Part shown: positions 1 through 64,000 of the stretch, piece after piece
How positions within the stretch are numbered: the stretch's first letter is position 1
Layout: each line of letters begins with the position of its first letter
Virus record (IMG/VR): IMGVR_UViG_3300028840_006907
Span: 1-64,000 of that record
Length of the DNA stretch: 64,000 bases
DNA from: a virus
Reading direction: 5' to 3' (one strand)
The notes under the pieces: model-generated
The model's input: the letters and a program-made list of their open reading frames with translations, nothing else
Told to the model about the DNA's origin: nothing
Databases searched by the model: none
Translations under genes and position numbers: made by a program

Positions 1-356
1 ATTATATCTGGTGGAGTTCCAAACCATAGTTTTCTGGGAGTCTTATATTTCAGTTTACCAATAGCAATACCTAGGATCAATAAAATTTCCATGATACGAT
101 GATAACTAGCCCATTGATCACCGTTTTTATTTTTACACATATTTAGGAATGTGTCACCACCGTTACTTTCCAGAAATGATTCAGGAAGCTGATTTATGAG
201 TTCACCGATATTAGCTTTGTTCTCTTCAAGTCTGCCAGGGTGAAGTCCAAAAGTTTGAAGAATGCCTTCTGCTCTGACATGTTTGGTTGTATCTTCTCCA
301 TTTTGAAAGAGACAGTTGTTTAATATTTCCTCTACGTTATTTTCAGTTAATTCCAT
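1..356 (-). CDS. hypothetical protein (partial, C-terminus beyond window edge)
   Basis: ATG at 354-356 on minus strand, frame open to position 1; co-oriented with downstream genes. Confidence 0.35.
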   Translation of the reverse strand, partial: MELTENNVEEILNNCLFQNGEDTTKHVRAEGILQTFGLHPGRLEENKANIGELINQLPESFLESNGGDTFLNMCKNKNGDQWASYHRIMEILLILGIAIGKLKYKTPRKLWFGTPPDI

Positions 357-359
357 GGA

Positions 360-605
360 TTATTCTCCTACAATTTCATCATCTACACTAAGTACCGGTG
401 ATACTACGATATACCATTTTTTACATTTTAATAATGATGTGACAGATTGACTTGATCCTATTAGTCTTCCATTATCTAATTCAACCCACCAGACCCAGGT
501 TCCGGCTTTACGTTGCCAATAACCTGGGTAACATCGGTAGAAAGAGACAGCTTTTAAATTAAACTCATCTTCAAGTCTCTTAATTAGTTTTTCACTTTTT
601 TTCAT
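360..605 (-). CDS. hypothetical protein
   Basis: 81-aa ORF; stop/start abut neighbours. Confidence 0.45.
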   Translation of the reverse strand: MKKSEKLIKRLEDEFNLKAVSFYRCYPGYWQRKAGTWVWWVELDNGRLIGSSQSVTSLLKCKKWYIVVSPVLSVDDEIVGE

Positions 606-787
606 TATTCATCGTCATCATAGCTACTATCATCATCGCTATCAGAACCGAAGATAGAATCATCATCATCAAAGGAACTTGATGATTTATAGCTACCAGA
701 TCTCTTTATTACTTTACCACATCTAGGGCATTTAGAGCCATATACAGCAGTTCCGCATTTTGAACATTTAGTCATATCACCCTCCAT
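605..787 (-). CDS. small zinc-ribbon protein with acidic Asp/Ser-rich tail
   Basis: CSKCG...CPRCG motif pair then DDDD/SDSDDD tail. Confidence 0.5.
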   Translation of the reverse strand: MEGDMTKCSKCGTAVYGSKCPRCGKVIKRSGSYKSSSSFDDDDSIFGSDSDDDSSYDDDE

Positions 788-807
788 ATTTTATTTAGAT
801 CTTTTAT

Positions 808-1467
808 TTAATTGTTAGTTCTATTAAGTTTTTTTACTTTAGAACTTTCTTCTATTTTAATATTATCAATTTCTTTAAATGCATTATTAGCAATACCTTC
901 ATAAACTTTTCGAAATTGAACAACTATCCGATTTATAAGATCTTTAATAAGGTTATTTAAAAGATACCAAATAATGCTGATGGGCCAATACATAACCCAT
1001 ACAGATATTTTCTTTTTACTTTCTTTAAATACTGGCCTTTCATAGCCATAACGAATCTGGCTTTTCCATTCCTCATGTAATTTTTTAGATATTGTTTTAG
1101 TATCTTTAGGAAGTTCCTTATCTTTTAAAAAATCCTCCCATTTTTCTTCTGTCTTTTTTGCTATCTTATTAAGCAAGAGTCCCCATTTTACCCAGGACCA
1201 TATAATTCCGAAAAGGATATATCCTGGTATTATCCATAAAAGATGGATAGGATTTTCTATTATCCATTTGAAAATGTTAATTTTTGCGAAAAATTGGATA
1301 GCTAAACTGTAAAGGACTAGCAGAACTATAGCGAATTCAAAAGAATCATGCTCTTCACAAATAATAGCTATAATAATAAAAATAAGAGTAAAAATATAGA
1401 ACCAAATTGAAATGGCAAATAGCGCTGAAAATAACGCTACAATCACTAAACCCTCCTCTTTTATCAT
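808..1467 (-). CDS. multi-pass membrane protein
   Basis: 219 aa, several long hydrophobic segments in N-terminal half. Confidence 0.5.
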   Translation of the reverse strand: MIKEEGLVIVALFSALFAISIWFYIFTLIFIIIAIICEEHDSFEFAIVLLVLYSLAIQFFAKINIFKWIIENPIHLLWIIPGYILFGIIWSWVKWGLLLNKIAKKTEEKWEDFLKDKELPKDTKTISKKLHEEWKSQIRYGYERPVFKESKKKISVWVMYWPISIIWYLLNNLIKDLINRIVVQFRKVYEGIANNAFKEIDNIKIEESSKVKKLNRTNN

Positions 1468-1500
1468 TGTTATTAGAGTCTGTTAATTTATGGCCATTCT

Positions 1501-2574
1501 TTATTCTTTGTCCTGTTGAATTAATGTATTGTTATATTCAGTATTAAAAATTAGTGTGTTATCAGCATTAGAATTACCTAGTAATATCTCTTTTATTTGA
1601 TCTATTTGTATTTCAATCTCTTGATTTGTTTTTACCGGGCAGTTATGGCTCTTATTATGGTAATTAAAATTGTCTATACCATTTGTTTCTGTATAGGTAA
1701 AATGATTATTGAGTCTTTCTTTTATATACCCGTTCATGAAATCAATATTATTGGTAAGATTATTTTCAATAATTTCTTTAAAATCATTATTATATTCAAT
1801 ACCTATACTATTTCTACCAGATGCCATAGCAGCTAGTGAGGTTGTACCGGTACCGAGAAATGGATCTAATATCACATCTCCTTTCAAGGAATACATATTA
1901 ATTAATCGGTATGGTAATTCAAAAGGAAAGGCAGCACTTCGCTCAATATTTTTATGATTAAGTTTTTGCTTTGTACCTTTAAAACTCCAAGTATCAGAGA
2001 ACCATTGATTCCTTTCTTCCCAGAAGAAAGCACTTTGTTTTCTTCTAAGTTTATCCTCAGGAGTGAGAAAGGTTCTTTTACCCATTTTTCTAAATATGAG
2101 TATGTATTCATTTTCCAGGGTTACATAAGCCCCTGCGGGAAGCATACCAGAACCCATGAATTTATTCGGGGCATTTGTTGGTTTTCTCCATAGGATTAAT
2201 GGAAGGGGAATAAGTCCTATATCCATACAGAAATCCATAACTCTGGCATGATTTGGGAATAATTGAAAAGTTTTATAAAATGTTCGAACAGCATCTCCGA
2301 TATTGAGGCAAGCAAAGCCACCGGGTTTTAGTACCCGATAACATTCTGACCATACTTTATCTAGCTCTTGATGCATAGCTTCAAAAAGTGCATTTGTTTT
2401 CATTTCTTTATCTGGTTTGATATCCAGAAAATCAAAGAACAGCATATCCCACATTTCTATCATAGGGTATGGAGGAGAAGTAATTATTAAATCAACACTA
2501 TTGCTCTTTAGTGGAAAGTTATCCCTAGAATCCCCAAAACGTATAATATGGTTAGTGATCATTGGTTCAGTCAT
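1501..2574 (-). CDS. DNA methyltransferase, beta-class amino-MTase (likely N4-cytosine or N6-adenine)
   Basis: Motif IV SPPY near N-terminus (LIITSPPYPMIEMWD) and motif I DPFLGTGTT near C-terminus; order IV then I. Confidence 0.8.
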   Translation of the reverse strand: MTEPMITNHIIRFGDSRDNFPLKSNSVDLIITSPPYPMIEMWDMLFFDFLDIKPDKEMKTNALFEAMHQELDKVWSECYRVLKPGGFACLNIGDAVRTFYKTFQLFPNHARVMDFCMDIGLIPLPLILWRKPTNAPNKFMGSGMLPAGAYVTLENEYILIFRKMGKRTFLTPEDKLRRKQSAFFWEERNQWFSDTWSFKGTKQKLNHKNIERSAAFPFELPYRLINMYSLKGDVILDPFLGTGTTSLAAMASGRNSIGIEYNNDFKEIIENNLTNNIDFMNGYIKERLNNHFTYTETNGIDNFNYHNKSHNCPVKTNQEIEIQIDQIKEILLGNSNADNTLIFNTEYNNTLIQQDKE

Positions 2575-3170
2575 AAATTGTAAATTCCTTCTAGTATTTC
2601 AGCTTTTGTTAATTTTATTCTTGAAGTAGACGGTATAACTGAATCCACTTCTTCTATTACTTCACTTAAATTTAAATTTAAAATATTTGTAATATGAATA
2701 TCAAAGTGTCTCGCTAGAGCTGTCGCGTAACTTGTCCCTCCTATATCTGGGCTATAACATAATACGATTCGGCTTAATTCATGTACGGGATCTGTATGTC
2801 CAATAATCTGATTTACATTACGTTCCATTAATAATTGCACACCACGTTCCATTTCTTGATAAGGTTTTCTGGCAACAAGATCGCACATAAATTCAGCTAT
2901 TTCTTTTTCTCGTTCAGGAATAATAGCATTGCCGATAACTTCCATCCCTGGATCATTCTTATAGGGTCTAATCCCATAAGTTTTCCAAGGTAGGTAGATA
3001 TCGGCAAAACCGTTTGCACCCTTTTCACAGGCTCTATCGGCTCCTACAGCGTGCCCACTACGTAATTTCAATTTGTAGGTATCTACAATAAATCTGCTAA
3101 CATTTTCAAGAATATTTAAATATTTTTCTGGAGTATTACGGCTACCGATTCCTGTAAAAAAACCATCCAT
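2571..3170 (-). CDS. DprA/SLOG-like Rossmann-fold protein
   Basis: FTGIGSRNTP and RSGHAVGADRACEKGA resemble DprA/Smf-SLOG nucleotide-binding motifs; 4-nt overlap with MTase gene. Confidence 0.45.
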   Translation of the reverse strand: MDGFFTGIGSRNTPEKYLNILENVSRFIVDTYKLKLRSGHAVGADRACEKGANGFADIYLPWKTYGIRPYKNDPGMEVIGNAIIPEREKEIAEFMCDLVARKPYQEMERGVQLLMERNVNQIIGHTDPVHELSRIVLCYSPDIGGTSYATALARHFDIHITNILNLNLSEVIEEVDSVIPSTSRIKLTKAEILEGIYNL

Positions 3171-3181
3171 TTTTACCTCAT

Positions 3182-3403
3182 CTAAATTTTTAAAAATAAT
3201 GAACCATCATATTTTAATTTTAAATTTTCTATCCCATTAATAATTTTAGTAAAAACTGCCTTTTTCTCTTTAGTAGTCAAGGTAATATTTAAACAGCTAG
3301 CATAATGATTGATTCCCCAATTTATTATATCTTTGTAGATATATTTCATTTGAGAACAATCTGTGATTACATAGAATACAATATCGGTCATATTATCAGT
3401 CAT
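3182..3403 (-). CDS. hypothetical protein
   Basis: 73-aa ORF, coupled to neighbours. Confidence 0.4.
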   Translation of the reverse strand: MTDNMTDIVFYVITDCSQMKYIYKDIINWGINHYASCLNITLTTKEKKAVFTKIINGIENLKLKYDGSLFLKI

Positions 3404-3681
3404 AATTTGTCTGTATTTAAATCAACAATCTCTCTATCGTAAAGTAGATCAGACCAACAATTATTTGGATTGGGTTCGGTATCTTTATTCCAATCAGCTT
3501 TCAACCCATATACAGAATAATCAACTGGGCAGAATTTTTCCGCTTCCTCCTTTGTCTGCCATACAGAACCACCACGATAGTTTTCTGTCCTTCCAAGTTT
3601 CATACATTTTTCTTGTTTTGATAAATATTGTTTATAACTTTCTGTATGCCCTATCGTAAAAATCATATGTCTCCTTTTCAT
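3400..3681 (-). CDS. hypothetical protein
   Basis: 93-aa ORF; no confident family assignment. Confidence 0.4.
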   Translation of the reverse strand: MKRRHMIFTIGHTESYKQYLSKQEKCMKLGRTENYRGGSVWQTKEEAEKFCPVDYSVYGLKADWNKDTEPNPNNCWSDLLYDREIVDLNTDKL

Positions 3682-3736
3682 GATTAATCCTTATATATTT
3701 ATACGACGCTAGCAATGCAAAAATACAGAAGTTTTT

Positions 3737-4030
3737 TTAGGCTAACATATAAGTTGTTCTAAACCAATCTTTTACCATTTCATTTTCTACACAGATATAA
3801 GCGTAAGCTTTTTCTTTTTCAAAAAACCAATATGCCACAAATACATCAGCGAAACCTGCTTCTTCTATCATTTTTTTCAAATAATATTTATTTATTTTAA
3901 TAAATTTTCCTTTATCAGAATCATCATAATCTAAAGTAAGAGTAAATTGAGGTTCAGCTTGAACTTTATTTGATACGAAATAGACCCCTTTTTCTAAAAA
4001 GTTTAAATTTCTAATTAATCTTTGTTCCAT
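3737..4030 (-). CDS. hypothetical protein
   Basis: 97-aa ORF. Confidence 0.45.
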   Translation of the reverse strand: MEQRLIRNLNFLEKGVYFVSNKVQAEPQFTLTLDYDDSDKGKFIKINKYYLKKMIEEAGFADVFVAYWFFEKEKAYAYICVENEMVKDWFRTTYMLA

Positions 4031-4032
4031 AA

Positions 4033-4224
4033 TTAATTGGGCAATCTCCTATCAGGATAAAAGGTTTCTTCGAGTTTGCCTTTTATTACTTTTTGTGTTA
4101 AGATAAGTATCTCTAAACGTTCTATATGTTCTTTATTCGTTGTCATATGTTTTTTTATTTCATGGGGATCTGCCGTGATCTCATCCCCGCATACAGGACA
4201 ACATAATTTTAATTTTTTATTCAT
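4033..4224 (-). CDS. small zinc-ribbon protein
   Basis: CCPVCG motif; start moved to internal ATG abutting upstream stop at 4217. Confidence 0.4.
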   Translation of the reverse strand: MNKKLKLCCPVCGDEITADPHEIKKHMTTNKEHIERLEILILTQKVIKGKLEETFYPDRRLPN

Positions 4225-5053
4225 AATCAATTTCTTCCGATAAGAGTAATTTGAAAAATGTTTCAGCCAATTCTTGTTCAAAGAATTTTGGCTCTCGAAT
4301 TTTTATAGTATCAAGCTTTAATAGATCTGCAAATGAATCAATTTTGATATCAATCTCTGGATCTATTAAAGGTTGACACCATTCCATCTCTTTCAACATA
4401 TCTGGTGTGAGAAATGTTTTTGCAATAAAAATATCCCCTAAATCTTCCAGGGCCAAGACTCCCATTCGAATATTTAAATAGCAATAACCATCTTTCATAG
4501 CATATTCTTTATTGCTATTTAAGATTAATCCGACTAGGATATCAGCACTAGTTGGGTCAGTTTTATAAATCCTTTTTAAATCCTCTGTGAGGGGGCTGTA
4601 TGCCCTTGGATCCACTCGTTCTTCTAGTCGCTCAATGCAGTGTGAGGTGACGAAGATATTCCCACAGGAGCCCCTATTCGGGCTCCCATACAATATCCCG
4701 CTATTTTTTATTTTATATACTCTATTGAAGTTAGTTTGGTAGGAAGCATTCCCTACACCTTTGAATTTTATATTGGTTAAGTTTATCCAGCGACCATATT
4801 TAGATCTTAATTTTTGTAGGATTTTTTCTTTTATGGCTTTTTGTTTTCGTTGAGGAATTCTTTTTTTCTGGTAATTTTTTCCACATATTTCATCGAATGT
4901 GCGGGACCAGATGATACTTATCATTGCATCTGGATGTTCTTCGAACGTTGATACGTTATCTTTACCGAAATGTTTTTTTAAAAGTTTTAGGTAATAATTT
5001 TCTTCTTCTTTGCCGTATTTGCTTACTATCCATTGAGAGGGATTCTTTTTCAC
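4217..5053 (-). CDS. hypothetical protein
   Basis: 278-aa ORF overlapping SpoVG-like gene stop by 4 nt. Confidence 0.5.
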   Translation of the reverse strand: MKKNPSQWIVSKYGKEEENYYLKLLKKHFGKDNVSTFEEHPDAMISIIWSRTFDEICGKNYQKKRIPQRKQKAIKEKILQKLRSKYGRWINLTNIKFKGVGNASYQTNFNRVYKIKNSGILYGSPNRGSCGNIFVTSHCIERLEERVDPRAYSPLTEDLKRIYKTDPTSADILVGLILNSNKEYAMKDGYCYLNIRMGVLALEDLGDIFIAKTFLTPDMLKEMEWCQPLIDPEIDIKIDSFADLLKLDTIKIREPKFFEQELAETFFKLLLSEEIDYE

Positions 5054-5307
5054 TTGTTTAGCTCCGCTTCGTATTCATCTAATACGGCATTTTCAATAAG
5101 TATTCTGGTTTCATTTTGTATTGGATGTACCATATCTACAATTTTACCAGTTTTTGTTTTTCTGCTTGGCATTGCTACAAAGTGCCCTTGCGCTCCTTCA
5201 ATAATTTTCAATCCTCGGACAATAAAGCAATCATCAAGAACAATATCAACAAAAGCTCTTACATTTCTGCTTCTATGCATTGTTACTTTTATTTCAGTAA
5301 TTTCCAA
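5050..5307 (-). CDS. spoVG: SpoVG-family nucleic-acid-binding protein
   Basis: MEITEIKV...FVAMPSRKT...HPIQNETR matches the conserved SpoVG core along its length. Confidence 0.85.
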   Translation of the reverse strand: MEITEIKVTMHRSRNVRAFVDIVLDDCFIVRGLKIIEGAQGHFVAMPSRKTKTGKIVDMVHPIQNETRILIENAVLDEYEAELNK

Positions 5308-5352
5308 TTTTTGCCTCCTTAAATACAGAGCAAATATTACTACGAAATGAGA

Positions 5353-6360
5353 TTAATCTACCCATTGAATTTTTCTACGGTACTGACCTGTTACTTCATC
5401 TATATCAGAGACATTTCCTGCTTCCTTTACTATTAAATTTAATTTACGTTTTAATTCTAGCTGAAGATCATCACTTTTTATTATTTCGGGAGAAGTATGT
5501 TTCTCCAAAAAATTATTTTTTAAATCAAGCAATTGTTTTTCAATGCTCACATCTCCAACAAAATTGAGTTCTGAAAAATCATCAATAAATTTTTTAAGTG
5601 AATTAATAGTAGGGCCTTTAACAATTTTCCCTGATTTCATATTGGTGGCGATTTTATCACAAAGAGTTACTACTTGTTCACGAAGATTTGTAACAACCTC
5701 ATTGATAAAAGAACCAATCTTTTCTTGGGCCTCTTTCTGATAAACATCGTAGGCAATATTCTCTTTTGCAATTTTATCTTCAGAAACTTTTCTCATTTTC
5801 GGTAGAGCAATTTCAAATATATTCCAGGTTAAAGAGAACCTATTTCTTAATGAAGTTGTGCTTGGATAGTATGATTTTATTCGGTCAAGAAAATTTGTGA
5901 CGAATTCTTCCTCTTCGTTTTCTTTACCTTCAATACTGAATTCATGAACACCTATTTTTGTTTGTCGGTTATAGGCAGCTTTGGCTGCTTCCTCATAAAT
6001 AGGTAGCATCTCTTTTCGTAATTTGTCGTAATCAACAATCAGGTTATCGATTAATTTATTATATGCCTCCTGATATTCCTGAAGAGTTTGCAGTATTTTT
6101 AAAAATTTCTTTTTGGGTACAAACCGTGCTGAACTTATAGGGAATTTAAAACTGTTCGTCTCAACTAGAAACCGAGCTTTACTTTCAATAGATCTGAATT
6201 TATGTATGGTTTCTTTTGGAACGAGCATCTTCTTACCAAGAAGATAAACATTAGATATAGTGTCTTTTTCTAATCCCAAGTCTTGAGCAGTCAGGATTTT
6301 TGCTCCAGTCCAGAACCGCACTTTAATTTCAACTAAAACACCATCTTTAAATATATCCAT
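5353..6360 (-). CDS. DUF3150-like protein (plasmid/phage-associated)
   Basis: N-terminal VLVEIKVRFWTGAKILTAQDLGL pattern recalled as typical of DUF3150; 335 aa. Confidence 0.4.
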   Translation of the reverse strand: MDIFKDGVLVEIKVRFWTGAKILTAQDLGLEKDTISNVYLLGKKMLVPKETIHKFRSIESKARFLVETNSFKFPISSARFVPKKKFLKILQTLQEYQEAYNKLIDNLIVDYDKLRKEMLPIYEEAAKAAYNRQTKIGVHEFSIEGKENEEEEFVTNFLDRIKSYYPSTTSLRNRFSLTWNIFEIALPKMRKVSEDKIAKENIAYDVYQKEAQEKIGSFINEVVTNLREQVVTLCDKIATNMKSGKIVKGPTINSLKKFIDDFSELNFVGDVSIEKQLLDLKNNFLEKHTSPEIIKSDDLQLELKRKLNLIVKEAGNVSDIDEVTGQYRRKIQWVD

Positions 6361-6386
6361 AATTATTTTCCTATCATTAATAAGTG

Positions 6387-6420
6387 CTGTCCCTTTAATG
6401 AAAAAGGGACAGTGTTTTTT
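6387..6420 (+). terminator. hairpin plus T-run oriented for plus-strand transcription
   Basis: ctgtcccttt...aagggacag stem followed by tgtttttt, overlapping stop of 6419-7981 gene. Confidence 0.35.
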
Positions 6421-7981
6421 ATAAGTTTAATTTCCTTTTACCTATTACCTGTTCAGCCTTCATCTCTATTGAAGCTTTTTTCACTCTACGTTTTTCAGAC
6501 CATTCACGGCCTTTCTTAATATCCTCGGCATAAAGCTGTGCTGTAAGTGATACTTCTTTAGCACTTGTAACAAGATCTTCAGTGGAGATTTCCTGATTTT
6601 TGCTGAATGAAAATTTCAGAGTATCATTAATCCAAACTTCAATTTCAGATCCACTAAAATCTTTAGTGGATTTAACTAATTGCTTTATGTCGAAGTTGCT
6701 GGGGTCACGATTTATTTTTCCCAAATGTATTGAGATAATTTTCTCTCGTTCACTATCATAAGGGAAATCAACCCAGAAGATTGCATCCATACGACCACCA
6801 CGAATTAGTTCAGGAGGTAGTTTCGTTGCATCGTTTGAAGTAGCTGCAATGAATACATCAGTTGTTCTTTCAGCCATCCAGGTTAAAAGTGTTGCTAGCA
6901 TTTTTTGAGAAGTCTCATGAACATGCCCACTTTTATTATTAGGAAAAGCTTTTTCGATTTCATCTATTCGTAAGACACAGGGAGCATTTGCATCAACGAT
7001 ACTGAGACATCTTCTTATTTTCTCTTCTGATTCTCCTACAAGACTGCCTAAGAGTGCACCTACATCAAGACTGAATAATGGTCGTTCCCAAACATTGGCG
7101 ATAACTTTTGCAACAAGAGATTTCCCGGTTCCAGGAGGGCCTACGAATAGGGCACCTTTGGGAGGAAGTATTCCATATTCTCTGGCTTTCTCAGTGAAAC
7201 AATTCTTTCTAACCAGGAGCCATTCTTTAAGGTTATCAAGTCCACCAATGTCATCAAGAGTTTCTGTTACACTAATAACATTTAAGAGCCCTGTGTTTTT
7301 AACAACTGTGGCTTTTTCTCTATTAATAACATTAATGTCAAGACATTTTCTTTCAACAATGGAAAGAGAATAAGCATTCTCAGCTTCATCAGATGTCATT
7401 CCTAAGGCTGCTTCAATAAGGGAAGTATCGTTTTTGGGGTACTCTATGGAATCTTCAACTGATCTAGCGTTTTCATAAGCTCGTTGACATACTTTTCTTA
7501 AAGTATTTGTATTTGGAAGTTTAAAATCAATTACAGTTATTTCTTTCTTTAATTCATCTGGTATTGATGAACAGCAAGAAACAACAGCCAAAACTCTACC
7601 GGTAGATCTGCAGATTGGAATTATATTTCGTATTTTTCGTTGAATAAAATCTTTTTTAATATAATGGTGGAAATCTAATAGAAAAAAGATAGAATTCTCT
7701 TCCACCTCTTCTGAACTTATCCAATTAAGAGCCAACATTGGATCATCTGTTTTAGTTTTTATATCTAATTTATTTTCTAAAAGGATATTATTATCATTTA
7801 TTTCTCGGAGTTTGATTCCATCAACTCTGTCCCAAGAATAAAATTTATAATTTCCTTTGTCAAGTTTGTTCATTTCATTTGCTAGGGTTCTTATCGCCCT
7901 ATGTTCTTCATGGGTCTGTATCCACAAAATTGTATAACCGGCACGTATATAATTTGAAAAGATGTGTTCTTTATTTTCCAT
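6419..7981 (-). CDS. AAA+ ATPase with N-terminal domain of unknown function
   Basis: Walker A GPPGTGKS, Walker B VLRIDEIEKA, sensor region TSNDATKLPPELIRGGRMD. Confidence 0.85.
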   Translation of the reverse strand: MENKEHIFSNYIRAGYTILWIQTHEEHRAIRTLANEMNKLDKGNYKFYSWDRVDGIKLREINDNNILLENKLDIKTKTDDPMLALNWISSEEVEENSIFFLLDFHHYIKKDFIQRKIRNIIPICRSTGRVLAVVSCCSSIPDELKKEITVIDFKLPNTNTLRKVCQRAYENARSVEDSIEYPKNDTSLIEAALGMTSDEAENAYSLSIVERKCLDINVINREKATVVKNTGLLNVISVTETLDDIGGLDNLKEWLLVRKNCFTEKAREYGILPPKGALFVGPPGTGKSLVAKVIANVWERPLFSLDVGALLGSLVGESEEKIRRCLSIVDANAPCVLRIDEIEKAFPNNKSGHVHETSQKMLATLLTWMAERTTDVFIAATSNDATKLPPELIRGGRMDAIFWVDFPYDSEREKIISIHLGKINRDPSNFDIKQLVKSTKDFSGSEIEVWINDTLKFSFSKNQEISTEDLVTSAKEVSLTAQLYAEDIKKGREWSEKRRVKKASIEMKAEQVIGKRKLNL

Positions 7982-7998
7982 TTTTCAATTCCTTGAAT

Positions 7999-8202
7999 TT
8001 AAAATTGATTGACTATCTGCTTTATTACTAAAATTCTATTAAGGATTTTATTGTAGGATAGATTTAATTCGTTTTGAATATCTTTAAATGAATAGTTATT
8101 CAGAAAATAAAAAGATGCTATAGTATAAGTTATCCTATCTACTTTTGACTTTAAATAATTCATAATGTCTTTGGAATAATTATTTGCATGTGGCATATTC
8201 AT
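7999..8202 (-). CDS. sigma-70 region-4-like HTH protein
   Basis: ITYTIASFYFLNNYSFKDIQNELNLSYNKILNRI is paralogous to C-terminus of 8180-8800 product. Confidence 0.35.
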   Translation of the reverse strand: MNMPHANNYSKDIMNYLKSKVDRITYTIASFYFLNNYSFKDIQNELNLSYNKILNRILVIKQIVNQF

Positions 8203-8800
8203 TATCCTTTGACTTTGAAAACTTATATACTATTTGTTTAATTTTTGTAATTTTTCTGAGGATTGTATTGTAGGATACTTTTGCAGTATCTTGAATTTCT
8301 TTCATTGAATAACAATCCAGAAGATAAAGACATGCAATGAAATAAGTTATATCATTGAGTTGATTTCTTAGATATTTCATGGTTTCATCAGAGATCAAAG
8401 TATCATCTATTGTTTCGTTAAAGTTAGGCCGGGTAGTATAATCAATATGATTTTTAAGGGTTTTATTATTATTCCTTTCTTCACCATCACTATTATTTTC
8501 ACGCATTGTGATATACATATCAATAGGGAAAAATTTAGGTCTTCGTGATATTGTTCTTATGTAATGAAGGGCATAGCCTTGAACTTTATGTACAAAATAT
8601 GTTTTTAAATAACATCCTTTTGAAAGATCATATTGTTCAAGTAACTCGGATTCAGCTAGTTTTAAAATGAGGTGTTGAAACATCTCACATGGTTCAACAA
8701 TTTTCACAAATTTCATAATGTGAAAATTTAAAATATAATCAATTTCTTCTCTGTTTAGGGTATAGAATTCCCAGAAGTCAGGGTGATATTTTAAATCCAT
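8180..8800 (-). CDS. putative sigma-factor-like transcription protein
   Basis: C-terminal ITYFIACLYLLDCYSMKEIQDTAKVSYNTILRKI resembles sigma-70 region 4.2 HTH. Confidence 0.4.
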   Translation of the reverse strand: MDLKYHPDFWEFYTLNREEIDYILNFHIMKFVKIVEPCEMFQHLILKLAESELLEQYDLSKGCYLKTYFVHKVQGYALHYIRTISRRPKFFPIDMYITMRENNSDGEERNNNKTLKNHIDYTTRPNFNETIDDTLISDETMKYLRNQLNDITYFIACLYLLDCYSMKEIQDTAKVSYNTILRKITKIKQIVYKFSKSKDNEYATCK

Positions 8801-8809
8801 AATAAAACC

Positions 8810-9064
8810 TCATTTTGTGAGACCATCAATTTCTTTCTGGACATTGGTCCAATATTCATGGTCGGTTCCGTTTCCTTTAATTGTGTTAATTTTTTCTCGA
8901 ATCCTTTTTGTTTCTTTCGAGATTTGTCTTTGTGTATTTATGTTTGAAACAGCTCTGTCAGATAGATCATGTGACAGAGCATCAAATGATTTTCCTATAG
9001 CATTCATGATCTTTCTAAGAAAGATCAGTATAGCGATAAGTCCGATAAATGCTAAAAGGGCCAT
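8810..9064 (-). CDS. small membrane protein
   Basis: N-terminal hydrophobic helix ALLAFIGLIAILIFL. Confidence 0.4.
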   Translation of the reverse strand: MALLAFIGLIAILIFLRKIMNAIGKSFDALSHDLSDRAVSNINTQRQISKETKRIREKINTIKGNGTDHEYWTNVQKEIDGLTK

Positions 9065-9220
9065 GTAAGCCTCCTTTATTTTTAACCACAGTATGGATTA
9101 ATGTTAAAACATTTTTCCTTTTTATTTTTATTGCATTTCTCTTTGCATAGAGTACATAAAACCGGAGCAATTTTCGGGTGAAACCATGGACTGAATACCC
9201 GCTCACCGTCGAATACTAAT

Positions 9221-9499
9221 TCAATAGGTGTTAAAATCTCTGTTTTCTTCTTCATTATCTACCTCTGTATCTTGATAATACTCTGATTTCATTTCTCTAT
9301 TTTCTGTTTTATTACCAAAGGCTTTTTCAATAAATTCAGTTTTTTCAATACATTCATTACCTACAAAGCCCTCAGTTTCTTTATGGACAGTTTTACCATC
9401 CCATTCAAATGTTAATTTTATTTCAGGCATTGTTTTCATTCCTTTTTTGATTTGCTTCTTCAAATAGTTTGATAATAGTGCTATCATGAATAAATTCAT
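9221..9499 (-). CDS. hypothetical protein (start uncertain)
   Basis: ORF overlaps upstream gene; internal Met likely true start. Confidence 0.3.
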   Translation of the reverse strand: MNLFMIALLSNYLKKQIKKGMKTMPEIKLTFEWDGKTVHKETEGFVGNECIEKTEFIEKAFGNKTENREMKSEYYQDTEVDNEEENRDFNTY

Positions 9500-9743
9500 G
9501 TTCTTTTATAAAACCATGCTCTTCAAAAGTACTTCTTATTCCATGCATGATTAAATTGTAACGATTCATTAAGTCAGGAATTTTATCATCGGATTTAAGA
9601 ATGTTTATCATTTTCTTTCTATGTTTAATATTTATAATGATTGAGGTAATCATAATAGCAATAATAAAAGCCACAATAGAAAAAACTATTGTCATTACTA
9701 TACTTACATCTTGTAGAAAAAATTTTTGAATATTATTATACAT
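9423..9743 (-). CDS. membrane protein
   Basis: Hydrophobic helix VMTIVFSIVAFIIAIMITSIII. Confidence 0.4.
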   Translation of the reverse strand: MYNNIQKFFLQDVSIVMTIVFSIVAFIIAIMITSIIINIKHRKKMINILKSDDKIPDLMNRYNLIMHGIRSTFEEHGFIKEHEFIHDSTIIKLFEEANQKRNENNA

Positions 9744-10134
9744 AAGCTCTTAATACTATACGATCCTCTTCATCAACAGTTTCTTCATAACTTAAACACA
9801 TTGAATCATATTCTGATTTGGCCCTTTCAACATTATAATAAGTGAAAAGTTTCTTCTGCCACTCTTCACCATATCCATTTGCTTCATCAATATGAGCTAT
9901 ATAATTTCCTTCAACAGTTTGTTCAAAACCGAAGTCATTATGGTAATTACCAATATGTTCTTTACGGATAATAATATGACCTAGTTTTTCTGTTGGATTT
10001 CCTTGCCAATCATTTAACTTATTTGCTATATCAAATATCTCAATCTGCTCCTCGGTAAAACCCATTCGAATCAAGGCTTTAACCAAAGAATCTTTATCGT
10101 TGATTATTGTCACTATGTCAACGTAATGACTCAT
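9736..10134 (-). CDS. hypothetical protein
   Basis: 132-aa ORF. Confidence 0.5.
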   Translation of the reverse strand: MSHYVDIVTIINDKDSLVKALIRMGFTEEQIEIFDIANKLNDWQGNPTEKLGHIIIRKEHIGNYHNDFGFEQTVEGNYIAHIDEANGYGEEWQKKLFTYYNVERAKSEYDSMCLSYEETVDEEDRIVLRAYV

Positions 10135-10281
10135 ACATTTTCCTCGCTCTGATATTGTAAGTTTAATAATTTGAGGTAGTAAGGTTTAAAATAAACAGGA
10201 ATAAAAAACCTGTCAACACTTTTTTAATTGAGATCAATTAAAAATTTTTTACCTAGAAAAATACCTCAATTTAATCGATTT

Positions 10282-10761
10282 TTATTGATGATGCTCGATG
10301 GAATTTCCTCGAAAAAAAGGATTCGAAAATGTTCCATCTTCATCACCGGTGAAATATACCCAACCACTGTCAACGAAATTAAATTTATTACTTAAATATT
10401 TATATTTTCGTTCAAAAGCTTCTCTATCGGTATAAATAATACAAGTTAAAGCGCTGACTGTGTGGGGGTGTTCTTCTATAAATTCAGAATCCAGATCTTT
10501 TTTTTCTGATTCATAGGATAAAAGATCTGCAATTAATATAAAAGCATTGTATTTAGCGGTTAATTGTTTGAATTGTTTTCTGAATTTCGTTATATCTTCA
10601 GCAGTAATTAAATCAATATCATAAAAGATAAGCTCATATTTATCTGTTACTCCAAAAAGCATAGGAGGTAGGTTCTCAGTTGCTACCAATTGCGCCTTAG
10701 AATCCTTAATACATTCTTGAGCTTTCTCTTTTAACATCTTTAAATCCATCATTATACGCAA
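10282..10761 (-). CDS. hypothetical protein
   Basis: 159-aa ORF overlapping upstream gene end. Confidence 0.5.
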   Translation of the reverse strand: MRIMMDLKMLKEKAQECIKDSKAQLVATENLPPMLFGVTDKYELIFYDIDLITAEDITKFRKQFKQLTAKYNAFILIADLLSYESEKKDLDSEFIEEHPHTVSALTCIIYTDREAFERKYKYLSNKFNFVDSGWVYFTGDEDGTFSNPFFRGNSIEHHQ

Positions 10762-11786
10762 ACCTTTTCATTTAATTTTTTAACAATCTTTTTGTTTGTT
10801 AATCTTTCAAGTTCGCCATCCAATATATCATCATAAGCAGTCTTATCTTTACCTGGAATGATGTCCCAGGCATATGTTCCGTAATTTTCCTGTACATGTT
10901 GCATCAGATTTTTGATTTCAACTACTTCATCATCATTGAGGTAACCCAAAACATATGCAACACCAACTTTTGTAGGTAACCCATATTTACAGATTAATTC
11001 AATGGGAGCAAAGGCATCATCGGAAAATTTATTTTCCAAGACACAGATACTGGCTTCTGCAGTATGTCCTGCTTCGATATATCCTTTTAATTGTTTAGCC
11101 TCTTTTCGTAATGTACTGGCATTTATATCCTTCTTAACCAGATAATCGACAATTTCTTCTGGCAATCCGTATTTCTGGATTTCCTTTCTTAATTCATTCT
11201 CAATCTCGATCTCAGTATTTTCTTCTTCATAATTAGATAAATCATTTGCTAGCCCTCTCATATTAGGAGAGAGTTCTGGATAATACTTATAGATAGTATT
11301 CAGGAAAAGCATCCGTTTAACAATACTGGCTTTTTTATGGAGTTGATATTGAATCTTCATATACTGAATAAAATTGGAACGTAAAGTGTTATCAGTATCC
11401 AGAGCTTCGGGAGCCCATCTTAAATCAGAGTCAATGATGTTACCACTCTGCCATTCCTGAAACCAGGCAAAATATATCTGATTATTTTCTTTGTCTCTTT
11501 TATATTTGAGATCTTTATCAATGAATCGAACTTTGAATTGATTCATAGGATCATTGGGATCATCAATTGTTCTGACTCTTCGTGCCATCCTTTTTTCATG
11601 TATGATACGTTCAAATCTCTCTTCAACTTCATCCTGGGATAACATTCTAAGAGGTCTGAATATAAATTCAAATATTTGATAAATAACATAGAGTATGAAA
11701 CTACCAACAATGAGGTAAATCATATCATACTGTAATTTATCTGTCTTATTCTGTTTAGGTGCTGTTGGAGGTAAATTACTTTTCAT
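10752..11786 (-). CDS. membrane-anchored protein
   Basis: 344 aa; hydrophobic helix IYLIVGSFILYVIYQIF near N-terminus; overlaps upstream gene. Confidence 0.5.
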   Translation of the reverse strand: MKSNLPPTAPKQNKTDKLQYDMIYLIVGSFILYVIYQIFEFIFRPLRMLSQDEVEERFERIIHEKRMARRVRTIDDPNDPMNQFKVRFIDKDLKYKRDKENNQIYFAWFQEWQSGNIIDSDLRWAPEALDTDNTLRSNFIQYMKIQYQLHKKASIVKRMLFLNTIYKYYPELSPNMRGLANDLSNYEEENTEIEIENELRKEIQKYGLPEEIVDYLVKKDINASTLRKEAKQLKGYIEAGHTAEASICVLENKFSDDAFAPIELICKYGLPTKVGVAYVLGYLNDDEVVEIKNLMQHVQENYGTYAWDIIPGKDKTAYDDILDGELERLTNKKIVKKLNEKVCV

Positions 11787-12096
11787 CGGTTCTGTATTCC
11801 TTTATATATTTTTGTTTTGAATTTCGGTATACTTCTTGAACTCTTTTCTTTAATTCTTTACTATCGATATATCCAGTGGATTTTAAATCTCTGATAACTC
11901 GTAATTTTGATCTATTATATTTTTCGATTTCATAAGTACTGACTGAGTTATGTGATTTATTGACCGCCCAGTCACAGGCGAATTTTCCACAACAGAGTAA
12001 TAGTAATAATAAACCTATTCTTATGCCCATTCCAATAATCATAAAGATCGGATTAACATTCTTTTTCATATTTTCGAAACGTTCATCGGCATACAT
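11776..12096 (-). CDS. small membrane protein
   Basis: Helix IFMIIGMGIRIGLLLLLLCCG. Confidence 0.45.
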   Translation of the reverse strand: MYADERFENMKKNVNPIFMIIGMGIRIGLLLLLLCCGKFACDWAVNKSHNSVSTYEIEKYNRSKLRVIRDLKSTGYIDSKELKKRVQEVYRNSKQKYIKEYRTDEK

Positions 12097-12099
12097 AAT

Positions 12100-12354
12100 T
12101 TATTCCTCTTGAAATTCTTTATAATCTTTAACAACTTCACTCCAAGGTTTGTGCTCAGTTCCTCGACAGAAAGCAACAAAGCCTTCCAGGAAGTAACGAC
12201 CACCTAAGAAAAGGACATATAAAGTTACAAGAAAGAAAGCCAACCGCATAATTTTTTGTGGCACTCTTTTATATCCTTTTTTCTTCTGCTTCTTAGGTCT
12301 TTTTAATTGGACCTTTTTATTAAATTGTATCTCATTAAGAAATTCGTTGCTCAT
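12100..12354 (-). CDS. small membrane protein
   Basis: Helix LAFFLVTLYVLFLGG; 2-nt gap to FtsK-like gene. Confidence 0.45.
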   Translation of the reverse strand: MSNEFLNEIQFNKKVQLKRPKKQKKKGYKRVPQKIMRLAFFLVTLYVLFLGGRYFLEGFVAFCRGTEHKPWSEVVKDYKEFQEE

Positions 12355-12355
12355 A

Positions 12356-13540
12356 TTATCCTCTTACATAATCAGTTACACAGTTAATTTCATCATCACT
12401 TATCCAGGCACCGTGATATCGTTCAGGTTCAGAAGCACCAGGATAAATCATTAACATATCTCCCTTACCGGCCAGAGCTTCAGCTCCATTGCAATCAAGA
12501 ATAACTCTGGAATCATTTTTGGATGATACTTGGAATGAGATCCTTGAAGGCATATTGGATTTAATAAGACCAGTGATAACTTTAACGATAGGCTTTTGAG
12601 TTGCAAGTACCAGATGGATACCTACTGCTCTGGCTAATTGAGCCAACCGTACGATCATTTTCTCAAGTTCTTTACCTGAAGTCATCATAAGATCAGCCAT
12701 CTCATCAACCACAGTTACTATATAAGGAAGTTTTGTATCGGAATTTTTATTAAAACTTTCGATATTTCTTACTCGATAATCAGCTAAGAGTTTATATCTA
12801 CGATCCATTTCTTCAATTAAATCTGAGAACACATGCACCGCTTCTGAGGGCTCGGTAACCACAGGGCATCTCAGGTGGGATAAATTATTATATGACGCCA
12901 TTTCCACTCTCTTGGGATCGACAAGGACAAGCTGGCATTCATCTGGTGTTCGAGTAAATAATATTGAAAGAAGAATACTATTTATACATACAGATTTACC
13001 TGATCCAGTTTGACCTGCGATTAAAAGATGAGGCATAGTAGTCAAATCGATTATTTTTGGATTACCAATAGTATCGGTTCCAAGTACGATGGGAATCTTG
13101 GTATTGGAATCAGTGGTAAAGATATCACGGAAACCGATAATGGATCTTGTTTCATTCATCATTTCTATTCCAACACAAGCTGTACCTGGAATGGGTGCTT
13201 GGATTCTGATATTGGATGACATTAAAGCCATTGCGATATCTTCAGTGATCTTTTTAATCTGAGCAATCCTTACACCTTTTGATAATTTCAGTTCATATCG
13301 GGTAACCACTGGGCCATGTTTAATATCCTGGACAGCAGTATCGAATCCAAGTTCAGCGATCCTGTTTTCAAGATCATGAGAGCTTAAACTGTTGGGTATT
13401 CTATTGGATGAATACTCGTTTAAGAGTCCTAAATGAGGTTTTCTATATCTTTTGTTTTTCTTCTTTTTACATGCATCTTCCTCGGAATTAAGGAGTTGCA
13501 TTACATTTAAGAGCTTTCTGAATTTTGTTGATTTGTTCAT
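12356..13540 (-). CDS. FtsK/SpoIIIE-family DNA translocase motor (alpha/beta domains only)
   Basis: GPVVTRYEL, APIPGT..VGIE, Walker A GQTGSGKS, Walker B VVDEMADLMM; no N-terminal TM or gamma domain. Confidence 0.8.
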   Translation of the reverse strand: MNKSTKFRKLLNVMQLLNSEEDACKKKKNKRYRKPHLGLLNEYSSNRIPNSLSSHDLENRIAELGFDTAVQDIKHGPVVTRYELKLSKGVRIAQIKKITEDIAMALMSSNIRIQAPIPGTACVGIEMMNETRSIIGFRDIFTTDSNTKIPIVLGTDTIGNPKIIDLTTMPHLLIAGQTGSGKSVCINSILLSILFTRTPDECQLVLVDPKRVEMASYNNLSHLRCPVVTEPSEAVHVFSDLIEEMDRRYKLLADYRVRNIESFNKNSDTKLPYIVTVVDEMADLMMTSGKELEKMIVRLAQLARAVGIHLVLATQKPIVKVITGLIKSNMPSRISFQVSSKNDSRVILDCNGAEALAGKGDMLMIYPGASEPERYHGAWISDDEINCVTDYVRG

Positions 13541-13556
13541 AATTCCTCCACAATAT

Positions 13557-13571
13557 ATTATACGAGATCTC
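13557..13571 (-). promoter_or_regulatory. GAGATCTC palindrome fused to TATAAT box upstream of FtsK-like gene
   Basis: Minus strand reads GAGATCTCGTATAAT, then GGAGG and ATG at 13540. Confidence 0.4.
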
Positions 13572-13698
13572 TTAAAGAGATTCCAGGTTTTTCTTGGGGC
13601 AGAAGTCTATTTTCTTTTATATCAAACCTTTACAAGAGAAAAAATTAAATTAATAATCTTTTGATATTATTGCCTTTGTTTACAAAGAAAGGGTTATA

Positions 13699-14712
13699 AT
13701 GAAATATTTAATTTCTCATCAGATAAAAGTGTTGGCGAATTGTTTAGAGAACTATAAAGAGGTATGGGATATAGTTCCTATAATGATGCGGATCTCTTTT
13801 GAGAATCCCAAATTAAGTATGAAAGAGATTCAGGTTAAAAGTAAGATGGAAAATTATGGGAATCTTTTTTCAAGAATAATGGCAGATTTAAAAACTGCTC
13901 AGGAAAAGAATATTGTTTTCAAAAGACCTCATAAAGTTTTTAAGCAAGCGGATGATTTGCTTGTGTTATTTAATAAGTTGACAGGTAAAAAAGAAACCAC
14001 AAGTGAGAGTTCTGAAAATGAGTTATTAGATATTGTTAATATCCTTTCTGAAAATGTCAAACCTTTATCAAAAAGACCAAAGTGGGAAATTGAAAATCTT
14101 AAGGTCATGGATGATATCGATGCCTTAATGAAGAAGTTTCCTTTTACCATTCAAACGGTATTGCAACGCTCCATAAAAAGGAAAGAAGAAATAGAGCAGG
14201 AATTGGGAAAAGGTGTCACAGCAAAAAGAGAAATAAAAGTGTATCTCGATATGGATAGTTGTATCACCGACTGTGACAAGGCTATCAGGAAGCTAGGACC
14301 GAAAGTTGCCAAAGGTTTAGCAGATGATGCTTCCGAGGAAGAGAAGCAATACATGTATGATAAGATTGAAGAGAAGGGGGCTGAGTTCTGGTCTGAAATG
14401 GAATGGATGCCCAAAGGTGAAGAGCTTTGGAAAGTGGTAAAGAAATATGATCCTGTTTTGCTGTCCTCACCAGGATTATTTAAATGGGCTCCTGGTGGAA
14501 AGAAAAATTGGGTAGATAAAAATATTCCAGGAACAACTTTGTATCTTGATATTGACAAATATCAATGGGCTGAACCCGACTCAGTTCTCATCGATGATCG
14601 GGTTTCAAATATAGAGAGTTGGAAAGAGGCCGGTGGTGAAGCCATCCTTTATGAAAATGATCCAGAACTCGTTAAATTAAAACTAAAAGAGATCATCAGT
14701 CAACCGGGGTAA
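13699..14712 (+). CDS. protein with C-terminal HAD-like 5'(3')-deoxyribonucleotidase-type domain
   Basis: YLDMDSCI (DxD-type) and C-terminal VLIDDRVSNIESWKEAGGEAILYEND; only long plus-strand gene in the left arm. Confidence 0.45.
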   Translation: MKYLISHQIKVLANCLENYKEVWDIVPIMMRISFENPKLSMKEIQVKSKMENYGNLFSRIMADLKTAQEKNIVFKRPHKVFKQADDLLVLFNKLTGKKETTSESSENELLDIVNILSENVKPLSKRPKWEIENLKVMDDIDALMKKFPFTIQTVLQRSIKRKEEIEQELGKGVTAKREIKVYLDMDSCITDCDKAIRKLGPKVAKGLADDASEEEKQYMYDKIEEKGAEFWSEMEWMPKGEELWKVVKKYDPVLLSSPGLFKWAPGGKKNWVDKNIPGTTLYLDIDKYQWAEPDSVLIDDRVSNIESWKEAGGEAILYENDPELVKLKLKEIISQPG

Positions 14713-14935
14713 CTTTTTTATCTGCAAAACCTTCTACTTTGTAATGAACTAGAACTCGTGCAAGTTGTGTCGCGCTAACGATTTCAAATGTTAGATTTGC
14801 ATCTTTAATTTTATTCCACACTCTTTGCATTGCAGCACATTCTTCTTCATTTGGTTCTTCAGGAATAAAAAAGTATCCTTTTTGTTTTTTTCTTTTCCAC
14901 CAGAAAAATAAATCTAATAACCACATAATAACCAT
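14696..14935 (-). CDS. hypothetical protein
   Basis: 79-aa ORF, convergent overlap with 13699-14712. Confidence 0.35.
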   Translation of the reverse strand: MVIMWLLDLFFWWKRKKQKGYFFIPEEPNEEECAAMQRVWNKIKDANLTFEIVSATQLARVLVHYKVEGFADKKVTPVD

Positions 14936-14952
14936 CCTATATCAAAAAAAGA

Positions 14953-15168
14953 TCATTTAATGGTTATTATATCATTCGTGCTTTTTTGGTTCAAGAAATA
15001 AAGATTAATTTCTAACATTAAAAGTTCTGTACCATCACAGTAACCTTTCCACCATTCTTCGTATTCTTTTGTTCCTATATCATATAAGCATTCTTTAAAT
15101 GGTTCGTTTAATTTTTTGGTGGATGTGATAAGTCCTTTACGATACGGAGTAAGTGTAGATAAATCCAT
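14953..15168 (-). CDS. hypothetical protein
   Basis: 71-aa ORF. Confidence 0.4.
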   Translation of the reverse strand: MDLSTLTPYRKGLITSTKKLNEPFKECLYDIGTKEYEEWWKGYCDGTELLMLEINLYFLNQKSTNDIITIK

Positions 15169-15269
15169 ATGAAATCTCCTTGGAATGATTTGTGTGTAAA
15201 ATAAAAAAGGGACACTCTGAGAAAGCGCCCCTTTTTAACTTGAAGGAATTTGTGAATATATCAGATCAT

Positions 15270-17330
15270 TTATTCCACAGTGCGAACAAGTAAATATTTA
15301 GCTCCATTATATGTTGGAAAGTATGAATAATAATTTCCTCTATTGAAGAAACTTTCGGTCATAGTAAATTTTACCATTGGATCAATTACTGATGGACCAG
15401 TATAATCAGTTTGTGATTCACCTGGAATCGCATTTTCATATTTATCATTCAATCTGATCTCTCCCAGGACCACTACACCATTATTAAATGCGTAATGGAA
15501 TTCAGCTTCAGTAGAAATTCGGAATCCATTCTTGGTCAGATCCATTTGAATATCCAAACTATCAGTATAAGTATAAGCTGTATCCAATCCAGCACCTTTT
15601 GATTTCTCGTTACAGTATTTTATTGCTTCAAAGTAATTACCTAAACTGTAGGTAGTAGTATCAAACCAGAAATCATAACTGAAACTGACATCGATAGGAG
15701 GTAAAGGAAACCAATGATATTGGTATACATTATTCTGTAATTTACCGAACATGGTAGATTGATTTTTCGATTTTATCTTATACTCACCATTAAATAGGAA
15801 AAGAACTTTAAGTGTAACAGTATCCAAAGCAGTATTACCATCATCATCGGTAACCCGAAGGACACATTCAATAACAGAATCTGAGTTCATTGGAATAACA
15901 TATTCATATTTACTGGTATCTGTAGCAGATTCATCTGTAACAAATGTTCCGGTATTCCCAATGTCCCATTCCCATTTTACAATGTGACCATAGCCATCTG
16001 TGGCAGTACCATGAAGAATAACTGTATCTCCTACAACAATCATAGAGTCACTGTTATTAACGAGGAAAGAAGGTCTGCACTGTCCTTCAACAAAGGTACT
16101 CGCTATAGGCTCATCTTTGACCACTGTAACAGTTATTTGATCTGAAGATGTGTTACCATCATTATCAGTAACTCGAACCACATAGACCATATCACCATTT
16201 CTTTGTCCGGTGACATCGGGAACAATCACTGAGGTGTCACCTGTGCTTGTTTCTTTAAATCCTTCACCATTAATATCCAGTTCCCATTTTGAGATTCCTC
16301 TGCTACCGATAGGGTCAGTGGCAATACAGGTAATATGGATTGTATCATAGATACTAACAGTAGTATCATTTCCTATAATCTGTACTTCTGGTTTTGCATT
16401 TTCTGCACTAAAGGGAGGAATTTCAATATCACCAGCTATACTATTGAAAAGAATATTTGGACTTTGACCGATAAGTTTATCTTGGTTATTAAATACATCC
16501 ACATACACATTATATTTATTTGTACCTACAGAATAAATGAAGTAAACGAAACCACTATAGGTATTACTGGAAGTATTATGCCAGAGTTCAGCGGTCTTGG
16601 TACCATTGATATCATCACCAGTAATATTGGCTTGGATAAGGCTGATTGTATCAGGGAAAAACATAGGTAAGTATAAGTTTCCATAGATATCTCTCTGTAT
16701 GACAAACAGATCCGGTAGGGTATCAATCCATTCACTGATATTGGTAGTAGAGAGTACTTGGTTATCTTTAATCAGATTTAGAGTATCATTAATATCATCT
16801 TGTGATAATCTAGCAAAGACACCACCACTGATTGTGGCATTGTCCCCGATCCGGGTTAAACTTGGTTTACCTCTATCATAGAGACTTGGTGATTTAAAGT
16901 TATGTACTTTATTGCCAATCTTTAATTGAACGATATACATTTGTGCTGATAAACCAGTGGCAGGATTAATTGAATAGTTACCAGGATCAAGTTTTCGGTT
17001 TAAAGCAGTGAAGACATTTTGACCACTCAGATTATATACCTTAATAGAAACCTGAGTTTTCTTAAGAACCGGGAACCAGAGTCGAGAGTTATCATATTTA
17101 ATTGTATTAAGGGATACTGAAGATTGGTTTTTAATATCATTGGAAAGTTTTGATAAGATATAGATACCATCAGCACCGGTAGTATCAGAAATACCTTGTC
17201 CTTTTAATGTCGCAATAACGCCAAACATCGGACTGTTATTGTTGTCCAGAACCTTACCTGTAATATATAAGTCCTGGGCATTAACTGTAATTAATAAAAA
17301 TAAAACGATAAGAATAAAAGATTTGTACAT
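15270..17330 (-). CDS. secreted multi-domain protein with CarboxypepD_reg-like and PKD-like repeats
   Basis: Signal peptide MYKSFILIVLFLLITVNA; GKVLDNNNSPMFGVIATLKGQGISDTTGADGIYIL; two VRVTD(N/D)DGNT PKD-like units. Confidence 0.7.
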   Translation of the reverse strand: MYKSFILIVLFLLITVNAQDLYITGKVLDNNNSPMFGVIATLKGQGISDTTGADGIYILSKLSNDIKNQSSVSLNTIKYDNSRLWFPVLKKTQVSIKVYNLSGQNVFTALNRKLDPGNYSINPATGLSAQMYIVQLKIGNKVHNFKSPSLYDRGKPSLTRIGDNATISGGVFARLSQDDINDTLNLIKDNQVLSTTNISEWIDTLPDLFVIQRDIYGNLYLPMFFPDTISLIQANITGDDINGTKTAELWHNTSSNTYSGFVYFIYSVGTNKYNVYVDVFNNQDKLIGQSPNILFNSIAGDIEIPPFSAENAKPEVQIIGNDTTVSIYDTIHITCIATDPIGSRGISKWELDINGEGFKETSTGDTSVIVPDVTGQRNGDMVYVVRVTDNDGNTSSDQITVTVVKDEPIASTFVEGQCRPSFLVNNSDSMIVVGDTVILHGTATDGYGHIVKWEWDIGNTGTFVTDESATDTSKYEYVIPMNSDSVIECVLRVTDDDGNTALDTVTLKVLFLFNGEYKIKSKNQSTMFGKLQNNVYQYHWFPLPPIDVSFSYDFWFDTTTYSLGNYFEAIKYCNEKSKGAGLDTAYTYTDSLDIQMDLTKNGFRISTEAEFHYAFNNGVVVLGEIRLNDKYENAIPGESQTDYTGPSVIDPMVKFTMTESFFNRGNYYSYFPTYNGAKYLLVRTVE

Positions 17331-17497
17331 AAAAGTAACTCCTTTAATTTTAATGTGTATGATCCATATTACTTAACCTCAATATTTCGAGGACATTACA
17401 AAATCTTAATAAATTATACCCAGAAAATTTCAAATAAACAAGATTAAAGTTTTAGCATTTACTTGTGAGAAAGTTATTGGTAGGTACTCCTAAATGT

Positions 17498-17528
17498 CAA
17501 GGGCACCAGGAAGTAGCCAGTGCCCTTG
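17498..17528. promoter_or_regulatory. perfect 9-bp inverted repeat with 13-nt spacer
   Basis: caagggcac...gtgcccttg in the 310-bp gap upstream of the PKD gene start. Confidence 0.3.
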
Positions 17529-17639
17529 AAGTCATCATTAATCATCAGTGGAGTAAAGTATTGTTTATATTTCATTATATTTTTATGGGAAGGAATTTAC
17601 AAGAAAAATTTTGAATATAAAGTAACATGGAATGGATAA

Positions 17640-18146
17640 TTATTTTTTATTGTTTTTGATTTTTAATAGATTCATTTTTGTTTTAAGTGTTTTTTCATTA
17701 ATCGATAATGCAGTCGCAACTTTTCCAGCAGTTTTAAATTGATGAAATAAAGCTTCAATGATAACTTTTTCTTGTTCATCTGTGACATTTACATGTATCC
17801 CTAATTTCTTGATTCGAGCACGGACTGAAGACACACTGGTCTTTAATGCTTTTGCAGTATTTTGAATGTTATATTTATTCTTTTTCAGAATATTCTCAAA
17901 CCATTCTTTTCTTTTCTCAGGATCTTTTGGTTCTCCTTCCAGGTAACCATAATCGTTATCAATTCCTAAACGTTTCATTTGTTCATAAATAGTTTGGGGG
18001 GATTTACCCAGTGCTTCTGCAACTTTCTTACCGTTACCATATTGATTTAAAAGGGCTAAAAGAATAACTTTTTTCTTTTTATCTTCTTTTTGAATACGTT
18101 CTTTAAAACGTTTTTTCTTTACTTTTGAATCTAATTTGGTTGTCAT
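17640..18146 (-). CDS. DNA-binding protein with three tandem Fis-type-like HTH motifs
   Basis: KVAEALGKSPQTIYEQMKRLGI, NTAKALKTSVSSVRARIKKLGI, KVATALSINEKTLKTKMNLLKI. Confidence 0.55.
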   Translation of the reverse strand: MTTKLDSKVKKKRFKERIQKEDKKKKVILLALLNQYGNGKKVAEALGKSPQTIYEQMKRLGIDNDYGYLEGEPKDPEKRKEWFENILKKNKYNIQNTAKALKTSVSSVRARIKKLGIHVNVTDEQEKVIIEALFHQFKTAGKVATALSINEKTLKTKMNLLKIKNNKK

Positions 18147-18195
18147 TATAATTCCTTTGAAAATTGTGAATAAATATTTAATTTACAAATTTAAA

Positions 18196-18519
18196 TTATT
18201 GAATTAATTTTGTAGCCATCTCATAATAGATTTTGTCCATTTTAGGACATTGTCTTTCCATTTTCTTTAACCAGTCAATAACTGAATCGCTCTCTTCAAT
18301 TGGTGGTACAGTTTCAATAATTTTAAAAAACTTTTTGAAAATTCCAGTACCACATGTCTCATAGTAACCACTATTACCATAATCAGGATAAACTTGGTAA
18401 TATGGTCTACCATTTTTATCTTTCTCTTTATATTCACAGAAATAATGTTCTCCTAAAGAATAACCTTCCAATCCATTCCTGGCCATAGGAGCTTCGATAC
18501 ATAGACATAATTGAAACAT
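18196..18519 (-). CDS. hypothetical protein
   Basis: 107-aa ORF downstream of NAD-binding gene. Confidence 0.45.
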   Translation of the reverse strand: MFQLCLCIEAPMARNGLEGYSLGEHYFCEYKEKDKNGRPYYQVYPDYGNSGYYETCGTGIFKKFFKIIETVPPIEESDSVIDWLKKMERQCPKMDKIYYEMATKLIQ

Positions 18520-18539
18520 CTATTACCATCCTTTCATTT

Positions 18540-19607
18540 TTATGGTTTAAATTCTTTATCTATGGCATATTTAATCAATCCAGAGAAATGTTCCAAAACA
18601 TCTGGATATTGAATTGAATTAAATATTTCATGGGATAAATTAGAATTATATTTTTGATTATCTACAGTAATATAAGGAGCGAAAGTTTTACCTACAGTTC
18701 TGTAATATAATTTTTCAAATTTATTTAAATTATTTGGAAATTTATCAACAAATTCAAATTCCTTTACATTTAGCATATTTAAAATAACGGAAAAGTATTC
18801 TTTATGTAATGGAGGATTTGGGTTTATTATATTAAGTTCTGTAAAATCTTCATTGATAGATTTACATATGATTTTAGCAACATAATCTACAGGAACAATA
18901 TTAAGAGTTTCATTTAAATTAATGTGGATTCTAATTGGCATATCCATTTTATATCTATAAAAAAAGTATGCCCAACCATAGAATACATCAAATTTTAAAG
19001 TAATATATAAAGGGAAATCAATTAAACGACCACAGATAACTGAAGGTCGTAATATCTGATAATGAATATTATATTTTTTACAATAACTTGATATATATGT
19101 TTCCATAGTTGATTTAGTTTCTTCATAGGGATTTCTATAAATATTTTTAATTCTATTTACAAATGCTGTACTTATATAAATAAATTTATAAAGTTTTTTA
19201 CTATCGATATTATTTATCAAATTTATAGTTCCCAAATTATTATTTAATAAAAGTTCTTGTTCTGTAGCTTTATCTGTCATTAAATTTGTTGAAGCGGCAC
19301 AATGTATTACTGTCAATTTCTTAGTATCAATATTAGAAATTATATGAAATAATTCTTTACAATTTAAATGACATGGGATAATTTGAAACCTTTCTTTAAG
19401 TATATTTATTGAATATTTCTTTATGAATTCTGGAATATTTTCTGGAGCAAAAATATTTATGCCTCTTTCTATAGGAGTCATATTATTAAAAGGTCTAATT
19501 AATAAAAAAAGTTTAGATGATGAATTATATCTAATAATTTTTTCAAGCAATTCAAAAAAGATATGACTACCTAATAGACCTGTAACGCCTGTAATTAAAT
19601 AATCCAT
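18540..19607 (-). CDS. NAD(P)-binding epimerase/thioester-reductase-like protein
   Basis: N-terminal ITGVTGLLGSH Rossmann motif, YISTAFV, YEETK (YxxxK). Confidence 0.55.
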   Translation of the reverse strand: MDYLITGVTGLLGSHIFFELLEKIIRYNSSSKLFLLIRPFNNMTPIERGINIFAPENIPEFIKKYSINILKERFQIIPCHLNCKELFHIISNIDTKKLTVIHCAASTNLMTDKATEQELLLNNNLGTINLINNIDSKKLYKFIYISTAFVNRIKNIYRNPYEETKSTMETYISSYCKKYNIHYQILRPSVICGRLIDFPLYITLKFDVFYGWAYFFYRYKMDMPIRIHINLNETLNIVPVDYVAKIICKSINEDFTELNIINPNPPLHKEYFSVILNMLNVKEFEFVDKFPNNLNKFEKLYYRTVGKTFAPYITVDNQKYNSNLSHEIFNSIQYPDVLEHFSGLIKYAIDKEFKP

Positions 19608-19651
19608 ATTGAATCCTTTTTAATGGTTATGTGCGATATTGATTTTTTTAT

Positions 19652-19999
19652 TTACGATTTTTCCATTTCTTTTTTCCAAGTATATGTGATATATGAATAA
19701 TCAATATCTTTAAGTAATTTGATTTTCTCTACAGCATTTTCAATATCTGGAATTGATCCTGTTATAAAAAATCTTTTTATTGAAATATTTTCCTCATCAC
19801 AATATCCTGGATTAGAAAAGATAAGGGATAATTTCTCGGTTTTAATTTCTGGTTCTTCTGAAGAATCTTTATTTATTGTATTAAAAATTTCTTCCTCAGA
19901 TAATGAGTTATTTTCGGATAATTCTGATTTTATAAATTGAATAAAACTCTCTGTATTTACATCAAATAATTTGAACATACATTCAGGTAAATTAGGCAA
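19652..19999 (-). CDS. hypothetical protein
   Basis: 115-aa ORF. Confidence 0.45.
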   Translation of the reverse strand: MPNLPECMFKLFDVNTESFIQFIKSELSENNSLSEEEIFNTINKDSSEEPEIKTEKLSLIFSNPGYCDEENISIKRFFITGSIPDIENAVEKIKLLKDIDYSYITYTWKKEMEKS

Positions 20000-20018
20000 A
20001 ATTTTTATCCTTTATTGA

Positions 20019-20222
20019 TTAATCTTCTACAGTGACAGTGGCTTCAGCTCCGCAGGTACAGCATGTCCAAGTGTTATCTGGATTAGGGAATGCAACGGTC
20101 TCAACTGATTCATCGACAACTTCAAGAAAATTACCTGTTTCATCTACTTTCCAGTCCTGGGAGACATGGGCAACAGTTTCAAATGTTTTATGATCCGGGT
20201 TATTGGGACATATAGCTTTCAT
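20019..20222 (-). CDS. hypothetical protein
   Basis: Start moved to internal ATG abutting upstream stop. Confidence 0.4.
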   Translation of the reverse strand: MKAICPNNPDHKTFETVAHVSQDWKVDETGNFLEVVDESVETVAFPNPDNTWTCCTCGAEATVTVED

Positions 20223-20223
20223 A

Positions 20224-20526
20224 TTAAAAATCCTCTCCGAAAATGTATTTGTGATCCCAAGTACTAAGAACGATACCTTTATAATGTGTTTCTTTTTTCT
20301 TGTAATCAACAAAATATTTTTCAATTAAATGTTTATCTGTAAAGTAAAATACTTGTTTAAAATTTTCAGATGCAATGGCAATCAATTGACCAATCTTATT
20401 GAAAACAAGAAGATCATTCTCGTTAAGTGGAAAGAGAATGATCTCATCGTAATCATTTAAACATTGCATATTCCGTACACCTGCTTTGCGTTCAGGAAAT
20501 ATTATTTCAGTTATTTTCTTTGTCAT
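20224..20526 (-). CDS. hypothetical protein
   Basis: 100-aa ORF. Confidence 0.45.
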   Translation of the reverse strand: MTKKITEIIFPERKAGVRNMQCLNDYDEIILFPLNENDLLVFNKIGQLIAIASENFKQVFYFTDKHLIEKYFVDYKKKETHYKGIVLSTWDHKYIFGEDF

Positions 20527-20529
20527 AAA

Positions 20530-20772
20530 TTACTCCCTTTTAAAAATATCAGCGACAAGCGTTCCACCGTGTTTAAGTATTTGAATTGCACTAACAATAA
20601 TAATTGTTAAGATGAGAGGTGCTCCGACCATTACAATCAGTGGACCTAGAATCTTAAAAGTTTTTAACATATACTCCGCATCTTCTGCGGGAGTCGTTGA
20701 CCAGGTTCTTGAAGCATATATCTGTGCTACAAAAGCGAGACATAAGATAAGTAAAAAGACTTTTTGTTTCAT
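20530..20772 (-). CDS. small secreted/membrane protein
   Basis: Signal-like N-terminus MKQKVFLLILCLAFVAQIYA plus second hydrophobic helix. Confidence 0.45.
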   Translation of the reverse strand: MKQKVFLLILCLAFVAQIYASRTWSTTPAEDAEYMLKTFKILGPLIVMVGAPLILTIIIVSAIQILKHGGTLVADIFKRE

Positions 20773-20851
20773 GATTTTTTCTCCTATCTACTTGGAAATA
20801 TTGTACTTGACTTTAATTATACCATAAATTTATATTATTTTTCTCAATTTA

Positions 20852-20897
20852 AATGGGGTGGCTCCCATCATCTCATTTCTCCCCGGCTTTTCCGGGG
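20852..20897. other. GC-rich structured element: ATGGGGTGG box plus CCCCGG-N5-CCGGGG hairpin (copy 1)
   Basis: atggggtgg...ccccggcttttccgggg in intergenic gap; second copy at 45640-45669. Confidence 0.4.
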
Positions 20898-20973
20898 TTG
20901 TCCCACCACAATTATATATTTATTTCTTCAATTTTCCTTGGCAACACCGGGGTTCCCATCATAATCATACACA

Positions 20974-21882
20974 TCAATACTTCGACTGATTACATCCATG
21001 ATTAAATTTGTATTCATTTAATTCATCATTGGACATATGTCCATGTTTCTTGATCGTTTCTTCTAAAATCTGAGGTAATAACTTTTCACCCCAAACTCCC
21101 ATGTTCGGGACAATCTCTCCTCTTGAATTTTTGGATTTGGTAGGGTCTCCTTCAAGAGCATTGGCTCTGATTTTATTTCGTTCCAGTAGCTCCCATTCCT
21201 CATAGTCCTCACGATAAAATCTGTACAACCATAAAAGTTCGATCTCACTCATGAAAGGACATAATAAACAGTTCGATGGATAAGGCACATGCAAGCCCGT
21301 AGAGGCCATGTAATCCTGGCAATCCTTTCTATCCATTCCCATCTCTATGAGTGGATAGATAACCTCTATGGCTTTCTCCTGCCATTTTGGGCGCTCACCC
21401 TTGTTAACACGTTTTTCTTCTCCTTTGGCAATACCGATAAGCATATTGATTTTATCATATGTTTCAGCAAATTGTTTCAATCCTTTCTTTCTTCCTGATT
21501 TAAATCCATATTCTTTTTGAATCCAGTATTCGAGATATTTATATATAGGTCTCAATTTAAGTCTTTCGGTACAAGTTTTGGGAAAACATTTGCTTCCAAT
21601 TCTATTTTTTGTTTTATAGAAAAATCTTAATGTTTGCCAGTCGGGAGAGTGGAATCCCATGTCGTTTGTAAGATGAACAAATTCTACTACATTTTGAGAA
21701 CAGAATTCCTTTATAAATTGTATATGTTTATAGGTATGGGGATGCTCATCACCAGTATCGGCCATGATCACCAAAAGCCGTCCTGGTGCATATTTTTTTC
21801 TGAAATTGTTATCGAGGGCGTACTTGTAAAGTAAAGTGGTGCTGTCTTGTCCGCCCCCGTAACTTAAGACCGTAAGTTCCAT
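20974..21882 (-). CDS. PAPS-reductase/ATP-sulfurylase-like (adenine-nucleotide alpha-hydrolase) protein
   Basis: N-terminal LSYGGGQDSTTLL PP-loop variant of SGGxDS. Confidence 0.65.
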   Translation of the reverse strand: MELTVLSYGGGQDSTTLLYKYALDNNFRKKYAPGRLLVIMADTGDEHPHTYKHIQFIKEFCSQNVVEFVHLTNDMGFHSPDWQTLRFFYKTKNRIGSKCFPKTCTERLKLRPIYKYLEYWIQKEYGFKSGRKKGLKQFAETYDKINMLIGIAKGEEKRVNKGERPKWQEKAIEVIYPLIEMGMDRKDCQDYMASTGLHVPYPSNCLLCPFMSEIELLWLYRFYREDYEEWELLERNKIRANALEGDPTKSKNSRGEIVPNMGVWGEKLLPQILEETIKKHGHMSNDELNEYKFNHGCNQSKY

Positions 21883-22707
21883 CTATTTATTTTTCTCCTG
21901 GTTTGAAGTATCTTTTTTATAAAGGATAAGATCCTTTATTTCATGAGGATTATAATAGAATTGTGTACTCGGATTTTCTTGAGCCATTGAAGTAATTGTT
22001 TTCAGTAATTCTTTTATTAATTGATTTTCTATAGTTTTATATTTTTGAGATGGTAATGGCTCTCCTTTCTTTATAAATAAATTTCTTCCTTTGCATAGTA
22101 AAAGTACTCTACCTCTATTAATCAAATAAGAAGCTTTTTGTTTTGTTATCCCAACGGATTTAGCCCATTCATCAATAGACTGATAACCTGATGGTGGTTT
22201 AATATCTTTCAGTTTTGGTTGAAGAAGAGAAAGGTTTGAAAAGAATTGTTTATCTTTATGTCTATTTATTCGATTACCTTTACAATGTCTACAAGGTTTT
22301 TTACATAAACCTATAAAATGTATTCGTAGATTTCCACAATTTTTACAAAATCCAAGTCTAGGTTTATTTAAAAATAATGTTTTTAGACGCTCGGGATTAT
22401 GATAAATCTGTCTATATTCTTTTCTCTCATTAATTGTTTTGTCTTTGTCATAAGGTCTTGTAGGGATACCTGTATAATATAAATCTATAGCCTCTTTATT
22501 ATATTCTAAAAAAGATACCCAGGCTTTTTCAACTAATAATTCTGGGTCTTTTTTAGCAAGACTTACATGTATATCTTCAAAAAATATGTTATAATTTGAG
22601 AGTGTTTTAAATCCTTCATAAAGCTGTTCCATATCCCATACATGAAAGATATACCTATTAGCATGAAAGCAATTGAAGGCATCTAAAATTTCATCATAAT
22701 CCATCAT
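21883..22707 (-). CDS. zinc-finger protein with HTH-like segment
   Basis: CKNCGN...CKKPCRHCKG cluster; abuts PAPS-reductase-like gene. Confidence 0.5.
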   Translation of the reverse strand: MMDYDEILDAFNCFHANRYIFHVWDMEQLYEGFKTLSNYNIFFEDIHVSLAKKDPELLVEKAWVSFLEYNKEAIDLYYTGIPTRPYDKDKTINERKEYRQIYHNPERLKTLFLNKPRLGFCKNCGNLRIHFIGLCKKPCRHCKGNRINRHKDKQFFSNLSLLQPKLKDIKPPSGYQSIDEWAKSVGITKQKASYLINRGRVLLLCKGRNLFIKKGEPLPSQKYKTIENQLIKELLKTITSMAQENPSTQFYYNPHEIKDLILYKKDTSNQEKNK

Positions 22708-23279
22708 TTCTCCAATTGTACCAAAATTCTCACCAAGTCACTTTTAGTGAAAGTGACATTACCTACTATAAGTTTTCCCCTTTTTATTTGATAAGGGAGA
22801 GAAATATCTGCTGATTCTTTTTGTGAAGTTTCAATAGCTTTGGTAGTTTTAAGGGATTCAATATAAGCTCTTTGTTCTGATCGATTACGAATATGGTCAG
22901 AAGCAAAAACTTGTTTTACTTGATCTGGTTGAAGATTATGTATACTTACTTTCAACACATCATTATTTGGTAATAAAACATCTAGAGGTTCTTCTACATA
23001 TTTAGATTGTTCTGCAAAAGAACATTTTCCAAGTTTCTTTGCCCCTGTTGTAAGATTAGTGAGGAGTTTTACATGAAGAGAACCTCTTCCTACAGATTCA
23101 AACCTGCGCCATGCAGTAGAGGAAATATCAGGATAGGCTTCTTGAAAATCGTATATTGCATCTGGATTGTCATCTATTGTTTTAACATATAGCTTACATG
23201 CTTTTAAAAGATATCCAATACCTTTTGTAAATAACTCTCCAAATTTATTAATTGCTGTTTCTTGAATATTATTTTTCAT
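22704..23279 (-). CDS. hypothetical protein
   Basis: 191-aa ORF, 4-nt overlap with downstream gene. Confidence 0.5.
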   Translation of the reverse strand: MKNNIQETAINKFGELFTKGIGYLLKACKLYVKTIDDNPDAIYDFQEAYPDISSTAWRRFESVGRGSLHVKLLTNLTTGAKKLGKCSFAEQSKYVEEPLDVLLPNNDVLKVSIHNLQPDQVKQVFASDHIRNRSEQRAYIESLKTTKAIETSQKESADISLPYQIKRGKLIVGNVTFTKSDLVRILVQLEK

Positions 23280-23499
23280 TTATTGTACCTTCTAAAGAAA
23301 TATGTGAATTGAATCCTTTAGAGAAATATTGTGCTGGGTTAAATTTAAAAATTGCTATTCCTCCTATTGCCACAAGAAAAATAAAGAGAATGATTCTCCC
23401 GATCTTTCTTGGCAATTCTTTTCTTCGACGTTTAGCCATAAAATCTTTTTCATTTATTTTCATTATTATCCTCATTATTATCCTCATTATTATCCTCAT
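23269..23499 (-). CDS. small membrane protein with N-terminal (MRII)n repeat
   Basis: 12-nt tandem repeat encodes MRIIMRIIMRIIM; then basic stretch and TM helix; start set to first ATG. Confidence 0.35.
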   Translation of the reverse strand: MRIIMRIIMRIIMKINEKDFMAKRRRKELPRKIGRIILFIFLVAIGGIAIFKFNPAQYFSKGFNSHISLEGTINEK

Positions 23500-23508
23500 T
23501 ATTATTAA
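23461..23508. repeat. 12-bp tandem repeat, about 4 copies
   Basis: cattattatcct x3 plus one degenerate copy. Confidence 0.9.
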
Positions 23509-23708
23509 TCGCACTTTACATGGTAATTTAAGAATGATGCTTCATCCCATTTTTTTCCATTGTCTAATACAACTATATCACCTTCCCGTTCAATGACGGG
23601 AGGTTCAATAGCAACGACAACAACAATATCATTGTCTAATGTGCTTCGATATTTTATTCCAATTTCAATCATATCCTTCCTCCTGGTTAAATGGCATACT
23701 CCATCCAT
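23505..23708 (-). CDS. hypothetical protein
   Basis: 67-aa ORF. Confidence 0.35.
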   Translation of the reverse strand: MDGVCHLTRRKDMIEIGIKYRSTLDNDIVVVVAIEPPVIEREGDIVVLDNGKKWDEASFLNYHVKCD

Positions 23709-23887
23709 TTTAATTGTGCCCTTTCCATAAAGGAAAATTTATTATCGATCATCCAGGTTTCTAATTCATTTTTATTCTTGAAGTATCCGGCTTTTACTTT
23801 CCTGGTTAATAAGAGCATCAATTTAAATTTATTCATAGCTTCTGTTTCCATTATATCTTGGTTCTTTAATCTCAGGTATTGAGGCAT
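23687..23887 (-). CDS. hypothetical protein
   Basis: Start set to ATG at 23885-23887, preceded by AGGAGGA. Confidence 0.4.
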   Translation of the reverse strand: MPQYLRLKNQDIMETEAMNKFKLMLLLTRKVKAGYFKNKNELETWMIDNKFSFMERAQLKWMEYAI

Positions 23888-23903
23888 TATATCCTCCTTA
23901 ATT

Positions 23904-23918
23904 ATTATAAGAGATCTC
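23904..23918 (-). promoter_or_regulatory. GAGATCTC palindrome fused to TATAAT box
   Basis: Minus strand reads GAGATCTCTTATAAT, then AGGAGGA and ATG. Confidence 0.4.
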
Positions 23919-24247
23919 AGATAAAGATTCAATATGAATCTTTTAGAATACATTTAATTATATGATTTTTACATACATACGAAAGGCGTAATGGCAAATG
24001 CTATAAGAAAAATAGCAAGAAGAATGAGGCAGATATCGGGTGATTTCATAACATTTTACTCCTTTAAAAGATAGAACTTTGAATTTTTTGGGGTTTCATT
24101 ATCAAAGAAAGCTATTGCTATAATATCTCCTTTGACAAAGAATTGAGTTGCATTCCTAATATTATTAATATTGAATGTCTTATCTTTCATAAATTCTTGA
24201 AATTCAATCTCGGTCACAAGGGAAAGCTCATTCATATCTAATACCTT

Positions 24248-24628
24248 TTATTGGTGAAATTCATCAAATAATTCTTTGGCTTCTCCTCCTATTACAACTT
24301 CATTCTCAAGATTAGCGATCCTGGCAGTCCCTTCGAAGTCACCAGTAGATTTAGTATTGAATTTCTGGATCTCTTCGTCATCGGCACTATCGACATCTTT
24401 ATCGATGATCAATACTTCAGAATCATCTTCAGTAAAAATTTGTTCAACCAAACCACCATCAAGAATGATGACAATTTGTCTCTTTCTTTTTAATTCAGAT
24501 AGGATATTTTCAATTGCTCGAAGATGATACATGTGATGATCATTGAGCATGCATTCATCACAATCAGCCATTTCATCTAAAATATTTTGAATTTGTTTTA
24601 ATAAAGGATTCATTTTATTCCTCATCAA
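24248..24628 (-). CDS. hypothetical protein
   Basis: 126-aa ORF. Confidence 0.5.
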   Translation of the reverse strand: MMRNKMNPLLKQIQNILDEMADCDECMLNDHHMYHLRAIENILSELKRKRQIVIILDGGLVEQIFTEDDSEVLIIDKDVDSADDEEIQKFNTKSTGDFEGTARIANLENEVVIGGEAKELFDEFHQ

Positions 24629-24827
24629 TTGTTAAGGTTTTAGGATCTTCTTTATCATTCCATACATGGACTAAAACTTTTCCTTGAATATGCTCAATAA
24701 AGATCTGTCCATTACCGTCAGCATCGGTAGGGTTTCCTTTACATCCGGGGATGTTAATCTCAAGACCACCATTGCCCTTATCATTATTCAGATTATTTTT
24801 ATGTATTGTCAGTTTCATTTCACTCAT
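24615..24827 (-). CDS. hypothetical protein
   Basis: 70-aa ORF. Confidence 0.4.
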   Translation of the reverse strand: MSEMKLTIHKNNLNNDKGNGGLEINIPGCKGNPTDADGNGQIFIEHIQGKVLVHVWNDKEDPKTLTIDEE

Positions 24828-24999
24828 AACTATTCCTTATCCGTTAAGGTTTTCTTTTCTTTCTCCGAACGTTTCTTCTCAATCATTTCTTTTATCTTTG
24901 ATTTGGGAACCTGTGATAACAATCTCCTTGCTTCTGAAAAAGAGACACATACTCCTTCATCAACTAAAGTTTTTGCATCCATTTATTGCTCCTTGGTAT

Positions 25000-25269
25000 T
25001 TATATTCCCACTTTATTAAGAACAGCTTTTTCCTCTTCAGTGATCTCTATCCAATTGATCTTTTTGATACCAACTTCACCAGCACAATAGAGATAACTGG
25101 AAGCTTTTTCCATATCATCCTCATCCACGTCATCATAAAAAGTGATGAAATTATCATGAACAATATCTTCATCAGCATCATTTTGATTTCCAGTAAGGAT
25201 AGTGGTTCCATTAAATTCATACTCACCACATCGGACAGTATAACGCACTGCTAAATTTTTATTACTCAT
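25000..25269 (-). CDS. hypothetical protein
   Basis: 89-aa ORF. Confidence 0.45.
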   Translation of the reverse strand: MSNKNLAVRYTVRCGEYEFNGTTILTGNQNDADEDIVHDNFITFYDDVDEDDMEKASSYLYCAGEVGIKKINWIEITEEEKAVLNKVGI

Positions 25270-25283
25270 AGTTATATTTCCTT

Positions 25284-25595
25284 TTAATTAAGTTTTACCC
25301 AACCATCATTATCGCAATAATAAGTACCGCTTTCATTAGCAACGATGTCACCTACACTCATTGAAGTATGGTGTAAATCTTTATTCTCTTTAACAAGTGC
25401 ACCTATTTCATTATTATCCTGATATTTTATAAAGATTTTTTCCAGGTCATTCTCAGGTTCTTCGGTTAAGAGAACATGTGTCTCAGAGAAGTCCAAGGTT
25501 TCAAGTTTTAACATCAATTCAGGTAAATTTTTCTCTATGAACCTCCAGCCCATACCTAGATCTCTTAAATTTTTTGCATAATATATCTTTGCCAT
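25284..25595 (-). CDS. hypothetical protein
   Basis: 103-aa ORF. Confidence 0.5.
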   Translation of the reverse strand: MAKIYYAKNLRDLGMGWRFIEKNLPELMLKLETLDFSETHVLLTEEPENDLEKIFIKYQDNNEIGALVKENKDLHHTSMSVGDIVANESGTYYCDNDGWVKLN

Positions 25596-25604
25596 AACTA
25601 TATC

Positions 25605-25943
25605 TTATTTTTTTTTCTTTTCTTTTTTAAAAACTTTTTTTATAGCATCTTCCCATTGTTCCCAAGTTTCACATTTAAAATCTTCAAGATAGAGAATTAC
25701 TCTTTCACCACAATGAGGGCAGAAAAGTAAATCCAATGCTTCTCTTGGAGAACTATCTACATGAATTTTAATAGGCCAATCTCCTCCATGATCTTCTATA
25801 TTTGTTCCAACATAATGGAGAAAATATTTGGCAAAAATATGGAAAGCCATATCGGGACAACAGCATTCAAAAGATTTTATATAAAAAGCATCTACATAAT
25901 TTAATAATTTTTCTTTTGGATATTTATTATATCTGAAAATCAT
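25605..25943 (-). CDS. hypothetical Cys-containing protein
   Basis: 112 aa with CCCP and CPHCG motifs, K-rich tail. Confidence 0.5.
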   Translation of the reverse strand: MIFRYNKYPKEKLLNYVDAFYIKSFECCCPDMAFHIFAKYFLHYVGTNIEDHGGDWPIKIHVDSSPREALDLLFCPHCGERVILYLEDFKCETWEQWEDAIKKVFKKEKKKK

Positions 25944-25955
25944 CAGAACCTCCTC

Positions 25956-26261
25956 CTACCAATCAAATTTTTCAAGTTCATTATAGATTTGACCATCACG
26001 ATCCAATTTTAAATATTGGCATCCCTGATCCTTGGCCAATTGGATTAGATTCCAAACAGCATCGGAATAGAATTCATTTTTAATGGGATTATTAGAGACA
26101 CAGATATAATATCCGTAATTGAATTTATCGACAATTAATTTAGCTTTATCTGGAAAGATAGCATCATATTCCAAATGCTTATTATCTTTCAAAGTTATAT
26201 GTGCTGTAGAAATTACAAGTATTTTTTGAATTTCGAATTTTGTCAGTGTATTTATAGACAT
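25956..26261 (-). CDS. hypothetical protein
   Basis: 101-aa ORF. Confidence 0.5.
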   Translation of the reverse strand: MSINTLTKFEIQKILVISTAHITLKDNKHLEYDAIFPDKAKLIVDKFNYGYYICVSNNPIKNEFYSDAVWNLIQLAKDQGCQYLKLDRDGQIYNELEKFDW

Positions 26262-26262
26262 T

Positions 26263-26520
26263 TTATACCTCCGTTAATTGTTCAGCTTCAAACCAAAACT
26301 GTTTGGGCATGCTAGTATCCAGTTCCCGATTACTATGAGCAGAAAGATCAACACAGTATTCAGTAGTTTCACCAACTTTAACTGGATTCCAATTTGATTC
26401 ATAAGTTCTTTTTGTAATAATTTTTTTTCGTGTCTTAACGACAAAACCACTGAGACCATGTAGATATTCACAAATCGTTCCCAGTGGTTTTATCTTCACA
26501 CATGATTTTTTCTGTATCAT
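26263..26520 (-). CDS. hypothetical protein
   Basis: 85-aa ORF, 2-nt gap to next gene. Confidence 0.45.
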   Translation of the reverse strand: MIQKKSCVKIKPLGTICEYLHGLSGFVVKTRKKIITKRTYESNWNPVKVGETTEYCVDLSAHSNRELDTSMPKQFWFEAEQLTEV

Positions 26521-26576
26521 ATAATATACTCAATTTTCTCCTATAAGTTTAATATAAATACTTTGAATCATTGAAC

Positions 26577-26768
26577 TTAGTCTTCTATGATACCCGCTAA
26601 TTTGTATAGATCTTTCCATATTTCACGACAACTATTACAGGTTATTTCAACGATAATCTCAGCGCCATCAGCTTGTGGCTCTCCAGCATCCAATTCATCG
26701 GAGTTACAATGCGGACATCGTACTCCTTGGTTCTCGACATATTGTTTTTCTTGTTTAGAATTAATCAT
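26577..26768 (-). CDS. small zinc-ribbon protein
   Basis: CPHCNS...CNSC motif pair. Confidence 0.5.
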   Translation of the reverse strand: MINSKQEKQYVENQGVRCPHCNSDELDAGEPQADGAEIIVEITCNSCREIWKDLYKLAGIIED

Positions 26769-26771
26769 AAA

Positions 26772-27197
26772 TTATTTCTCCTGTGATTTTTCTTTTACCC
26801 ATGTCTCATAGCCAAATAGAGTACCGCCTTTGACTACTTCATTTACCCAAGCCTCCTCAGTATATTTTGCCTTTAATGCTATCATTTCATAATCAGGAGG
26901 CTTAATCTTTTCAAGATTGATAATGAAATCTTCTTGACCTAAATAATTATATCCTTTGGGGATATCAACATAAGCACCTTTCTTATCATACTCAACAGGT
27001 AAATATTTAGTCTCATGATATTCTTCACTGATATAATAAGGCACCATTAAATCAGTATCATGGATTTGAAAAGTATTACCTGTAATATAAGTAGCAGTTT
27101 CCCGAAGAGTCTCTTCACTGGTCTGTACTTCATCTCCGGCTTGCAGGTAGAGTCGGGTAATTCTTTTACCTTTATGTTTGATGACTTTTTTAATCAT
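26772..27197 (-). CDS. hypothetical protein
   Basis: 141-aa ORF. Confidence 0.5.
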   Translation of the reverse strand: MIKKVIKHKGKRITRLYLQAGDEVQTSEETLRETATYITGNTFQIHDTDLMVPYYISEEYHETKYLPVEYDKKGAYVDIPKGYNYLGQEDFIINLEKIKPPDYEMIALKAKYTEEAWVNEVVKGGTLFGYETWVKEKSQEK

Positions 27198-27481
27198 TAT
27201 TCAGTTTCCTCTAAGGTTTTAACAGCATTATGATAAATTGAGGCTAGTTCAGGGTAATTCAAAAGATTCTCATCAATTTCATCCCCATTACCAGTTCCGA
27301 AATCTTTTTTGATTGTTTCTATAAGCGATACCAAGACAGAATTTATCTTATCAAATTTAGTTGAAAGAAGTTTTAATAGTTGGGTTTGTGTTTCATCTTC
27401 ATTAGATAAATCTGATAAAGCATCGATCAATCCACTTATGTTATTCGTATAACCATTTTCATTTAATATATTTTTAATCAT
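27197..27481 (-). CDS. hypothetical protein
   Basis: 94-aa ORF, 1-nt overlap coupling. Confidence 0.45.
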   Translation of the reverse strand: MIKNILNENGYTNNISGLIDALSDLSNEDETQTQLLKLLSTKFDKINSVLVSLIETIKKDFGTGNGDEIDENLLNYPELASIYHNAVKTLEETE

Positions 27482-27491
27482 TTCAGTCTCC

Positions 27492-27752
27492 TTAAGAACT
27501 AAAAATTACTTCACCAATCTGTTCACCATTTTCTTTAACTTCTTTATCAAGTTCTTTTTCAATCCCAACAAGAAATTTATATAAACTTATATCATCTTTA
27601 TTTTCTTCTTCATTGAGCCATTCGGTAAGGGTATCGATATTAACAACAGCTTGACCATCACCCTCAGCAATACAATTAAGGGATGAAGTTATTTCATCCA
27701 GTATTCCGGAAGGACATGTAACATAAGCGATTTTCGAATAAGTAATTTTCAT
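27492..27752 (-). CDS. hypothetical protein
   Basis: 86-aa ORF. Confidence 0.45.
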   Translation of the reverse strand: MKITYSKIAYVTCPSGILDEITSSLNCIAEGDGQAVVNIDTLTEWLNEEENKDDISLYKFLVGIEKELDKEVKENGEQIGEVIFSS

Positions 27753-27763
27753 AATTGTTCTCC

Positions 27764-28150
27764 TTATTCCAGTTCAAAATTATTATTTAAATATTCAGTG
27801 ATTTTCCAAGATTCACTTTTCTTTTTCCAATCAACCATTTCATTATCAGTAAGTACATTTCCATTATCCAATTGGAATTTAAGATTTAAAATGTCATCAG
27901 CAACAGACTTTCTTCTATCTAACCAGATAGTTTGACATTCTTCACACCAAATAAGAATAGGTTCGGTTATCCAGGTATCATCACCTGATAAATCGAATTC
28001 AATATACTCACCTCTAATTTCAAGGCTATTACTATCACATATCTGTATACCTCTAGCCATAAGATTATCATGATTCTTACAAGTTATACATCCATATTTA
28101 ACGATATGATTTATAATTTTCCATTCATTTCCTGTAATTTCCATAATCAT
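27764..28150 (-). CDS. Cys-rich zinc-binding-like protein
   Basis: CITCKNH...CEECQ motifs. Confidence 0.5.
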   Translation of the reverse strand: MIMEITGNEWKIINHIVKYGCITCKNHDNLMARGIQICDSNSLEIRGEYIEFDLSGDDTWITEPILIWCEECQTIWLDRRKSVADDILNLKFQLDNGNVLTDNEMVDWKKKSESWKITEYLNNNFELE

Positions 28151-28248
28151 ATTCTCCTTATACGTTACAGCATATATTTGATTTGTATACCCTTCAGGGT
28201 ATAAATAAACCGATAATGGATATGTTTATACCTGATCGGGACTAATTT

Positions 28249-28854
28249 TTATATCTCTCTGATTTTAGATGTATCAAATTCACCTTTGATAAAATATTCA
28301 GGCGGTAAAATGTATGCAGTCAAATTTCCATCACTATCCAGATCAGCTTGCCCAGGATAGCATGGTGAACAAAAACCAACATTATCTATTATGTATTTTG
28401 ATTGCAATATCTGAAGAGTACAACCGTTCCCCATATTAACGATAACCGATAAGTCCTGATCAGGATCAGGAATATATTTATCATCAGCATCCTTAATGAA
28501 TCCATAAAGGTAAGTAGTATCAGAACATTCCCAACAATCACCTAGTTCTTCAATCTCATCTTGAGTCTTACCTTCAATAGCTTCTTCCCATGCTATATCA
28601 ATAGCATTATTGATCAATTGCTCATCCAACATATCCGGTTTAATACTTGCTGTATCTAAAACACCAGTTCTAATATTCAAAATTTCAATAAACTCTCTAT
28701 CATCAGATTGTACTTTTATTACAGCATATTCATTGAGAGAATCTTTACCAATTTTCATAGCATCTTTTCTTCTAGTTAATCCTTCATCAACAACCACATA
28801 ATCACGATTATCAAAATCCTCTTGTGTCTTATATCCATATACATCATAAGTCAT
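28249..28854 (-). CDS. hypothetical protein
   Basis: 201-aa ORF. Confidence 0.5.
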   Translation of the reverse strand: MTYDVYGYKTQEDFDNRDYVVVDEGLTRRKDAMKIGKDSLNEYAVIKVQSDDREFIEILNIRTGVLDTASIKPDMLDEQLINNAIDIAWEEAIEGKTQDEIEELGDCWECSDTTYLYGFIKDADDKYIPDPDQDLSVIVNMGNGCTLQILQSKYIIDNVGFCSPCYPGQADLDSDGNLTAYILPPEYFIKGEFDTSKIREI

Positions 28855-28857
28855 ATA

Positions 28858-29013
28858 TTACTCCTCTACTTTAAGCATTTTCCCATTACACATGGGACAT
28901 GGATCATCAGCATAGGTTTTATCACCCTCTACAACAATACCATTGATACCATTTTCACCTTCATTATCTTCAATGAAGTACCCACACTCAGTACATTTCC
29001 ATGATTCATTCAT
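28858..29013 (-). CDS. small zinc-ribbon protein (below ORF-track cutoff)
   Basis: 51 aa, CTECG...CPMCNG; ATG overlaps TAA of upstream gene. Confidence 0.45.
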   Translation of the reverse strand: MNESWKCTECGYFIEDNEGENGINGIVVEGDKTYADDPCPMCNGKMLKVEE

Positions 29014-29396
29014 TAGTTACTAAGCTCCTCAGCAATAGCAGAACTAATAACTTCCCAATTGATCCCAATGGTAGCATCAAAATGTTGCTTCAGGTATCTG
29101 AGAATATTGATTGCTTGCTCATCAGTAATTTCATGACCATCATCTTCCGCTTGACTTTTAATGTCAGCAATAGACCAACCTTCCAGGATGACTTCTTCAG
29201 CACCACCCAAATCAACCTTGGTCTCTTGTGCTTCCTGAATTAAACTGTCCATAGAAGCCTTTATATTTGATTGTGCATCCTTCCAATTATCAGCTTGTTC
29301 GATAGCTTCATTCACTAGGGCTTCAATGGTAGCACTCCCACGTCTTAAATCTTCGACTCTTTCTTTTAATTCTTCAGGTATATTTTCAAATTCCAT
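29013..29396 (-). CDS. hypothetical acidic protein
   Basis: 127-aa ORF. Confidence 0.5.
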   Translation of the reverse strand: MEFENIPEELKERVEDLRRGSATIEALVNEAIEQADNWKDAQSNIKASMDSLIQEAQETKVDLGGAEEVILEGWSIADIKSQAEDDGHEITDEQAINILRYLKQHFDATIGINWEVISSAIAEELSN

Positions 29397-29522
29397 ATCT
29401 TACTCCTTAATTAAATGACCGTAATAATTATTTCAATGACCTATAATGAAACTCAGAATTATTGTAGTAAATCCCACTATAAGAATTGAATGACTGTATA
29501 ATTTGTGCCATTCTTTTTCCTC

Positions 29523-30077
29523 TCAATTTTTAATATTATTAAATAGCCAATGTTTAACAGTAGCTTTGTTAGTATTTTTATATCCTTGTAGAACAATAGG
29601 ATCAATATCCCCACTCTCGGCTTCCGGGAAACTATTAGCAATCGATGCCCAAAAAACATCCTCCGCTTTTATAAGGGCATCATCCAATTTTTCCATGTAT
29701 TTAAAAACATTAGCGGTAAATTTGATATAAGTATCAATTGCTTCATCATAGGTGATCGGATAATTATCAAGAGTATAAATCAATGAATTGTTTTCCCATA
29801 TCTCTATGGAAAACCAACCCCATTTATTCATATCACCATTAGAATTAATTTCTTTTATTTTATCATCAGTTAATTCATCAATAACTTTATGAAAATTTTC
29901 GTTATTATAATTTTTCATTTTATAAGTAAATTCATATTCCCCTGCAACAGTAAGAATATAGGTAAGTCCTTTAAGTTCAATAGTAGCAAGATCACTATCA
30001 TAAAAGATGACATCGGTTTTATTATCAGCAATTTTTTCAAGATGATGTTCCATTGAACCAATAATATTAAAGTCCAT
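29523..30077 (-). CDS. hypothetical protein
   Basis: 184-aa ORF. Confidence 0.5.
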   Translation of the reverse strand: MDFNIIGSMEHHLEKIADNKTDVIFYDSDLATIELKGLTYILTVAGEYEFTYKMKNYNNENFHKVIDELTDDKIKEINSNGDMNKWGWFSIEIWENNSLIYTLDNYPITYDEAIDTYIKFTANVFKYMEKLDDALIKAEDVFWASIANSFPEAESGDIDPIVLQGYKNTNKATVKHWLFNNIKN

Positions 30078-30082
30078 AATTA

Positions 30083-30274
30083 TTACATCCCTTCTTCAAT
30101 TTCCTGAATTGATACATCACGTCCAGCCATAGCTTCCAATTTACTCCACTTACGCATGATATCATTATAGCGTTTTTTAGTTTCTGAAGAACTAATCTCA
30201 CCATCACAACTCAAGTTCTCCGGTGATAAATCAATCACTAAATCTTCGAACATTTTACGTATGCTTTTAATCAT
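30083..30274 (-). CDS. hypothetical protein
   Basis: 63-aa ORF. Confidence 0.4.
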   Translation of the reverse strand: MIKSIRKMFEDLVIDLSPENLSCDGEISSSETKKRYNDIMRKWSKLEAMAGRDVSIQEIEEGM

Positions 30275-30275
30275 G

Positions 30276-30524
30276 TTATTTTCCTTGTGTGTATTTTTTA
30301 AGTACTTTTTTTACTTCTCGTGCAGTCTCCCCACGCCATGTCTTCATATTATTCAATGCATATAATATCTGAAGTTTAAATGAATCAACAGCCATACCAT
30401 TTAAACCACCAAGTTCTATCGATTCAGAAATATTTTTTAGATATGATTGGGCATAAGGATTTTTACACTGTTCTTTAGCAATTCTTATAGCTTCATCAAC
30501 TGTCATATTTATTTTTCTATCCAT
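30276..30524 (-). CDS. hypothetical protein
   Basis: 82-aa ORF. Confidence 0.45.
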   Translation of the reverse strand: MDRKINMTVDEAIRIAKEQCKNPYAQSYLKNISESIELGGLNGMAVDSFKLQILYALNNMKTWRGETAREVKKVLKKYTQGK

Positions 30525-31458
30525 TAAATTCTACAAAAGTAGTATTGAGCATTGAATCATCCGGTAACGGGAAAGGCATAATTAAAGAAGTCGAATCATT
30601 ATTTGAAATAGTTACTGCGTGTTTCTTTGATTTGGGAAAATTTATATATCCCTGTGCAAGCTTTAAGACCTTCTTTAAATTATTAGCATCAAGCATAATA
30701 ACCTTATCAGGAAACAATTCAACACCAATATTGATTTTAAAAGAAAGCCCTGCACCACTCACAACTTTAATATCAGTACCATCAAATACCACAAACATAT
30801 TCAAGATATAGTGAGGCTTTAATAATTTAAGAGCTTTAAGAATATCCTTCTTAATCTTATCGGTGATTTCGATATGGGTATTCCCTTTAGGAACACAGTG
30901 AAACCAGGAAGGATAGACTTCTCTAGTAATAAGCTCACAGATAATTGTAACACCATCACCTTTTGCAATAGAATACTTATCATTAAAGAATATCTGAGTT
31001 AGTTTAAAATGGTGTAACAGTTTCCAGAACTCAGGTCTTATTAAAATCGATTCCGGTATATCTTTTAATTCATGAGTGTATAAGATCCGGCCATCAGTCG
31101 CAACAATACATTCATGTTCTTTATCGAAATAAATCCCTGATAAAGAATTATCTTTATCGTTACTTACGAAATTCACAATCTCGTATGGGATATCTGTGAC
31201 ATCAACCATAGGCATCTCAGCATTTAAATCAACACCGAGATTCATTTCTGGAATATCAGAGTAACCCATATTTAATAGTTCACCCTTACTGAATGTGTAA
31301 TGTCCTTCTTCCATTTCTGAATCTATGGTAACCCATATCCAACCATGTTCTTTATGATTCGTGAAATGAGCTTTCCCATTAGAGAAGAATATCCTATTGG
31401 TTTTTGATAACATTTTTATCTTTTTCAAAGTTTTGATACTCATAATTATTAACTCCAA
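30517..31458 (-). CDS. hypothetical protein
   Basis: 313-aa ORF overlapping both neighbours. Confidence 0.55.
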   Translation of the reverse strand: MELIIMSIKTLKKIKMLSKTNRIFFSNGKAHFTNHKEHGWIWVTIDSEMEEGHYTFSKGELLNMGYSDIPEMNLGVDLNAEMPMVDVTDIPYEIVNFVSNDKDNSLSGIYFDKEHECIVATDGRILYTHELKDIPESILIRPEFWKLLHHFKLTQIFFNDKYSIAKGDGVTIICELITREVYPSWFHCVPKGNTHIEITDKIKKDILKALKLLKPHYILNMFVVFDGTDIKVVSGAGLSFKINIGVELFPDKVIMLDANNLKKVLKLAQGYINFPKSKKHAVTISNNDSTSLIMPFPLPDDSMLNTTFVEFNG

Positions 31459-31838
31459 TCTTCCATGTGATGGATAATAGGTTCATCTTCACAAATTTCC
31501 CAAGCATCATTTAAATATTCTGTGACGTTCTTGGCACAGGTCTTATAATCCCAATCCAGGATTTCACCACCAAGGAATTTAGCAAAAGCAAAACGTTGAT
31601 ACTTTTGTGTCTTTGGATTCCAACGAGCAATTTCACAATAGATTCCTTCACTACCAGAGTTTTCTACCCGAGCGATACATTCATCTTTGATTTTGATTAA
31701 CTCTGATACTTTTATATGATTACACTCTTCTCCATATTGAGAAAAAGATAATTGTTCGATTAATTGTTTTGTTTCAGTATTCATACTTTTGTTGCTCCGC
31801 ATTTCTTTATTTGTATTCTCTATAAATTCTCTACTCAT
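31449..31838 (-). CDS. hypothetical protein
   Basis: Start set to second ATG, preceded by GGAGG. Confidence 0.45.
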   Translation of the reverse strand: MSREFIENTNKEMRSNKSMNTETKQLIEQLSFSQYGEECNHIKVSELIKIKDECIARVENSGSEGIYCEIARWNPKTQKYQRFAFAKFLGGEILDWDYKTCAKNVTEYLNDAWEICEDEPIIHHMEDWS

Positions 31839-31868
31839 AAAAACCTCCATTATTAATCATTATAAGAG

Positions 31869-31883
31869 ATCTCAGAAAAGGAT
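31869..31883 (-). promoter_or_regulatory. GAGATCTC palindrome fused to TATAAT box
   Basis: Minus strand reads GAGATCTCTTATAAT, then GGAGG and ATG. Confidence 0.4.
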
Positions 31884-31963
31884 TCAAGGAAATTCTTCTA
31901 AGATCTTTTAAATATAAATTATATGTATCTGGAAATATTATAGTTATAGGTAGGAAGAAATAT

Positions 31964-32206
31964 TTATTTCCATATTTCGTAGGTAATGATACTATCCTTT
32001 TCATGGAAAGAAGGACAGGAAACTAAACAAGTACCTTCATCATTTGCGTAATAGTATCCGGTAAGAGAGGTGTCTTGTTTCTTAATATTAAAACCCTTCT
32101 TTTTCGCCATAGCATCAAATTGAACTATGGGTATATTAGAAGCAATCACCTTAGCTTTATTTGTAACCAATGTATCATGATCAACTAAGACAACAGAGAT
32201 ATTCAT
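31964..32206 (-). CDS. hypothetical protein
   Basis: 80-aa ORF. Confidence 0.45.
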   Translation of the reverse strand: MNISVVLVDHDTLVTNKAKVIASNIPIVQFDAMAKKKGFNIKKQDTSLTGYYYANDEGTCLVSCPSFHEKDSIITYEIWK

Positions 32207-32240
32207 AATTAATAACCTTTCGATAAAAAACCTTTATAAT

Positions 32241-32570
32241 CTATCGAATTAAATATAAAGATAGATTTCGTTCATCTATTTGTTTAAAACCTTGAGAGAT
32301 ATACCATTTTTGAAGTTGTTCAAAGGATAAATCACTATCTAAAGGAGATGCATTTAATACTATTCCTGTATCGGGAAGGAGTGATTCAATAAATTGATTC
32401 AATAATTTTCTCCCATTTTTTTGATACTTAATAGTAACTTGTATATTTTCAATCATTATCCAGGTATGGGTTTTATTCCAGAAGGGGCTGTCTTCTTCAT
32501 CAAATTCATATCGGATGTCTTTAGTAACAAAATGATAAATTATATATCCTTCAAGTGTTTCAAATTGCAT
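32241..32570 (-). CDS. hypothetical protein, weakly GNAT-acetyltransferase-like
   Basis: QKNGRKLL and C-terminal WYISQGF loosely resemble GNAT motifs; start moved to internal ATG. Confidence 0.3.
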   Translation of the reverse strand: MQFETLEGYIIYHFVTKDIRYEFDEEDSPFWNKTHTWIMIENIQVTIKYQKNGRKLLNQFIESLLPDTGIVLNASPLDSDLSFEQLQKWYISQGFKQIDERNLSLYLIR

Positions 32571-32595
32571 AATTGATATACCCTCTCTTTTTTGA

Positions 32596-32898
32596 TCAGA
32601 CTTTTCTTCTGTCAATACAAGCTTCACATTGGCAATTCTTAGCAGCAATCTTATCCAGTTCACTACCAACAACATAAGAATCGATATTATAAATAAACCC
32701 GTGACTTCTCACAGTTCTATCTTTCTTATTCCAAAATCCCTGTGCTTTCATTCCACTTACACTACCACTTGAATCGATATTAGCATGAGCACTATGCCCT
32801 AAACCCGTAGTCCCATCTTTTATCCAGGCAATCCCGGTCTTTGGGCAACGATGTAACTCTACATAATCTCTGATATTTTTAATAAATGTATTATCCAT
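32596..32898 (-). CDS. hypothetical protein
   Basis: Start set to internal Met (MDNTFIKN). Confidence 0.4.
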   Translation of the reverse strand: MDNTFIKNIRDYVELHRCPKTGIAWIKDGTTGLGHSAHANIDSSGSVSGMKAQGFWNKKDRTVRSHGFIYNIDSYVVGSELDKIAAKNCQCEACIDRRKV

Positions 32899-33003
32899 GA
32901 TCTTAATCTCCTTTATAATTAAATACAAAGCCATAGAGAGCACATCTATGGTTCAGAGGTATCTTACTATCCCTGAACCATAGACAGGCTTAAACGGCCT
33001 TTA

Positions 33004-33318
33004 TTAACACCCCATCTGTTCCATAATACTTTTAACTTTACGCACAAACCATATAGGCAATCTTAATATTCCCCCTATACTATTGCCCTTGATATCTTCA
33101 TCTTCCTGTTTAATAGTTTTTAAATATGCTTCTGGTCGTATAAGTGTTCTACTATCCAAAGTAATTGAAGGATTGTTATTTGTATAAATAGAACTACCCG
33201 TAGTCGCTATAATAAACATGTCATCTTTAATCGGAATACCTAATTCCTCTGTAGGAATTATTGTAGTGATAATAGTCTTATCACCAACACATCGTAAGAA
33301 TACTGGATGCTGTATCAT
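33004..33318 (-). CDS. hypothetical protein
   Basis: 104-aa ORF. Confidence 0.45.
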   Translation of the reverse strand: MIQHPVFLRCVGDKTIITTIIPTEELGIPIKDDMFIIATTGSSIYTNNNPSITLDSRTLIRPEAYLKTIKQEDEDIKGNSIGGILRLPIWFVRKVKSIMEQMGC

Positions 33319-33324
33319 AATTAT

Positions 33325-33561
33325 TTACTCCCATGATAAAATTGACATACCTAAACAAGTCTCAAGCTCCTCTTGAGAACTAGGTACATGATCAGGTCGA
33401 AACTTAATCCAAGTAGAAGTTTTAACTCCCCGTACATAGGGAGGATTACATTCGATGGTCACCGCAGGAACAAAAGAAACTATGCAGTTAATCAAACCAT
33501 TACTTTCAAATTCATTGTATCGGGTAAACTTAAATGTATCCATAAATATAACTTCTTCCAT
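33325..33561 (-). CDS. hypothetical protein
   Basis: 78-aa ORF. Confidence 0.45.
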   Translation of the reverse strand: MEEVIFMDTFKFTRYNEFESNGLINCIVSFVPAVTIECNPPYVRGVKTSTWIKFRPDHVPSSQEELETCLGMSILSWE

Positions 33562-33689
33562 AAGTATTTCTGGTTTAATGGGTTACCATTGTCTACCGAC
33601 AAAATCCTCTTCATCTTCATCAGGATTGATCACATTATCCCATATGATCTTTTTAATTTTTACAAATAGCTGTATGATAAATTTCATAA

Positions 33690-33872
33690 TCAGTCCTCTG
33701 GCTGAAATGTTAAGATTAAATTCTCAATCTTTATTCCAAAGCTCCGTACCTTGTCCAATAAGGTCGGGAAATTATCCACTATAATAATTCTCGGTTTATC
33801 CTTAATAATCCCAAAAGCACTTATTGCCTTATCTGAATAATGAAGATTAATCTGTAATTCAATTTTATTCAT
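33690..33872 (-). CDS. small conserved protein, paralog of 35047-35238
   Basis: Shared DKPRIIIV(D/R)(N/D)FP...VR..GIK(I/L)E(N/D)L core. Confidence 0.55.
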   Translation of the reverse strand: MNKIELQINLHYSDKAISAFGIIKDKPRIIIVDNFPTLLDKVRSFGIKIENLILTFQPED

Positions 33873-33873
33873 A

Positions 33874-34542
33874 TCAACATGCCCTCTCTGAATAAATATT
33901 ATAATTCTCAGGTAAGTTTATCGGAACCTCCTGAAACAACTCATCAATAGCCTTCTCCGCTGTAATAGTATCATAAAAGTAGATGTCCTCTACTTCCTGC
34001 TCTAAATCCTCAGCATCCATATCACTCTCCGATAAATCCTCCCTACGAGATACCCTAACTTTAAATAACTTCACTTCATATTTCGATACCAACAAATCCG
34101 GGAAATCATCAGGGTCACCCAATACAATAACAAAAACATTCTTTAAATCATATGCCTCATAATCTATCCAGATACACTCCTGATGAAGGTATCCCCGAAA
34201 CCGAATACCTTTTACAATTGCACCACACTCTATGTAAGGTGCCATCTTAACATCACTAACCTTCTCAAGACTCTCATCCATACGGGCACAACTATTTATA
34301 ATATTACCCTTGTAACCATCATTGTATCTTAATACAACCTCCATAGTACGATCAGGACTAATATCAGCATCAAAGTCAAAATGAAAATCCACCAACAAAC
34401 TTAAACGCTCATACTCAGTTCCCGATCTAAATTTAACCAACCTAATTTTATCAATCTCGGAACCAACAGGCAATGAATTTAATAAATCCTTATCACCTAT
34501 CTTATAGCCACGACTACCATCTGCACTTATATTAACTCTCAT
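33874..34542 (-). CDS. hypothetical protein
   Basis: 222-aa ORF. Confidence 0.5.
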   Translation of the reverse strand: MRVNISADGSRGYKIGDKDLLNSLPVGSEIDKIRLVKFRSGTEYERLSLLVDFHFDFDADISPDRTMEVVLRYNDGYKGNIINSCARMDESLEKVSDVKMAPYIECGAIVKGIRFRGYLHQECIWIDYEAYDLKNVFVIVLGDPDDFPDLLVSKYEVKLFKVRVSRREDLSESDMDAEDLEQEVEDIYFYDTITAEKAIDELFQEVPINLPENYNIYSERAC

Positions 34543-34544
34543 AA

Positions 34545-34901
34545 TTACATTTCCTCCTCTATATATCTCCTTGCTTCATCTTCACTCTTAAAATAAAAAG
34601 TCGTTATATCCTTCAATTTTTTAATACGCCACTTCTTATCCTTATGATGAAATATCCTACCCTCTGAATCAACGATATAATAATAAGTCGAAGCAGCTCT
34701 ACCAAATCCATCAGGTAAATATTGATTACTAACTATCCAATAATCACCTACTCTCGGATACTTATCCAAATAGCCCAACCTCTCATAACAACTTTCACAT
34801 AATAACTCTTCAGAAGTAGCATCCTCCGGGACATCCGGGATACTAATCCCACAAACAATACATTTTATCTGATTTTCATATGCCATAATTATTTCTTCCA
34901 A
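34545..34901 (-). CDS. hypothetical Cys-containing protein
   Basis: CIVCG...CESC motifs; 118 aa. Confidence 0.5.
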   Translation of the reverse strand: MEEIIMAYENQIKCIVCGISIPDVPEDATSEELLCESCYERLGYLDKYPRVGDYWIVSNQYLPDGFGRAASTYYYIVDSEGRIFHHKDKKWRIKKLKDITTFYFKSEDEARRYIEEEM

Positions 34902-35046
34902 TCTTTTTCATAAAATTCACAGACTACATAATCAGCTTTTTTTTCTTTAAAATAAGAACAATAAATACAACCTTTTCCAACTTCAACTTCTTTGTCTTTA
35001 TAGAAAGGACATATTTTTACATTTTTATAATATATCTTCAACATGA

Positions 35047-35238
35047 TTATTTACTCCTTGTTAAATCCTCAAGCTTTATCCCCAATCCACGTACCTGTTT
35101 AAATAACTCCGGGAAATCTCTCACTATTATAATCCTCGGCTTATCCTCAATCAGCCCATAAGCACTTAGCTTATCTGAACTATATCCTAAATTAACCTGT
35201 AACGATACTTTATCCATATTCTTACCTCCATATAACAT
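35047..35238 (-). CDS. small conserved protein, paralog of 33690-33872
   Basis: About half the residues identical to 33690-33872 product. Confidence 0.55.
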   Translation of the reverse strand: MLYGGKNMDKVSLQVNLGYSSDKLSAYGLIEDKPRIIIVRDFPELFKQVRGLGIKLEDLTRSK

Positions 35239-35740
35239 TATATATACCCAATTACCTTTTTTATCCAGTAATATAACATTTTAATACTATCAAATACCAA
35301 CGTCCTATATGGTGCGTCCGTATTAATCTCTATTAAATCAGTCGTCCTATATCTTTAAACTATGGTCTATATAGTAATAAACACGATCTATAAATCAAAT
35401 AACAATTTTAAGGTAATCCTCTTACTCATCAATATCCATATCTTTATAATAAAAAACCCACACATAGCACCTATAAAAATGTGGAACCCTTTAAGGCATT
35501 TCTTAAGTAACTATGTATGGGCACTGAAAGGGATTTATACAAATCCCATTATTATCTTAATATATTAACTTACTATATGTCTATACCTATAAACATATCC
35601 CCCTATATATTACTAATTAGTAATATGAATGTAATTATCCCTATCCCCTATATCTAATAACCTATAAACTATCCATTAAGTATATCTGTATCCTATCCAT
35701 ATAATAACTCTGTAAGAGAAAATTAATATGTATCAGTATG

Positions 35741-35890
35741 CCCATTACCTTGAATAGAATAATGAGTAAGTCAGTACCAGGAACTATACCATCATGAACT
35801 ATGAACTCGGAACTATGTCAGGGAAAACTTGAGTACTTACCCATTACCTTGAATAGAATAATGGGTAAGTCAATACCAGGAACTATGTCG
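35741..35890. repeat. about 48-bp direct repeat x2 (period 99 bp), each with internal inverted repeat
   Basis: cccattaccttgaatagaataatg(a/g)gtaagtca(g/a)taccaggaactat at 35741 and 35840. Confidence 0.85.
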
Positions 35891-36057
35891 GGAATTTCCA
35901 ACGAGTATTTTGAAAAAATTTATTCTCCCTGCAAAACCCGGAACCGATTTCCTAGTTCCTACAATCATATATTAATAATCTTTTGTTATCTGTATAAGTA
36001 AATTTACACAGGGTAATTGACTGATCAAAGTAAGTTAATGTCTTCCCAAACCGAGTC

Positions 36058-36141
36058 TTTGACTTGGGGAAATTGGTTGTTGACTGTAGAGAAGAATAAT
36101 TTCACTTGCTCATTTGGGTATTTGACTTGGGGAAACTGGTT
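36058..36141. repeat. 21-bp direct repeat x2 (period 63 bp)
   Basis: tttgacttggggaaa(t/c)tggtt at 36058 and 36121. Confidence 0.85.
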
Positions 36142-36511
36142 CCCGACTATCAAAAGTGGGGTTAAAAACGAGGGGGGTTACCCCTAAATTTGATATTTCC
36201 AGACTGGGAACTCAGACAGGGGCGATTCCAGACTGTTTCTGGCCAGACTGGGGGAAAGACCTAAGACGGTCTTAGTCCACTCATCCAAGACCATTGCCAT
36301 TTATCTGATCCGTAGCTCCAGACCTGGAATGACTTGGATAGAATTTTATATGTTACTGCCAGACAGAAAATGATCTTTGAGTCTCCACGTCCCAGGATTT
36401 CCTGGACACCGTGTAATCCACGGAACTCTAGGCTATCGGCTGATTTAATTTCGTTCTGAACTTCTATGGGAAGTTCATTCATGTTTATTTGATCTATACT
36501 TGTGATATGCA

Positions 36512-36703
36512 TTAGTCTCTCAATGCCTCACAGGTAAGGGTAGCGGGAACTACTTCAAACTGAGTTCCAGGTTCAGTACCTTGTGTGAGTTCTACTGTAC
36601 GTATGCTGGCTATATTAAAGTCAGTATAGAACTCTGTGTTATCATCCCATGCGAATTTTTTATCTTTATTTATTATGATCCATCCTTGTAATTTCATAAT
36701 CAC
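36512..36703 (-). CDS. hypothetical protein
   Basis: 63-aa ORF. Confidence 0.35.
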   Translation of the reverse strand: MIMKLQGWIIINKDKKFAWDDNTEFYTDFNIASIRTVELTQGTEPGTQFEVVPATLTCEALRD

Positions 36704-36929
36704 CTCTCATTGTACGTTTAAATAGGTTTTCAGGCCATATCCAGACTGAAGAGGTATTCAGCTACCTCTCAGTTCCAGACAGGCTTAAAACAGGTTTATT
36801 CTTCTTCATCTTCGTGGTGTATGATTTCACCAGAAGTATATCCTTCTTTAATAAGTTCTGCTATGTGTTCTCTATCAAGATCGTTGAGTTCATCAACTCC
36901 AGAGAAGGTTAAATTCCACCATCCAGTCA

Positions 36930-37190
36930 TTAGTTTAACTCCTTGATACGTTTGTTAACGGTTATTACTGCTTGTTTATATGAACAGTTTGATTTATTCA
37001 TTTCCTGAGCATACCAGATAAGTCTGATAAAAGATACACAGGCGACTGCTCTGGCATGTTCACGTTCTTTCTTGGTTAATTCACCGGGATTGAAATGAAC
37101 TCCGGCAATAGTCGGGGTTGATAAGCTTCCAGGTGCACCAAATTGCTCAATCCCATACAATTGGTTATTGATTCTTTTGATTTCTGGCAT
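36930..37190 (-). CDS. hypothetical protein
   Basis: 86-aa ORF. Confidence 0.45.
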   Translation of the reverse strand: MPEIKRINNQLYGIEQFGAPGSLSTPTIAGVHFNPGELTKKEREHARAVACVSFIRLIWYAQEMNKSNCSYKQAVITVNKRIKELN

Positions 37191-37314
37191 AATTCTCTCC
37201 TTGATTGGGGGACACTGATTTAAGTTTTACCAGACAAGTCGATTCTGACTATTTTAGACTGAAATCCAGGCTGAATTTCCAGACTGATTTGGGGAACGGG
37301 ATTTCCAGACTGAA

Positions 37315-37512
37315 CTAGTCCGAATCTTCTAGGTTTGCAGATACTTCTCCATCGATTTCTTCAACATCGAAAGGATATTCAACAGAGATTTCGTCCTCAA
37401 GAGTTTCAATAGTACAGTTATCGGGTAAAGGATCTTGTACTTTAATTCTTCTATGAATAGTAATATTATAATAACGAGCCATTGCTACCTCCAGGTTTAG
37501 GTTTGTTTCCAA
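37315..37512 (-). CDS. hypothetical acidic protein
   Basis: 65-aa ORF. Confidence 0.4.
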   Translation of the reverse strand: METNLNLEVAMARYYNITIHRRIKVQDPLPDNCTIETLEDEISVEYPFDVEEIDGEVSANLEDSD

Positions 37513-37691
37513 CCAAAGTTATATTTGCTACTCCAATTTTTATAAAGCAGTTTAATATTTAAGTGAGTATTTCGTTTGATAAATGTTTTTGCCTGTTTCA
37601 ATGCAGAGTTAAATGGTCGGTCTACAAAGAAAACTTTGGTTAATTTATTCTTGGAATCAGTATACTCAATTTTGTATTTCTGTTTATTCAT
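37497..37691 (-). CDS. hypothetical basic protein
   Basis: 64-aa ORF. Confidence 0.4.
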   Translation of the reverse strand: MNKQKYKIEYTDSKNKLTKVFFVDRPFNSALKQAKTFIKRNTHLNIKLLYKNWSSKYNFGWKQT

Positions 37692-38011
37692 TTTCTGATA
37701 TTATGTTGTTCTTTTTGATGAGTCACCCAGCTATCATAACCCAGACGGGTCTCCTCATTAGAGACAGCGAGTCTCCATTCTTTCATAGGAAAGTCGGGAT
37801 CTTCAGTTTCGAGTTTAGGATTTTGTTTGATGTAATCTGCTATGGATAATTCTTTTTCCAGTACACCTTCACACCCATCATTGGTAAGATTGACTTCGAC
37901 TATTTTATAACCATCTTCGTTTAATTGTTTATGTTTTATCATGATCTCTTTTAAGGATGAAGATGTGAAAGTAACTCTTTTAATGATTAAATCTTGGTTT
38001 TGGATCTTCAT
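37688..38011 (-). CDS. hypothetical protein
   Basis: 107-aa ORF. Confidence 0.45.
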   Translation of the reverse strand: MKIQNQDLIIKRVTFTSSSLKEIMIKHKQLNEDGYKIVEVNLTNDGCEGVLEKELSIADYIKQNPKLETEDPDFPMKEWRLAVSNEETRLGYDSWVTHQKEQHNIRK

Positions 38012-38017
38012 AAATTT

Positions 38018-38239
38018 TTACTCCTGGTTATTCTGTACGAGGAATGGGTGAAAACATCCATCTATGTATTGAAGTTTATACTCATCAGTTCCTTCTCTGA
38101 ATACAGTAGGTAAAGTTTCACCTTTATTATTCACATAAGCATTCCCTGTATAGTAATGATGCTTCTTATCAAATGTGAGACCGTATTTCTTACCTATGGC
38201 GGTCAGAGTCCTACGGGCTTTAACAATTTTATTATTCAT
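38018..38239 (-). CDS. hypothetical protein
   Basis: 73-aa ORF. Confidence 0.45.
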   Translation of the reverse strand: MNNKIVKARRTLTAIGKKYGLTFDKKHHYYTGNAYVNNKGETLPTVFREGTDEYKLQYIDGCFHPFLVQNNQE

Positions 38240-38525
38240 TTTCCTTTTTCTCCTTTAAGCTCTTTAATAATAATTCAGCTCTTACACTTTCTTTTAGGAT
38301 CTCTCCATAGTGTTCATGGCCTTCCGGGAATATGAAGTATTGGATAGCTTCTTTCTTGATTGGGCAATCGGCTTCGCCATCTTTTGTGGCTGAATAGAAG
38401 TGGGGATATTGACTATATCCGTTATCCCATTGCAGGGCATAGTATCGGTTAGTCTTTTTTGATTTATATATGTTCTTAAGGAATCCGGTATGACTATATA
38501 CAAATCTTAATTCTTGATAATCCAT
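38232..38525 (-). CDS. hypothetical protein
   Basis: 97-aa ORF preceded by conserved 23-nt leader. Confidence 0.5.
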   Translation of the reverse strand: MDYQELRFVYSHTGFLKNIYKSKKTNRYYALQWDNGYSQYPHFYSATKDGEADCPIKKEAIQYFIFPEGHEHYGEILKESVRAELLLKSLKEKKENE

Positions 38526-38534
38526 ATTGGTTAA

Positions 38535-38557
38535 TCCTTTTTAAGAGATGTCAGATT
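38535..38557 (-). promoter_or_regulatory. conserved 23-nt leader/translation-initiation element (copy 1)
   Basis: Minus strand AATCTGACATCTCTTAAAAAGGA, 10 nt before ATG. Confidence 0.5.
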
Positions 38558-38579
38558 ATAACTTTTAGTTTCTTTTGAT

Positions 38580-38837
38580 TTATATGTTCTTAAGGATATC
38601 AATTAAGTCAGTTAATTCACATTCACAATAAATTGAATAATGTAGACCTTCTGCATCCAAAAAAGTTAATTTGGAATTAATTATTACTAGTTCCTCATAA
38701 TCAAATACATTTACTTTGATAGCGTTACTATCGATATGTTTTGATTTGGTCTTACTTTTATTGATCTCAGTTTTTAATGCTTCTTTAATTTCTTTTTCTA
38801 AATTATTGTATCGATTAAGTAAGTTTTGATATTTCAT
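38580..38837 (-). CDS. hypothetical protein
   Basis: 85-aa ORF preceded by conserved leader. Confidence 0.5.
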   Translation of the reverse strand: MKYQNLLNRYNNLEKEIKEALKTEINKSKTKSKHIDSNAIKVNVFDYEELVIINSKLTFLDAEGLHYSIYCECELTDLIDILKNI

Positions 38838-38843
38838 AATATT

Positions 38844-38866
38844 TCCTTTTTAAGAGATGTCAGATT
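38844..38866 (-). promoter_or_regulatory. conserved 23-nt leader/translation-initiation element (copy 2)
   Basis: Identical 23-mer, 7 nt before ATG. Confidence 0.5.
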
Positions 38867-38871
38867 GTCAT

Positions 38872-39243
38872 TTAATACTGGTTAGTTGTGATAGAGAAAG
38901 AATTATAACAACTACCAAAGACATTTTCGAATCCAGAATGACTAACTAGGTCACTGATTTTAACAGGGAGAGGTAACTTGTTAAATTCATTCTCTGTTAA
39001 TCCCAGGAAACTAAGTAGGTCATTTTTAGAGACCCAATCATATTCTTCCCAAAAATCTATATCAGCATTTACAGTGGCCCAATCAAATACACAATCGTTT
39101 GCTTTTTCTGCAACATTAACTTTATAGTAGAATCGATATTCATTTTCTTTCTTTATAAACTTCCATGCCAGACCGTATTCATAGAGAGATGTACCAAGAT
39201 CTGTATCTGTTCCTTCATATCCTTTGAGTTCTGATAAGTACAT
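38872..39243 (-). CDS. hypothetical protein
   Basis: 123-aa ORF preceded by conserved leader. Confidence 0.5.
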   Translation of the reverse strand: MYLSELKGYEGTDTDLGTSLYEYGLAWKFIKKENEYRFYYKVNVAEKANDCVFDWATVNADIDFWEEYDWVSKNDLLSFLGLTENEFNKLPLPVKISDLVSHSGFENVFGSCYNSFSITTNQY

Positions 39244-39246
39244 AGT

Positions 39247-39498
39247 TTAATCCTTTTTAAGAGATGTCAGATTACAACTTTTAGTTTGTTTAAATTTAAT
39301 GATGAATTGATCAGGGTTATCGAGTCTTACTAGGACAGTACTGGATTCATATTCATATATGATAGCTCCAGACTGTCGTAGGTCGTTCAGTATTTCTGTC
39401 TCTGGGATATTAGTATCTTTAAAGTGATAGATACTATCATTCATACCGGTAGCTCTGGGGAATTTATTATTAGGGTTTTTTGTATATTTTACTGACAT
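39247..39498 (-). CDS. hypothetical protein
   Basis: 83-aa ORF. Confidence 0.45.
   Translation of the reverse strand: MSVKYTKNPNNKFPRATGMNDSIYHFKDTNIPETEILNDLRQSGAIIYEYESSTVLVRLDNPDQFIIKFKQTKSCNLTSLKKD
39251..39273 (-). promoter_or_regulatory. conserved 23-nt leader/translation-initiation element (copy 3)
   Basis: Identical 23-mer, 8 nt before ATG; overlaps last codons of upstream gene. Confidence 0.5.
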
Positions 39499-39718
39499 TT
39501 TTTGTTAATCCTTTCTATTGGTTGTTATTTCATGTATACATAGAATTATGGCGGTAATAAAGCATATTCCCATAATTGGACCGATTGTCCATGACCATGA
39601 GAATGTTCCTATAGAACCTGCCATAATAGCCAGGATCATAATTATGCCTAGTGCGGTAGATATTTTTTCTTTCATGATGGGTATATCCTTTTTTATGAGT
39701 TACAAGATCTACTACAGT

Positions 39719-40375
39719 TTATTCCTCTTCTTTTTGTTTGAGTGAACAGAATTCACTTGCAGAAATAAGTTCTGTTACTGCATTGTATATTTCTAGGTCG
39801 TCATCACTTGGAACAAGTTCCTTTTCATACTCCAGAATAAATTCTAGGATACTTCCCATTTTATGTTCAATGTTTTCTATGTCTGGTAATCTTTTGATAT
39901 CTTCTAACCAGACATCTACATCATTACTATAGGATGAGATGAAACCGTCACAGCTAGTATAGATAGCTTTTAAGAAAGTAGAATAAGATTTAAGGACTTC
40001 TTTATTCTCAAAGAATTTTTTGATAGCTTCAAGATCAATTTCTACTTCAATATTTATCGAGTCGTTTTCATAGTTATACTGTTTAGGGGATGATACATTT
40101 TGTAGATTTATTTTAACAACATATGGTTTTAATTTCTTTTCTACAAATTCAACAAAGATTTTAGCGAGGGCTTTTTCATATCCTTCGTTATCGATTTCAA
40201 GATCATCATATTCGATTTCTTCATCCAGACTGTATCCTTTTTCTTTTCTTTCTTCATGATGCCAATCGTCATTTTCATTATAACCTTCTAATACTTTATC
40301 TGTATCCAGATCATACAGGGTATTATAGAACCCTGGAAAGAGAGGACACCAAGTTTCGATTTTAGTTGTTCTCAT
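39719..40375 (-). CDS. hypothetical acidic protein
   Basis: 218-aa ORF, D/E-rich. Confidence 0.5.
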   Translation of the reverse strand: MRTTKIETWCPLFPGFYNTLYDLDTDKVLEGYNENDDWHHEERKEKGYSLDEEIEYDDLEIDNEGYEKALAKIFVEFVEKKLKPYVVKINLQNVSSPKQYNYENDSINIEVEIDLEAIKKFFENKEVLKSYSTFLKAIYTSCDGFISSYSNDVDVWLEDIKRLPDIENIEHKMGSILEFILEYEKELVPSDDDLEIYNAVTELISASEFCSLKQKEEE

Positions 40376-40677
40376 GATAATCCTCCAGACACTATAATTT
40401 CTCTTCTCTTTTCGAGATGGTGATATCTATGTCTTTTTATAATGGTTAGATCATAACCAATGCTTTCTAGTTCTTCTTTAAGATCTTTATATTCTTCGGG
40501 AGTAGCTAATCTACTTTCCTGAATGATCCCGTAAGGGTTACAGGCTCCGTGTTGGCCTATATGTTCATAAGACGAACAGGTCATAGGATTAGTATTTCCG
40601 GGTTCTTCGGGGAAGATAGCTATTACTTCGTTTGATATTTTCCAGAAACGGAAGATCACTTTAGTTTTGTTATTCAT
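40372..40677 (-). CDS. hypothetical protein
   Basis: 101-aa ORF, 4-nt overlap. Confidence 0.45.
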   Translation of the reverse strand: MNNKTKVIFRFWKISNEVIAIFPEEPGNTNPMTCSSYEHIGQHGACNPYGIIQESRLATPEEYKDLKEELESIGYDLTIIKRHRYHHLEKRREIIVSGGLS

Positions 40678-40679
40678 AG

Positions 40680-40967
40680 TTAAGTCTCCTGTAGAGCGAT
40701 TTGAAATCTATTGGTATACTTCTGTATCTCTTTAGCGTATCTCTCATCACTCATAGTTTGGTTGTCGATTATTCTAATTTCTAGTACTTCTGAATCTTTA
40801 GTAAAAGTATTTATCATGGTAGTCTTGGTAATAGGGTAATATCCTTTCCAGTGTTTCACTATAAAGACTAAAGCCTCTTCTTTTATTACCCACTGTCTAC
40901 CGTACAATAAATCATGCTTTTTCATATCTTGGAGTATGTTTTCGAGTTTTATCCATGTTAATTTCAT
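40680..40967 (-). CDS. hypothetical protein
   Basis: 95-aa ORF. Confidence 0.45.
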   Translation of the reverse strand: MKLTWIKLENILQDMKKHDLLYGRQWVIKEEALVFIVKHWKGYYPITKTTMINTFTKDSEVLEIRIIDNQTMSDERYAKEIQKYTNRFQIALQET

Positions 40968-40968
40968 A

Positions 40969-41331
40969 TTATTTCACACACTTGTAACAGTGATTCATAA
41001 TAGTTGTGATGTTTGTATTAAAGAGTTTAACAAAGAAGTCTTTCTTATCATTATTAATAAGATATTCATAGACCGTATTAACTACATTGGCACTAAAGAG
41101 ATCCAGTAATACACCATCTACTAAAAGGCATTGTTTCTTTTTCAGTACCCATTTAATAGCGAGGATCTTTTTGATTTTACTACCATTAGTTTTACAGGTA
41201 TAATCTTTTACTGTATCGAGTATTTCTAATTTATCCTCACATGTACCATCATACCACCAATCCTTTATGATTTCAATTTCGTATTCTTTTAATTCGTTTT
41301 CGTTCATTGGATTTACTAATGTTGATGCCAT
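40969..41331 (-). CDS. hypothetical protein
   Basis: 120-aa ORF. Confidence 0.45.
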   Translation of the reverse strand: MASTLVNPMNENELKEYEIEIIKDWWYDGTCEDKLEILDTVKDYTCKTNGSKIKKILAIKWVLKKKQCLLVDGVLLDLFSANVVNTVYEYLINNDKKDFFVKLFNTNITTIMNHCYKCVK

Positions 41332-41465
41332 TATATGTTCTCCTTGTTATAATTACCTGGAACAGGTAGAGTTAAAAATATATATTACGTATTAGAAGTG
41401 CTTGAGTCGCGCTTTAAGGCATGGAGTAAGCCCGACCTTTACGGACAGTCGGGCTTCTCTATGCA

Positions 41466-42086
41466 TTACCAGTCCCAGCACCGGGCACATTCCAAACATC
41501 CCGATACTTCATGCCAGACTGCAAGACAGTCCAGAGGATGTTTAGGAACGTTTTTAACTACTGAACCATGACAGTGGTAGGGAAATACTATAATGATTCG
41601 GGGATCATCTGGAACAGTATCTACGTCTCTCCTAGGGCCAAAACACATCTTACCTGGAAATTTACTCCAGACTTTCTTTGGAGTTGTAGCATCGATACTT
41701 AATAATAATCTGAGATTAGGTAATTGATCATTAATGACCTTTGCTATTTCAGGTTTCCTTGTCATGCCATAGAACATAGTTTTAGGGCATTCATTAGCGA
41801 GGTTAATAATATTATTCACGTGATCAGGTAATAGATCACCACATCCATTTAAACGTACTGCATGACAGTTTTTACATTCGACTATGACTTTGAGTAGATC
41901 ATTACCGGTGAAGTAATCAGAAACATAGTTCTGTTTTTTCACGGTATTGGGTAAAGCCATATGTCCGGATCGGGCATAGCAAAGTTTCTGACATAACTTA
42001 CTAGGTCTACAATGCCCTTTCATGGGAAAGTTTATTGAGACACCAGTTTTCTTGTTTTCAGAAATGATAGTTAATGGAGTATACAT
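41466..42086 (-). CDS. Cys-cluster protein, possibly phage Gp37/Gp68-like
   Basis: N-terminal GHCRPSKLCQKLCYA cluster; weak resemblance only. Confidence 0.3.
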   Translation of the reverse strand: MYTPLTIISENKKTGVSINFPMKGHCRPSKLCQKLCYARSGHMALPNTVKKQNYVSDYFTGNDLLKVIVECKNCHAVRLNGCGDLLPDHVNNIINLANECPKTMFYGMTRKPEIAKVINDQLPNLRLLLSIDATTPKKVWSKFPGKMCFGPRRDVDTVPDDPRIIIVFPYHCHGSVVKNVPKHPLDCLAVWHEVSGCLECARCWDW

Positions 42087-42627
42087 ACTTATACCTCCTG
42101 TTAATATGTAACATTGTTCTTAATTTTATTCATATATTAAAGACTCTCTCGTATACTATCTTGAGAGAGGATTTTTCGAATTGATATTTATTTACTGAGC
42201 GAGTAATTGTTGTTGAATTTAATGAAATTTTAAGTACCCCAATGTGCGTGTAAGTAAATTTGAATTTTTCTGTGATAACAGACTGAAAACACTTAGGGAT
42301 GAAAACTGTAAGTACCGTCCCCCAAATAGGGCTAGGGAGGTTATTTTGTATCTGAGAAATCAGATTTGGAAAGTAAAAATAATAATATTTTTCTACTCTT
42401 TTTTGATCTTTTATAATAAATTATAAACGAGTCTCCAGGACATTCAGACCGTCTTGTGAGAAAATGATGAGTTAAATAGTTTGCGCCCCCTGGAAGCTGA
42501 AAACCGAGGGGGCGCATTAACACAAATAAAGGAACGCCCTCAAAAGAGGGTGTCACCCTTTATCTACTTAATATATCCTGAATCAACCAAAAAGTCAACT
42601 TTAATATTTCCAACACTTTATAATAAA

Positions 42628-43926
42628 TTACACGTTATAGTTCTCATTAACTGTTTCAGTTTTCTCAAATTCCTTTTTTAATAATGAGATACCATACATG
42701 CCTACGTCTGGTTGAAAGATTAATAGACGTTCATATTTAGTTCTGCCTTTTGAGAATTTCACTTTATCTCTGACAGAATCGGGGATTTCAGAAATACCAA
42801 AGAGGAGCTTATTAAGAAATTCATATTCTGCATAGAATTGATTCTTTTCATTTTCTTTATAAGATCTTTCTTTCATAAGATTAAGGATAGATCTTTCATT
42901 ACCATCAAATTTCTTTAAGAAGTTAGCATTAACAGTAAACTTCTTAGGTGATTTATATTCTTTCCATTCAACACCTTTCATCCAGTGCGGGAAAGGTTTA
43001 TCAGGATTGGCATATCTAAAGTTGGCGTATTCTTCACCACGAATATAGAACTGTAATTGAGATTTGATCTTATATGTTAGCCATTTCTTTCTTTTAACGA
43101 CTTCTACTAGAGTATCTTGGTTAAGGGGCATCATAGCATATTCCCCGACCAAGGGAGGAATATCTACTTCATAGGTGACTGATTTAATTTTAATTTTTTT
43201 CTCGTTACCAAGTTTAGTAGTTTCAGGCCATTCCTTTTTCTCTTCGGGAGGTAAGACAATACCTTTATCGTTCATAAGTTTAATAAGTCCACCAAGATAT
43301 TGTATTTCATCTTCCAGACGGGCTAGGGCTATTTTAATTACAAAGTAATTAGAGGAGAAGATATTAAATCTTCTTTGAGGAGCTATAAAATTATTAAAGG
43401 TTATCTTTCCATTGGAAGCTAGTTTAATAAAGAACTCGTTCTCTTTTGCAGTGGGCATGAACTCTATACGTTCCCAACCTTCATACCATTCACCGTCTAC
43501 ACCTACAACATTAAAGACTCGGAAGTCTCCGGTATCATCGAACTTCATGATATTAACATCAACTATTCTCATACCAAAAGACCAAAGATCTTTAGCACAA
43601 GAAAGGCCAACGACTTTACCGTGTCTATTTTCTTTTGAGACAAGGTGCTGTCCATCTTTTAAGACTGTGCCTCTCATGGCATGGTACTTAGATATATTGA
43701 TCACGGCATTACGTGACATAAAGTTATACATTGCAGACTGAAGATCGAGAGTAGTTCCGGTATAATTACCTTCAGCATCACAGACTGTTGTAGGATTTTT
43801 ACTGAATATATCGGGAATAAGACTTTTAACTAAGGTCTCATAATCTACATCCTGAGACCTGTTAATAAGAGTTTTTACGAATGGTTCTTTTAATATGTTT
43901 TTTAGTTTTTCAGGTACTTTCTTCAT
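42628..43926 (-). CDS. hypothetical protein (432 aa)
   Basis: Long ORF with TATAAT-type motif about 35 nt upstream. Confidence 0.55.
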   Translation of the reverse strand: MKKVPEKLKNILKEPFVKTLINRSQDVDYETLVKSLIPDIFSKNPTTVCDAEGNYTGTTLDLQSAMYNFMSRNAVINISKYHAMRGTVLKDGQHLVSKENRHGKVVGLSCAKDLWSFGMRIVDVNIMKFDDTGDFRVFNVVGVDGEWYEGWERIEFMPTAKENEFFIKLASNGKITFNNFIAPQRRFNIFSSNYFVIKIALARLEDEIQYLGGLIKLMNDKGIVLPPEEKKEWPETTKLGNEKKIKIKSVTYEVDIPPLVGEYAMMPLNQDTLVEVVKRKKWLTYKIKSQLQFYIRGEEYANFRYANPDKPFPHWMKGVEWKEYKSPKKFTVNANFLKKFDGNERSILNLMKERSYKENEKNQFYAEYEFLNKLLFGISEIPDSVRDKVKFSKGRTKYERLLIFQPDVGMYGISLLKKEFEKTETVNENYNV

Positions 43927-43966
43927 AATGAATATCCTTTTAAAGATTACGGTTCGGTATCATATA

Positions 43967-43978
43967 TTATACGAGATT
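43967..43978 (-). promoter_or_regulatory. CGTATAAT-type box upstream of 42628-43926
   Basis: Minus strand reads ATCTCGTATAAT; half-palindrome variant of the GAGATCTC motif. Confidence 0.35.
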
Positions 43979-44023
43979 TAGGAAAGAAAGTGATAAGAAA
44001 AAAATTTAATTATTTATTTAAGT

Positions 44024-44542
44024 CTAACCTTTCGAGGTATTTAAAGATTTAATATAATCCTTTCGTTTTGTATGATATTCTGTATAAACAAAAGGAATCT
44101 CAATAAATTGTTTCCCATACCAAGACTGGCCTTTAACATTACTTAATTGAACCTTAATATTCTGAGGAAACTCATAGTTATCCATCAACCACTTCCAGAC
44201 TTCTTCAGAGAAAAGGATATGTAGGTCAGAACAATAATTATTCATGTTCTCCTCTGGAATATTAAACATTTCTTGTAATAATTTTTTCCAGGTCATATCT
44301 AATTGATCCAAGATATCTTTCTTATCCTTTTTAGTAAGGATATAATCACACCCGTCCCCAAGGGGGACAAAGCCAGACTTAAGAGCGTGTATGGCTTTGC
44401 CTCCGGCATCGGTGGTTCCGTATAATTCAGAGGAGCATTGAAAATTAATTGATCCATCTTTATAAACTGTTATGGGAGTCTTTCTTTTAATAGTCATAAT
44501 AATCTCCAGGTTAATTGGTGAATAACCAGACTGTCGGTTCAT
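44024..44542 (-). CDS. hypothetical protein
   Basis: 172-aa ORF. Confidence 0.5.
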   Translation of the reverse strand: MNRQSGYSPINLEIIMTIKRKTPITVYKDGSINFQCSSELYGTTDAGGKAIHALKSGFVPLGDGCDYILTKKDKKDILDQLDMTWKKLLQEMFNIPEENMNNYCSDLHILFSEEVWKWLMDNYEFPQNIKVQLSNVKGQSWYGKQFIEIPFVYTEYHTKRKDYIKSLNTSKG

Positions 44543-44720
44543 AAGGTTTATTGTGGAGGTCTAACTTACCACGTAGATTCTTATGAAGGACTTTTACTGT
44601 TCGATAAGTTTTCTTATTAAGTTTAGCTTCTTTCAAAGCCTCTTCATAAGATTTACCAATTACTTTTCTTAATATCTTACCATTTACTTCTATTGATTCG
44701 GGTAGATTACATTGAATCAT
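44511..44720 (-). CDS. hypothetical protein
   Basis: 69-aa ORF. Confidence 0.4.
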   Translation of the reverse strand: MIQCNLPESIEVNGKILRKVIGKSYEEALKEAKLNKKTYRTVKVLHKNLRGKLDLHNKPYEPTVWLFTN

Positions 44721-44983
44721 AATCCCTCCTGTTCTTTATCTATCCATTCAGTTTCTATCTCAGTAAGAGCATTAATTAATTCTCTCATATGAGATATAGG
44801 AACTTCGATGAAACATTTTCCAGGTTGACCTTTACTTGTTATAGGTCTAATTTCTATGAAAGGTCTTTCACCTTCGAATGGACTTTCAAATTGCCCCAGA
44901 CTGAGACCGGAACATTTAAAAGAACCGTTACGTCCTAAGAACTTAGAATGATATCCGTCAAATTTAAAAGTTTTCTTTATCAT
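44717..44983 (-). CDS. hypothetical protein
   Basis: 88-aa ORF. Confidence 0.45.
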   Translation of the reverse strand: MIKKTFKFDGYHSKFLGRNGSFKCSGLSLGQFESPFEGERPFIEIRPITSKGQPGKCFIEVPISHMRELINALTEIETEWIDKEQEGL

Positions 44984-44997
44984 GATTTAATCTCCTG

Positions 44998-45567
44998 TTA
45001 GAGTTTTAATTCTTGTTGAATACCTTCAGTTTTTTCAATATGGTCTATATCGTGATCAATAATGCTTCGAGTATCGGGTAGTAACCCACTCTTTTCATGA
45101 TCATATCCAAAGAAGCCCCAGCAAGAGTGGATCTCTTCACCATCTTTATTTTTAACAATGTATCCGTAGACAGCATCTGTTAATAGACAGTCATAGGTCT
45201 CAACTTCAGACCGAAGAATATCTTTAATCTTTTCGATACGTTCTTCATTAAGTTCTGTCCAATTAAATTCAGACAGGGCTTTGCTTTTCTCTACGTAGAT
45301 CCAACCGACTTGACCACTGTCCCAAGGACAGTCAAAGCCAGTCGTATTCATGGTTAAACCACTGTGATCATATAGATACAGGGGTAGATAGATAACGTCC
45401 TCAAAGGGTATCGAATCGACGTCATATGGTGCGCCTTTATCATTGAAGTCGTAGCGTCTATGTTTAGATACCATTGATCCAAAATTATCCCATTCTGTTC
45501 TAGGGTTCAAGGGATCTTCATCAACATGAATTTCAATTGTGTAGTTTTTATATTTTATAGTTTCCAT
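44998..45567 (-). CDS. hypothetical protein
   Basis: 189-aa ORF. Confidence 0.5.
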   Translation of the reverse strand: METIKYKNYTIEIHVDEDPLNPRTEWDNFGSMVSKHRRYDFNDKGAPYDVDSIPFEDVIYLPLYLYDHSGLTMNTTGFDCPWDSGQVGWIYVEKSKALSEFNWTELNEERIEKIKDILRSEVETYDCLLTDAVYGYIVKNKDGEEIHSCWGFFGYDHEKSGLLPDTRSIIDHDIDHIEKTEGIQQELKL

Positions 45568-45639
45568 AATACCTCAATACCTCTCTTTTATTAAATATAA
45601 TTAACTGGAATGATTTGACTTAGATATATTTTATATATA

Positions 45640-45669
45640 ATGGGGTGGTCATCCCCGGATTTACCGGGG
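45640..45669. other. GC-rich structured element: ATGGGGTGG box plus CCCCGG-N5-CCGGGG hairpin (copy 2)
   Basis: atggggtggtcatccccggatttaccgggg; same bipartite element as 20852-20897. Confidence 0.4.
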
Positions 45670-45722
45670 CTGTCTCTGGGAGAATCGATACAAATGGCGG
45701 TGATTTAGACCACTCCATTTTA

Positions 45723-45980
45723 TTAGACATAGATATATTCTATAGCGGAATGTACAAGATAATAGCATCTTTGACCGTCATAAGTACTTTTATAGTACGC
45801 TACATGCCAGTCTTTTTTAATACTAGGGATGCACGTTCCTGTATATCCAAACTGTTCATTGACTTCTTGGAGGGAGACGTGTTTAAAGAAAGTATTGGCT
45901 GTTATCTTTCTTCCGTTATCAGTCATATCGTTAATAAGTTCTGCTGTGCTTGCAACACAGCATGTTAAATATTCATACAT
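45723..45980 (-). CDS. hypothetical protein
   Basis: 85-aa ORF. Confidence 0.45.
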   Translation of the reverse strand: MYEYLTCCVASTAELINDMTDNGRKITANTFFKHVSLQEVNEQFGYTGTCIPSIKKDWHVAYYKSTYDGQRCYYLVHSAIEYIYV

Positions 45981-46198
45981 GATTTACCTCCAGACTGGGT
46001 ATAACAATTATCTTCACAAGTTCCACCACGTCCAAGTCTATCACAAGCAATGCCATAATCTACTGGGCATATTTCAAGGTTAGATTTAATCTTTCGGTAA
46101 TCGTGGTGTTCACAACTGCGACAAATTGAACCATTTTGAGTGGTATCATTTCCAAGTTTATTACATATACTACCATTAACCGGACATTCTCTAGGCAT
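45965..46198 (-). CDS. cysteine-rich small protein
   Basis: 11 Cys in 77 aa. Confidence 0.45.
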   Translation of the reverse strand: MPRECPVNGSICNKLGNDTTQNGSICRSCEHHDYRKIKSNLEICPVDYGIACDRLGRGGTCEDNCYTQSGGKSCMNI

Positions 46199-46745
46199 TG
46201 TTACTTCTCCTTATCGTTATGATATTAGTTTTCTTCTTTTTCTTGACTCCAGACTTCTTTTGTCTCTGAAATTCATAGTAACTTTCCATATCACGAAGTT
46301 CAATCTCACCTTTCTTCACATACTTATGAAGCAGTGAAATAAATCCGGTAACCTGGAAGATTGCAGTCTTACTAGATAACTTATCTTTAATTTCCAGACA
46401 GGCATCTTCGTGTATCTCTCCATTAAGAGCGATAAACTCCTGTCTCATTAAATCTTTCTCCCAATCTTCCAGACTGCGTTTCTTTTCAATCTTGTGCCCG
46501 TTCTTAGATCCTTTAGGGATACGGGGGTCGAGTTCTTTATCTGTTTTCTCAGATACAGATTTAGTTGGAAGTTCCAAAGTGGTTTGTACTGGTGTTTTAA
46601 GTTCTTTCTGTTCAGGTTTAGAAGTATTCATCTTCTCTTGAACCATTGCAGGAATGATAACTTTTTTAACGAAGGTTAAAACGATAGTTCTATTTTCATC
46701 ATTGATTAAATCAAGTGTAGAATTTAAAAGATCATTAGTATTCAT
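46191..46745 (-). CDS. hypothetical protein
   Basis: 184-aa ORF, K-rich C-terminus. Confidence 0.5.
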   Translation of the reverse strand: MNTNDLLNSTLDLINDENRTIVLTFVKKVIIPAMVQEKMNTSKPEQKELKTPVQTTLELPTKSVSEKTDKELDPRIPKGSKNGHKIEKKRSLEDWEKDLMRQEFIALNGEIHEDACLEIKDKLSSKTAIFQVTGFISLLHKYVKKGEIELRDMESYYEFQRQKKSGVKKKKKTNIITIRRSNNA

Positions 46746-46877
46746 TGGATACCTCCATATTTATTATTTATGATATGTTATTTATTATCGATACTTTTTC
46801 GGGACTCTCAACTCTTATGGTATCGATAAGTCCCCCCAGTAGAGAGTTCCTATCTCTCTACCGGCCAGAGTTATATA

Positions 46878-48008
46878 TTAACCAACAAGATCTAAGATCT
46901 TATCAAGGGTTTCATTCTTTTCTTTCATTTGAACTGTAGGATTAGGATTATGTGAAGTCTCTTCAGGAGATTCAATTAATTCCAATACAGTTTCGAGAGC
47001 ATTGGATTTTAATTGAGCACCACTACCTACCCACGCACTATCGGCACGGGCTTGTTCTTGAGTAGTATATCCAGACGTAGATGTTACTCTACTAGGTCTT
47101 TTATGATCCACGTAATTAGTAACAGCATTCACCAAAGCCATACCCGTTCCAGCTTGTTCCGGGATAGCATTATCATCATTATCATTAAATAGTTTAGCTA
47201 TCTCAAGGGCTTTATCAGATTTCTTATCTGATTGTTCCCATTTCTCACCAAAGATACGAGTCATAGTCTGTGCAAAAAGTTCTTTGGTAACTTTATGAGT
47301 AATAATCTTTTCAAACTTTTCTTTAAGAGAATTTATATCCTGTTTTAATCCGGTTTGAATCTCAGTGGTTATTTTATTAAGTTTCTCTTTAGCACCTTTG
47401 GTATGTCTTACTTTAATCATTGCATCCTTAGTGCCTTTAGATAAGGCAAAATTCAAAGTGTTCTGACATACTACCCGTACATCGGTGAGCATAATTGTAT
47501 TACTCATAGTTCCATCATGAGCACTCATAAACATGATAAATGTTTCGTGTTTATCATTTCCGATGGAAGCGTTAAAGGGGACACGGGCCAAAGCCCAGAC
47601 ACGTTCTCCACGTCCTAAAACTCCGGCAGCTTCATAATGTGCACCATCAATCTGTTCTAAGACATTATCAATCCATCCACCGATTTCAATATTTTGCGTA
47701 GGTTCATAGGTATTACCTACGATACCAAGGGCGCTTTCCTTACCAGTTAAATCGGAACGAAAGATACCAAATTGATTCGGGAAAACATATCCTTTAGGTA
47801 CAGTGCTTCCAGGTTTCCATAAAGGATTCTTAAAGAATAACGGCCTTTTTTCGACCGTCCAATCTAATTGAGCCAGTTCATAAGCTTCTTTCCAGGTCAT
47901 TGCATGATTGACCATTTGTCCTAGTTCATGCCACGGTAAACCATGTTCATCTATGGCATATGCAGCCGATACTAAACCGTTTTTTGCTGTAAATAAATTA
48001 TGAGCCAT
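46878..48008 (-). CDS. DUF932-like phage/plasmid protein
   Basis: N-terminal AYAIDEHGLPWHELG...MTWKEAYELAQLDWTVEKRPL pattern recalled as typical of DUF932. Confidence 0.5.
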   Translation of the reverse strand: MAHNLFTAKNGLVSAAYAIDEHGLPWHELGQMVNHAMTWKEAYELAQLDWTVEKRPLFFKNPLWKPGSTVPKGYVFPNQFGIFRSDLTGKESALGIVGNTYEPTQNIEIGGWIDNVLEQIDGAHYEAAGVLGRGERVWALARVPFNASIGNDKHETFIMFMSAHDGTMSNTIMLTDVRVVCQNTLNFALSKGTKDAMIKVRHTKGAKEKLNKITTEIQTGLKQDINSLKEKFEKIITHKVTKELFAQTMTRIFGEKWEQSDKKSDKALEIAKLFNDNDDNAIPEQAGTGMALVNAVTNYVDHKRPSRVTSTSGYTTQEQARADSAWVGSGAQLKSNALETVLELIESPEETSHNPNPTVQMKEKNETLDKILDLVG

Positions 48009-48274
48009 TGAAAGACTCCTTTCATGATAAGGGTTCCACTAACTTATTAAAGTCAGCTATTATAGTTATTTGGGTTTTTTATTTACTATGAGGGATTGAC
48101 CAGACTATAAAGAGCATTGCCTTTATTATCAGTCTGGCCTGTTTTCTTCCAGAGACCGAAAGAACTATTTATATATTCAGGTTCAGTCTCTACACCATGT
48201 AATCTGATATATTCAGACCATGAATATTCAGACCATGAAGTAGTGCAGACAGGGGGAGAAGGGAAAGCAATCAT

Positions 48275-48763
48275 TTATACAATGCTCCAGATTTCTTTAG
48301 TCTCACCGTCTTTAACTTCGTAAAAGGTCACGTTACCGTGATCATTCACTAAGAACAATTCACCGGTATAGTTATCAGGGACTTCAGACAAGTCTGAAAC
48401 TTTAATACCGTCGAAATCAATATCATCTAAGTCACACGGCCAGTAACCGTAATCGGAACCATCACCGGGATGGGCACCGAAGTAACAATATGGCGGAGCA
48501 AAAGAATCAAGTGCATTCCAAAGATCTTCATTGAGATATTCTGAAACGTTCTCACTGTCCCAGTCTAAATCTTTGTCCTCTGGAATATTAAGATCTTCTT
48601 TTTCTTCGTTATATTTAATGATCTTTTCACCTTCAGCAATAACTGAAGTATACTCGTTATTTTCATCCAGTTCTTTCAGAAGATCTAAGAAACACGGGAT
48701 AAGATCTTCTGGTTTCATTGTTGCATGACTAACTGTACCTAATGTTATTTTCATGTTATTCAC
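48275..48763 (-). CDS. hypothetical acidic protein
   Basis: 162-aa ORF. Confidence 0.5.
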   Translation of the reverse strand: MNNMKITLGTVSHATMKPEDLIPCFLDLLKELDENNEYTSVIAEGEKIIKYNEEKEDLNIPEDKDLDWDSENVSEYLNEDLWNALDSFAPPYCYFGAHPGDGSDYGYWPCDLDDIDFDGIKVSDLSEVPDNYTGELFLVNDHGNVTFYEVKDGETKEIWSIV

Positions 48764-48770
48764 TCCTTCG

Positions 48771-49079
48771 TTATATTATATCTTCGATTGATTCATTATC
48801 AATGTGCCATTGTTCGCATTCATCAATTTCTTTTTCAATGGCTTCAGTAATTTCCTCATCCAGGTCGAGAACATTATTTAAATAATCTCTCCAGTTCTGG
48901 ATAGTATCATTATGAGTCACTCCCCACATACCGTTTTCGTTGTGTTCTTCCATAGTATCTACATCGGTATCGTATTGATTAGGATTAATGCAATGATCTT
49001 GTATACTGTGTACAGTTTCACTTGCATAAATCTGATATTCTTCAGAGTTAATTAAATCTTTCAATGTCTTTATAGTCAT
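48771..49079 (-). CDS. hypothetical acidic protein
   Basis: 102-aa ORF. Confidence 0.45.
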   Translation of the reverse strand: MTIKTLKDLINSEEYQIYASETVHSIQDHCINPNQYDTDVDTMEEHNENGMWGVTHNDTIQNWRDYLNNVLDLDEEITEAIEKEIDECEQWHIDNESIEDII

Positions 49080-49100
49080 AGTTAATTCCCCCGATAAGGT

Positions 49101-49613
49101 TTATATTTTATTTAATAGATCTTCAAAGCTTTCAGCAGTGTTCAAAGTAATGAGGAAATCCTTAATATCACTTTCTTTAATGATCTTCTCATGACTATTA
49201 TTGTTTCGAGTTATCTCTTCAGCTAAAAGAGAAACTTTGTTGCCATTTAAATAAATCTCAAATGTTTCGAAATAACCATCTTTATCAATTCTGTCTCTGA
49301 TATTGGCTATATCTTCGAGATATAAATTTATCTTACTTTCGACATTAATAATTACATGACGTTCCTTAGTATCAAAATTGACCTTACAGTTTATATCAAG
49401 ATGTTTAAACATGTTTTCGATTGCATCCAATGTACTTTCTTTTGGTGCTATCTGGTAAGTTATTTCTGTGTTCTCAGAAACGATTGCTTTAATCTTATCT
49501 TTGATAGAGTTATCTATCTCCTGTGAGCACGTGAGGATAATTTTATTATTGCCGTTTTTTGTGAGTTCAATGTTATTATCCTCACATACTCTTAATAGTT
49601 CATTGTTACTCAT
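49101..49613 (-). CDS. hypothetical protein
   Basis: 170-aa ORF. Confidence 0.5.
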   Translation of the reverse strand: MSNNELLRVCEDNNIELTKNGNNKIILTCSQEIDNSIKDKIKAIVSENTEITYQIAPKESTLDAIENMFKHLDINCKVNFDTKERHVIINVESKINLYLEDIANIRDRIDKDGYFETFEIYLNGNKVSLLAEEITRNNNSHEKIIKESDIKDFLITLNTAESFEDLLNKI

Positions 49614-49618
49614 AATAT

Positions 49619-50077
49619 CTATATCCTTTTGTGATGTTTAATCATTCTTGCAGAATTATCCCGACCTGTACTAACATGAATCAGGAAGTTATATTTAACT
49701 TTATCCTTCCTGATTATTTCAATGTACAAATGATCAGAAACAAAACCGTTTTCTTTAAGATCTTCAGTATCACCGGCACCTTGGTACCATACTAACTGTA
49801 TAGTATCATTCTCCCGTAATAAACTGATAACAGTCTTTAACGGGCAAAATTCGAAGTCATACATACTGTGATGACTGAAACAGTATGTCTTATTTTTGTA
49901 GCTATAATTTATATATCTTTGTTTCGATTCTACGTTAAATACATGATCACTATCGAACGGGTTATCGTCAGATTTCTTTTTATAGCACTCCACTGTACTA
50001 ATAGAGTTTTCAGTTCTAAAACATATTGTATCGGCTTGTTTCATTGCCTGTATATCGATCTTCTTAATGGTTTTCAT
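49619..50077 (-). CDS. hypothetical protein
   Basis: 152-aa ORF. Confidence 0.5.
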   Translation of the reverse strand: MKTIKKIDIQAMKQADTICFRTENSISTVECYKKKSDDNPFDSDHVFNVESKQRYINYSYKNKTYCFSHHSMYDFEFCPLKTVISLLRENDTIQLVWYQGAGDTEDLKENGFVSDHLYIEIIRKDKVKYNFLIHVSTGRDNSARMIKHHKRI

Positions 50078-50090
50078 AGTCTGTATCTCC

Positions 50091-50300
50091 TTATTTATTA
50101 TGTGCTGTTCTAATCATTGGATCATATGTCCCATTGTTCCAAGCTTGAATTTTATTAATAGCAGTCTCGAAAGACTGCAATTCTTCTGGTGATCTTTCTC
50201 TAATTTCTCTTTTTGCTTCAATCTTCATAGTAAGACTGAAAGCACCAAATAATATTATTACACCTATACATATACTTAAAAATAACATAATATATTCCAA
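50091..50300 (-). CDS. small membrane protein
   Basis: Helix FLSICIGVIILFGAFSL. Confidence 0.4.
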   Translation of the reverse strand: MEYIMLFLSICIGVIILFGAFSLTMKIEAKREIRERSPEELQSFETAINKIQAWNNGTYDPMIRTAHNK

Positions 50301-50344
50301 TCATTAAAGTTATGGGGGAAGTTATTCCCCCGTTAATTATTTAA

Positions 50345-50650
50345 TTATTTAATAGGCATTCCCAAAGTTTTTGCTACATTGTTCCAAGTTTCTTTCTCTT
50401 TCCATCCAGTCTCAAGAGCATTGAGAGCGGTTACAGCATGATTATATTGCTCTGTTGTGCCCTTATTAACTATTCGACTGAGAAAAGGCTTTGCCTGATT
50501 AAAGAACATAAAATGATGACCGTCCTTAACGATTCGTTTATGTGCGAGTTCTCTGAGAGCGGTATAATTATCTTTCCGGTATTTCTTAGCTCTCATTACG
50601 ATTTTTTTGCCATTGGTTGAATTTTGCAGTGCGTCTTGAATAGAGTTCAT
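50345..50650 (-). CDS. hypothetical basic protein
   Basis: 101-aa ORF. Confidence 0.45.
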   Translation of the reverse strand: MNSIQDALQNSTNGKKIVMRAKKYRKDNYTALRELAHKRIVKDGHHFMFFNQAKPFLSRIVNKGTTEQYNHAVTALNALETGWKEKETWNNVAKTLGMPIK

Positions 50651-50908
50651 GGTTCCTCCATGTTAAGGTTTATGTTAGTTATTTAATTATTATCTTTGTT
50701 ACGTATTAGTCTACGTAGAGTATTAATAGTCCGGTGACTTGTTCTTTGGTCATTCCGCTTAAGGCTTTGATAAATTCTATCGTTGTCCTTTCACCTTGTG
50801 TTTTGAGAAGAGTATTTATACATGCTTTCATTTCGGGTATCATCTCTATTGTGTTCATTGGTGTTATAGTTACAGTCTCCATGTTTTTTCTCCTGTCTGG
50901 TTTAAGTT

Positions 50909-51517
50909 TTAGTTATAGCGAGTTATTCCGTCACTGGATTCAAAATCCATTGCGAGTATGGTATATAATTCCGTTTCCTGTGTATTAATTGTGTCTGGAT
51001 TGACTTGTCTGGAATATCCATCACTGCTTTCAAAATCCATTGCGAGTGAAGCAAATTCATTTGATATGGTTACAAGCGAGTTAACTGGTTGAATTTCAAC
51101 GATTTCAGTCTGGGTTTGGACTTCTTTAATACATTCATCCATTAAACTATTTAGAGTATCTAAGTCGGTAGTTTTTACGAAGGTTTCCCAGTCCTCTTTG
51201 GACATATTAAAATATTCTCGTACGACTTCGAGTTTATCTATATCTGTTATAGTTTTTACTTTGTTCCCGTTTTGCCAAATACTTTTAGCTTTATTAGTAT
51301 ATATAATCTCGCCTGTAAAGTTATGGTTGAAATTTAACCAGCGAGTCTCGTTATTTACTGACGGGTCAATGACTTCAGCGAGTTTATTACCAAAACGGTT
51401 TATACGATAACGGCCAGTACATTGAACGTTTATCCATTCACGAATTGTTTTTCTTGCGGTTTGGTTTGTGCCATTAATAACAGCACCAATTAATTTATCG
51501 TTCATTAGTATAGACAT
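50909..51517 (-). CDS. hypothetical protein with duplicated C-terminal LAMDFESSDG motif
   Basis: First gene of the leftward array next to the control hub; about 35-nt DNA direct repeat inside its 3' end. Confidence 0.5.
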   Translation of the reverse strand: MSILMNDKLIGAVINGTNQTARKTIREWINVQCTGRYRINRFGNKLAEVIDPSVNNETRWLNFNHNFTGEIIYTNKAKSIWQNGNKVKTITDIDKLEVVREYFNMSKEDWETFVKTTDLDTLNSLMDECIKEVQTQTEIVEIQPVNSLVTISNEFASLAMDFESSDGYSRQVNPDTINTQETELYTILAMDFESSDGITRYN

Positions 51518-51572
51518 AATATTTCCCCTTGTCTAATGTATATATTAACAGTCAATTATTTTTTTCTGTTGT

Positions 51573-51940
51573 CATGAATAATGAAAAAAGTTTAGTAACT
51601 TTCCGAAGTTTTAAGAAACTTTTTCTTTGACGTTTGTTTTTTGTGGCTTTCATGAGTAATGAAAAAAGTTTAGTAACTTTCCGAAGTTTTAAAAATTTTT
51701 TCTTTCATGTAAACTTTTCCTTGTCTACATGAGTAATGAAAAAAGTTTAGTAACTTTCCGAAGTTTTAAAAATTTTTTCTTTCATGTAAACTTTTCCTTG
51801 TCTACATGAGTAATGAAATTAGTTTGGTAACTTTCCGAAGTTTTAAAAATTTTTTCTTTCATGTAAACTTTTCCTTGTCTACATGAGTAATGAAATTAGT
51901 TTGGTAACTTTCCGGAAAAAATTGTAAAAACGCTATTTTC
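51573..51940. repeat. 77-bp tandem direct repeats, about 4.4 copies
   Basis: Units begin at 51573 (degenerate), 51651, 51728, 51805, 51882 (partial). Confidence 0.95.
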
Positions 51941-52312
51941 CTTTATATAGGGGAGAGCCAGAAATCGCCCGTTTGATGTGCGTGATATATACGCCCGAAA
52001 ATGTTCCCGGTTCTAACCCCCCAGTGAAATACCCTTTCCACAAAAGTGAAATACCCCAATACAACTATACCATACCCGACCATACCCCACCCCCGGGACC
52101 TGTCTTCGGGATCATCATCATGCGCTTGCTTTTCGTGCGCTCAATGCCATACCCACCCCCTTTTTGTAAAGATTTTTGGAAGTTGGAAATGGATGGAGTT
52201 AGATTGGATTTTTTGGATGGTAGAAAATTTTGGCTGGTGGGAGAGACCCCACAGTAAAGTACCCGGTTGGTTCAGGGAAGTACCAATATGGTTCAGTGGA
52301 GTGTCTTTTTTG

Positions 52313-52370
52313 TGGCGCATATCCTGTTATAGTGGCGCATATTCTATTATAATGGCGCATATTTCAGTTC
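52313..52370. repeat. three direct GTGGCGCATAT boxes at about 20-bp spacing
   Basis: gtggcgcatatcctgttata / gtggcgcatattctattata / atggcgcatatttcagttca. Confidence 0.9.
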
Positions 52371-52397
52371 AAAGCTCTCAGAACCCAGTTCAAAGAA

Positions 52398-52628
52398 CAG
52401 GGAACAGGGAACTGAGCACAGGGAACTGAGCACAGGGAACCGAGCACAGGGAACCGAGCACAGGGAACTGAGCACAGGGAACTGAGCACAGGGAACTGAG
52501 CACAGGGAACCGAGCACAGGGAACCGAGCACAGGGAACTGAGCACAGGGAACCGAGCACAGGGAACTGAGAACAGGGAACCGAGCACAGGGAACTGAGAA
52601 CAGGGAACTGAGAACAGGGAACCGAGCA
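52398..52628. repeat. 14-bp tandem repeat array, 16 copies, GC-rich
   Basis: CAGGGAAC(T/C)GAGCA with T/C and C/A variants; partial copy then units from 52405. Confidence 0.95.
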
Positions 52629-52872
52629 CCTGTATCTGTGATCTCGGAAAAGTTTCGGGAAAAAAATCGGGAACGGCTCAGGGCTGAGAAATAGGTATGA
52701 ATTTTTTTGGGGTATAATTTTTGGAGTTAAACAGTTGGGGAAATTGGAGTTATCTTATGTGAGGTGATGGGATAGTTTATGGAGGGTGAAAATTTTTTGG
52801 TATAGTTTGATGGAGAAACAGGTATAATACTTATAGGACGGAAAAATTTAAGTCTAATGGTTCGAGGATCTT

Positions 52873-53064
52873 GTGAAGAAGAACACAAAGCGTAAATTAA
52901 ATAAATTGATAGCATTTTGCAAGGATGAGGGGATGGACATAAGTGCGGATGGTGGTTTAATTTATGTCACGGTAGGAAATGGTCGGATGAATGAGGAGGT
53001 TTGGTGTGAGAAGGCTATCAGTGGTTTTTCGGAGGTTGGTGATTTTGGTTTTAACGAGGATTAA
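52873..53064 (+). CDS. hypothetical protein, first gene of rightward array
   Basis: 63-aa ORF; GGTATAAT box about 40 nt upstream. Confidence 0.45.
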   Translation: MKKNTKRKLNKLIAFCKDEGMDISADGGLIYVTVGNGRMNEEVWCEKAISGFSEVGDFGFNED

Positions 53065-53095
53065 AACCTATTAACATTAAACAATTGAGGTAGTT

Positions 53096-53815
53096 ATGAA
53101 CAATAAGATGTATTTAAACAGTTTTATAGATGCATTGAAGGTTTTATCAGTAGGGACTCTTGATAATTATAAGGAGGAGTTTACTGTGGGATTACCTTTG
53201 GACCCGGAGATATTTAAGGAGGTCATACGGAATGGAGTTATGGCTATTCGTGATGGGTCTCATTTTTTTCTTCGTGACATTAAGAAGGTTCGGATTAGGG
53301 ATATGCCGAATGAGTTGCATGAGATTCCAGATCTTTTCACGATATCTTATAAGGCTGATGTTTTTAATGATGAGTTAGTGAAGGAGGATGTTGAGGCTCA
53401 TACTTTGGTGGTTCGTAGATTATCAGATTTGGCATATTCTGTTGTATTGTGGGCATCTCAGGATTTGGAGGTATGGCAACCTATACCTATTTATAATGTT
53501 GTAAATTTTGATGCTGACTTTAATGTTGAAGATGGGGCGTTGCCTTATAGTTATTGGGCGCATGAGTGTTTTTTAAATGGTCAGGGTGATATGATGATTC
53601 GCCAATTACCGTTTGAGAAATTGAATGAAGATCAGGTTGAATATTTAAATCAAACTTATTTATTCCCGATTTTATTTGAGTTATTTCTTGGATTTTGGAA
53701 CAAGTATCCCAGGCTTAGCTTTAAGGATCAGGTTTTACGAAATCGGACGTTGGTACATGATGAGGAGGGTGATGTTTTTTCATTGGATTGGATAAAATAC
53801 AAGGAGATAGTATGA
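53096..53815 (+). CDS. hypothetical protein
   Basis: 239-aa ORF. Confidence 0.55.
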   Translation: MNNKMYLNSFIDALKVLSVGTLDNYKEEFTVGLPLDPEIFKEVIRNGVMAIRDGSHFFLRDIKKVRIRDMPNELHEIPDLFTISYKADVFNDELVKEDVEAHTLVVRRLSDLAYSVVLWASQDLEVWQPIPIYNVVNFDADFNVEDGALPYSYWAHECFLNGQGDMMIRQLPFEKLNEDQVEYLNQTYLFPILFELFLGFWNKYPRLSFKDQVLRNRTLVHDEEGDVFSLDWIKYKEIV

Positions 53816-54702
53816 AAAATTTACGTGAGATGAAAGATATCCCGGAGGTCATGTATCGGAAGTCGCGTGAAGCGATTTGGTATGACATGAGTCAAGGGGG
53901 GGAATTATTTAATCGGTGTTATGTTTGTGGTCATCATAAGGATGATATGGAGACGTGTACTCATTTTATAAGGGGTATTGAGAATGAGATAGATATTAAG
54001 GAAGTGGCGTCTTGGTTTAATCAACCACCTGAGGTCATAGAGGACCGCGTGATTAATAACACGTTTATTTTACCGTATAATGCAACAAAGGGAGTTGAAT
54101 ATTTACCGGTGAAATATCATGGTGAAAATATAGCGGTATTTCCGATTTGTGGTGGGTGTCAGGCACTTATGCGTATACCTTTTGCAACTGAAGCAGATGT
54201 AATCAAAATGAAGGAGATGAACATGGATAGAGCGATAATAATGACAGGTAAGGCGGTAGAAACTGGTGATATAAACGAGAAGAAGTGTTGTTATTTATGT
54301 GGAAGGCCGGAGGGATCTGACAGTCTTTCGGTTCCTTATAATAAGAGGACTGAGGAGACGTTATTAGCGAAAATTACCTTACGGATGGTGACCTTTAATA
54401 CATCTGAAGAGATGAATATAAAATTTAAGTATTTGGTATGCCCGGAGTGTGAGATTTTATTGGGGGTATCTCCTCGGATCTTTATGAGTCATGATGGTGG
54501 TCATTTAAATGAAGATCATGATCCGTTTGATCTTACTGAATTAAACAATGGGATTCAGGCGATTTTAAATGGCAATATTTCTCCGACATTACAGGCAAAG
54601 GTTTTGGAATACATAAAGGCAGCGGGTCCTGAGTTTTTCATTAATGAGATTTTAACTATTACCAGTAAGAAGAGGAAGAGGAAGAAGAAAAATGGCAAAT
54701 AA
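53788..54702 (+). CDS. Cys-rich protein with several CxxC pairs
   Basis: CYVCGHH, CGGCQ, CCYLCG, CPECE; true start possibly an internal Met near 53812. Confidence 0.5.
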   Translation: MDKIQGDSMKNLREMKDIPEVMYRKSREAIWYDMSQGGELFNRCYVCGHHKDDMETCTHFIRGIENEIDIKEVASWFNQPPEVIEDRVINNTFILPYNATKGVEYLPVKYHGENIAVFPICGGCQALMRIPFATEADVIKMKEMNMDRAIIMTGKAVETGDINEKKCCYLCGRPEGSDSLSVPYNKRTEETLLAKITLRMVTFNTSEEMNIKFKYLVCPECEILLGVSPRIFMSHDGGHLNEDHDPFDLTELNNGIQAILNGNISPTLQAKVLEYIKAAGPEFFINEILTITSKKRKRKKKNGK

Positions 54703-54919
54703 ATTACAATCGGAAGAGAACACGGTATCTTTTACAGATTGTATCAGGGTTGAAGTTCGTGGAGAGTTAGCGGGATCATTTATGGAGTATTGTTTAAAGA
54801 ATAAGATTTATTCGATGAGAGCTGGGATGTCTGGTCCTGGCATTCATATTGGATTTTATTTGTTGGAGCACCGGGCCAAGATAGAGTCATTTTTTGATGG
54901 AGTCATAGATGAAGAATGA
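54692..54919 (+). CDS. hypothetical protein
   Basis: 75-aa ORF. Confidence 0.45.
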   Translation: MANKLQSEENTVSFTDCIRVEVRGELAGSFMEYCLKNKIYSMRAGMSGPGIHIGFYLLEHRAKIESFFDGVIDEE

Positions 54920-55160
54920 GCGGACTCGTATACTTCTATTATATAAGCCTGAGCAGAAGCTTCTTAAGACGGTTTTGCGGACGATACATGAGATTCGGGA
55001 GGTTTACGGGTATTATTATGTGGGCTGGTTTGTTTATGATCGTTTTGATCATTTTTGTTTTCGTTCAAAGAATGCGACTACGTGGATTGAGCTTTATGGC
55101 TGGAGTCCTTTGATCGTGGCTTGGAAGCGATACAACTTTAACAAGCGGAGGTACTTATGA
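54909..55160 (+). CDS. hypothetical protein
   Basis: 83-aa ORF. Confidence 0.45.
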   Translation: MKNERTRILLLYKPEQKLLKTVLRTIHEIREVYGYYYVGWFVYDRFDHFCFRSKNATTWIELYGWSPLIVAWKRYNFNKRRYL

Positions 55161-55354
55161 ACGCATCAACATCTATTAAATTGGATAAATTTTTAGAATA
55201 TTGTCGTGAGAATGGGATTCGGTTGAGTGCAGTTGGTCAGATTTTTCTCAATGTTGATGGTGATATCATTTTTACTCCCTATGGCAAGATCACCGAAGAG
55301 ACAGTGGTGGATGATTTTCAGAATGAGAAGTTTATTGGTAATTATACAATATAG
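55157..55354 (+). CDS. hypothetical protein
   Basis: 65-aa ORF, 4-nt overlap. Confidence 0.45.
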   Translation: MNASTSIKLDKFLEYCRENGIRLSAVGQIFLNVDGDIIFTPYGKITEETVVDDFQNEKFIGNYTI

Positions 55355-55363
55355 GAGATTTTT

Positions 55364-55780
55364 ATGGTACCCAATACATTCACAGACGAAGAAGTTGATA
55401 TAGCCCGAAAATATGTTTTATCTCAGATTAGGAGATATAGTCGGTTTAAGAACGGGAAGAAGTTAGGGAACCCGTTTGTCTTTTATAAGGACGTTTTGGC
55501 TCAGATAGGGTATTATATAGAATCTGAGCATGACGGGGATCGTGCTGGTATACTTGCTGCGCGTATTTCAGAGGCAGAATTTTCTGAGCATGGAGTGCTT
55601 ATAGGTGCGGTTATAGTGAGTCAGGAGTATCGTCGTCCTGGTCCTGGTTTTTATGTATTTGCCGAGGAGAATGGGTTATTTAATTGTCATGGTAATGCCG
55701 ATCCGGACGGGGCTCGGGAGTTGAATTTTTGGGATCAGCATGTTACTGAAATTGTAAGACATTATGGGAGGCAGAGATAA
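55364..55780 (+). CDS. hypothetical protein
   Basis: 138-aa ORF. Confidence 0.5.
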   Translation: MVPNTFTDEEVDIARKYVLSQIRRYSRFKNGKKLGNPFVFYKDVLAQIGYYIESEHDGDRAGILAARISEAEFSEHGVLIGAVIVSQEYRRPGPGFYVFAEENGLFNCHGNADPDGARELNFWDQHVTEIVRHYGRQR

Positions 55781-55933
55781 TGATACATTCTTATCAGGTT
55801 GGGGAGATATGTAATGATCCTTTATATGTGGACTATGCAATGAGAGGTGATATTGTTGAAGTCAGTCTTGATGAGGTAGAACTTGTACAAGCCTCTGATT
55901 CAGATGCTTTTTTATCAGAAGAGGATTTAATAA

Positions 55934-56359
55934 ATGAAAAGAGTTAAATGTCGTTCAGATAAAGTGACTGTTTTTCCTGTTACTGGAGGTCATTATCAAC
56001 AAAGGATTGAGGAAGTAACAATTGGAAATGTTTATGAAGTGATTAGGGTTGTTCGTGATGATTATTATGAAATCCTTCCTGATGAGGGATTCCAAACCAA
56101 AGTGCTTCCTGATTACATGTTTGAGTCAACCAATGAACCGGTTACCATTAACCCGGATCGGGAGAAGAATGAAAAGAAGAGACAGGAACGATTAGAGAAG
56201 GAGCGAAAGGAACGGGAAGCTCAGAGAATTCGCGAGGAGATTCAAGATAGAGCATTAGCATATTATAATCCGGTTGCATGGTATAAAAAACAGAAAGCGA
56301 AAAAGCGCTTATCAGATGCTCTTTCTCAGATTTTTACCTCTGGTTTACCTTATGGATAA
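55934..56359 (+). CDS. hypothetical protein with charged coiled-coil-like segment
   Basis: EKNEKKRQERLEKERKEREAQRIREE. Confidence 0.5.
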   Translation: MKRVKCRSDKVTVFPVTGGHYQQRIEEVTIGNVYEVIRVVRDDYYEILPDEGFQTKVLPDYMFESTNEPVTINPDREKNEKKRQERLEKERKEREAQRIREEIQDRALAYYNPVAWYKKQKAKKRLSDALSQIFTSGLPYG

Positions 56360-56370
56360 AGGAGATAAGC

Positions 56371-56694
56371 ATGGTTGAAAAATCATGGGAAGAAATAGAA
56401 GGAAGAGACTGGACTGCTATACAGATAAAAGATGCTCAAAAAAAGCATAATGATGGCATAATAGAAAACATAGTTATGAAATTTGATAAGCCAGAGACAG
56501 CGAATGGTTTCAATAGATGGTTACAATTTTGCGGGGAATTTAAAATAACTGTAGAAGACATTACTCCTGCAGATGTCCGTCTTGTATGGTATGGCCCGAA
56601 TTTGAATAACATCACATTTATGACTGAGAAGAATTCTCAAAAGTACATTAATGAAAAGACGAGATTGATTTTAATAAAGGATATTGAAAGATGA
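56371..56694 (+). CDS. hypothetical protein
   Basis: 107-aa ORF. Confidence 0.5.
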   Translation: MVEKSWEEIEGRDWTAIQIKDAQKKHNDGIIENIVMKFDKPETANGFNRWLQFCGEFKITVEDITPADVRLVWYGPNLNNITFMTEKNSQKYINEKTRLILIKDIER

Positions 56695-56939
56695 TCACAC
56701 GCATTGGATTGGATGCTGCGATCAGCATGATCGATAAGGATATCCCCGAGGCCCTGGAGCCTTACTGGGCTACTGTGAAGCAATTTATAGATGAGTTGCC
56801 AGAAGATACCTTAATCCAGTTGCTTCAATCTATTGCTAATCAGATAAATACTAGGGGTAATTGTCTGATAATTCAGCAGGAAGAAGATTTACGAGTAGTA
56901 AAAGATATTGATTTAGTATTATTTAAAGATTTAAAATAG
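56691..56939 (+). CDS. small protein, tandem paralog A
   Basis: Shares I.E.LE.YW.TV...DDLPE.TL..L..SIA core with next gene. Confidence 0.5.
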   Translation: MITRIGLDAAISMIDKDIPEALEPYWATVKQFIDELPEDTLIQLLQSIANQINTRGNCLIIQQEEDLRVVKDIDLVLFKDLK

Positions 56940-56949
56940 GAGCGGTAGT

Positions 56950-57195
56950 ATGAAAGTTAAACGTTCTGATTTAACAAAAGCTATACGTGAACTTGATGAA
57001 AAAATACCTAGTGAATTAGAATCTTATTGGAAAACAGTCAGATTAGCCCTAGATGATTTACCAGAAGAAACTTTATGTAATTTGTTTGGATCTATTGCCA
57101 GAGAACTGGGTTTAAAAAATCAATGTCTTCTGATTCGTAAAGGGGATGATATTGGTATAGTTACAAAATTTAAAGCGATAAGGATACCTGATTAA
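56950..57195 (+). CDS. small protein, tandem paralog B
   Basis: Same length and motif spacing as 56691-56939 product. Confidence 0.5.
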   Translation: MKVKRSDLTKAIRELDEKIPSELESYWKTVRLALDDLPEETLCNLFGSIARELGLKNQCLLIRKGDDIGIVTKFKAIRIPD

Positions 57196-57197
57196 TT

Positions 57198-57545
57198 ATG
57201 AGACAGATAAAATTGGCTTCAAATGATAATGATATTACAGCTAAATTAAAAATGACTATAAATTCTAAAATACACCAATTACATGTATTATTGAGTAAAA
57301 ATATAGAACTTGGTAATCTCTTGGAATTAAAAGATGAAGCCTCCGATAATGATTATATCGAATTCGGTGATATAATGTTGAGACAAAGGTTACTCTTGGC
57401 AGAAATAGATTCTTTAATGATTTCTTTAAAACAGATGATTATGATGATTTCAAAAAATAAAAGAGTACAAATAGAGTGGGATGAAATTTCAGAGGAAGAT
57501 TTAAAAGCTGTACGAGATAGTTATTTCCATAAAATAATGGAGTAA
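57198..57545 (+). CDS. hypothetical protein
   Basis: 115-aa ORF. Confidence 0.45.
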   Translation: MRQIKLASNDNDITAKLKMTINSKIHQLHVLLSKNIELGNLLELKDEASDNDYIEFGDIMLRQRLLLAEIDSLMISLKQMIMMISKNKRVQIEWDEISEEDLKAVRDSYFHKIME

Positions 57546-57547
57546 TA

Positions 57548-57829
57548 ATGAATCAAGAGTTTTCAGAGACACCAGTTTCCATTGAGATAGAATTTGATTT
57601 GGATAGATTCAAAATTGATCCGGAAAAAAGTGTGAGGTATACTTTTCATTTTAAAGGCAGTGATGAGTTAAATTCGATAGAAGAAGCTGATATAAAAAGT
57701 TTACATAGTCTATACGCATGTTCTAGTGCTGTTACTATTATGCTTAAAAAATGTATAGATTCTTATTATCATTATATGAATAAAGCTGGAGAAGAAATTA
57801 ACACAATAGTAGAAGAGGGAAAAAAGTGA
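57548..57829 (+). CDS. hypothetical protein
   Basis: 93-aa ORF. Confidence 0.45.
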   Translation: MNQEFSETPVSIEIEFDLDRFKIDPEKSVRYTFHFKGSDELNSIEEADIKSLHSLYACSSAVTIMLKKCIDSYYHYMNKAGEEINTIVEEGKK

Positions 57830-58215
57830 AACAATTAATCCTAAATGAAGGAGATGGTGTAACAACGGTAATTCTAAAAGCAATGATAAATTCATCAATG
57901 GCTGAACTGGATTATTATGAAAACACTGCTTCGAAGATGAATATAGAGAATTGGGATGTTACCGTAGATGTTGAGAGAATCCAAGTTAAAATTGATTCTT
58001 TGGTTAGAATGTTACAAGTACATTTAAAGAAGATCTATTTGACATGGGAAGAAATTGATACTAAAGATCTGGTTATAAAAGATTGGAAAGTATGGAGTTC
58101 AAAGAATAATAAAAATACTTGTTTTGGATCAAAACCAGGTTCCCAGGCTCAGGCAGAGAATGGTTGTGAAAATTGTTGGGATCAGAATGAATGCTTTTCT
58201 AATATAGAAAAATAA
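57826..58215 (+). CDS. hypothetical protein
   Basis: 129-aa ORF, 4-nt overlap. Confidence 0.5.
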   Translation: MKQLILNEGDGVTTVILKAMINSSMAELDYYENTASKMNIENWDVTVDVERIQVKIDSLVRMLQVHLKKIYLTWEEIDTKDLVIKDWKVWSSKNNKNTCFGSKPGSQAQAENGCENCWDQNECFSNIEK

Positions 58216-58389
58216 TATGATTTCAAGATGGAATGTGTTTTTTAACGTGATACTCATCCAGATAATTATGTTATTTGTTACTGAGGCAAAGGAAGGTTTA
58301 CATTTAGTTCGATATTTATCATTTGCCGTTATAGATGTGTTACTTCTCATCTACGCATTAATAGGTTATAGGAAATCAAAAGAAAAATA

Positions 58390-58833
58390 GTGAGGGAAAG
58401 AATGTCATTTTTAGAACCTGAAGATGTTGTTGATCAATTAAAGATTTATAAAAGAGATAGTAGTGATATAGTTCTTTTAAAAGCCATGATAAATAAAGAA
58501 GTGGCTAAATTATTTGTTTTAAATCAAACAAGTGAAGTTATTTTGGAAGATATTCTGAAAATGGATTCAGGATCTGTTCCTGTTTTTTCAATTGAAAAAG
58601 TCACTGAGATGGGACTTGATTATTGTATCTCGGTTGCAAAGATAATTTCTTTAATAAATTCTTTGATACAATCTGGTCATGATGTTCTGGAGTGGGAAGA
58701 AGTGAGTCTATATAAGATAGGTAAAATAGACGGTTTAAAAATATTGGAAAAATTAAGCAATAATATGGACAAATTAAATGAAGCAATGAAAAGTTTTAAG
58801 ATGGATGAGGATTCTTCCGAGGATATAAATTGA
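58390..58833 (+). CDS. hypothetical protein
   Basis: 147-aa ORF. Confidence 0.5.
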   Translation: MRERMSFLEPEDVVDQLKIYKRDSSDIVLLKAMINKEVAKLFVLNQTSEVILEDILKMDSGSVPVFSIEKVTEMGLDYCISVAKIISLINSLIQSGHDVLEWEEVSLYKIGKIDGLKILEKLSNNMDKLNEAMKSFKMDEDSSEDIN

Positions 58834-59198
58834 TGGATTTTTTATTCGAAAAATCAAGGAAAGTCCCTAAGCATAGATGCACGAAATGTTTTAAAGAGAT
58901 GGATCATCTGACAGGAGATGGTATACCTACTGTTGGAAGTCTTATTGCCTGTATAAATTGTGGCCATATTATGATGATTGGAGAATCTTTTAAAATGCTT
59001 GAGGTAGATATACCTCAATTAGCAAGAGAATCAGATATCAAAGATTATTGTAAAATATGTCTTGCTAGTAAAGTTCTTGCTAATGTATTTCACAAAAGAA
59101 ATGGATATTATGCTTCTACCATTTTTGAGGATATTGAAAAACATTGTCCAGGAGGTTGCCATTGGATTGAAGGTACTGGCCAAGGTTTGTATAATTGA
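58830..59198 (+). CDS. zinc-ribbon-like protein
   Basis: CTKCF...CINCGH and CKIC...CPGGCH. Confidence 0.5.
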   Translation: MMDFLFEKSRKVPKHRCTKCFKEMDHLTGDGIPTVGSLIACINCGHIMMIGESFKMLEVDIPQLARESDIKDYCKICLASKVLANVFHKRNGYYASTIFEDIEKHCPGGCHWIEGTGQGLYN

Positions 59199-59250
59199 TT
59201 TTTAGAAATAACTATTGAAGAAATAAAAGATATTTTAGAAAAATTATAAT

Positions 59251-59757
59251 ATGGATCAAATAATAACAGAAATAGCAGAAGTAGCCAAGCAGAATTTAAT
59301 TAAACATGGAAGTTTGGCTCCGGTAGTATTACCTCATAAAAATGGTGTGATTGTACCACAATTAGTAATGAATCTGAGATTTGAAAATGATGAACAGAAA
59401 TACAAAGCATTTGTAATGATTGGAATAACTGCTCAGAAATTTTTTAAAAATGGCTTTATTGACAGAATAGTTCTTGTAATAGAAGGTGCTATGAAAGCTT
59501 ATGATGAGCATACAAGCGAATTGGTAAAAAGAAATCCTGAGCTTTATGCCCCTTTAACATATCCAGAGAGTCAGCGCCAAGAAATCATAATTATTAATGA
59601 CTTTGATTTGATAAAAAAGACGGATTGTTTTTATAGTATAGAATTCAAGAAAAACGGGACTAGCTTTACATTTAAACAATTAGAAAAATATGGATCGATG
59701 CCAGGAGGCATGCGGGATAAATTTTACCTTGGATTAAATTATGAAAAAAATCTATAA
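59251..59757 (+). CDS. hypothetical protein
   Basis: 168-aa ORF. Confidence 0.5.
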   Translation: MDQIITEIAEVAKQNLIKHGSLAPVVLPHKNGVIVPQLVMNLRFENDEQKYKAFVMIGITAQKFFKNGFIDRIVLVIEGAMKAYDEHTSELVKRNPELYAPLTYPESQRQEIIIINDFDLIKKTDCFYSIEFKKNGTSFTFKQLEKYGSMPGGMRDKFYLGLNYEKNL

Positions 59758-60082
59758 ATATTTTATATCTTTTTTTGTTGTGTTATCAACAATATCTATC
59801 GTAATATTGTATATCATTGTTTTTAATTGCTTGAAACATGAAAGATATTATCCTTATAGTTATTTCCATTCCCTAAAACATTATCGTTATAAACCTTTTG
59901 ATTATAATAAATATTATGCCATAACATTTACAGGTTCTCTGGAAAATCAAGATAGTTGCTATGTTTTAAAGAATAACAATCTTATAAAAGCTCGTTTTTA
60001 TAATTCGCCACAATTAGATCTATTAAATATAAAAGACAGTTCAAAAGTAGAAGTAATTATACAAGGAGTAATGGAAGAATGA
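59741..60082 (+). CDS. membrane protein
   Basis: Helix FISFFVVLSTISIVILYIIVF. Confidence 0.45.
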   Translation: MKKIYKYFISFFVVLSTISIVILYIIVFNCLKHERYYPYSYFHSLKHYRYKPFDYNKYYAITFTGSLENQDSCYVLKNNNLIKARFYNSPQLDLLNIKDSSKVEVIIQGVMEE

Positions 60083-60351
60083 AAGACAAAGAATATAATT
60101 TAAATCTTAAAGCTGGGTTCAAAATAGGTAATAATAAAATATGTGGCAAAAGAACTAAATATAGATCTGAAGAAACAGCTCGTAAGGCACTTTTCATGAG
60201 ATTAGAGAGGAAAAAAAGTCAAAATTTTTTAGGATATTACCCATGTGTATTCTGTGGAGGATGGCATATCGGTTTGAAAATGTTTATGAAATCATTAATA
60301 AAATATGAGAAGATAGAACTTCCAAAAGAAAAAGTAGATATGTTGAGATAA
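60079..60351 (+). CDS. hypothetical basic protein
   Basis: 90-aa ORF, 4-nt overlap. Confidence 0.45.
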   Translation: MKDKEYNLNLKAGFKIGNNKICGKRTKYRSEETARKALFMRLERKKSQNFLGYYPCVFCGGWHIGLKMFMKSLIKYEKIELPKEKVDMLR

Positions 60352-60747
60352 AGTTTTTTAGAGGTATTTAATATGGCATTAGAAGTATTATCTATACCGG
60401 AAGAACAATTACTTGAAGTAGTTATGGTCATTCGTGCAGGCTTGCAAGTCGTTGATGTTTCACGTGAAACATCAGATTACTTAATAAATTGGTGTAAAGA
60501 AGAAGAGGAGTATCTAAATGGGTGATTTGAAAGGAAAAGTAGAATGCCCCGTTTGCGGAGAAGAAGTGGATTTAGATGATTCGGAAAAAGCAGTAGCCCA
60601 TATGTCAAAAAGATGAAGCTCATAAAAATCATTTGGATAGGGCTCGAATTAATCATCTGATGGAGATGTTTACTGGATCTGGAATTATAAGGAAGGTCTG
60701 AATAGTTATAAAAATTATTAATTTAGTTAAAAAGAAGGAGTAAAAAA

Positions 60748-61041
60748 GTGCAGACAGATAATTTATTCTGTGATTTAAGAGAAGATGATGAATACTTTCC
60801 TATTGGATGTAATACAAGTCCGATAGCTCTAATATGGATAGAGAAAGGGGAAATTCAAACAAAGTATATGCAAGGTTGGTGTAAAAGTCGTTCCCGAATG
60901 GTAGCTGAAAATATAAGAGAATTACGAGATAAAAAGATCCCTTTTAAAATTATAGGTACATGGAGTGGTGAGTATAGCTCGAATATGTTTAATCTTAATC
61001 CTGAGAGAATTGAAAAGCTTTTGGAACTTCATGGTAATTAA
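60748..61041 (+). CDS. hypothetical protein
   Basis: 97-aa ORF. Confidence 0.45.
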   Translation: MQTDNLFCDLREDDEYFPIGCNTSPIALIWIEKGEIQTKYMQGWCKSRSRMVAENIRELRDKKIPFKIIGTWSGEYSSNMFNLNPERIEKLLELHGN

Positions 61042-61045
61042 TACA

Positions 61046-61498
61046 ATGCTTGTTGAAGAAAAAATCATAGAGGTTTTGGATTTAGATGAATGTCATGTTC
61101 TTTTGGAGAATTTCAAGAGTGAGATTTTTTGCCATTATAATGTGCCAGAAGATTTCAGTACCAGAATTTTAGTAAATGTCCTTAAGAAGATCGGGTTTGA
61201 AAATCAAGTTAACCGTCTCGATGCTACTCTTGATATGTGTCATTTAGAATATTCTGAGGATGGGGATTTCTATAAGAAAATTGTAAAGCATGCAGTTTAT
61301 TTATTTCAATTGTTTATAATTTGGGATAGGCAAGAAGAATTATGTGAAATAGAAATACCTACCCAAAGCCTGATCGATGATCTGCCCGAATTACCGCTGG
61401 TGAAATTTAAAGAAGATGGAAATGCAGAATGTCAGATTGAGTTAATGGTTCAAGTTAGGGAATTTATGAGATCGATGGTAATTAAGGATTGGGTATAA
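61046..61498 (+). CDS. hypothetical protein
   Basis: Start moved to ATG just after upstream stop (MLVEEKIIEV). Confidence 0.45.
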   Translation: MLVEEKIIEVLDLDECHVLLENFKSEIFCHYNVPEDFSTRILVNVLKKIGFENQVNRLDATLDMCHLEYSEDGDFYKKIVKHAVYLFQLFIIWDRQEELCEIEIPTQSLIDDLPELPLVKFKEDGNAECQIELMVQVREFMRSMVIKDWV

Positions 61499-61510
61499 GG
61501 TTCCGTTTTT

Positions 61511-61732
61511 ATGGGTAGTTGTAGGTATAAATATGTTTTAGATCCAGATATTACCCAAATGAATATTTGGGATGATATAAAAAGGCGCATTGAGAGAGAA
61601 AAATTGGTACAGGCTTTAAAAAATGGTGATGATAAAACTATACAAAGATTGATGCCTGATAAAGACCTACAGGAAATGCTGAAACAATTTCATGATGCTT
61701 GGATAAGCAGATTCCCGGAAGATGACATCTGA
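61511..61732 (+). CDS. hypothetical protein
   Basis: 73-aa ORF. Confidence 0.45.
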   Translation: MGSCRYKYVLDPDITQMNIWDDIKRRIEREKLVQALKNGDDKTIQRLMPDKDLQEMLKQFHDAWISRFPEDDI

Positions 61733-62109
61733 TGGCGAGTAGATACGAAATATTATTAAGACAAGAGGATCCCTTTTATGGGAAATGCCCTAAGGGTGGG
61801 AACCATGAATGGGGAACTGATGGACAGCATTCAAATCAATATTGTAAGAAATGTTTTTTAAATAGACCAGAACCACCGAAACTTGAGGATAAATACATAA
61901 CTGAAAATAATAAGACTATAAGTTTATTTAGTGAAAAAAAGTGCTTTGATGGCCAGGATCATGTGTGGGGTATTGATGGTGCTCATTCAAATGTTTATTG
62001 TAAAAAATGCTTTATGAGTAAACCTGAAGATACCCCTGCAGATCCGTATGAAGATGAAGTTGATTTAAAGAAGAAAAAGGAGTTTGATATAACAGATTTG
62101 AATGGCTAA
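61732..62109 (+). CDS. protein with two tandem zinc-ribbon-like repeats
   Basis: CPKGGNHEWGTDGQHSNQYCKKCF and CFDGQDHVWGIDGAHSNVYCKKCF. Confidence 0.5.
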   Translation: MASRYEILLRQEDPFYGKCPKGGNHEWGTDGQHSNQYCKKCFLNRPEPPKLEDKYITENNKTISLFSEKKCFDGQDHVWGIDGAHSNVYCKKCFMSKPEDTPADPYEDEVDLKKKKEFDITDLNG

Positions 62110-62812
62110 TGGAGGGAAAGTGACTAAAGATAAAAATGTTTCAAAATATAAAATAACCGATCCAGAATTTTGGATTAATGAAAAAGGGGATCATCCGACT
62201 CCTAGAACGATGATAACTGTTAATCATGTACAAAGAGGTATTTGGAAACCTGCTGATAGTATTATCAGTGTAGAAAGTGTTTTAAAATATCTGAAAAGTT
62301 TAGCAGAAGTGAAAGATGAAATCCCTATGGAGGATGACGGATCTGATAGAATTTCTGTAGCATTGACATGTTCAAGAATGTTAAATTTTGAGAATAATTC
62401 CAAAGAAGAAGTTGAACCTTTTCTTAGATTAGATCTCCCAATAGTTTCAGTTAAAGCACCCTTGGCTCTTTTTGGAAACATTGAATATGAAGAACATAAA
62501 CTTTCTAAAATGATTATAGAAATGGCTCAGAAAGTTCATATCGATGTTGAAAAAAAATATGTGGAGATTGGGGGTTTAAAAGGGCTTTATGGTAACATGA
62601 ATTTGGTAGAATATACTCAAAATAATGAAAATGAATTATCAGAAGTTTTTTTTGGAAGATGGCTTGAATGTCAATCTATAATTTTTGAATTCAGTATTCT
62701 TAATTTTAATGATGATAATTTATTTACTATTCGAGGTCTTTGGTTAGTAGACCATTGGGATTTTATAGACGTTTTTACTTCTCCAATATTTAATATCATG
62801 ATAAAAGAGTAA
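62102..62812 (+). CDS. hypothetical protein
   Basis: 236-aa ORF. Confidence 0.5.
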   Translation: MANGGKVTKDKNVSKYKITDPEFWINEKGDHPTPRTMITVNHVQRGIWKPADSIISVESVLKYLKSLAEVKDEIPMEDDGSDRISVALTCSRMLNFENNSKEEVEPFLRLDLPIVSVKAPLALFGNIEYEEHKLSKMIIEMAQKVHIDVEKKYVEIGGLKGLYGNMNLVEYTQNNENELSEVFFGRWLECQSIIFEFSILNFNDDNLFTIRGLWLVDHWDFIDVFTSPIFNIMIKE

Positions 62813-62816
62813 TAGA

Positions 62817-63362
62817 ATGGTGAAAAAAGAAGAAGTAGTTAAGTTACTTGAAGAACGGGGCTATGGAAGATTTAATGAAGAGTCCTGGATATTGGGATTT
62901 GCAGAACTTCGATCAATATGTGAGATCCAAGCGCATCTAACTGAAACCAAATATGCTGGTACCGATGAATCCGATTCTTGGAGAATACAAATAATGTATG
63001 AATTTGAGAAGGGGATCTTCGTTATGAGCCAGCGCAATATAGTTGAAAACGGAGTCCTTTTACGTGATGAATTTATAGAATGGGATACCAATTTAAGGCT
63101 TTTTATCGAGAGGTTCAGAATACTATCTCCCAATCAATTAATATTTGTGGGACCTGAGAAGGAACCTATGATCCTAAATCCAGGAGAACATGTTAATGAT
63201 ATTCATCCAATAACCGGTTTATGCACTAAGTTAACTCCTCTTTATGGTAGTTGGTTGAAATTGTTAAGGAGTGATTTGGATGAACTGGAAGAATTAGTCA
63301 AATTGTTAAAAAAAGCTAAGATAGAATTAAAACCATTAGTAGAAGATCTTACCAATGAATAA
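62817..63362 (+). CDS. hypothetical protein
   Basis: 181-aa ORF. Confidence 0.5.
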   Translation: MVKKEEVVKLLEERGYGRFNEESWILGFAELRSICEIQAHLTETKYAGTDESDSWRIQIMYEFEKGIFVMSQRNIVENGVLLRDEFIEWDTNLRLFIERFRILSPNQLIFVGPEKEPMILNPGEHVNDIHPITGLCTKLTPLYGSWLKLLRSDLDELEELVKLLKKAKIELKPLVEDLTNE

Positions 63363-63372
63363 GGAGTATGTA

Positions 63373-63552
63373 TGGATGAAATGATTAGTTGCCCACGCTG
63401 TGATGGGGATCCTGGAGCAATTTTGGATGGTGGTCATCCATGTTTTATGTGTAATGGTACTGGAAAAGTCAGAGGTAAGGATTTTACTTTTCATCCTGAT
63501 TACAGAGAACCTGAAAGAGACAAAGAAGAATGATATTCAGATTTATACGTAA
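63373..63552 (+). CDS. small zinc-finger protein (below ORF-track cutoff)
   Basis: CPRCDG...CFMCNGTGKV (CxxCxGxG-like); AAGGAG upstream of ATG. Confidence 0.35.
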
Positions 63553-63838
63553 ATCGTTTTGGACGTTTATTATGATTATAGCCTTTCCAATTGATTACGT
63601 TGGATGGAATTTAATATATGGTGGCACATTTGGCTATAGACCATTAAAACAATGTGTCAAAGATGGATTAAAACAATTAGAAGAATATAAAAGAAAGATA
63701 GATAAATTTTGAAAGAATTTTGGTTAAAAGTACTAGCTGCTTTCATAGGTAATGCTATTGGTGCCCCTTTAGCAATTTTATTTATTTGGCTAATTATAAA
63801 ATTCACAAATTTATAATCATAGAGAAGGAACCCTTATA

Positions 63839-64000
63839 ATGGAACAAGAGATGTTACATGGAATTAATATCATGGAATTCGGGAATACTATTCAGATAGC
63901 TGGTATTATCATGAATAGCGATAGTATGTCTTATTTGATCCCGTTGCCCGATGATGATATCTTGGAAGCAAAGAATTTCCCACTTGATACTGATCAGTGG
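63839..64000 (+). CDS. hypothetical protein (partial, runs off window end)
   Basis: ATG at 63839 preceded by AGAAGGAA; open to window end. Confidence 0.35.
   Translation, partial: MEQEMLHGINIMEFGNTIQIAGIIMNSDSMSYLIPLPDDDILEAKNFPLDTDQW

Follow-up and report, generated by a model that had tools for sequence, protein, structure and literature searches.

A 64-kb block of small orphan genes in a ~470-kb replicon, probably the non-structural arm of a huge phage

Introduction

The 64,000-nt stretch of DNA considered here (the window) raises the question of what kind of element can run on for 64 kb without a recognisable virion, lysis, integration or RNA gene. The original prediction, made from the sequence alone, counted about 130 genes, mostly small, and offered two explanations, a non-structural arm of a large, possibly jumbo, phage or a plasmid-like element, labelling this an argument from absence. 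The label is apt: 103 kb of a ~470-kb genome were surveyed here, and the choice between phage and plasmid has to be inferred. The two options remain the only serious candidates.

Replicon size and scope of the survey

Two public contigs, of 388,651 bp (JGI 3300017963 Ga0180437_10000019) and 469,021 bp (ENA ERZ27256798 k141_1708087), contain the window at 100% identity; the longest copy has 469,617 bp, and the sequence of the window does not differ among independent assemblies. It is a contiguous one-seventh of a ~470-kb genome, with a low GC content (32%). Assembly breaks are confined to one tandem repeat, a 77-bp array inside which two public assemblies end; together with the sizes of the two longest copies, this fits a closed ~470-kb replicon. 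“Large, possibly jumbo” was therefore right, and even an understatement. At more than 200 kb and non-cellular, the element agrees in these two respects with huge phages (PMC7162821), which are also recognised by structural or lysis genes or by protein clusters shared with phages.

The survey took in the window and its flanks, from 9.2 kb past the window’s left end rightward to +94 kb; its 103 kb are 22% of the genome, the remainder being ~366 kb. In the window, every ORF was compared with PHROGs and Pfam and the 20 largest unannotated proteins with NCBIfam, and ARAGORN and Rfam were run. For the flank genes, precomputed Pfam tables were used, with PHROGs searches for 10 proteins only.

When 50 kb of the window were compared by megablast with 50,697 phage records, nothing matched, nor did 25 kb of it match any of 72,556 plasmids (PLSDB). 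The contig was not found in the IMG/VR copy or the metagenome contigs searched, and it is missing from the INPHARED phage collection. A concatenated 11-protein tblastn search against phages returned isolated single-gene matches only, and no syntenic relative.

A copy at NCBI is filed outside the phage genomes, which would suit a third reading, that the window comes from a cellular chromosome (for example as a genomic island or prophage remnant in a small-genome bacterium) and is not autonomous; SpoVG, a sigma factor and FtsK, all encoded here, are cellular gene types. This is very improbable, given that no ribosomal, rRNA, tRNA, housekeeping or core metabolic genes were found in the 103 kb, that the window is not found among 185,579 GTDB species representatives, that most of its genes match no family (below), and that the assembly sizes and the position of the breaks fit a closed replicon.

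Gene architecture

Strand-coherent ORF calling gave 158 ORFs of at least 38 aa, 139 of them plausible genes, in line with the earlier count. Their median length is 101 aa and their mean 135 aa; 69 are shorter than 100 aa, 13 have at least 300 aa and three at least 400 aa. Coding density is 90–94%, the median intergenic gap is 4 nt, 84% of starts are ATG and 67% are preceded by SD-like motifs. In gene length, spacing and use of the standard code, the architecture is phage-like. Only ~18 of the 139 genes have a family match; ~87% have none.

The genes form two divergent blocks (Table 1). The leftward one extends at least 9.2 kb past the window’s left end; the right one, which continues beyond the window to about +75 kb, contains no PHROGs or Pfam families at all, save one weak phrog of unknown function. 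With the adjoining flanks, the almost entirely orphan region covers at least 83 kb. A relative (L020) retains twenty of the window’s small ORFs in the same order, at 26–76% identity and with many indels, which argues that the ORFs are real.

ORFs this short could also be an artefact, if reassignment of a stop codon or faulty assembly had split long genes and so defeated the HMM searches; stop-codon recoding is known among huge phages (PMC7162821). The chance of this is negligible here. Every stop codon is in use (94 TAA, 28 TGA, 17 TAG), readthrough of any single one changes the number of ORFs of at least 300 aa from 13 to just 13–18, and there are 29 same-frame neighbours where ~45 would be expected by chance; on these counts recoding was ruled out. 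The frequencies of ATG starts and SD-like motifs, the full-length domain matches of annotated genes, the agreement of independent assemblies and the retention of the ORFs as discrete genes in L020 all point the same way.

Table 1. Features of the window, with coordinates in the 64,000-nt stretch and the matches on which assignments are based
Feature	Coordinates	Strand	Basis or remark
Left block, ~115 tightly packed small genes	1..51517	-	single + exception at 13699-14712
g005, orphan DNA methyltransferase (N6_N4_Mtase)	1501..2574	-	PF01555 2.8e-45; phrog_67 2e-42
g006, DprA-like protein	2571..3170	-	phrog_768 6.9e-28
g012, SpoVG homologue	5050..5307	-	PF04026 3.2e-27, full length
g013, DUF3150 protein	5353..6360	-	PF11348 2.4e-10; also precomputed on ENA contig
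g014, AAA+ ATPase, phage-borne family	6419..7981	-	phrog_8638 6.5e-120; PF00004 5.9e-31
g015 + g016, sigma-70/ECF-like factor and paralogue	7999..8800	-	TIGR02937 2.2e-6, below curated cut-off; phrog_351 0.005
g025, soluble FtsK/SpoIIIE-type DNA translocase	12356..13540	-	phrog_1358 1.8e-94; PF01580 6.3e-54; PF17854 8.1e-22
g026, C-terminal 5'-3' deoxyribonucleotidase-like domain	13699..14712	+	phrog_2643 7.7e-18
g029, 686-aa protein, two PKD-like domains	15270..17330	-	PF22352 5.2e-9, two stretches; CarbopepD_reg_2 weak
g033, NAD-dependent epimerase/reductase	18540..19607	-	PF07993 1.1e-21; PF01370 8e-11; phrog_540
g039, PAPS-reductase-like protein	20974..21882	-	phrog_424 7.1e-28
g103, GP88-family protein	41466..42086	-	PF17338 1.1e-12; L020 homologue 55% identity
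g105, 432-aa conserved protein of unknown function	42628..43926	-	homologues and AF2 model
g114, DUF932 protein	46878..48008	-	PF06067 1.7e-44; phrog_1221 2.2e-59; L020 homologue 69% identity
Non-coding junction between divergent gene blocks, 1.35 kb	51518..52872		three tandem arrays
77 bp x4.4 array, AT-rich	51573-51914
20 bp x2.5 array	52313-52363
14 bp x16 array, G-rich	52404-52629
Right block, ~30 small genes	52873..64000	+	continues outside window

Recognisable genes and the repeat-rich junction

The AAA+ ATPase g014 has 28–30% identity to AAA-ATPases of Corndog-like mycobacteriophages and of Rhizobium and Aeromonas phages. The sigma-70/ECF-like factor is 206 aa long, and its 67-aa partner is a paralogue of its C-terminal HTH region (48% identity). 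The translocase g025 has alpha and motor domains; no gamma domain, membrane anchor or hydrophobic segment was seen, and there is no TraD/VirD4 or TcpA signature in Pfam. The largest gene of the window, g029, encodes a protein whose hydrophobic N-terminus is probably a signal peptide; it has no structural match in PHROGs, PDB or NCBIfam. From its sequence g065 gave the impression of a beta-clamp-like protein, which found no support in a PDB sequence search, phage tblastn, or PHROGs and Pfam; its single-sequence AlphaFold model has a pLDDT of 33.

The two gene blocks diverge from a non-coding junction with three tandem arrays (Table 1), whose layout is the same in L020. The junction may serve for control, as an origin or as an early-promoter hub. 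GC skew was considered as proof of an origin and discarded, as over the 103 kb it follows the gene strand, including the flip at the junction. No DnaA box was found, and there is no genome-wide DNA motif, only a local 25-nt leader motif.

Absence of virion, lysis, integration and RNA genes

Three HMM libraries, ARAGORN and Rfam bear out the claim that the 64 kb hold none of these genes. The profile searches with PHROGs and Pfam for all ORFs, and with NCBIfam for the 20 largest unknowns, identified no capsid, portal, terminase, tail, baseplate, holin or endolysin gene in the window, and no structural or packaging genes emerged among its hypothetical proteins. Over the whole 103 kb there is no HK97-fold major capsid protein by PHROGs, Pfam or NCBIfam, no large terminase or portal, and no tail, baseplate or lysis gene. 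Several small proteins of the window have one or two TM segments; none adjoins a muralytic enzyme. Probing the window and flanks with the capsid and TerL (L017) proteins of distant relatives gave no homologue.

Two candidates for packaging proteins were considered and rejected. The match of g025 to phrog_2666 (“terminase large subunit”, 2.7e-9) is far weaker than its FtsK/SpoIIIE match (1.8e-94), and Pfam adds FtsK_SpoIIIE and FtsK_alpha domains. For g046 (24248-24628), PF11053 scored 16.8 bits, below its 25-bit cut-off, and matched via an acidic tail.

RNA genes and temperate or integrative hallmarks are missing as well. ARAGORN found no tRNA or tmRNA in the window, and there is no tRNA in the 103 kb, hence none as an attachment site; no Rfam family reaches its gathering score in the window, and two gene-poor spots gave matches at chance level only (E up to 1). 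No integrase, transposase or recombinase, tyrosine or serine, occurs across the 103 kb; a lytic huge phage would not be expected to carry an integrase. Nor was any relaxase, type IV secretion system, type IV coupling protein, Rep or ParA/ParB found across the window (PHROGs, Pfam, NCBIfam) or among the flank genes.

The likely explanation for the missing genes is that the window is only one-seventh of a ~470-kb mobile genome. In a replicon of that size, 64 kb free of virion, lysis and integration genes are the expected layout and not an anomaly.

The g105 family

The best-conserved and largest of the window’s unknown proteins, g105, is also its only unannotated ORF big enough for a capsid or sheath protein. 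It has 13 homologues at 27–67% identity, and 238 clusters at 50% identity. The AF2 model (pLDDT 85.5, pTM 0.87) predicts a confident, novel-looking fold: Foldseek found nothing below 1e-3 in the PDB, the sequence matched nothing there either, and the top BFVD match (E 7e-7) belongs to Bacillus phage SP-15 and is itself uncharacterised. As modelled, g105 does not have a virion fold: the structure is not that of a capsid, portal, sheath or terminase protein.

Some g105 homologues, on IMG/VR viral contigs of 64–115 kb, have a major-head gene (E 1e-41 to 1e-44) and a large-terminase gene (E 8e-35) within 10 kb, and another is on a 330-kb viral contig. These IMG/VR contigs share merely one to three genes with the ~470-kb element, and are thus distant relatives. 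Contigs with a single homologue (27–44% identity) of g105 or of the element’s Cas7 encode EF-Ts, NUDIX, R2K, a CCA-adding enzyme, Cpn10 and Amidase_2.

Homing elements and CRISPR-Cas in the flanks

The flank genes include an HNH endonuclease and a radical-SAM gene split by a LAGLIDADG intein; a 1514-aa flank protein matched nothing among PDB sequences. A CRISPR-Cas locus, also outside the window, is arranged Cse1-Cas7-Cas5-Cas6e-helicase plus array, Cas7 being assigned from CT1975 and the Cas6e-type protein from PF08798. The array has ~51 units, whereas CRISPR arrays of huge phages tend to be compact. Its 29–30 nt repeats can form hairpins, which are conserved despite strong divergence between repeats, and spacers fall to ~21 nt. 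For one spacer, no protospacer was found in IMG/VR, and comparison of the spacers with all loci retrieved gave chance 11–14-mers only. No separate Cas11, Cas1 or Cas2 lies within 10 kb on either side of Cas7, and the 743-aa ResIII helicase has no HD domain in Pfam; from this gene content, the locus is classed as an I-E-derived (type I-E-like) variant.

Nature of the element

The ~470-kb extrachromosomal genome is most likely that of a huge tailed phage, and the window is probably its non-structural accessory arm. Small accessory genes that are closely spaced and evolve fast make up its two divergent blocks, which flank a repeat-rich 1.35-kb candidate control region. Those few products that can be recognised would serve DNA modification and handling (orphan methyltransferase, PAPS-reductase-like, DprA-like, FtsK-type translocase, AAA+ ATPase, DUF932, DUF3150), takeover of transcription (sigma-70-like factor, SpoVG, HTH proteins), and nucleotide and sugar metabolism (deoxyribonucleotidase-like domain, epimerase), and the gene block may be a region for early functions, host takeover or anti-defence. 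Genes for the virion, for packaging and for lysis would sit in other regions of so large a genome, those for the virion, if present, falling in the remaining ~366 kb.

Several observations favour a phage: the HNH homing endonuclease and the intein in the flank; the CRISPR-Cas locus with a helicase and without Cas1 or Cas2, as reported for huge phages (PMC7162821); the major-head and large-terminase genes adjoining g105 family members on IMG/VR viral contigs; the membership of g014 in the phage family phrog_8638; the EF-Ts, CCA-adding enzyme, Cpn10 and Amidase_2 on contigs with distant g105 or Cas7 homologues; and the lack of plasmid replication, partition, relaxase or type IV secretion genes in the 103 kb. 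Against it stand the lack of capsid, portal, terminase and tail genes in the 22% of the genome surveyed, the absence of the contig from INPHARED and the IMG/VR copy searched, and the count of zero tRNAs in 103 kb, where many huge phages carry tRNAs. DUF932, DUF3150, orphan methylases and FtsK-like ATPases, moreover, occur on plasmids and ICEs too.

The main competitor is a megaplasmid-like element with CRISPR-Cas, the window being an accessory or leading-type region whose small genes act in anti-defence and DNA handling, and virion genes existing nowhere. The want of any virion hallmark in 103 kb agrees with this, as does the contig’s absence from the IMG/VR copy; the DUF932, DUF3150, orphan methyltransferase, FtsK/SpoIIIE-type and DprA-like genes present here are also common on conjugative elements. 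It is nevertheless unlikely. No library yielded Rep, ParA/ParB, a relaxase, T4SS or coupling protein in the 103 kb, PLSDB holds no match to the 25 kb compared with it, and a median gene of 101 aa with 87% orphans is atypical of plasmids; the homing elements, the capsid and terminase genes beside g105 relatives in IMG/VR phages, and the EF-Ts, CCA-adding enzyme, Cpn10 and endolysin-type amidase on contigs with distant homologues are likewise at odds with it. A few plasmid-like elements of more than 200 kb with CRISPR-Cas have, on the other hand, been reported (PMC7162821).

A bolder reading, possible though somewhat doubtful, is an undescribed lineage of megaphage-sized replicons in which at least 83 kb of nearly all-orphan genes surround a repeat-rich stretch, conserved and perhaps used for control or as an origin, with an unusual I-E-like system lacking Cas1 and Cas2. 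The orphan genes could then be a rich source of new functions in host takeover or anti-defence. Or else the element is no tailed phage.

These comparisons tie the window to a near-complete genome of ~470 kb that occurs in several public assemblies and has a family of relatives. That genome offers a large block of conserved unannotated small genes, the g105 family and the repeat-rich junction for study. If capsid genes are on the rest of the contig, it will be a new member of the small set of phages above 450 kb.

Comparison with known systems

With CRISPR-bearing plasmid-like elements of more than 200 kb and the leading or anti-defence regions found on conjugative plasmids, the element shares one-directional arrays of small genes with an orphan methylase and DUF932-type proteins, as well as CRISPR-Cas on a large extrachromosomal element. 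It differs in the absence of relaxase, T4SS, partition and Rep genes from the 103 kb, in its homing endonuclease and intein, and in a conserved protein, g105, that is found on capsid- and terminase-bearing viral contigs.

The accessory or early arms of cultured jumbo phages (Bacillus phage SP-15; T4-like hyperplastic regions) likewise consist of co-oriented, tiny, poorly conserved genes with few functional matches, and the nearest structural neighbour of the g105 model is an SP-15 protein. In contrast to these, the element resembles none of the 50,697 phage records in nucleotide sequence or over several genes, and its dark region of at least 83 kb exceeds many whole phage genomes.

Huge phages of more than 200 kb (Al-Shayeb et al., 2020; PMC7162821) have several-hundred-kb genomes from sediment metagenomes and long runs of small hypothetical genes, as here, and translation-related genes (EF-Ts, CCA-adding enzyme) are also encoded on the contigs with distant homologues of the element’s genes. 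They differ in that neither a terminase or capsid gene nor a tRNA occurs in the 22% of the element examined. Their CRISPR-Cas loci lack Cas1, Cas2 and Cas4 and have a helicase in place of Cas3 (PMC7162821); the element’s locus, also without Cas1 and Cas2 and with a helicase, resembles them in this, but the Cas genes described there are an I-C variant, while those of the element are I-E-like (Cse1, Cas7e, Cas5, Cas6e).

Search for virion, lysis, integration and RNA genes

The original prediction held that no terminase, portal, capsid, tail, holin, endolysin, integrase or RNA gene can be recognised in the 64 kb, and searches with PHROGs, Pfam, NCBIfam, ARAGORN and Rfam likewise found none. For the profile HMM comparison proposed with it (PHROGs, Pfam), all window ORFs were combined, with linkers between them, in 23 chunks (about 1 kb each); every chunk returned fewer than 25 matched families, so the family lists are complete, and no structural or packaging gene is among them. 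With PHROGs and Pfam on all ORFs and NCBIfam on the 20 largest unannotated proteins, there was no family match to capsid, portal, terminase, tail, baseplate, holin, endolysin, integrase, recombinase or transposase. In the window ARAGORN detected neither tRNA nor tmRNA, and Rfam gave nothing at gathering score, with only chance-level hits at two gene-poor spots at E up to 1.

Two candidates were rejected. The g025 product matches a “terminase large subunit” family (phrog_2666) at only 2.7e-9, against 1.8e-94 for FtsK/SpoIIIE (Pfam FtsK_SpoIIIE 6e-54, FtsK_alpha 8e-22); neither a membrane anchor nor a gamma domain was seen in it. For g046, the match to packaging family PF11053 runs through an acidic tail and scores 16.8 bits, below the 25-bit cut-off.

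The structure-based comparison, suggested originally for all proteins, was made for g105, the sole unannotated ORF big enough for a capsid or sheath (432 aa). It has 12 homologues at 27–67% identity, in a family of 238 clusters at 50% identity, and its AlphaFold model is confident (pLDDT 85.5, pTM 0.87, from a 13-sequence alignment). Foldseek comparison with the PDB gave nothing below E 1e-3, the best weak matches being WYL/Sm-like barrels. Among predicted viral structures the significant neighbours are all uncharacterised viral proteins, led by one from the jumbo Bacillus phage SP-15 (E 7e-7, TM 0.47/0.55). The modelled fold is distinct from the HK97, portal, sheath, tube and terminase folds.

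The lack of virion, lysis and integration genes over 64 kb is correct, yet nothing unusual for a replicon of 470 kb. More interesting than the absence itself are the element's size, the conserved g105 family with its confident, unmatched fold, the repeat junction and, outside the window, the unusual CRISPR array.

Gene content of the window

The estimate of about 130 mostly small genes came close. Greedy, strand-coherent calling at a minimum of 38 aa gave 158 ORFs covering 90–94% of the window (GC 32%), and 139 plausible genes when off-strand ORFs and those inside repeats were taken out. Their median length is 101 aa and their mean 135 aa; 69 of the 139 are below 100 aa, 13 are at least 300 aa and three at least 400 aa. 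Up to 51.5 kb all genes but one (13.7–14.7 kb) are minus-strand, and from 52.9 kb onwards all are plus-strand. ATG starts are found in 84% and SD-like motifs in 67%, with a median of 4 nt between genes.

Stop-codon reassignment as the cause of the short ORFs was ruled out by stop usage, read-through, frame and start controls. All three stops terminate genes (TAA 94, TGA 28, TAG 17), read-through of any single one takes the ORFs of at least 300 aa from 13 to only 13–18, and adjacent genes share a frame in 29 cases, where chance predicts about 45. The ORFs are real genes, since 20 proteins keep their order and similarity (26–76% identity) in L020, a 17.9-kb contig from a relative that is collinear with window 37–55 kb, the collinearity being broken by many insertions and deletions.

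About 87% of window genes have no match, and the plus-strand block from 52.9 to 64 kb has no annotated match at all; g061, g091, g098, g109 and g116 match PHROGs of unknown function. The closest cultured homologues of the g014 ATPase are 28–30% identical AAA-ATPases of Corndog-like mycobacteriophages, Rhizobium phages and Aeromonas phages. The g029 product has no structural-phage match; its hydrophobic N-terminus is probably a signal peptide, and it is probably a secreted or surface protein carried on a mobile element. SpoVG, the sigma-70/ECF-like protein and the FtsK/SpoIIIE translocase are cellular-type regulators and motors within an accessory block.

Features of the window and its right flank (g, window gene; L002 and L007, loci of the right flank)
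Feature	Position	Strand	Description
g005	1501–2574		Orphan DNA methyltransferase
g006	2571–3170		DprA-like protein
g012	5050–5307	-	SpoVG homologue, full length
g013	5353–6360		DUF3150
g014	6419–7981		AAA+ ATPase, phage family phrog_8638 (E 6.5e-120)
g015, g016	7999–8800	-	Sigma-70/ECF-like protein and mini-paralogue of its C-terminal HTH (67 aa); weak
g025	12356–13540	-	Soluble FtsK/SpoIIIE translocase
g026	13699–14712		Deoxyribonucleotidase-like domain
g029	15270–17330	-	686 aa, largest window gene; CarboxypepD_reg-like start, two PKD-like domains
g031	17640–18146		HTH protein
g033	18540–19607		Epimerase/reductase
g039	20974–21882		PAPS-reductase-like protein
12-bp repeat	23460–23505		Perfect, x3.8, in 5' end of g042
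g052	25956–26261		DUF5983
Gene-poor stretch	35240–36300		About 1 kb; 24-bp x2.6 repeat at 35655–35715
Identical ~23–25-nt sequence	38535–38560, 38844–38869, 39251–39276	-	Upstream of g093, g094, g095
g103	41466–42086		GP88
g105	42628–43926	-	Conserved family
g114	46878–48008		DUF932
Divergent junction	51,518–52,872		1.35 kb, non-coding, between divergent gene blocks
1514-aa protein	L002 13525–18069		About +14 to +18 kb, outside window
CRISPR-Cas locus	L007 8031–14892 (cas genes), 14990–18000 (array)		Type I-E-like; window-equivalent about +75 to +86 kb

The divergent junction and other repeats

The window has no long non-coding stretch other than this junction, in which an AT-rich 77-bp array (x4.4) beside g123 is accompanied by a 20-bp array (x2.5) and a G-rich 14-bp array (x16). 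L020 has the same layout in the same position (930–2250), with a 10-bp x8 array in the GC-rich half and, in the other, 18%-GC half, a 111-bp x2.1 array beside the g123 orthologue. The repeat sequences differ between the two, the layout alone being conserved. GC skew switches sign here; over the stitched 103 kb of window and flanks, skew follows gene strand, falling back where genes turn minus beyond +75 kb, and it therefore carries no weight in arguing for an origin. A DnaA box and a recognisable initiator gene are both absent. The junction is probably a conserved control region that would hold either divergent early promoters or an iteron-type origin.

In a second gene-poor stretch the only ORFs are short, unusual in composition and on the opposite strand. 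GC skew reaches its lowest value in the window (-0.435) at 34–36 kb. The stretch has no Rfam match and is not conserved in L020. Elsewhere, three small genes in a row each have an identical sequence (minus strand AATCTGACATCTCTTAAAAAGGA, with an SD-like AAAGGA at its end) immediately before the start codon, and the right flank has a fourth, partial copy; this sequence may act as a common signal for translation or RNA processing. The minus-strand small ORF g042 carries tandem copies of TCATTATTATCC, encoding MRIIMRIIMRII..., which may be a slippage-prone tract.

The parent replicon and its flanks

By exact-protein matches, the left end of the window leads to ENA ERZ27256798 k141_1708087 (469,021 bp) and the right end to JGI 3300017963 Ga0180437_10000019 (388,651 bp), both 100% identical to it in the overlaps. 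By coordinate arithmetic, the two end inside the 77-bp tandem array (window 51.79–51.86 kb) from opposite sides, which would fit a ~470-kb replicon, closed or circularly permuted, that breaks at this repeat on assembly. Window proteins are singletons at 90% identity, with copies in NCBI, JGI, ENA and Logan, the longest contig being 469,617 bp; the element was not found in the phage and plasmid collections, IMG/VR copy, GTDB representatives and metagenome contigs searched.

Inspection of the rest of the contig extended to a continuous 103 kb (window-equivalent -9.2 kb to +94 kb, 22% of the element), with no virion gene, tRNA or Rfam family in the flanks. Flank proteins were covered by the precomputed Pfam tables, with PHROGs for 10 of them. 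The left flank holds further small unknown genes. The right flank has, in this order, an HNH endonuclease, then a phosphohydrolase and a 1514-aa protein. Next come a glycosyltransferase, a radical-SAM enzyme interrupted by a LAGLIDADG intein, a methyltransferase and a sulfotransferase, followed by the CRISPR array of ~3 kb and by the operon Cse1-Cas7-Cas5-Cas6e-helicase, which lacks Cas1/Cas2. Last in the series are more small genes (RNase T, DUF4031, DUF488, radical SAM). The 1514-aa protein, the only very large ORF in the surveyed stretch, is highly charged (15% Lys, 11% Glu), lacks cysteine and hydrophobic segments, and has no match in PHROGs, Pfam (precomputed), PDB or IMG/VR.

The cas genes encode Cse1 (647 aa), Cas7 (361), Cas5 (216), a Cas6e-type protein (214), a 51-aa ORF and a ResIII helicase (743 aa). 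Cas1, Cas2 and a separate Cas11 were not seen in the stretch covered; a 44%-identical relative (L012) has the same operon architecture. Of about 51 units in the array, the three leader-proximal repeats are identical (ATGTTCCCCGCCCCTGCGGGGATTCCCCGA), while the others fall to 65–70% identity with compensatory changes in the stem that preserve the GC hairpin. Spacers shrink to only ~21 nt as the period shortens from about 60 to about 50 nt. No protospacer was found, in IMG/VR for one spacer or, beyond chance 11–14-mers, in the loci compared.

The GT2/intein-split radical SAM/methyltransferase (+/- sulfotransferase) set, on L002/L004, recurs in other mobile elements. Since one copy (L006) lies inside a typical siphovirus head-tail module and another (L005) adjoins an anti-Pycsar Apyc1 gene, the set suggests a mobile modification cassette.

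Phage or plasmid

The original alternatives were an arm of a large phage or a plasmid-like element. The large replicon is borne out at ~470 kb, and a huge phage is the probable identity. Indirect evidence, from 22% of the genome, favours this: the homing elements of the right flank (HNH, intein), a phage-like gene-size distribution and orphan fraction, and a Cas1/2-less CRISPR-Cas locus with helicase, a configuration reported for huge phages (PMC7162821). The radical-SAM/glycosyltransferase orthologue (45% identity) in the siphovirus module points the same way, as do the six IMG/VR viral contigs (64–330 kb) with the g105 family: within 10 kb of its homologue, two (L015, L016) have a major head protein (phrog_20655, E 1e-41 to 1e-44) and a third (L017) a large terminase (phrog_2, E 8e-35), and a tRNA nucleotidyltransferase and a polymerase also occur at this distance on such contigs. 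These contigs share only 1–3 genes with the element, however, and no homologue of their capsid or terminase proteins occurs in the 103 kb.

Further support for a phage comes from contigs with distant homologues (27–44% identity) of g105 or the element's Cas7: a 202-kb contig encodes EF-Ts, NUDIX and R2K, another Cpn10 and SNF2, and Amidase_2 and a CCA-adding enzyme adjoin the 44%-identical cas operon. A further caveat is that a few plasmid-like elements above 200 kb with CRISPR-Cas are documented (PMC7162821). Conjugative-plasmid membership fails on every defining gene tested, with no plasmid replication, partition, relaxase or T4SS gene in the surveyed 103 kb. A megaplasmid-like identity is unlikely. 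For the favoured huge phage, membership of the Caudoviricetes is putative, as no defining gene of that class lies within the examined 22%. Among known systems, the metagenomic huge phages (Al-Shayeb et al. 2020, PMC7162821) come closest, and in its behaviour the window resembles an accessory or early arm of a jumbo phage.

Follow-up and report, generated by a model that had tools for sequence, protein, structure and literature searches.

Beta-class DNA methyltransferases that modify CTAG to N4-methylcytosine (m4C) and carry the catalytic motif SPPY are represented by M.MthZI, M.MjaI, M.BfaI, and HVO_0794 (PMC5867850), enzymes of 303–364 amino acids (PMC5867850; PMC11033074). HVO_0794 is an orphan, one example of a CTAG-type methylase that exists without an endonuclease (PMC5867850). 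For DprA, two signature motifs were described by Wang et al. 2014 (PMC3950713), 'G-S/T/A-R', which lies in the loop that follows the first core strand, and 'F/L/Y-x-x-R-N/D', and the DprA of Helicobacter pylori was reported to bind and stimulate methyltransferases and to inhibit Type II endonucleases (PMC3597690). Standalone viral SLOG proteins (phrog_768), about 180–200 amino acids long and found in large lytic or jumbo phages, were described by Iyer, Burroughs, Anantharaman, and Aravind in 2021/2022 as fused to or lying beside Macro, NADAR, and DUF4326 (PMC7824862; PMC9503650). Two published predictions compete for this family, one of an ssDNA-binding, DprA-like mediator and the other of a processor or sensor of ADP-ribose signals.

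The window analyzed in this study is a 64-kb stretch of a phage-like contig of ~469 kb, in which a methyltransferase gene and a SLOG gene lie next to each other in a long, tightly packed operon on the minus strand. A sequence-only reading had suggested that the two may form an anti-restriction module. Our findings indicated that both genes are of known kinds and that the claim that methylase and SLOG protein form a module is not supported; the locus is probably best explained by two independent accessory genes whose adjacency is incidental, with no new two-part anti-restriction device.

Gene Organization of the Locus

The partner ORF (2571..3170, minus strand) encodes 199 amino acids and the methyltransferase ORF (1501..2574, minus strand) encodes 357 amino acids. 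Both are genuine genes rather than chance ORFs, as each has profile matches and many homologues, and the motifs first quoted for them (SPPY, DPFLGTGTT, GIGSR, and SGHAVGADR) were all present. The overlap of 4 nt between the partner stop and the methyltransferase start was also as first read, formed by the ATGA at 2571..2574 (minus strand), in which the partner TGA occupies 2571–2573 and the methyltransferase ATG 2572–2574. Because 23 of the 47 consecutive junctions in this stretch of the contig overlap by a count from the gene table, 4 of them by 4 nt, such an overlap is not a distinctive feature of the pair; junctions of this kind are usual in the operon. A Shine-Dalgarno-like AAGGA (2586–2590, minus strand) was read from the sequence 11 nt ahead of the methylase ATG, preceded by a CTAG site (2591–2594, minus strand). 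Both lie within the 3' coding end of the partner gene, and this stretch (2586..2594, minus strand) could carry a functional meaning.

A megablast search with window positions 1–8000 found nothing similar among 50,697 phage records, and therefore there was no close cultured relative from which annotation could be transferred. Promoter and terminator sites between positions 300 and 6500 were no more numerous than in shuffled sequences, so that the transcription unit could not be delimited, and a tRNA search found none.

Family Assignment and Candidate Ligand of the SLOG Partner

The partner is a standalone viral SLOG (DprA-like) protein, matching phrog_768 ('DprA-like') at 9.2e-29 over residues 3–173 and profile positions 4–176 of 191. 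Searches of NCBIfam and PADLOC gave no match, and searches against PDB chains by single sequence, by profile, and with another family member returned only noise (E about 1); a comparison of folds was therefore needed. The structure model (pLDDT 96) adopted the SLOG fold, with the Rossmann-fold domain of DprA and with DprA as the top structural match, at 14–18% identity in the structural alignments. Together with the motifs GSR and LxxRN, these results upheld the first description of the partner as a DprA/SLOG-like Rossmann protein. In the profile search proposed along with that description, the match to DprA/Smf (PF02481) was below threshold (11.2 bits against a cut-off of 29.6, E 0.21) and there was no Pfam match to the LOG/lysine-decarboxylase-like family (PF03641). 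Across the partner family, PF02481 was matched weakly by 30 of 35 members, the best at 2.8e-7.

The predicted conserved pocket of the partner comprises four motifs. GIGSR (residues 7–11) contains the first DprA signature as G-S-R (residues 9–11; 3138..3146, minus strand), which was present in all 74 unique family members, and the second signature is L-M-E-R-N (residues 114–118; 2817..2831, minus strand), present in 68 of the 74, with R117 invariant in the family alignment. SGHAVGADR (residues 38–46; 3033..3059, minus strand) makes up a conserved loop and helix that follow strand 2, in which S38, G39, A41, and D45, along with the preceding R37, are invariant. The glycine loop of the predicted nucleotide pocket is G-G-T (residues 144–146; 2733..2741, minus strand), with G144 and G145 invariant.

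Compared with bacterial DprA/Smf (PF02481; H. pylori DprA, 4LJK/4LJR) and the DprA-like antitoxin ShosA, the partner is a single domain with a short C-terminal helical extension, without the SAM and DML1/winged-helix domains of bacterial DprA, and it carries a family-specific insertion at residues about 60–108 with a conserved YLPW motif. The extension, of ~30 residues, is common to the clade that carries the methylase and missing in most other family members, and with the acidic pI (5.6 in the window partner) it sets this clade apart from other viral SLOG proteins. The residue equivalent to R170 of H. pylori DprA is Ala, although this was mapped through a weak HMMER alignment and carries little weight. 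The SLOG domain of ThsA, the Thoeris effector that senses 3'cADPR, is structurally less similar to the partner than DprA is, and the partner showed neither a PADLOC defense-model match nor a SIR2 or TIR fusion. LOG/PpnN nucleotide hydrolases are likewise less similar than DprA, and their catalytic motif PGGxGTxxE was missing from the partner and from all 74 family members.

The phrog_768-type family comprises ~6300 clusters at 50% identity, mostly standalone, and is among the largest uncharacterized phage protein families, and its interest is family-wide and not specific to this locus. Among 20 fusions scanned, Macro occurred in four, NADAR in three, DUF4326 in three, and MazG and RecJ in one each, while none carried a methylase. 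The commonest neighbor cluster was NADAR (10 loci), NAMPT-like genes were present at five loci, and in phage VCM NAMPT and Macro genes lie upstream of the family gene. These fusions and neighborhoods agree with the description by Iyer et al. (PMC9503650; PMC7824862). At this locus the immediate neighbor is a methylase instead of an ADP-ribose-processing gene, and single-sequence phmmer, which has limited sensitivity, found no NADAR, Macro, NAMPT, or IMPDH in the 64-kb window.

The pocket motifs of the partner favor an ssDNA-binding, DprA-like mediator, whereas the fusion partners favor a processor or sensor of an ADP-ribose signal. Judging from the family context and not from the protein itself, the partner most likely binds or processes a nucleotide derived from ADP-ribose or NAD. 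A partner that worked as a minimal DprA, binding ssDNA and loading a recombinase of the RecA/UvsX type while the phage replicates or recombines, would have no relation to either the methylase or ADP-ribose; a RecA-loader role is less likely than one in ADP-ribose/NAD-nucleotide chemistry, and we regard it as unlikely, with some chance of being correct.

Predicted Specificity of the Methyltransferase

The assignment to the beta-class amino-methyltransferases was confirmed by PF01555 at 6.6e-46 (residues 27–270; 157.5 bits against the Pfam gathering cut-off of 26.7), and the PADLOC model for Type II methylases (MTase_II, PDLC03283) matched over the full length at 1.3e-132. As had been noted, the catalytic motif IV SPPY (residues 33–36; 2467..2478, minus strand; read from the sequence) precedes the AdoMet-binding motif I DPFLGTGTT (residues 237–245; 1840..1866, minus strand), which is the beta-class order. 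The Pfam family, motif order, SPPY, and length are shared with M.MthZI, M.MjaI, M.BfaI, and HVO_0794. The window methylase differs in being encoded by a huge phage-like contig, where no gene for an MjaI-family endonuclease was seen in its vicinity, and in that its specificity is predicted.

The methylase of plasmid pFZ1 was 51% identical and 69% similar to the window enzyme over 327 amino acids (E 9e-117), an alignment that is approximately full-length and extends across the segment separating motifs IV and I, the part with which beta-class enzymes recognize their target. The plasmid pFZ1 comes from strain Z-245, and we take its methylase to be M.MthZI (CTAG, m4C). The two were equated through this strain origin and through the literature (PMC5867850; PMC11033074). 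The pFZ1 methylase gene is convergent with a gene annotated 'MjaI family restriction endonuclease', and a homologue from Alistipes, 54% identical to the window enzyme, adjoins a PF09568 RE_MjaI gene in four contigs; pairing with an MjaI-family endonuclease is thus a trait of homologues and not of the window gene. From the identity of ~51%, the target is most likely CTAG, with N4-methylcytosine as the predicted product. The earlier suggestion of an N4-cytosine enzyme, made from SPPY, was strengthened by this homology and by the CTAG m4C relatives (PMC5867850). The annotation of the methylase can therefore carry a concrete predicted target, and a methylase of this type hints at CTAG-cutting restriction systems in the host or the community of this huge phage.

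No endonuclease was matched when the flanking ORFs were compared with PHROGs, and phmmer with an MjaI-family endonuclease returned nothing from the 64-kb window translated in all six frames. These searches agreed with the first reading, which had seen no endonuclease nearby; no cognate endonuclease gene that would make up a complete Type II restriction-modification system is recognizable next to the methylase. The enzyme is therefore an orphan, as HVO_0794 is, and judged by its relatives it most likely shields phage DNA at CTAG. The window contains 72 CTAG sites, against 196 expected from base composition and 92 expected under a Markov model (ratio 0.78), so that CTAG is only mildly depleted once neighbor effects are removed and its frequency is uninformative. 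In cultured phages this family is all but missing, as the window methylase had a single match, a weak one, among 50,697 records.

Specificity can shift within methylase families, and we weighed the possibility that the enzyme has another specificity or an adenine target and plays an epigenetic or regulatory part instead of a protective one. The CTAG assignment draws on ~51% identity, the closest solved structure, 2zie (TTHA0409; 1.5e-33), is labeled only a 'putative modification methylase' in its PDB record, a CTAG site lies within the methylase's own ribosome-binding region, and orphans such as HVO_0794 do without an endonuclease. Against this stand the extension of the pFZ1 alignment across the target-recognition region, the pairing of two independent homologues with MjaI-family endonucleases, and the presence of SPPY in 118 of the 120 best homologues, and we consider another specificity quite improbable.

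Conservation of the Gene Pair

The proposal of an anti-restriction module depends on the partner being conserved next to the methylase, and for the most part it is not. Among 80 IMG/VR loci with the partner family, none had an adjacent methylase, and within 5 kb a related methylase was present at two and a motif-defined candidate at three. The partner occurs in 547 cultured-phage records, and those sampled showed other neighbors. In related contigs, two small genes are inserted between partner and methylase (L004 and L005), an LRR-like repeat gene directly follows the partner before the contig ends, so that a methylase may lie farther downstream (L006–L008), or LRR-like genes adjoin the methylase instead of the partner (L100 and L101). 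Cellular homologues of the methylase have an endonuclease and lack the SLOG partner. The pair is adjacent only in a narrow lineage, and the linkage is not conserved.

Within this lineage, at least three related contigs have inherited both genes together, and the two have diverged to a similar degree; partner and methylase were 60% and 67% identical to those of the window in L002, and 57% and 64% in L004. In L002 and L003 the two genes are again adjacent and overlap, there by 8 nt. Because of this co-inheritance and recurrence, selection for linkage of the pair is possible within the lineage.

If the pair were a functional module along the lines of H. pylori DprA, the SLOG protein would bind incoming or replicating phage DNA, block restriction enzymes, and recruit or stimulate the co-translated methylase, so that CTAG would be methylated before a host endonuclease acts. 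H. pylori DprA is a direct precedent for such a pair (PMC3597690), and the partner keeps both DprA ssDNA-binding signatures and has DprA as its top fold match. The recurrent overlap, the similar divergence of the two genes, and the C-terminal extension shared by the methylase-carrying clade also speak for it. However, the lack of adjacency across viral loci, the lack of methylase fusions among the 20 multidomain members, the genes inserted or substituted in relatives, and the cellular homologues that work with endonucleases and no SLOG partner speak against it, as do the overlapping junctions that are the norm in this operon, the acidic partner, and the weakly mapped Ala at the position of R170. 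By analogy, stimulation of the methylase by the partner in the manner of H. pylori DprA would be possible but unlikely, and the module as a whole is very doubtful. We give even less credence to a recruitment of the SLOG protein to work with the CTAG methylase in this huge-phage lineage, whether to bind DNA, block restriction, and boost methylation as H. pylori DprA does or to sense host immune signals derived from NAD or ADP-ribose and turn the methylase on. If true, either role would mean an anti-restriction device made of two genes, of a kind not described in phages.

With two independent accessory genes as the preferred explanation, the methyltransferase would use AdoMet to methylate phage DNA at CTAG, on N4 of the first cytosine, and the ~72 CTAG sites per 64 kb would thus resist C^TAG endonucleases of the MjaI/MthZI/BfaI type. 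Independently of this activity, the SLOG pocket (GSR, SGHAxGAD, LxxRN, and GGT) would bind a nucleotide. Because the family is fused to or neighbors Macro, NADAR, DUF4326, MazG, and NAMPT, the ligand is most likely derived from ADP-ribose or NAD, either free or possibly attached to DNA, with a role in counter-defense. As a separate observation, C^TAG endonucleases of the type named above accompany cellular homologues of the methyltransferase.

Gene arrangement

The window was a segment of a ~469 kb metagenomic contig (ENA ERZ27256798 k141_1708087). It had a G+C content of ~32% and tightly packed, small, co-directional ORFs, most without an assigned function and some belonging to phage-type families; we take its source to be a huge phage. 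The pair of genes described in the sequence-only reading was recovered in full: a 199-aa partner ORF (2571..3170, minus strand) carrying GIGSR and SGHAVGADR was directly followed by a 357-aa methylase ORF (1501..2574, minus strand) containing SPPY (residue 33) and DPFLGTGTT (residue 237), the partner stop and methylase start overlapping as ATGA. Because 23 of the 47 consecutive junctions in the contig gene table overlapped, four of them by exactly 4 nt, the ATGA overlap is unremarkable. A promoter and terminator scan gave no signal exceeding shuffled controls. The block upstream of the pair (5050-7981, minus strand) encoded an AAA ATPase (phrog_8638, 1.7e-120), a DUF3150 protein, a SpoVG-like protein and a 278-aa protein, and was conserved and syntenic in the related contigs L002 and L006.

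Family and predicted target of the methylase

The methylase matched PF01555 (6.6e-46) and, over its full length, the PADLOC Type II methylase model (1.3e-132). Of the solved structures, 2zie (TTHA0409 from Thermus thermophilus, 1.5e-33) was closest and has SPPY as well; CcrM and the rotifer N4-cytosine methyltransferase were much weaker matches. More than 8000 homologues were found, many of them ~55% identical and from cellular bacteria and archaea, and SPPY was present in 118 of the best 120; a single record among 50,697 of cultured phages matched, at 34% identity. An Alistipes homologue (P0055, 54% identity) adjoined a convergent PF09568 RE_MjaI gene. Likewise, a translated search of plasmids led to pFZ1 of Methanothermobacter, whose 355-aa methylase, presumably M.MthZI, shared 51% identity and 69% similarity with the window methylase across 327 residues (E 9e-117); the pFZ1 methylase gene overlapped a convergent gene for an "MjaI family restriction endonuclease." In published work, M.MthZI, a CTAG methylase carried on a plasmid of M. 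thermoformicicum, is described as a beta-class CTAG N4-cytosine methylase with SPPY, as are M.MjaI, M.BfaI and the Haloferax orphan HVO_0794, the four spanning 303-364 aa (PMC5867850; PMC11033074).

The earlier view of the methylase as an orphan held, as an MjaI-like endonuclease was not detected in the 64-kb window and none of the ORFs neighboring the methylase had an endonuclease match in PHROGs. We conclude that the methylase belongs to the CTAG/m4C family as an orphan, with CTAG specificity inferred from its relatives. With AdoMet, it would methylate the first C of CTAG at N4 in the phage genome, probably acting in dimeric form as do other beta-class methyltransferases (PMC7544214), and this modification would confer protection from C^TAG endonucleases. 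The window contained 72 CTAG sites, and therefore unmodified DNA would be cut frequently; at 0.78 of the Markov expectation, CTAG was only mildly depleted once neighbor composition was counted. Protection of the phage's own DNA is most likely the role of the enzyme. One CTAG site (2591-2594) was located immediately 5' of a Shine-Dalgarno-like AAGGA ahead of the methylase start codon, and its methylation is conceivable as a form of self-regulation. Both methylase and partner are of already known kinds, and the lasting value of the locus lies in the predicted target of the methylase, which can be tested.

Fold and pocket of the partner

The partner matched Pfam DprA below threshold (11.2 bits vs 29.6) and, in PHROGs, phrog_768, "DprA-like DNA recombination-mediator protein" (9.2e-29). 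An AlphaFold model built from 35 homologues (pLDDT 96.1, pTM 0.92) was closest in Foldseek to the solved DprA proteins of H. pylori, R. palustris and S. pneumoniae and to the DprA-like antitoxin ShosA (E 3e-5 to 5e-4), followed by Moco carrier proteins, LOG enzymes and ThsA SLOG domains. Wang et al. described G-S/T/A-R and F/L/Y-x-x-R-N/D as marks of ssDNA-binding DprA domains (PMC3950713), and G9-S10-R11 and L114-M-E-R117-N118 of the partner fit them. The fetched loci yielded 74 unique family members; all had G-S/T/A-R, 68 had both motifs, and none had the LOG motif PGGxGTxxE. In contrast to bacterial DprA, the partner lacked the SAM and DML1 domains and carried an insertion, specific to its family, in which a YLPW motif was conserved; a weak alignment placed Ala where H. 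pylori DprA has R170. The partner was acidic (pI 5.6), within a family span of 5 to 10.

In H. pylori DprA, R52, R143/N144 and G164 clamp a single flipped base (PMC3950713). The counterparts in the partner, R11, R117/N118 and G145, were invariant or nearly so in the alignment of its homologues. The partner is most likely a nucleotide-pocket protein; the clamp positions form part of the lining of the general SLOG nucleotide pocket, and therefore their conservation does not distinguish ssDNA from an ADP-ribose-type ligand.

The partner family and its predicted role

When 1.84 billion representative proteins were searched with the family profile, 6316 clusters passed E<=1e-3 and 2659 passed E<=1e-30; by translated search, members were present in 547 records of cultured phages, including N4-like, phi92-like, phAPEC8-like, rV5-like, T4-like Aeromonas and Acinetobacter, and jumbo phages. 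Members were typically standalone proteins of 165-220 aa. A Pfam scan of 20 longer members revealed fusions to Macro (four; P0212, P0215, P0255, P0286), NADAR (three; P0158, P0167, P0286), DUF4326 (three; P0208, P0210, P0228), MazG (P0209), RecJ (DHH-DHHA1-OB; P0184) and other SLOG families (P0158, ~1475 aa), and none to a methyltransferase. The partner-type SLOG domain occurred in giant proteins of ~1460-1580 aa (P0158, 1475 aa; P0159; P0190; P0195; L087:4269-9014), which look like polyvalent ADP-ribose-processing proteins; in P0158 it was joined by YAcAr and LDcluster4 SLOG domains, with NADAR at the C terminus.

When ORFs within 3 kb of the partner were clustered in ~90 fetched loci, including 80 from IMG/VR, the top cluster was a NADAR protein (10 loci), with IMPDH/GMP-reductase-like and NAMPT-like proteins in six and five loci, respectively. 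In Pseudomonas phage VCM (L012:198-3570), NAMPT and Macro-domain genes were immediately upstream of the SLOG gene, and in the relative L004 a NADAR gene (4351-4728) was ~1.3 kb downstream of the methylase. The SLOG gene thus tends to be placed in NAD/ADP-ribose-related accessory regions. These architectures and neighborhoods agree with the account of Iyer, Burroughs, Anantharaman and Aravind, who found viral SLOG domains in 31% of jumbo phages, usually standalone but also combined with Macro, NADAR and DUF4326, and predicted that they detect or break down immune signals derived from ADP-ribose (PMC9503650).

The context of the family, with Macro, NADAR, DUF4326, MazG and NAMPT, favors a place in the NAD/ADP-ribose counter-defense network, and we consider it roughly an even call that the partner's role is tied to ADP-ribose. 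Iyer and colleagues also suggested that jumbo-phage DprA/Smf copies could serve as additional ssDNA-binding proteins (PMC7824862). An ssDNA mediator is a rather unlikely reading of the partner, favored by its DprA motifs and by P0184 (728 aa), a RecJ-like DHH-DHHA1-OB exonuclease with the SLOG domain fused C-terminally, the sole fusion among the 20 scanned that pointed to ssDNA rather than ADP-ribose. The remaining probability falls to neither role. As speculation, the two could be reconciled by a function on ADP-ribosylated DNA. Beyond this locus, the lasting value lies in the attention drawn to a very large, biochemically uncharacterized phage SLOG family.

Linkage of methylase and partner

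The two genes had been proposed to form an anti-restriction module; the partner proved largely not to be conserved next to the methylase, and no methylase adjoined it in any of 80 viral loci. A phmmer search of these loci with the window methylase found a related ORF within 5 kb in only two, L014 (601 nt upstream of the partner, E 5e-4) and L088 (2.8 kb upstream, 1e-14), and a class-independent motif screen found methylase candidates in three of 79 partner loci. The partner's neighbors were small early genes in Pokken, NAD-salvage and Macro genes in VCM, and an RNA ligase in phiM7. Methylase homologues at 57-59% identity were cellular and had no SLOG gene in their surroundings, and a phage-like homologue at 62% identity (L100, L101) directly followed an LRR-like repeat gene. 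Two relatives (L002, L003) retained the adjacent, overlapping arrangement, two (L004, L005) had two small genes inserted, and three (L006-L008) had an LRR-like gene after the partner, where the contigs stopped with the downstream region beyond view. On these observations, the linkage is a lineage-specific synteny. Although H. pylori DprA binds and stimulates methyltransferases and blocks restriction enzymes (PMC3597690), a functional module of that kind is improbable here, and the adjacency is most simply incidental.

The LRR-like proteins adjoining the partner or methylase (L006:4437-4850; L101:150-839; L100:2948-3643) shared the repeat LPxLPNLxxLxCxxCxGL, and their genes occurred as several paralogues per contig in these phage-like relatives.

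Other features of the window

An FtsK/SpoIIIE-like ATPase gene (12356-13540, minus strand, 1.4e-95) adjoined a lone plus-strand gene (13699-14712) in an otherwise minus-strand block; the C-terminal half of the product of this plus-strand gene resembled a 5'-3' deoxyribonucleotidase. A PAPS-reductase-like gene (phrog_424, 3e-29) and two tightly packed genes without assigned function (21883-22707 and 22704-23279) formed a minus-strand cluster (20974-23279) that could serve DNA or nucleotide modification. At ~51500-53000, minus-strand genes gave way to plus-strand genes and GC skew changed sign, from about -0.06 to +0.33, with G+C locally up to 0.40 at 52-56 kb; transcription or replication could diverge here.

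Follow-up and report, generated by a model that had tools for sequence, protein, structure and literature searches.

The gene at 5353–6360 on the minus strand belongs, as judged from sequence and gene order, to a four-gene cassette (AAA, DUF1257, DUF2997 and DUF3150) that is carried by phages and large plasmids. Its DUF3150-family product is predicted to be a non-enzymatic, mostly helical accessory subunit of the AAA+ ATPase of this mobile-element cassette, a reading to which we give a probability of roughly 0.55. The window, i.e., the whole 64 kb stretch of DNA that was analysed, is part of an element of ~469 kb. The full contig is k141_1708087 of ENA ERZ27256798 (469,021 bp), and a JGI contig of 388,651 bp, Ga0180437_10000019 of 3300017963, has the same genes. 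Neither the DUF3150 gene nor the DUF932 gene further along the window tells whether this element is lytic, integrated or episomal.

Features of the window

Window open reading frames were scanned against Pfam and PHROGs, and precomputed Pfam matches were used for the 10 kb flanking the window on each side. The features on which the argument depends are as follows.

5050–5307 (−): SpoVG homologue, 85 aa, directly downstream of DUF3150 (PF04026, 6.2e-29)
5353–6360 (−): DUF3150-family protein gene, ATG open reading frame, 335 aa
6387–6412 (−): perfect 10-bp stem-loop in the 58-nt AAA/DUF3150 spacer
6419–7981 (−): classic-clade AAA ATPase, 520 aa (PF00004, 4.3e-30; phrog_8638, 1.7e-120)
7999–8202 (−): 67-aa open reading frame resembling the C-terminal helix-turn-helix of the adjoining 206-aa protein
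8180–8800 (−): sigma-70/ECF-like protein (weak), 206 aa (TIGR02937, 27.4 bits, under the cut-off of 42.9)
9221–9430 (−): DUF2997 protein, 69 aa (PF11211, 36.4 bits; cut-off 24.1)
9736–10134 (−): divergent DUF1257 (Ycf35-like) protein, 132 aa, with an N-terminal MSH motif
12356–13540 (−): FtsK/SpoIIIE-type motor protein, 394 aa (PF01580, 1.5e-54; PF17854, 3.5e-22)
46878–48008 (−): DUF932/TIGR03299 'phage/plasmid-like' protein, 376 aa (PF06067, TIGR03299, phrog_1221)
51520–52870 (no strand): hub of ~1.35 kb without a convincing gene, with short open reading frames over the arrays only
51573–51914: tandem array, 77 bp x 4.4
52313–52363: tandem array, 20 bp x 2.5
52404–52629: tandem array, 14 bp x 16

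The DUF3150 protein

The initial annotation had placed the 5353–6360 product in DUF3150 and the profile search agrees, with PF11348 passed at 42 bits (gathering score 24.9, E 8.7e-11). The match spans residues 8–195 and profile positions 5–160 of 257 only, which is the N-terminal part. The motif on which the family had been called is present as residues 17–30 (WTGAKILTAQDLGL); across 46 homologues its W17 is invariant and L23 and D27 are nearly invariant (at least 90%), and in the 19 closest homologues G19, K21, D27, L28 and G29 do not vary. All but 1 of 76 homologues carry a precomputed PF11348 match. By tblastn, the DUF3150 protein of a Ca. Manganitrophus plasmid was matched over residues 2–310 (92% of the length, E 3e-12), and the match of other plasmid DUF3150 proteins is limited to the first ~110–270 residues. 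The window protein belongs to a divergent branch of its family.

The conserved residues are for the most part hydrophobic or structural, and no catalytic motif is evident in the protein. According to structure prediction (pLDDT 89.8), it would fold into a small N-terminal beta-sheet and a long helical bundle. Foldseek returned 8 matches in BFVD at E ≤ 1e-3 (TM ~0.5–0.7 in five of them), the best being an uncultured-phage 'DUF3150 domain-containing protein' (E 9.9e-10). No solved structure resembling the predicted fold of the DUF3150 or the DUF932 protein was found, PDB sequence searches with both proteins gave no match, and the DUF3150 protein falls into no PHROGs family. Megablast with 4000–12000 and tblastn with the DUF3150 protein found no match in 50,697 phage records, and scans of IMG/VR with the protein and with an alignment of its homologues found no relative. 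The one match in a scan of GTDB genomes was a KSB1 MAG contig 5.5 kb long, which argues that the element is not commonly integrated.

The cassette in the window

Immediately upstream of DUF3150 lies the gene for the 520-aa ATPase. Its product has an N-terminal domain of ~260 aa of no recognised kind, followed by one AAA domain with likeness to CDC48, FtsH and PAN, in which both Walker motifs, A and B, are conserved, as are the pore loop [YL]VG and the SRH arginines (arginine fingers); the AAA_5 score is 20.6 bits, under the cut-off. The stem-loop in the spacer between the two genes has a predicted RNA fold of −17.5 kcal/mol (z = −4.8) and no U-tract after it. In the two loci L002 (a 512 kb contig) and L003 (66 kb), the same spacer holds hairpins of different sequence.

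The two small proteins of the cassette are encoded further upstream. Orthologues of the DUF2997 protein adjoin AAA in L002–L004, L009, L011, L013 and L018. A direct Pfam search with the 132-aa product gave no match; its assignment to DUF1257 comes from a profile-profile comparison by hhalign (probability 97%, E 9.3e-11) with aligned DUF1257 proteins that Pfam does recognise. It shares the MSH N-terminus with them, and its orthologue in L003 has a faint DUF1257 match among the precomputed ones. The 206-aa sigma-like protein is kept in the module of the closest relatives, with orthologues in L002, L003 and L013, of which that in L002 has a weak Sigma70_r2 match; when it was used as a phmmer query, the open reading frame corresponding to the 67-aa one was matched at 5.7e-12. 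The FtsK-like protein combines an FtsK alpha domain with an FtsK_SpoIIIE ATPase domain and has orthologues in L002, L003 and L010, its gene being linked to the module in the nearest relatives. On the other side of DUF3150, the SpoVG homologue (NF009749, 89 bits, under the cut-off of 108) is absent from the equivalent position in L002 and L003 and was seen in this element only.

Distribution of the cassette

The four genes occur together, in shuffled order, on contigs with a terminase-like gene, on metagenomic contigs of 66–512 kb and on Ca. Manganitrophus plasmids. A window-type AAA gene lies immediately upstream of DUF3150 in the window (L001), L002, L003, L013, L008 and L009, and the adjacency is still present in L008 and L009, which are just 26–29% identical to the window protein. 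In L004 and the Ca. Manganitrophus plasmids L011 and L018 it is at most 3 genes away. The order is AAA-DUF1257-DUF2997-DUF3150 in the latter three, AAA-DUF3150-x-DUF1257-DUF2997 in L009 and DUF1257-x-DUF2997-...-AAA-DUF3150 in the window. Linkage of the four genes thus outlives rearrangement, which argues for a shared function. In a small sample of 15 separate loci, drawn from a family of 4,576 representatives, 14 have an AAA+ ATPase beside DUF3150 or a few genes from it. In the exception, L010, DUF3150 follows FtsK and a 197-aa gene, and AAA is absent within 8 kb. The contigs of L008 and L009 carry a weak terminase-like (GpA_ATPase) match, and relatives of that protein are on contigs of 184–188 kb; as a query, this terminase found contigs of its own lineage only (up to 184–188 kb) and did not reach the ~469 kb element.

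The Ca. Manganitrophus plasmids CP114559, CP114562 and CP114554, annotated as AAA-DUF1257-DUF2997-DUF3150, have the same four families as the window, and their AAA proteins are 32–33% identical to that of the window over 95% of the length. These replicons are circular, 199–329 kb long and filed as plasmids. Their gene order differs from that of the window, where the cassette has in addition the sigma-like gene and small open reading frames.

A core of AAA, DUF1257 and DUF2997 resembling Ycf46/Ycf35 also occurs in Rhizobium phage vB_RleS_L338C, Aeromonas phage HJ05 and large plasmids of Bacillota, Actinomycetota and Cyanobacteria, among them plasmids of Paenibacillus and Pseudanabaena. As in the window, where a full-length AAA homologue with intact motifs is accompanied by DUF2997 and DUF1257, full-length AAA homologues (29–38% identity) stand beside DUF1257 and DUF2997 genes. 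Unlike in the window, DUF3150 is not detectable in these elements, and the usual extras are 4Fe-4S single-cluster and helix-hairpin-helix proteins. Plasmids of Bacillus and Paenarthrobacter have AAA and DUF2997 with different partners. By hmmsearch, no DUF3150 was found in the isolated phages bearing the AAA core. The gene after AAA (Dylan gp94, L338C gp051) was considered as a hidden DUF3150 and set aside, the hhalign comparison not being significant. Foldseek gave a weak match in Dylan, to a protein as long as gp94 (275 aa), which is suggestive only.

Outside mobile elements, the relatives of the core are the cyanobacterial and plastid housekeeping genes ycf46 and ycf35, and cyanobacteria have duf2997-ycf35-fed7 gene clusters (PMC4284462). 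In the literature, DUF2997 and DUF1257 were found solely as labels of cyanobacterial gene clusters, DUF3150 in a passing mention in one preprint and PF11348 in none; no publication on the four-gene cassette was found. The AAA protein of the cyanobacterial cluster we take to be Ycf46.

A second DUF3150 cassette on plasmids

The canonical plasmid DUF3150 sits between a MoxR/CobS-like AAA+ protein and a VWA (CobT-like) protein, as on the conjugative plasmids Vibrio pVgang, Pelobacter pPRO1, Pseudomonas CP102429, Allochromatium pAt1 and Geobacter pSD; in 5 of 5 plasmids with canonical DUF3150 the MoxR-like gene is upstream and the VWA gene alongside. This cassette is often found among genes for RecT, lambda exonuclease, primase and topoisomerase III. 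It has in common with the window a DUF3150 gene adjoining an AAA+ ATPase gene on a mobile element. On the other hand, its ATPase is MoxR-like and 320–370 aa long, whereas that of the window is of the classic clade (PF00004) and 520 aa long; the VWA partner was not found among the window open reading frames scanned, and DUF1257 and DUF2997 are not part of the MoxR-VWA cassette. The window protein is ~22–27% identical to DUF3150 of the MoxR-VWA type, largely in the N-terminal third.

Proposed function

The AAA protein, having all the motifs of an active one, would be a hexameric protein-remodelling motor, and the DUF3150 protein would serve as its adaptor, regulator or client. Gene neighbourhood suggests that the two interact physically, and they may act early after entry of the DNA into the cell. 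The small DUF1257 and DUF2997 proteins are constant companions of AAA, with DUF3150 as an optional fourth component; in the plasmid-typical cassette, the DUF3150 family pairs with a different motor, the MoxR/CobS-like AAA+ protein, and with the VWA protein. A broader proposal, which we put forward only tentatively and consider rather doubtful, is that the products of AAA, DUF1257, DUF2997 and DUF3150 form a multi-subunit AAA+ machine, so far undescribed, that serves giant phages, phages of ~185 kb and megaplasmids. Its core would be related to the Ycf46/Ycf35 pair of cyanobacteria and plastids, and DUF3150 would be a portable adaptor for two unrelated kinds of motor, classic-clade and MoxR-type, which would remodel a common target when foreign DNA becomes established.

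Other functions have been weighed against that of an ATPase partner. DUF3150 might be independent of AAA, for example by helping the FtsK-like motor in DNA segregation or packaging, or by acting as a scaffold or other structural protein; its place beside AAA would then be a historical accident. In the window, L002 and L003, an FtsK-like gene lies no more than 6 kb from DUF3150, the arrangement in L010 has FtsK without AAA, and the predicted long helical bundle would suit a scaffold-like role. However, L004, L008, L009 and all plasmid loci are without FtsK nearby and every one of them has an AAA+ gene, and a link to two unrelated AAA+ clades is hard to put down to chance; in addition, the presence of the family on plasmids argues against a role in the virion. 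We regard this explanation as unlikely. A function in defence or counter-defence, in which AAA+-driven remodelling would put host immunity out of action or keep competing elements away, would be compatible with the partner model and seems similarly improbable. The setting of the cassette in arrays of tiny early-type open reading frames, with genes for a DNA methyltransferase and a DprA-like protein as neighbours, and its patchy spread over phages and plasmids point in this direction, as does the report that a DUF932 gene of an integrated plasmid came under selection after phage attack (preprint 10.1101/2025.06.20.660599). Against it stand the housekeeping relatives of the core (PMC4284462), the lack of any model in PADLOC (PADLOC-DB 2.0) matching DUF3150, DUF2997, the DUF1257-like protein or DUF932, and the match of AAA in PADLOC to only the generic AAA domain of IetA.

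Lifestyle of the element

The DUF932 assignment of the 46878–48008 product, made in the initial annotation, is right: PF06067 is matched over the whole profile (1–227 of 227) with 154.6 bits against a threshold of 23 (E 4.5e-45), TIGR03299 'phage/plasmid-like protein' at positions 8–311 of 312 with 204 bits (cut-off 110.7), and phrog_1221 at 2.8e-60. The closest relatives (58–76% identity) are on short metagenomic contigs. At 25–36% identity, the protein matches 499 of 50,697 phage records, among them actinophages and crAss-like phages, versus 101 of 72,556 plasmid records; TIGR03299/DUF932 proteins on the plasmid side come from actinobacterial and proteobacterial plasmids. The gene is a typical and independent representative of a family that many phage genomes have.

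DUF3150 and DUF932, taken as hallmarks of plasmids and integrative conjugative elements, had been read together with the tandem arrays as hints of an episomal phage-plasmid; in such an element the arrays would act as iterons. The plasmid bias is strong for canonical DUF3150, for which a Vibrio plasmid query found 111 plasmid records (71 conjugative) but, in the phage collection, no more than one, which is a Salmonella entry of 127 kb. For the DUF932 type of the window the bias runs the other way, and the DUF3150 of the window is not of the MoxR-VWA plasmid type, so that the step from these two families to an episomal lifestyle fails. Neither gene separates phage from plasmid and hence neither has value as a lifestyle marker. 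The FtsK-like translocase nearby and the circular Ca. Manganitrophus replicons with the same cassette would fit a phage-plasmid, but the cassette is also on contigs with a terminase-like gene.

The arrays themselves are real, all three having been confirmed. Their hub separates leftward from rightward gene arrays, the GC skew changes sign there, and two independent assemblies end inside the 77-bp array. The region is thus a candidate origin or control region. Arrays at a strand switch and skew turn recall iterons at an origin, but any large replicon could have such a place as its origin or control region, and no initiator gene flanks them. In the 84 kb comprising the window and its 10-kb flanks (~18% of the element), no integrase, ParA/ParB or Rep gene and no capsid, portal, terminase or tail gene was found, nor any conjugation gene; tRNA genes and Rfam matches were likewise absent.

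P1, N15 and SSU5 are phage-plasmids several times smaller than ~469 kb. The element shares with them its large size and a repeat-rich non-coding hub, but their defining replication and partition genes were not seen in the 84 kb scanned, and the main organism groups of the phage matches of DUF932 and AAA differ from those of known phage-plasmids. On the evidence of these 84 kb, we consider the phage-plasmid explanation very unlikely. A Borg-like archaeal element was set aside because of bacterial-type genes, namely SpoVG, the sigma-70-like protein and Shine-Dalgarno sites.

Implications

For the two genes, the analysis yields routine annotation; its one by-product of modest interest is the module, which had not been described. 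The cassette provides a testable lead on four families of unknown function, in that two different cassettes consistently pair DUF3150 with an AAA+ ATPase, and the AAA/DUF1257/DUF2997 core connects phages and megaplasmids with the long-unexplained ycf35 and ycf46 of cyanobacteria and plastids.

Family assignment of the DUF3150 and DUF932 genes

The initial annotation had placed the products of two genes in the window in the DUF3150 and DUF932 families:

5353-6360, minus strand, DUF3150-family ORF (335 aa, ATG start; PF11348)
46878-48008, minus strand, DUF932 ORF (376 aa; PF06067, phrog_1221, TIGR03299)

Profile searches for both families reject neither assignment. The product of 5353-6360 matches PF11348 (DUF3150) with an E-value of 8.7e-11 and 42 bits against a Pfam gathering score of 24.9, the match being limited to residues 8-195 (profile positions 5-160 of 257), and the motif originally quoted for it is present at residues 17-30 (WTGAKILTAQDLGL). 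No PHROGs family was found for this protein. The product of 46878-48008 covers the entire PF06067 (DUF932) profile with 154.6 bits, and also matches phrog_1221 (2.8e-60) and the NCBIfam model TIGR03299, "phage/plasmid-like protein" (204 bits, cut-off 110.7). Both genes are members of known, uncharacterised families. Metagenomic contigs as long as 469,617 bp encode the identical DUF3150 protein, and homologues come from contigs of 512 and 474 kb.

The four-gene cassette

The window carries a complete set of four genes, consisting of an AAA ATPase (6419-7981), the DUF3150 gene, and two small genes:

9221-9430, minus strand, DUF2997 gene (36.4 bits, cut-off 24.1)
9736-10134, minus strand, divergent DUF1257 ORF, 132 aa (profile-profile comparison)

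A direct Pfam scan of the 9736-10134 product gives no match; profile-profile comparison with the Pfam-positive DUF1257 proteins of other loci gives a probability of 97% (E-value 9.3e-11), and an invariant MSH tripeptide starts both sets of proteins. On these sequence grounds, the product is classed as a divergent DUF1257 protein.

Neighborhoods were inspected for DUF3150 homologues as low as 26% identity. An orthologue of the 6419-7981 AAA ATPase lies directly upstream of DUF3150 in the window's own contig, in contigs of 512 kb (L002) and 66 kb (L003), in a KSB1-binned contig (L013), and even in two distant contigs (L008 and L009), while in a further contig (L004) it lies at most three genes away. 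DUF2997 also occurs in the L002, L003, L004, L009, and L013 loci, L008 being the exception among loci with the AAA-DUF3150 pair. The order of the genes varies: AAA-DUF1257-DUF2997-DUF3150 in L004 and in the Ca. Manganitrophus plasmids, AAA-DUF3150-x-DUF1257-DUF2997 in L009, and DUF1257-x-DUF2997-...-sigma-like-AAA-DUF3150 in the window. Because linkage is kept despite this rearrangement, the usual genomic sign of shared function is present. With both cassette types counted (the second is that of canonical plasmids, described below), 15 separate loci were examined, and 14 of them have an AAA+ ATPase gene adjacent to DUF3150 or a short distance from it; the exception, L010, has FtsK, a 197-aa gene, and DUF3150, and the AAA gene is absent. 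In L008, the AAA gene is split into two ORFs (5491-6471 and 7384-7995) with two small ORFs between them, which could reflect an insertion or a mobile intron.

Several further features lie within or around the cassette:

5050-5307, minus strand, SpoVG homologue directly downstream of DUF3150 (PF04026, 6e-29)
6387-6412, minus strand, strong stem-loop in the AAA-DUF3150 spacer (perfect stem of 10 bp, -17.5 kcal/mol, z = -4.8)
7999-8202, minus strand, 67-aa ORF after the sigma-like gene
8180-8800, minus strand, weak sigma-70/ECF-like protein, 206 aa, within the cassette
12356-13540, minus strand, FtsK/SpoIIIE-type protein, 394 aa (FtsK alpha domain and FtsK_SpoIIIE ATPase domain)

The same spacer holds hairpins of unrelated sequence in L002 (~7941-7980) and L003 (~7944-7978), and the hairpin may tune the relative amounts of the two products, either by attenuation or by affecting mRNA stability. 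The 67-aa ORF resembles the C-terminal helix-turn-helix of the 206-aa protein (phmmer 5.7e-12) and may be a duplicated region-4 fragment. The SpoVG homologue has a TTG start with a strong Shine-Dalgarno site; SpoVG is absent downstream of DUF3150 in L002 and L003.

Occurrence in phages and plasmids

The cassette is present in both phages and plasmids. L008 and L009 also encode RNA ligase, Thg1, and SbcCD-like genes together with a weak terminase-like (GpA_ATPase) match, relatives of which lie on contigs of 184-188 kb; this lineage is a phage lineage. On the plasmid side, three circular Ca. Manganitrophus replicons of 199-329 kb, filed as plasmids, match. In the regions of CP114559 and CP114562 that were read, PGAP annotates the four genes consecutively, and CP114554 is matched by the AAA as well as the DUF3150 protein.

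A core of the other three genes, lacking DUF3150, is found in the isolated phages vB_RleS_L338C (Rhizobium) and HJ05 (Aeromonas), and the AAA ATPase in Corndog-type mycobacteriophages. Full-length AAA homologues occur on 68 plasmid records, with DUF1257 and/or DUF2997 beside the AAA gene in four of the five plasmids read (Paenibacillus, Bacillus, Paenarthrobacter, and Pseudanabaena); its usual companions there are a 4Fe-4S single-cluster protein and a helix-hairpin-helix protein. The large plasmids of Paenibacillus, Bacillus, and Paenarthrobacter (among loci L024, L025, L026, and L028) carry AAA, DUF2997, DUF1257 where annotated, and the 4Fe-4S protein, joined in the latter two genera by the helix-hairpin-helix protein. 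This grouping echoes the duf2997-ycf35(DUF1257)-fed7 cluster of cyanobacteria (PMC4284462). In Treponema, the AAA gene stands between a 4Fe-4S protein and "baseplate assembly protein V." In Mycobacterium phage Dylan, a 275-aa protein weakly resembles the DUF3150 model in structure (Foldseek E-value 1e-2, TM 0.32-0.37) and has the same size as gp94 (L023, 4667-5494), whose gene immediately follows that of the AAA ATPase in Dylan; a relationship between the Dylan protein and DUF3150 is not confirmed by sequence profiles.

The canonical branch of DUF3150 is plasmid-typical. The window protein matches five such plasmids (Vibrio pVgang, Pseudomonas CP102429, Pelobacter pPRO1, Allochromatium pAt1, and Geobacter pSD), and in all five a MoxR/CobS-like AAA+ protein (320-370 aa) is followed by DUF3150 and an adjoining VWA protein, with genes for RecT, lambda exonuclease, primase, and topoisomerase III alongside. 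The pVgang DUF3150 protein matches 111 plasmid records, including 71 from conjugative plasmids, and a single record of the phage collection (AB571791.1, Salmonella Typhimurium, 127,710 bp), which is probably a misfiled plasmid. The claim that DUF3150 is typical of plasmids therefore holds for this branch. It does not extend to the window gene, which lies outside it: both have DUF3150 beside or near an AAA+ ATPase, but the AAA neighbor in the window is of the classic clade and a VWA gene is absent.

DUF932 had likewise been taken for a plasmid and conjugative-element family, yet the type in the window is commoner in phage records, the window protein matching 499 phage records (~1.0%) and 101 plasmid records (0.14%). 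The phages include those of Mycobacterium (177), Streptomyces (114), Arthrobacter (50), and Gordonia (35), as well as crAss-like phages and others. The window protein is typical of its family, which phages and plasmids share, in agreement with the NCBIfam name, and is uninformative on lifestyle. In two related phage-like contigs, DUF932 lies two or three genes past the strand switch of the gene arrays and is preceded by a gap without a called gene (0.5 kb in L021, 8144-10001; 1.4 kb in L022, 8566-10001), and in several actinophages it lies at the genome end. This placement hints at very early expression.

Identity of the element and the repeat hub

The window has a G+C content of ~32% and ~140 mostly small ORFs with all three stop codons in use; neither tRNA genes nor Rfam matches were found in it. 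Recognizable genes encode an N6/N4 DNA methyltransferase, DprA-like, SpoVG, FtsK/SpoIIIE-type motor, PAPS-reductase-like, NAD-dependent epimerase/reductase, PKD-domain, GP88, and DUF5983 proteins. Perfect tandem repeats occur at 23460-23505 (12 nt x 3.8) and, within a 62-aa ORF, at 48209-48239 (15 nt x 2.1, encoding SWSEY twice). To the right of position 64000 (L019, 11023-20546) lie HNH endonuclease and family-2 glycosyltransferase genes, a 1,514-aa ORF without a Pfam or PHROG match, and a radical-SAM gene split by an intein bearing a LAGLIDADG domain. The gene content looks like that of a giant phage; since the 84 kb read yielded no capsid, portal, terminase, or tail gene and the element has no match in INPHARED or IMG/VR, we infer a phage identity rather than report it as a result.

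ORFs run leftward to ~51.5 kb and rightward from ~52.9 kb, and the tandem arrays of the initial annotation are real:

51520-52870, repeat hub of ~1.35 kb between the divergent gene arrays
51573-51914, tandem array, 77 bp x 4.4
52313-52363, tandem array, 20 bp x 2.5
52404-52629, tandem array, 14 bp x 16

Apart from short ORFs that overlie the repeat arrays, the hub is devoid of convincing genes, and it coincides with a sign change of the GC skew. An ENA contig (469,021 bp) starts at window position ~51862 and a JGI contig (388,651 bp) ends at ~51792, both within the 77-bp array, through which the window sequence reads; these ends are as expected if the assemblies had broken at a repeat of a map that is circular or circularly permuted. 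The hub is a candidate origin or control region, or else nothing more than a repeat at which assemblies break.

An episomal phage-plasmid had been proposed from the two families and the arrays. Such a hub alone is no indicator of a plasmid and no initiator gene is recognizable beside it; the cassette occurs in phages and plasmids alike, DUF932 does not discriminate, and no integrase, resolvase, ParA/ParB, plasmid Rep, or conjugation gene was found in the 84 kb of window and flanks read. The observations behind that annotation are confirmed and the families were right, but the lifestyle does not follow from them, and a phage-plasmid is quite improbable here.

A proposed role for DUF3150

The AAA ATPase retains Walker A, the pore-1 loop ([YL]VG), Walker B (DE), and the second-region-of-homology arginines in all lineages, and its AAA domain is nearest to CDC48, FtsH, and PAN-type unfoldases. 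An active protein-remodeling motor is therefore likely, judging from sequence. The analysis establishes which families the proteins belong to, the linkage of their genes, the intactness of the motifs, and the class of fold. The DUF3150 protein is probably a non-catalytic partner (adaptor, regulator, or client) of the adjacent motor (probability roughly 0.55), presumably in physical contact with it and acting together with the products of the two small genes, DUF1257 and DUF2997. An FtsK/SpoIIIE-type gene near DUF3150 is conserved in the closest lineages (window, L002, and L003) and in L010, where the AAA gene is missing, and DUF3150 might act independently of the AAA ATPase, for instance with FtsK; this seems unlikely. 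A role in defense or counter-defense would be compatible with a motor partner, but PADLOC lends it no support and it is similarly doubtful.

The cassette is an accessory that large mobile elements carry in general, and it may act as DNA establishes in a new cell. This timing is suggested by the early-type small ORFs and the methyltransferase, DprA-, FtsK-, and sigma-like genes in the window, and by the recombination and priming genes on the plasmids. The four-gene cassette is already annotated in public plasmid records, with no account of it found in the searchable literature; while the annotation itself is routine, the association of DUF3150 with an AAA+ ATPase is concrete and testable.
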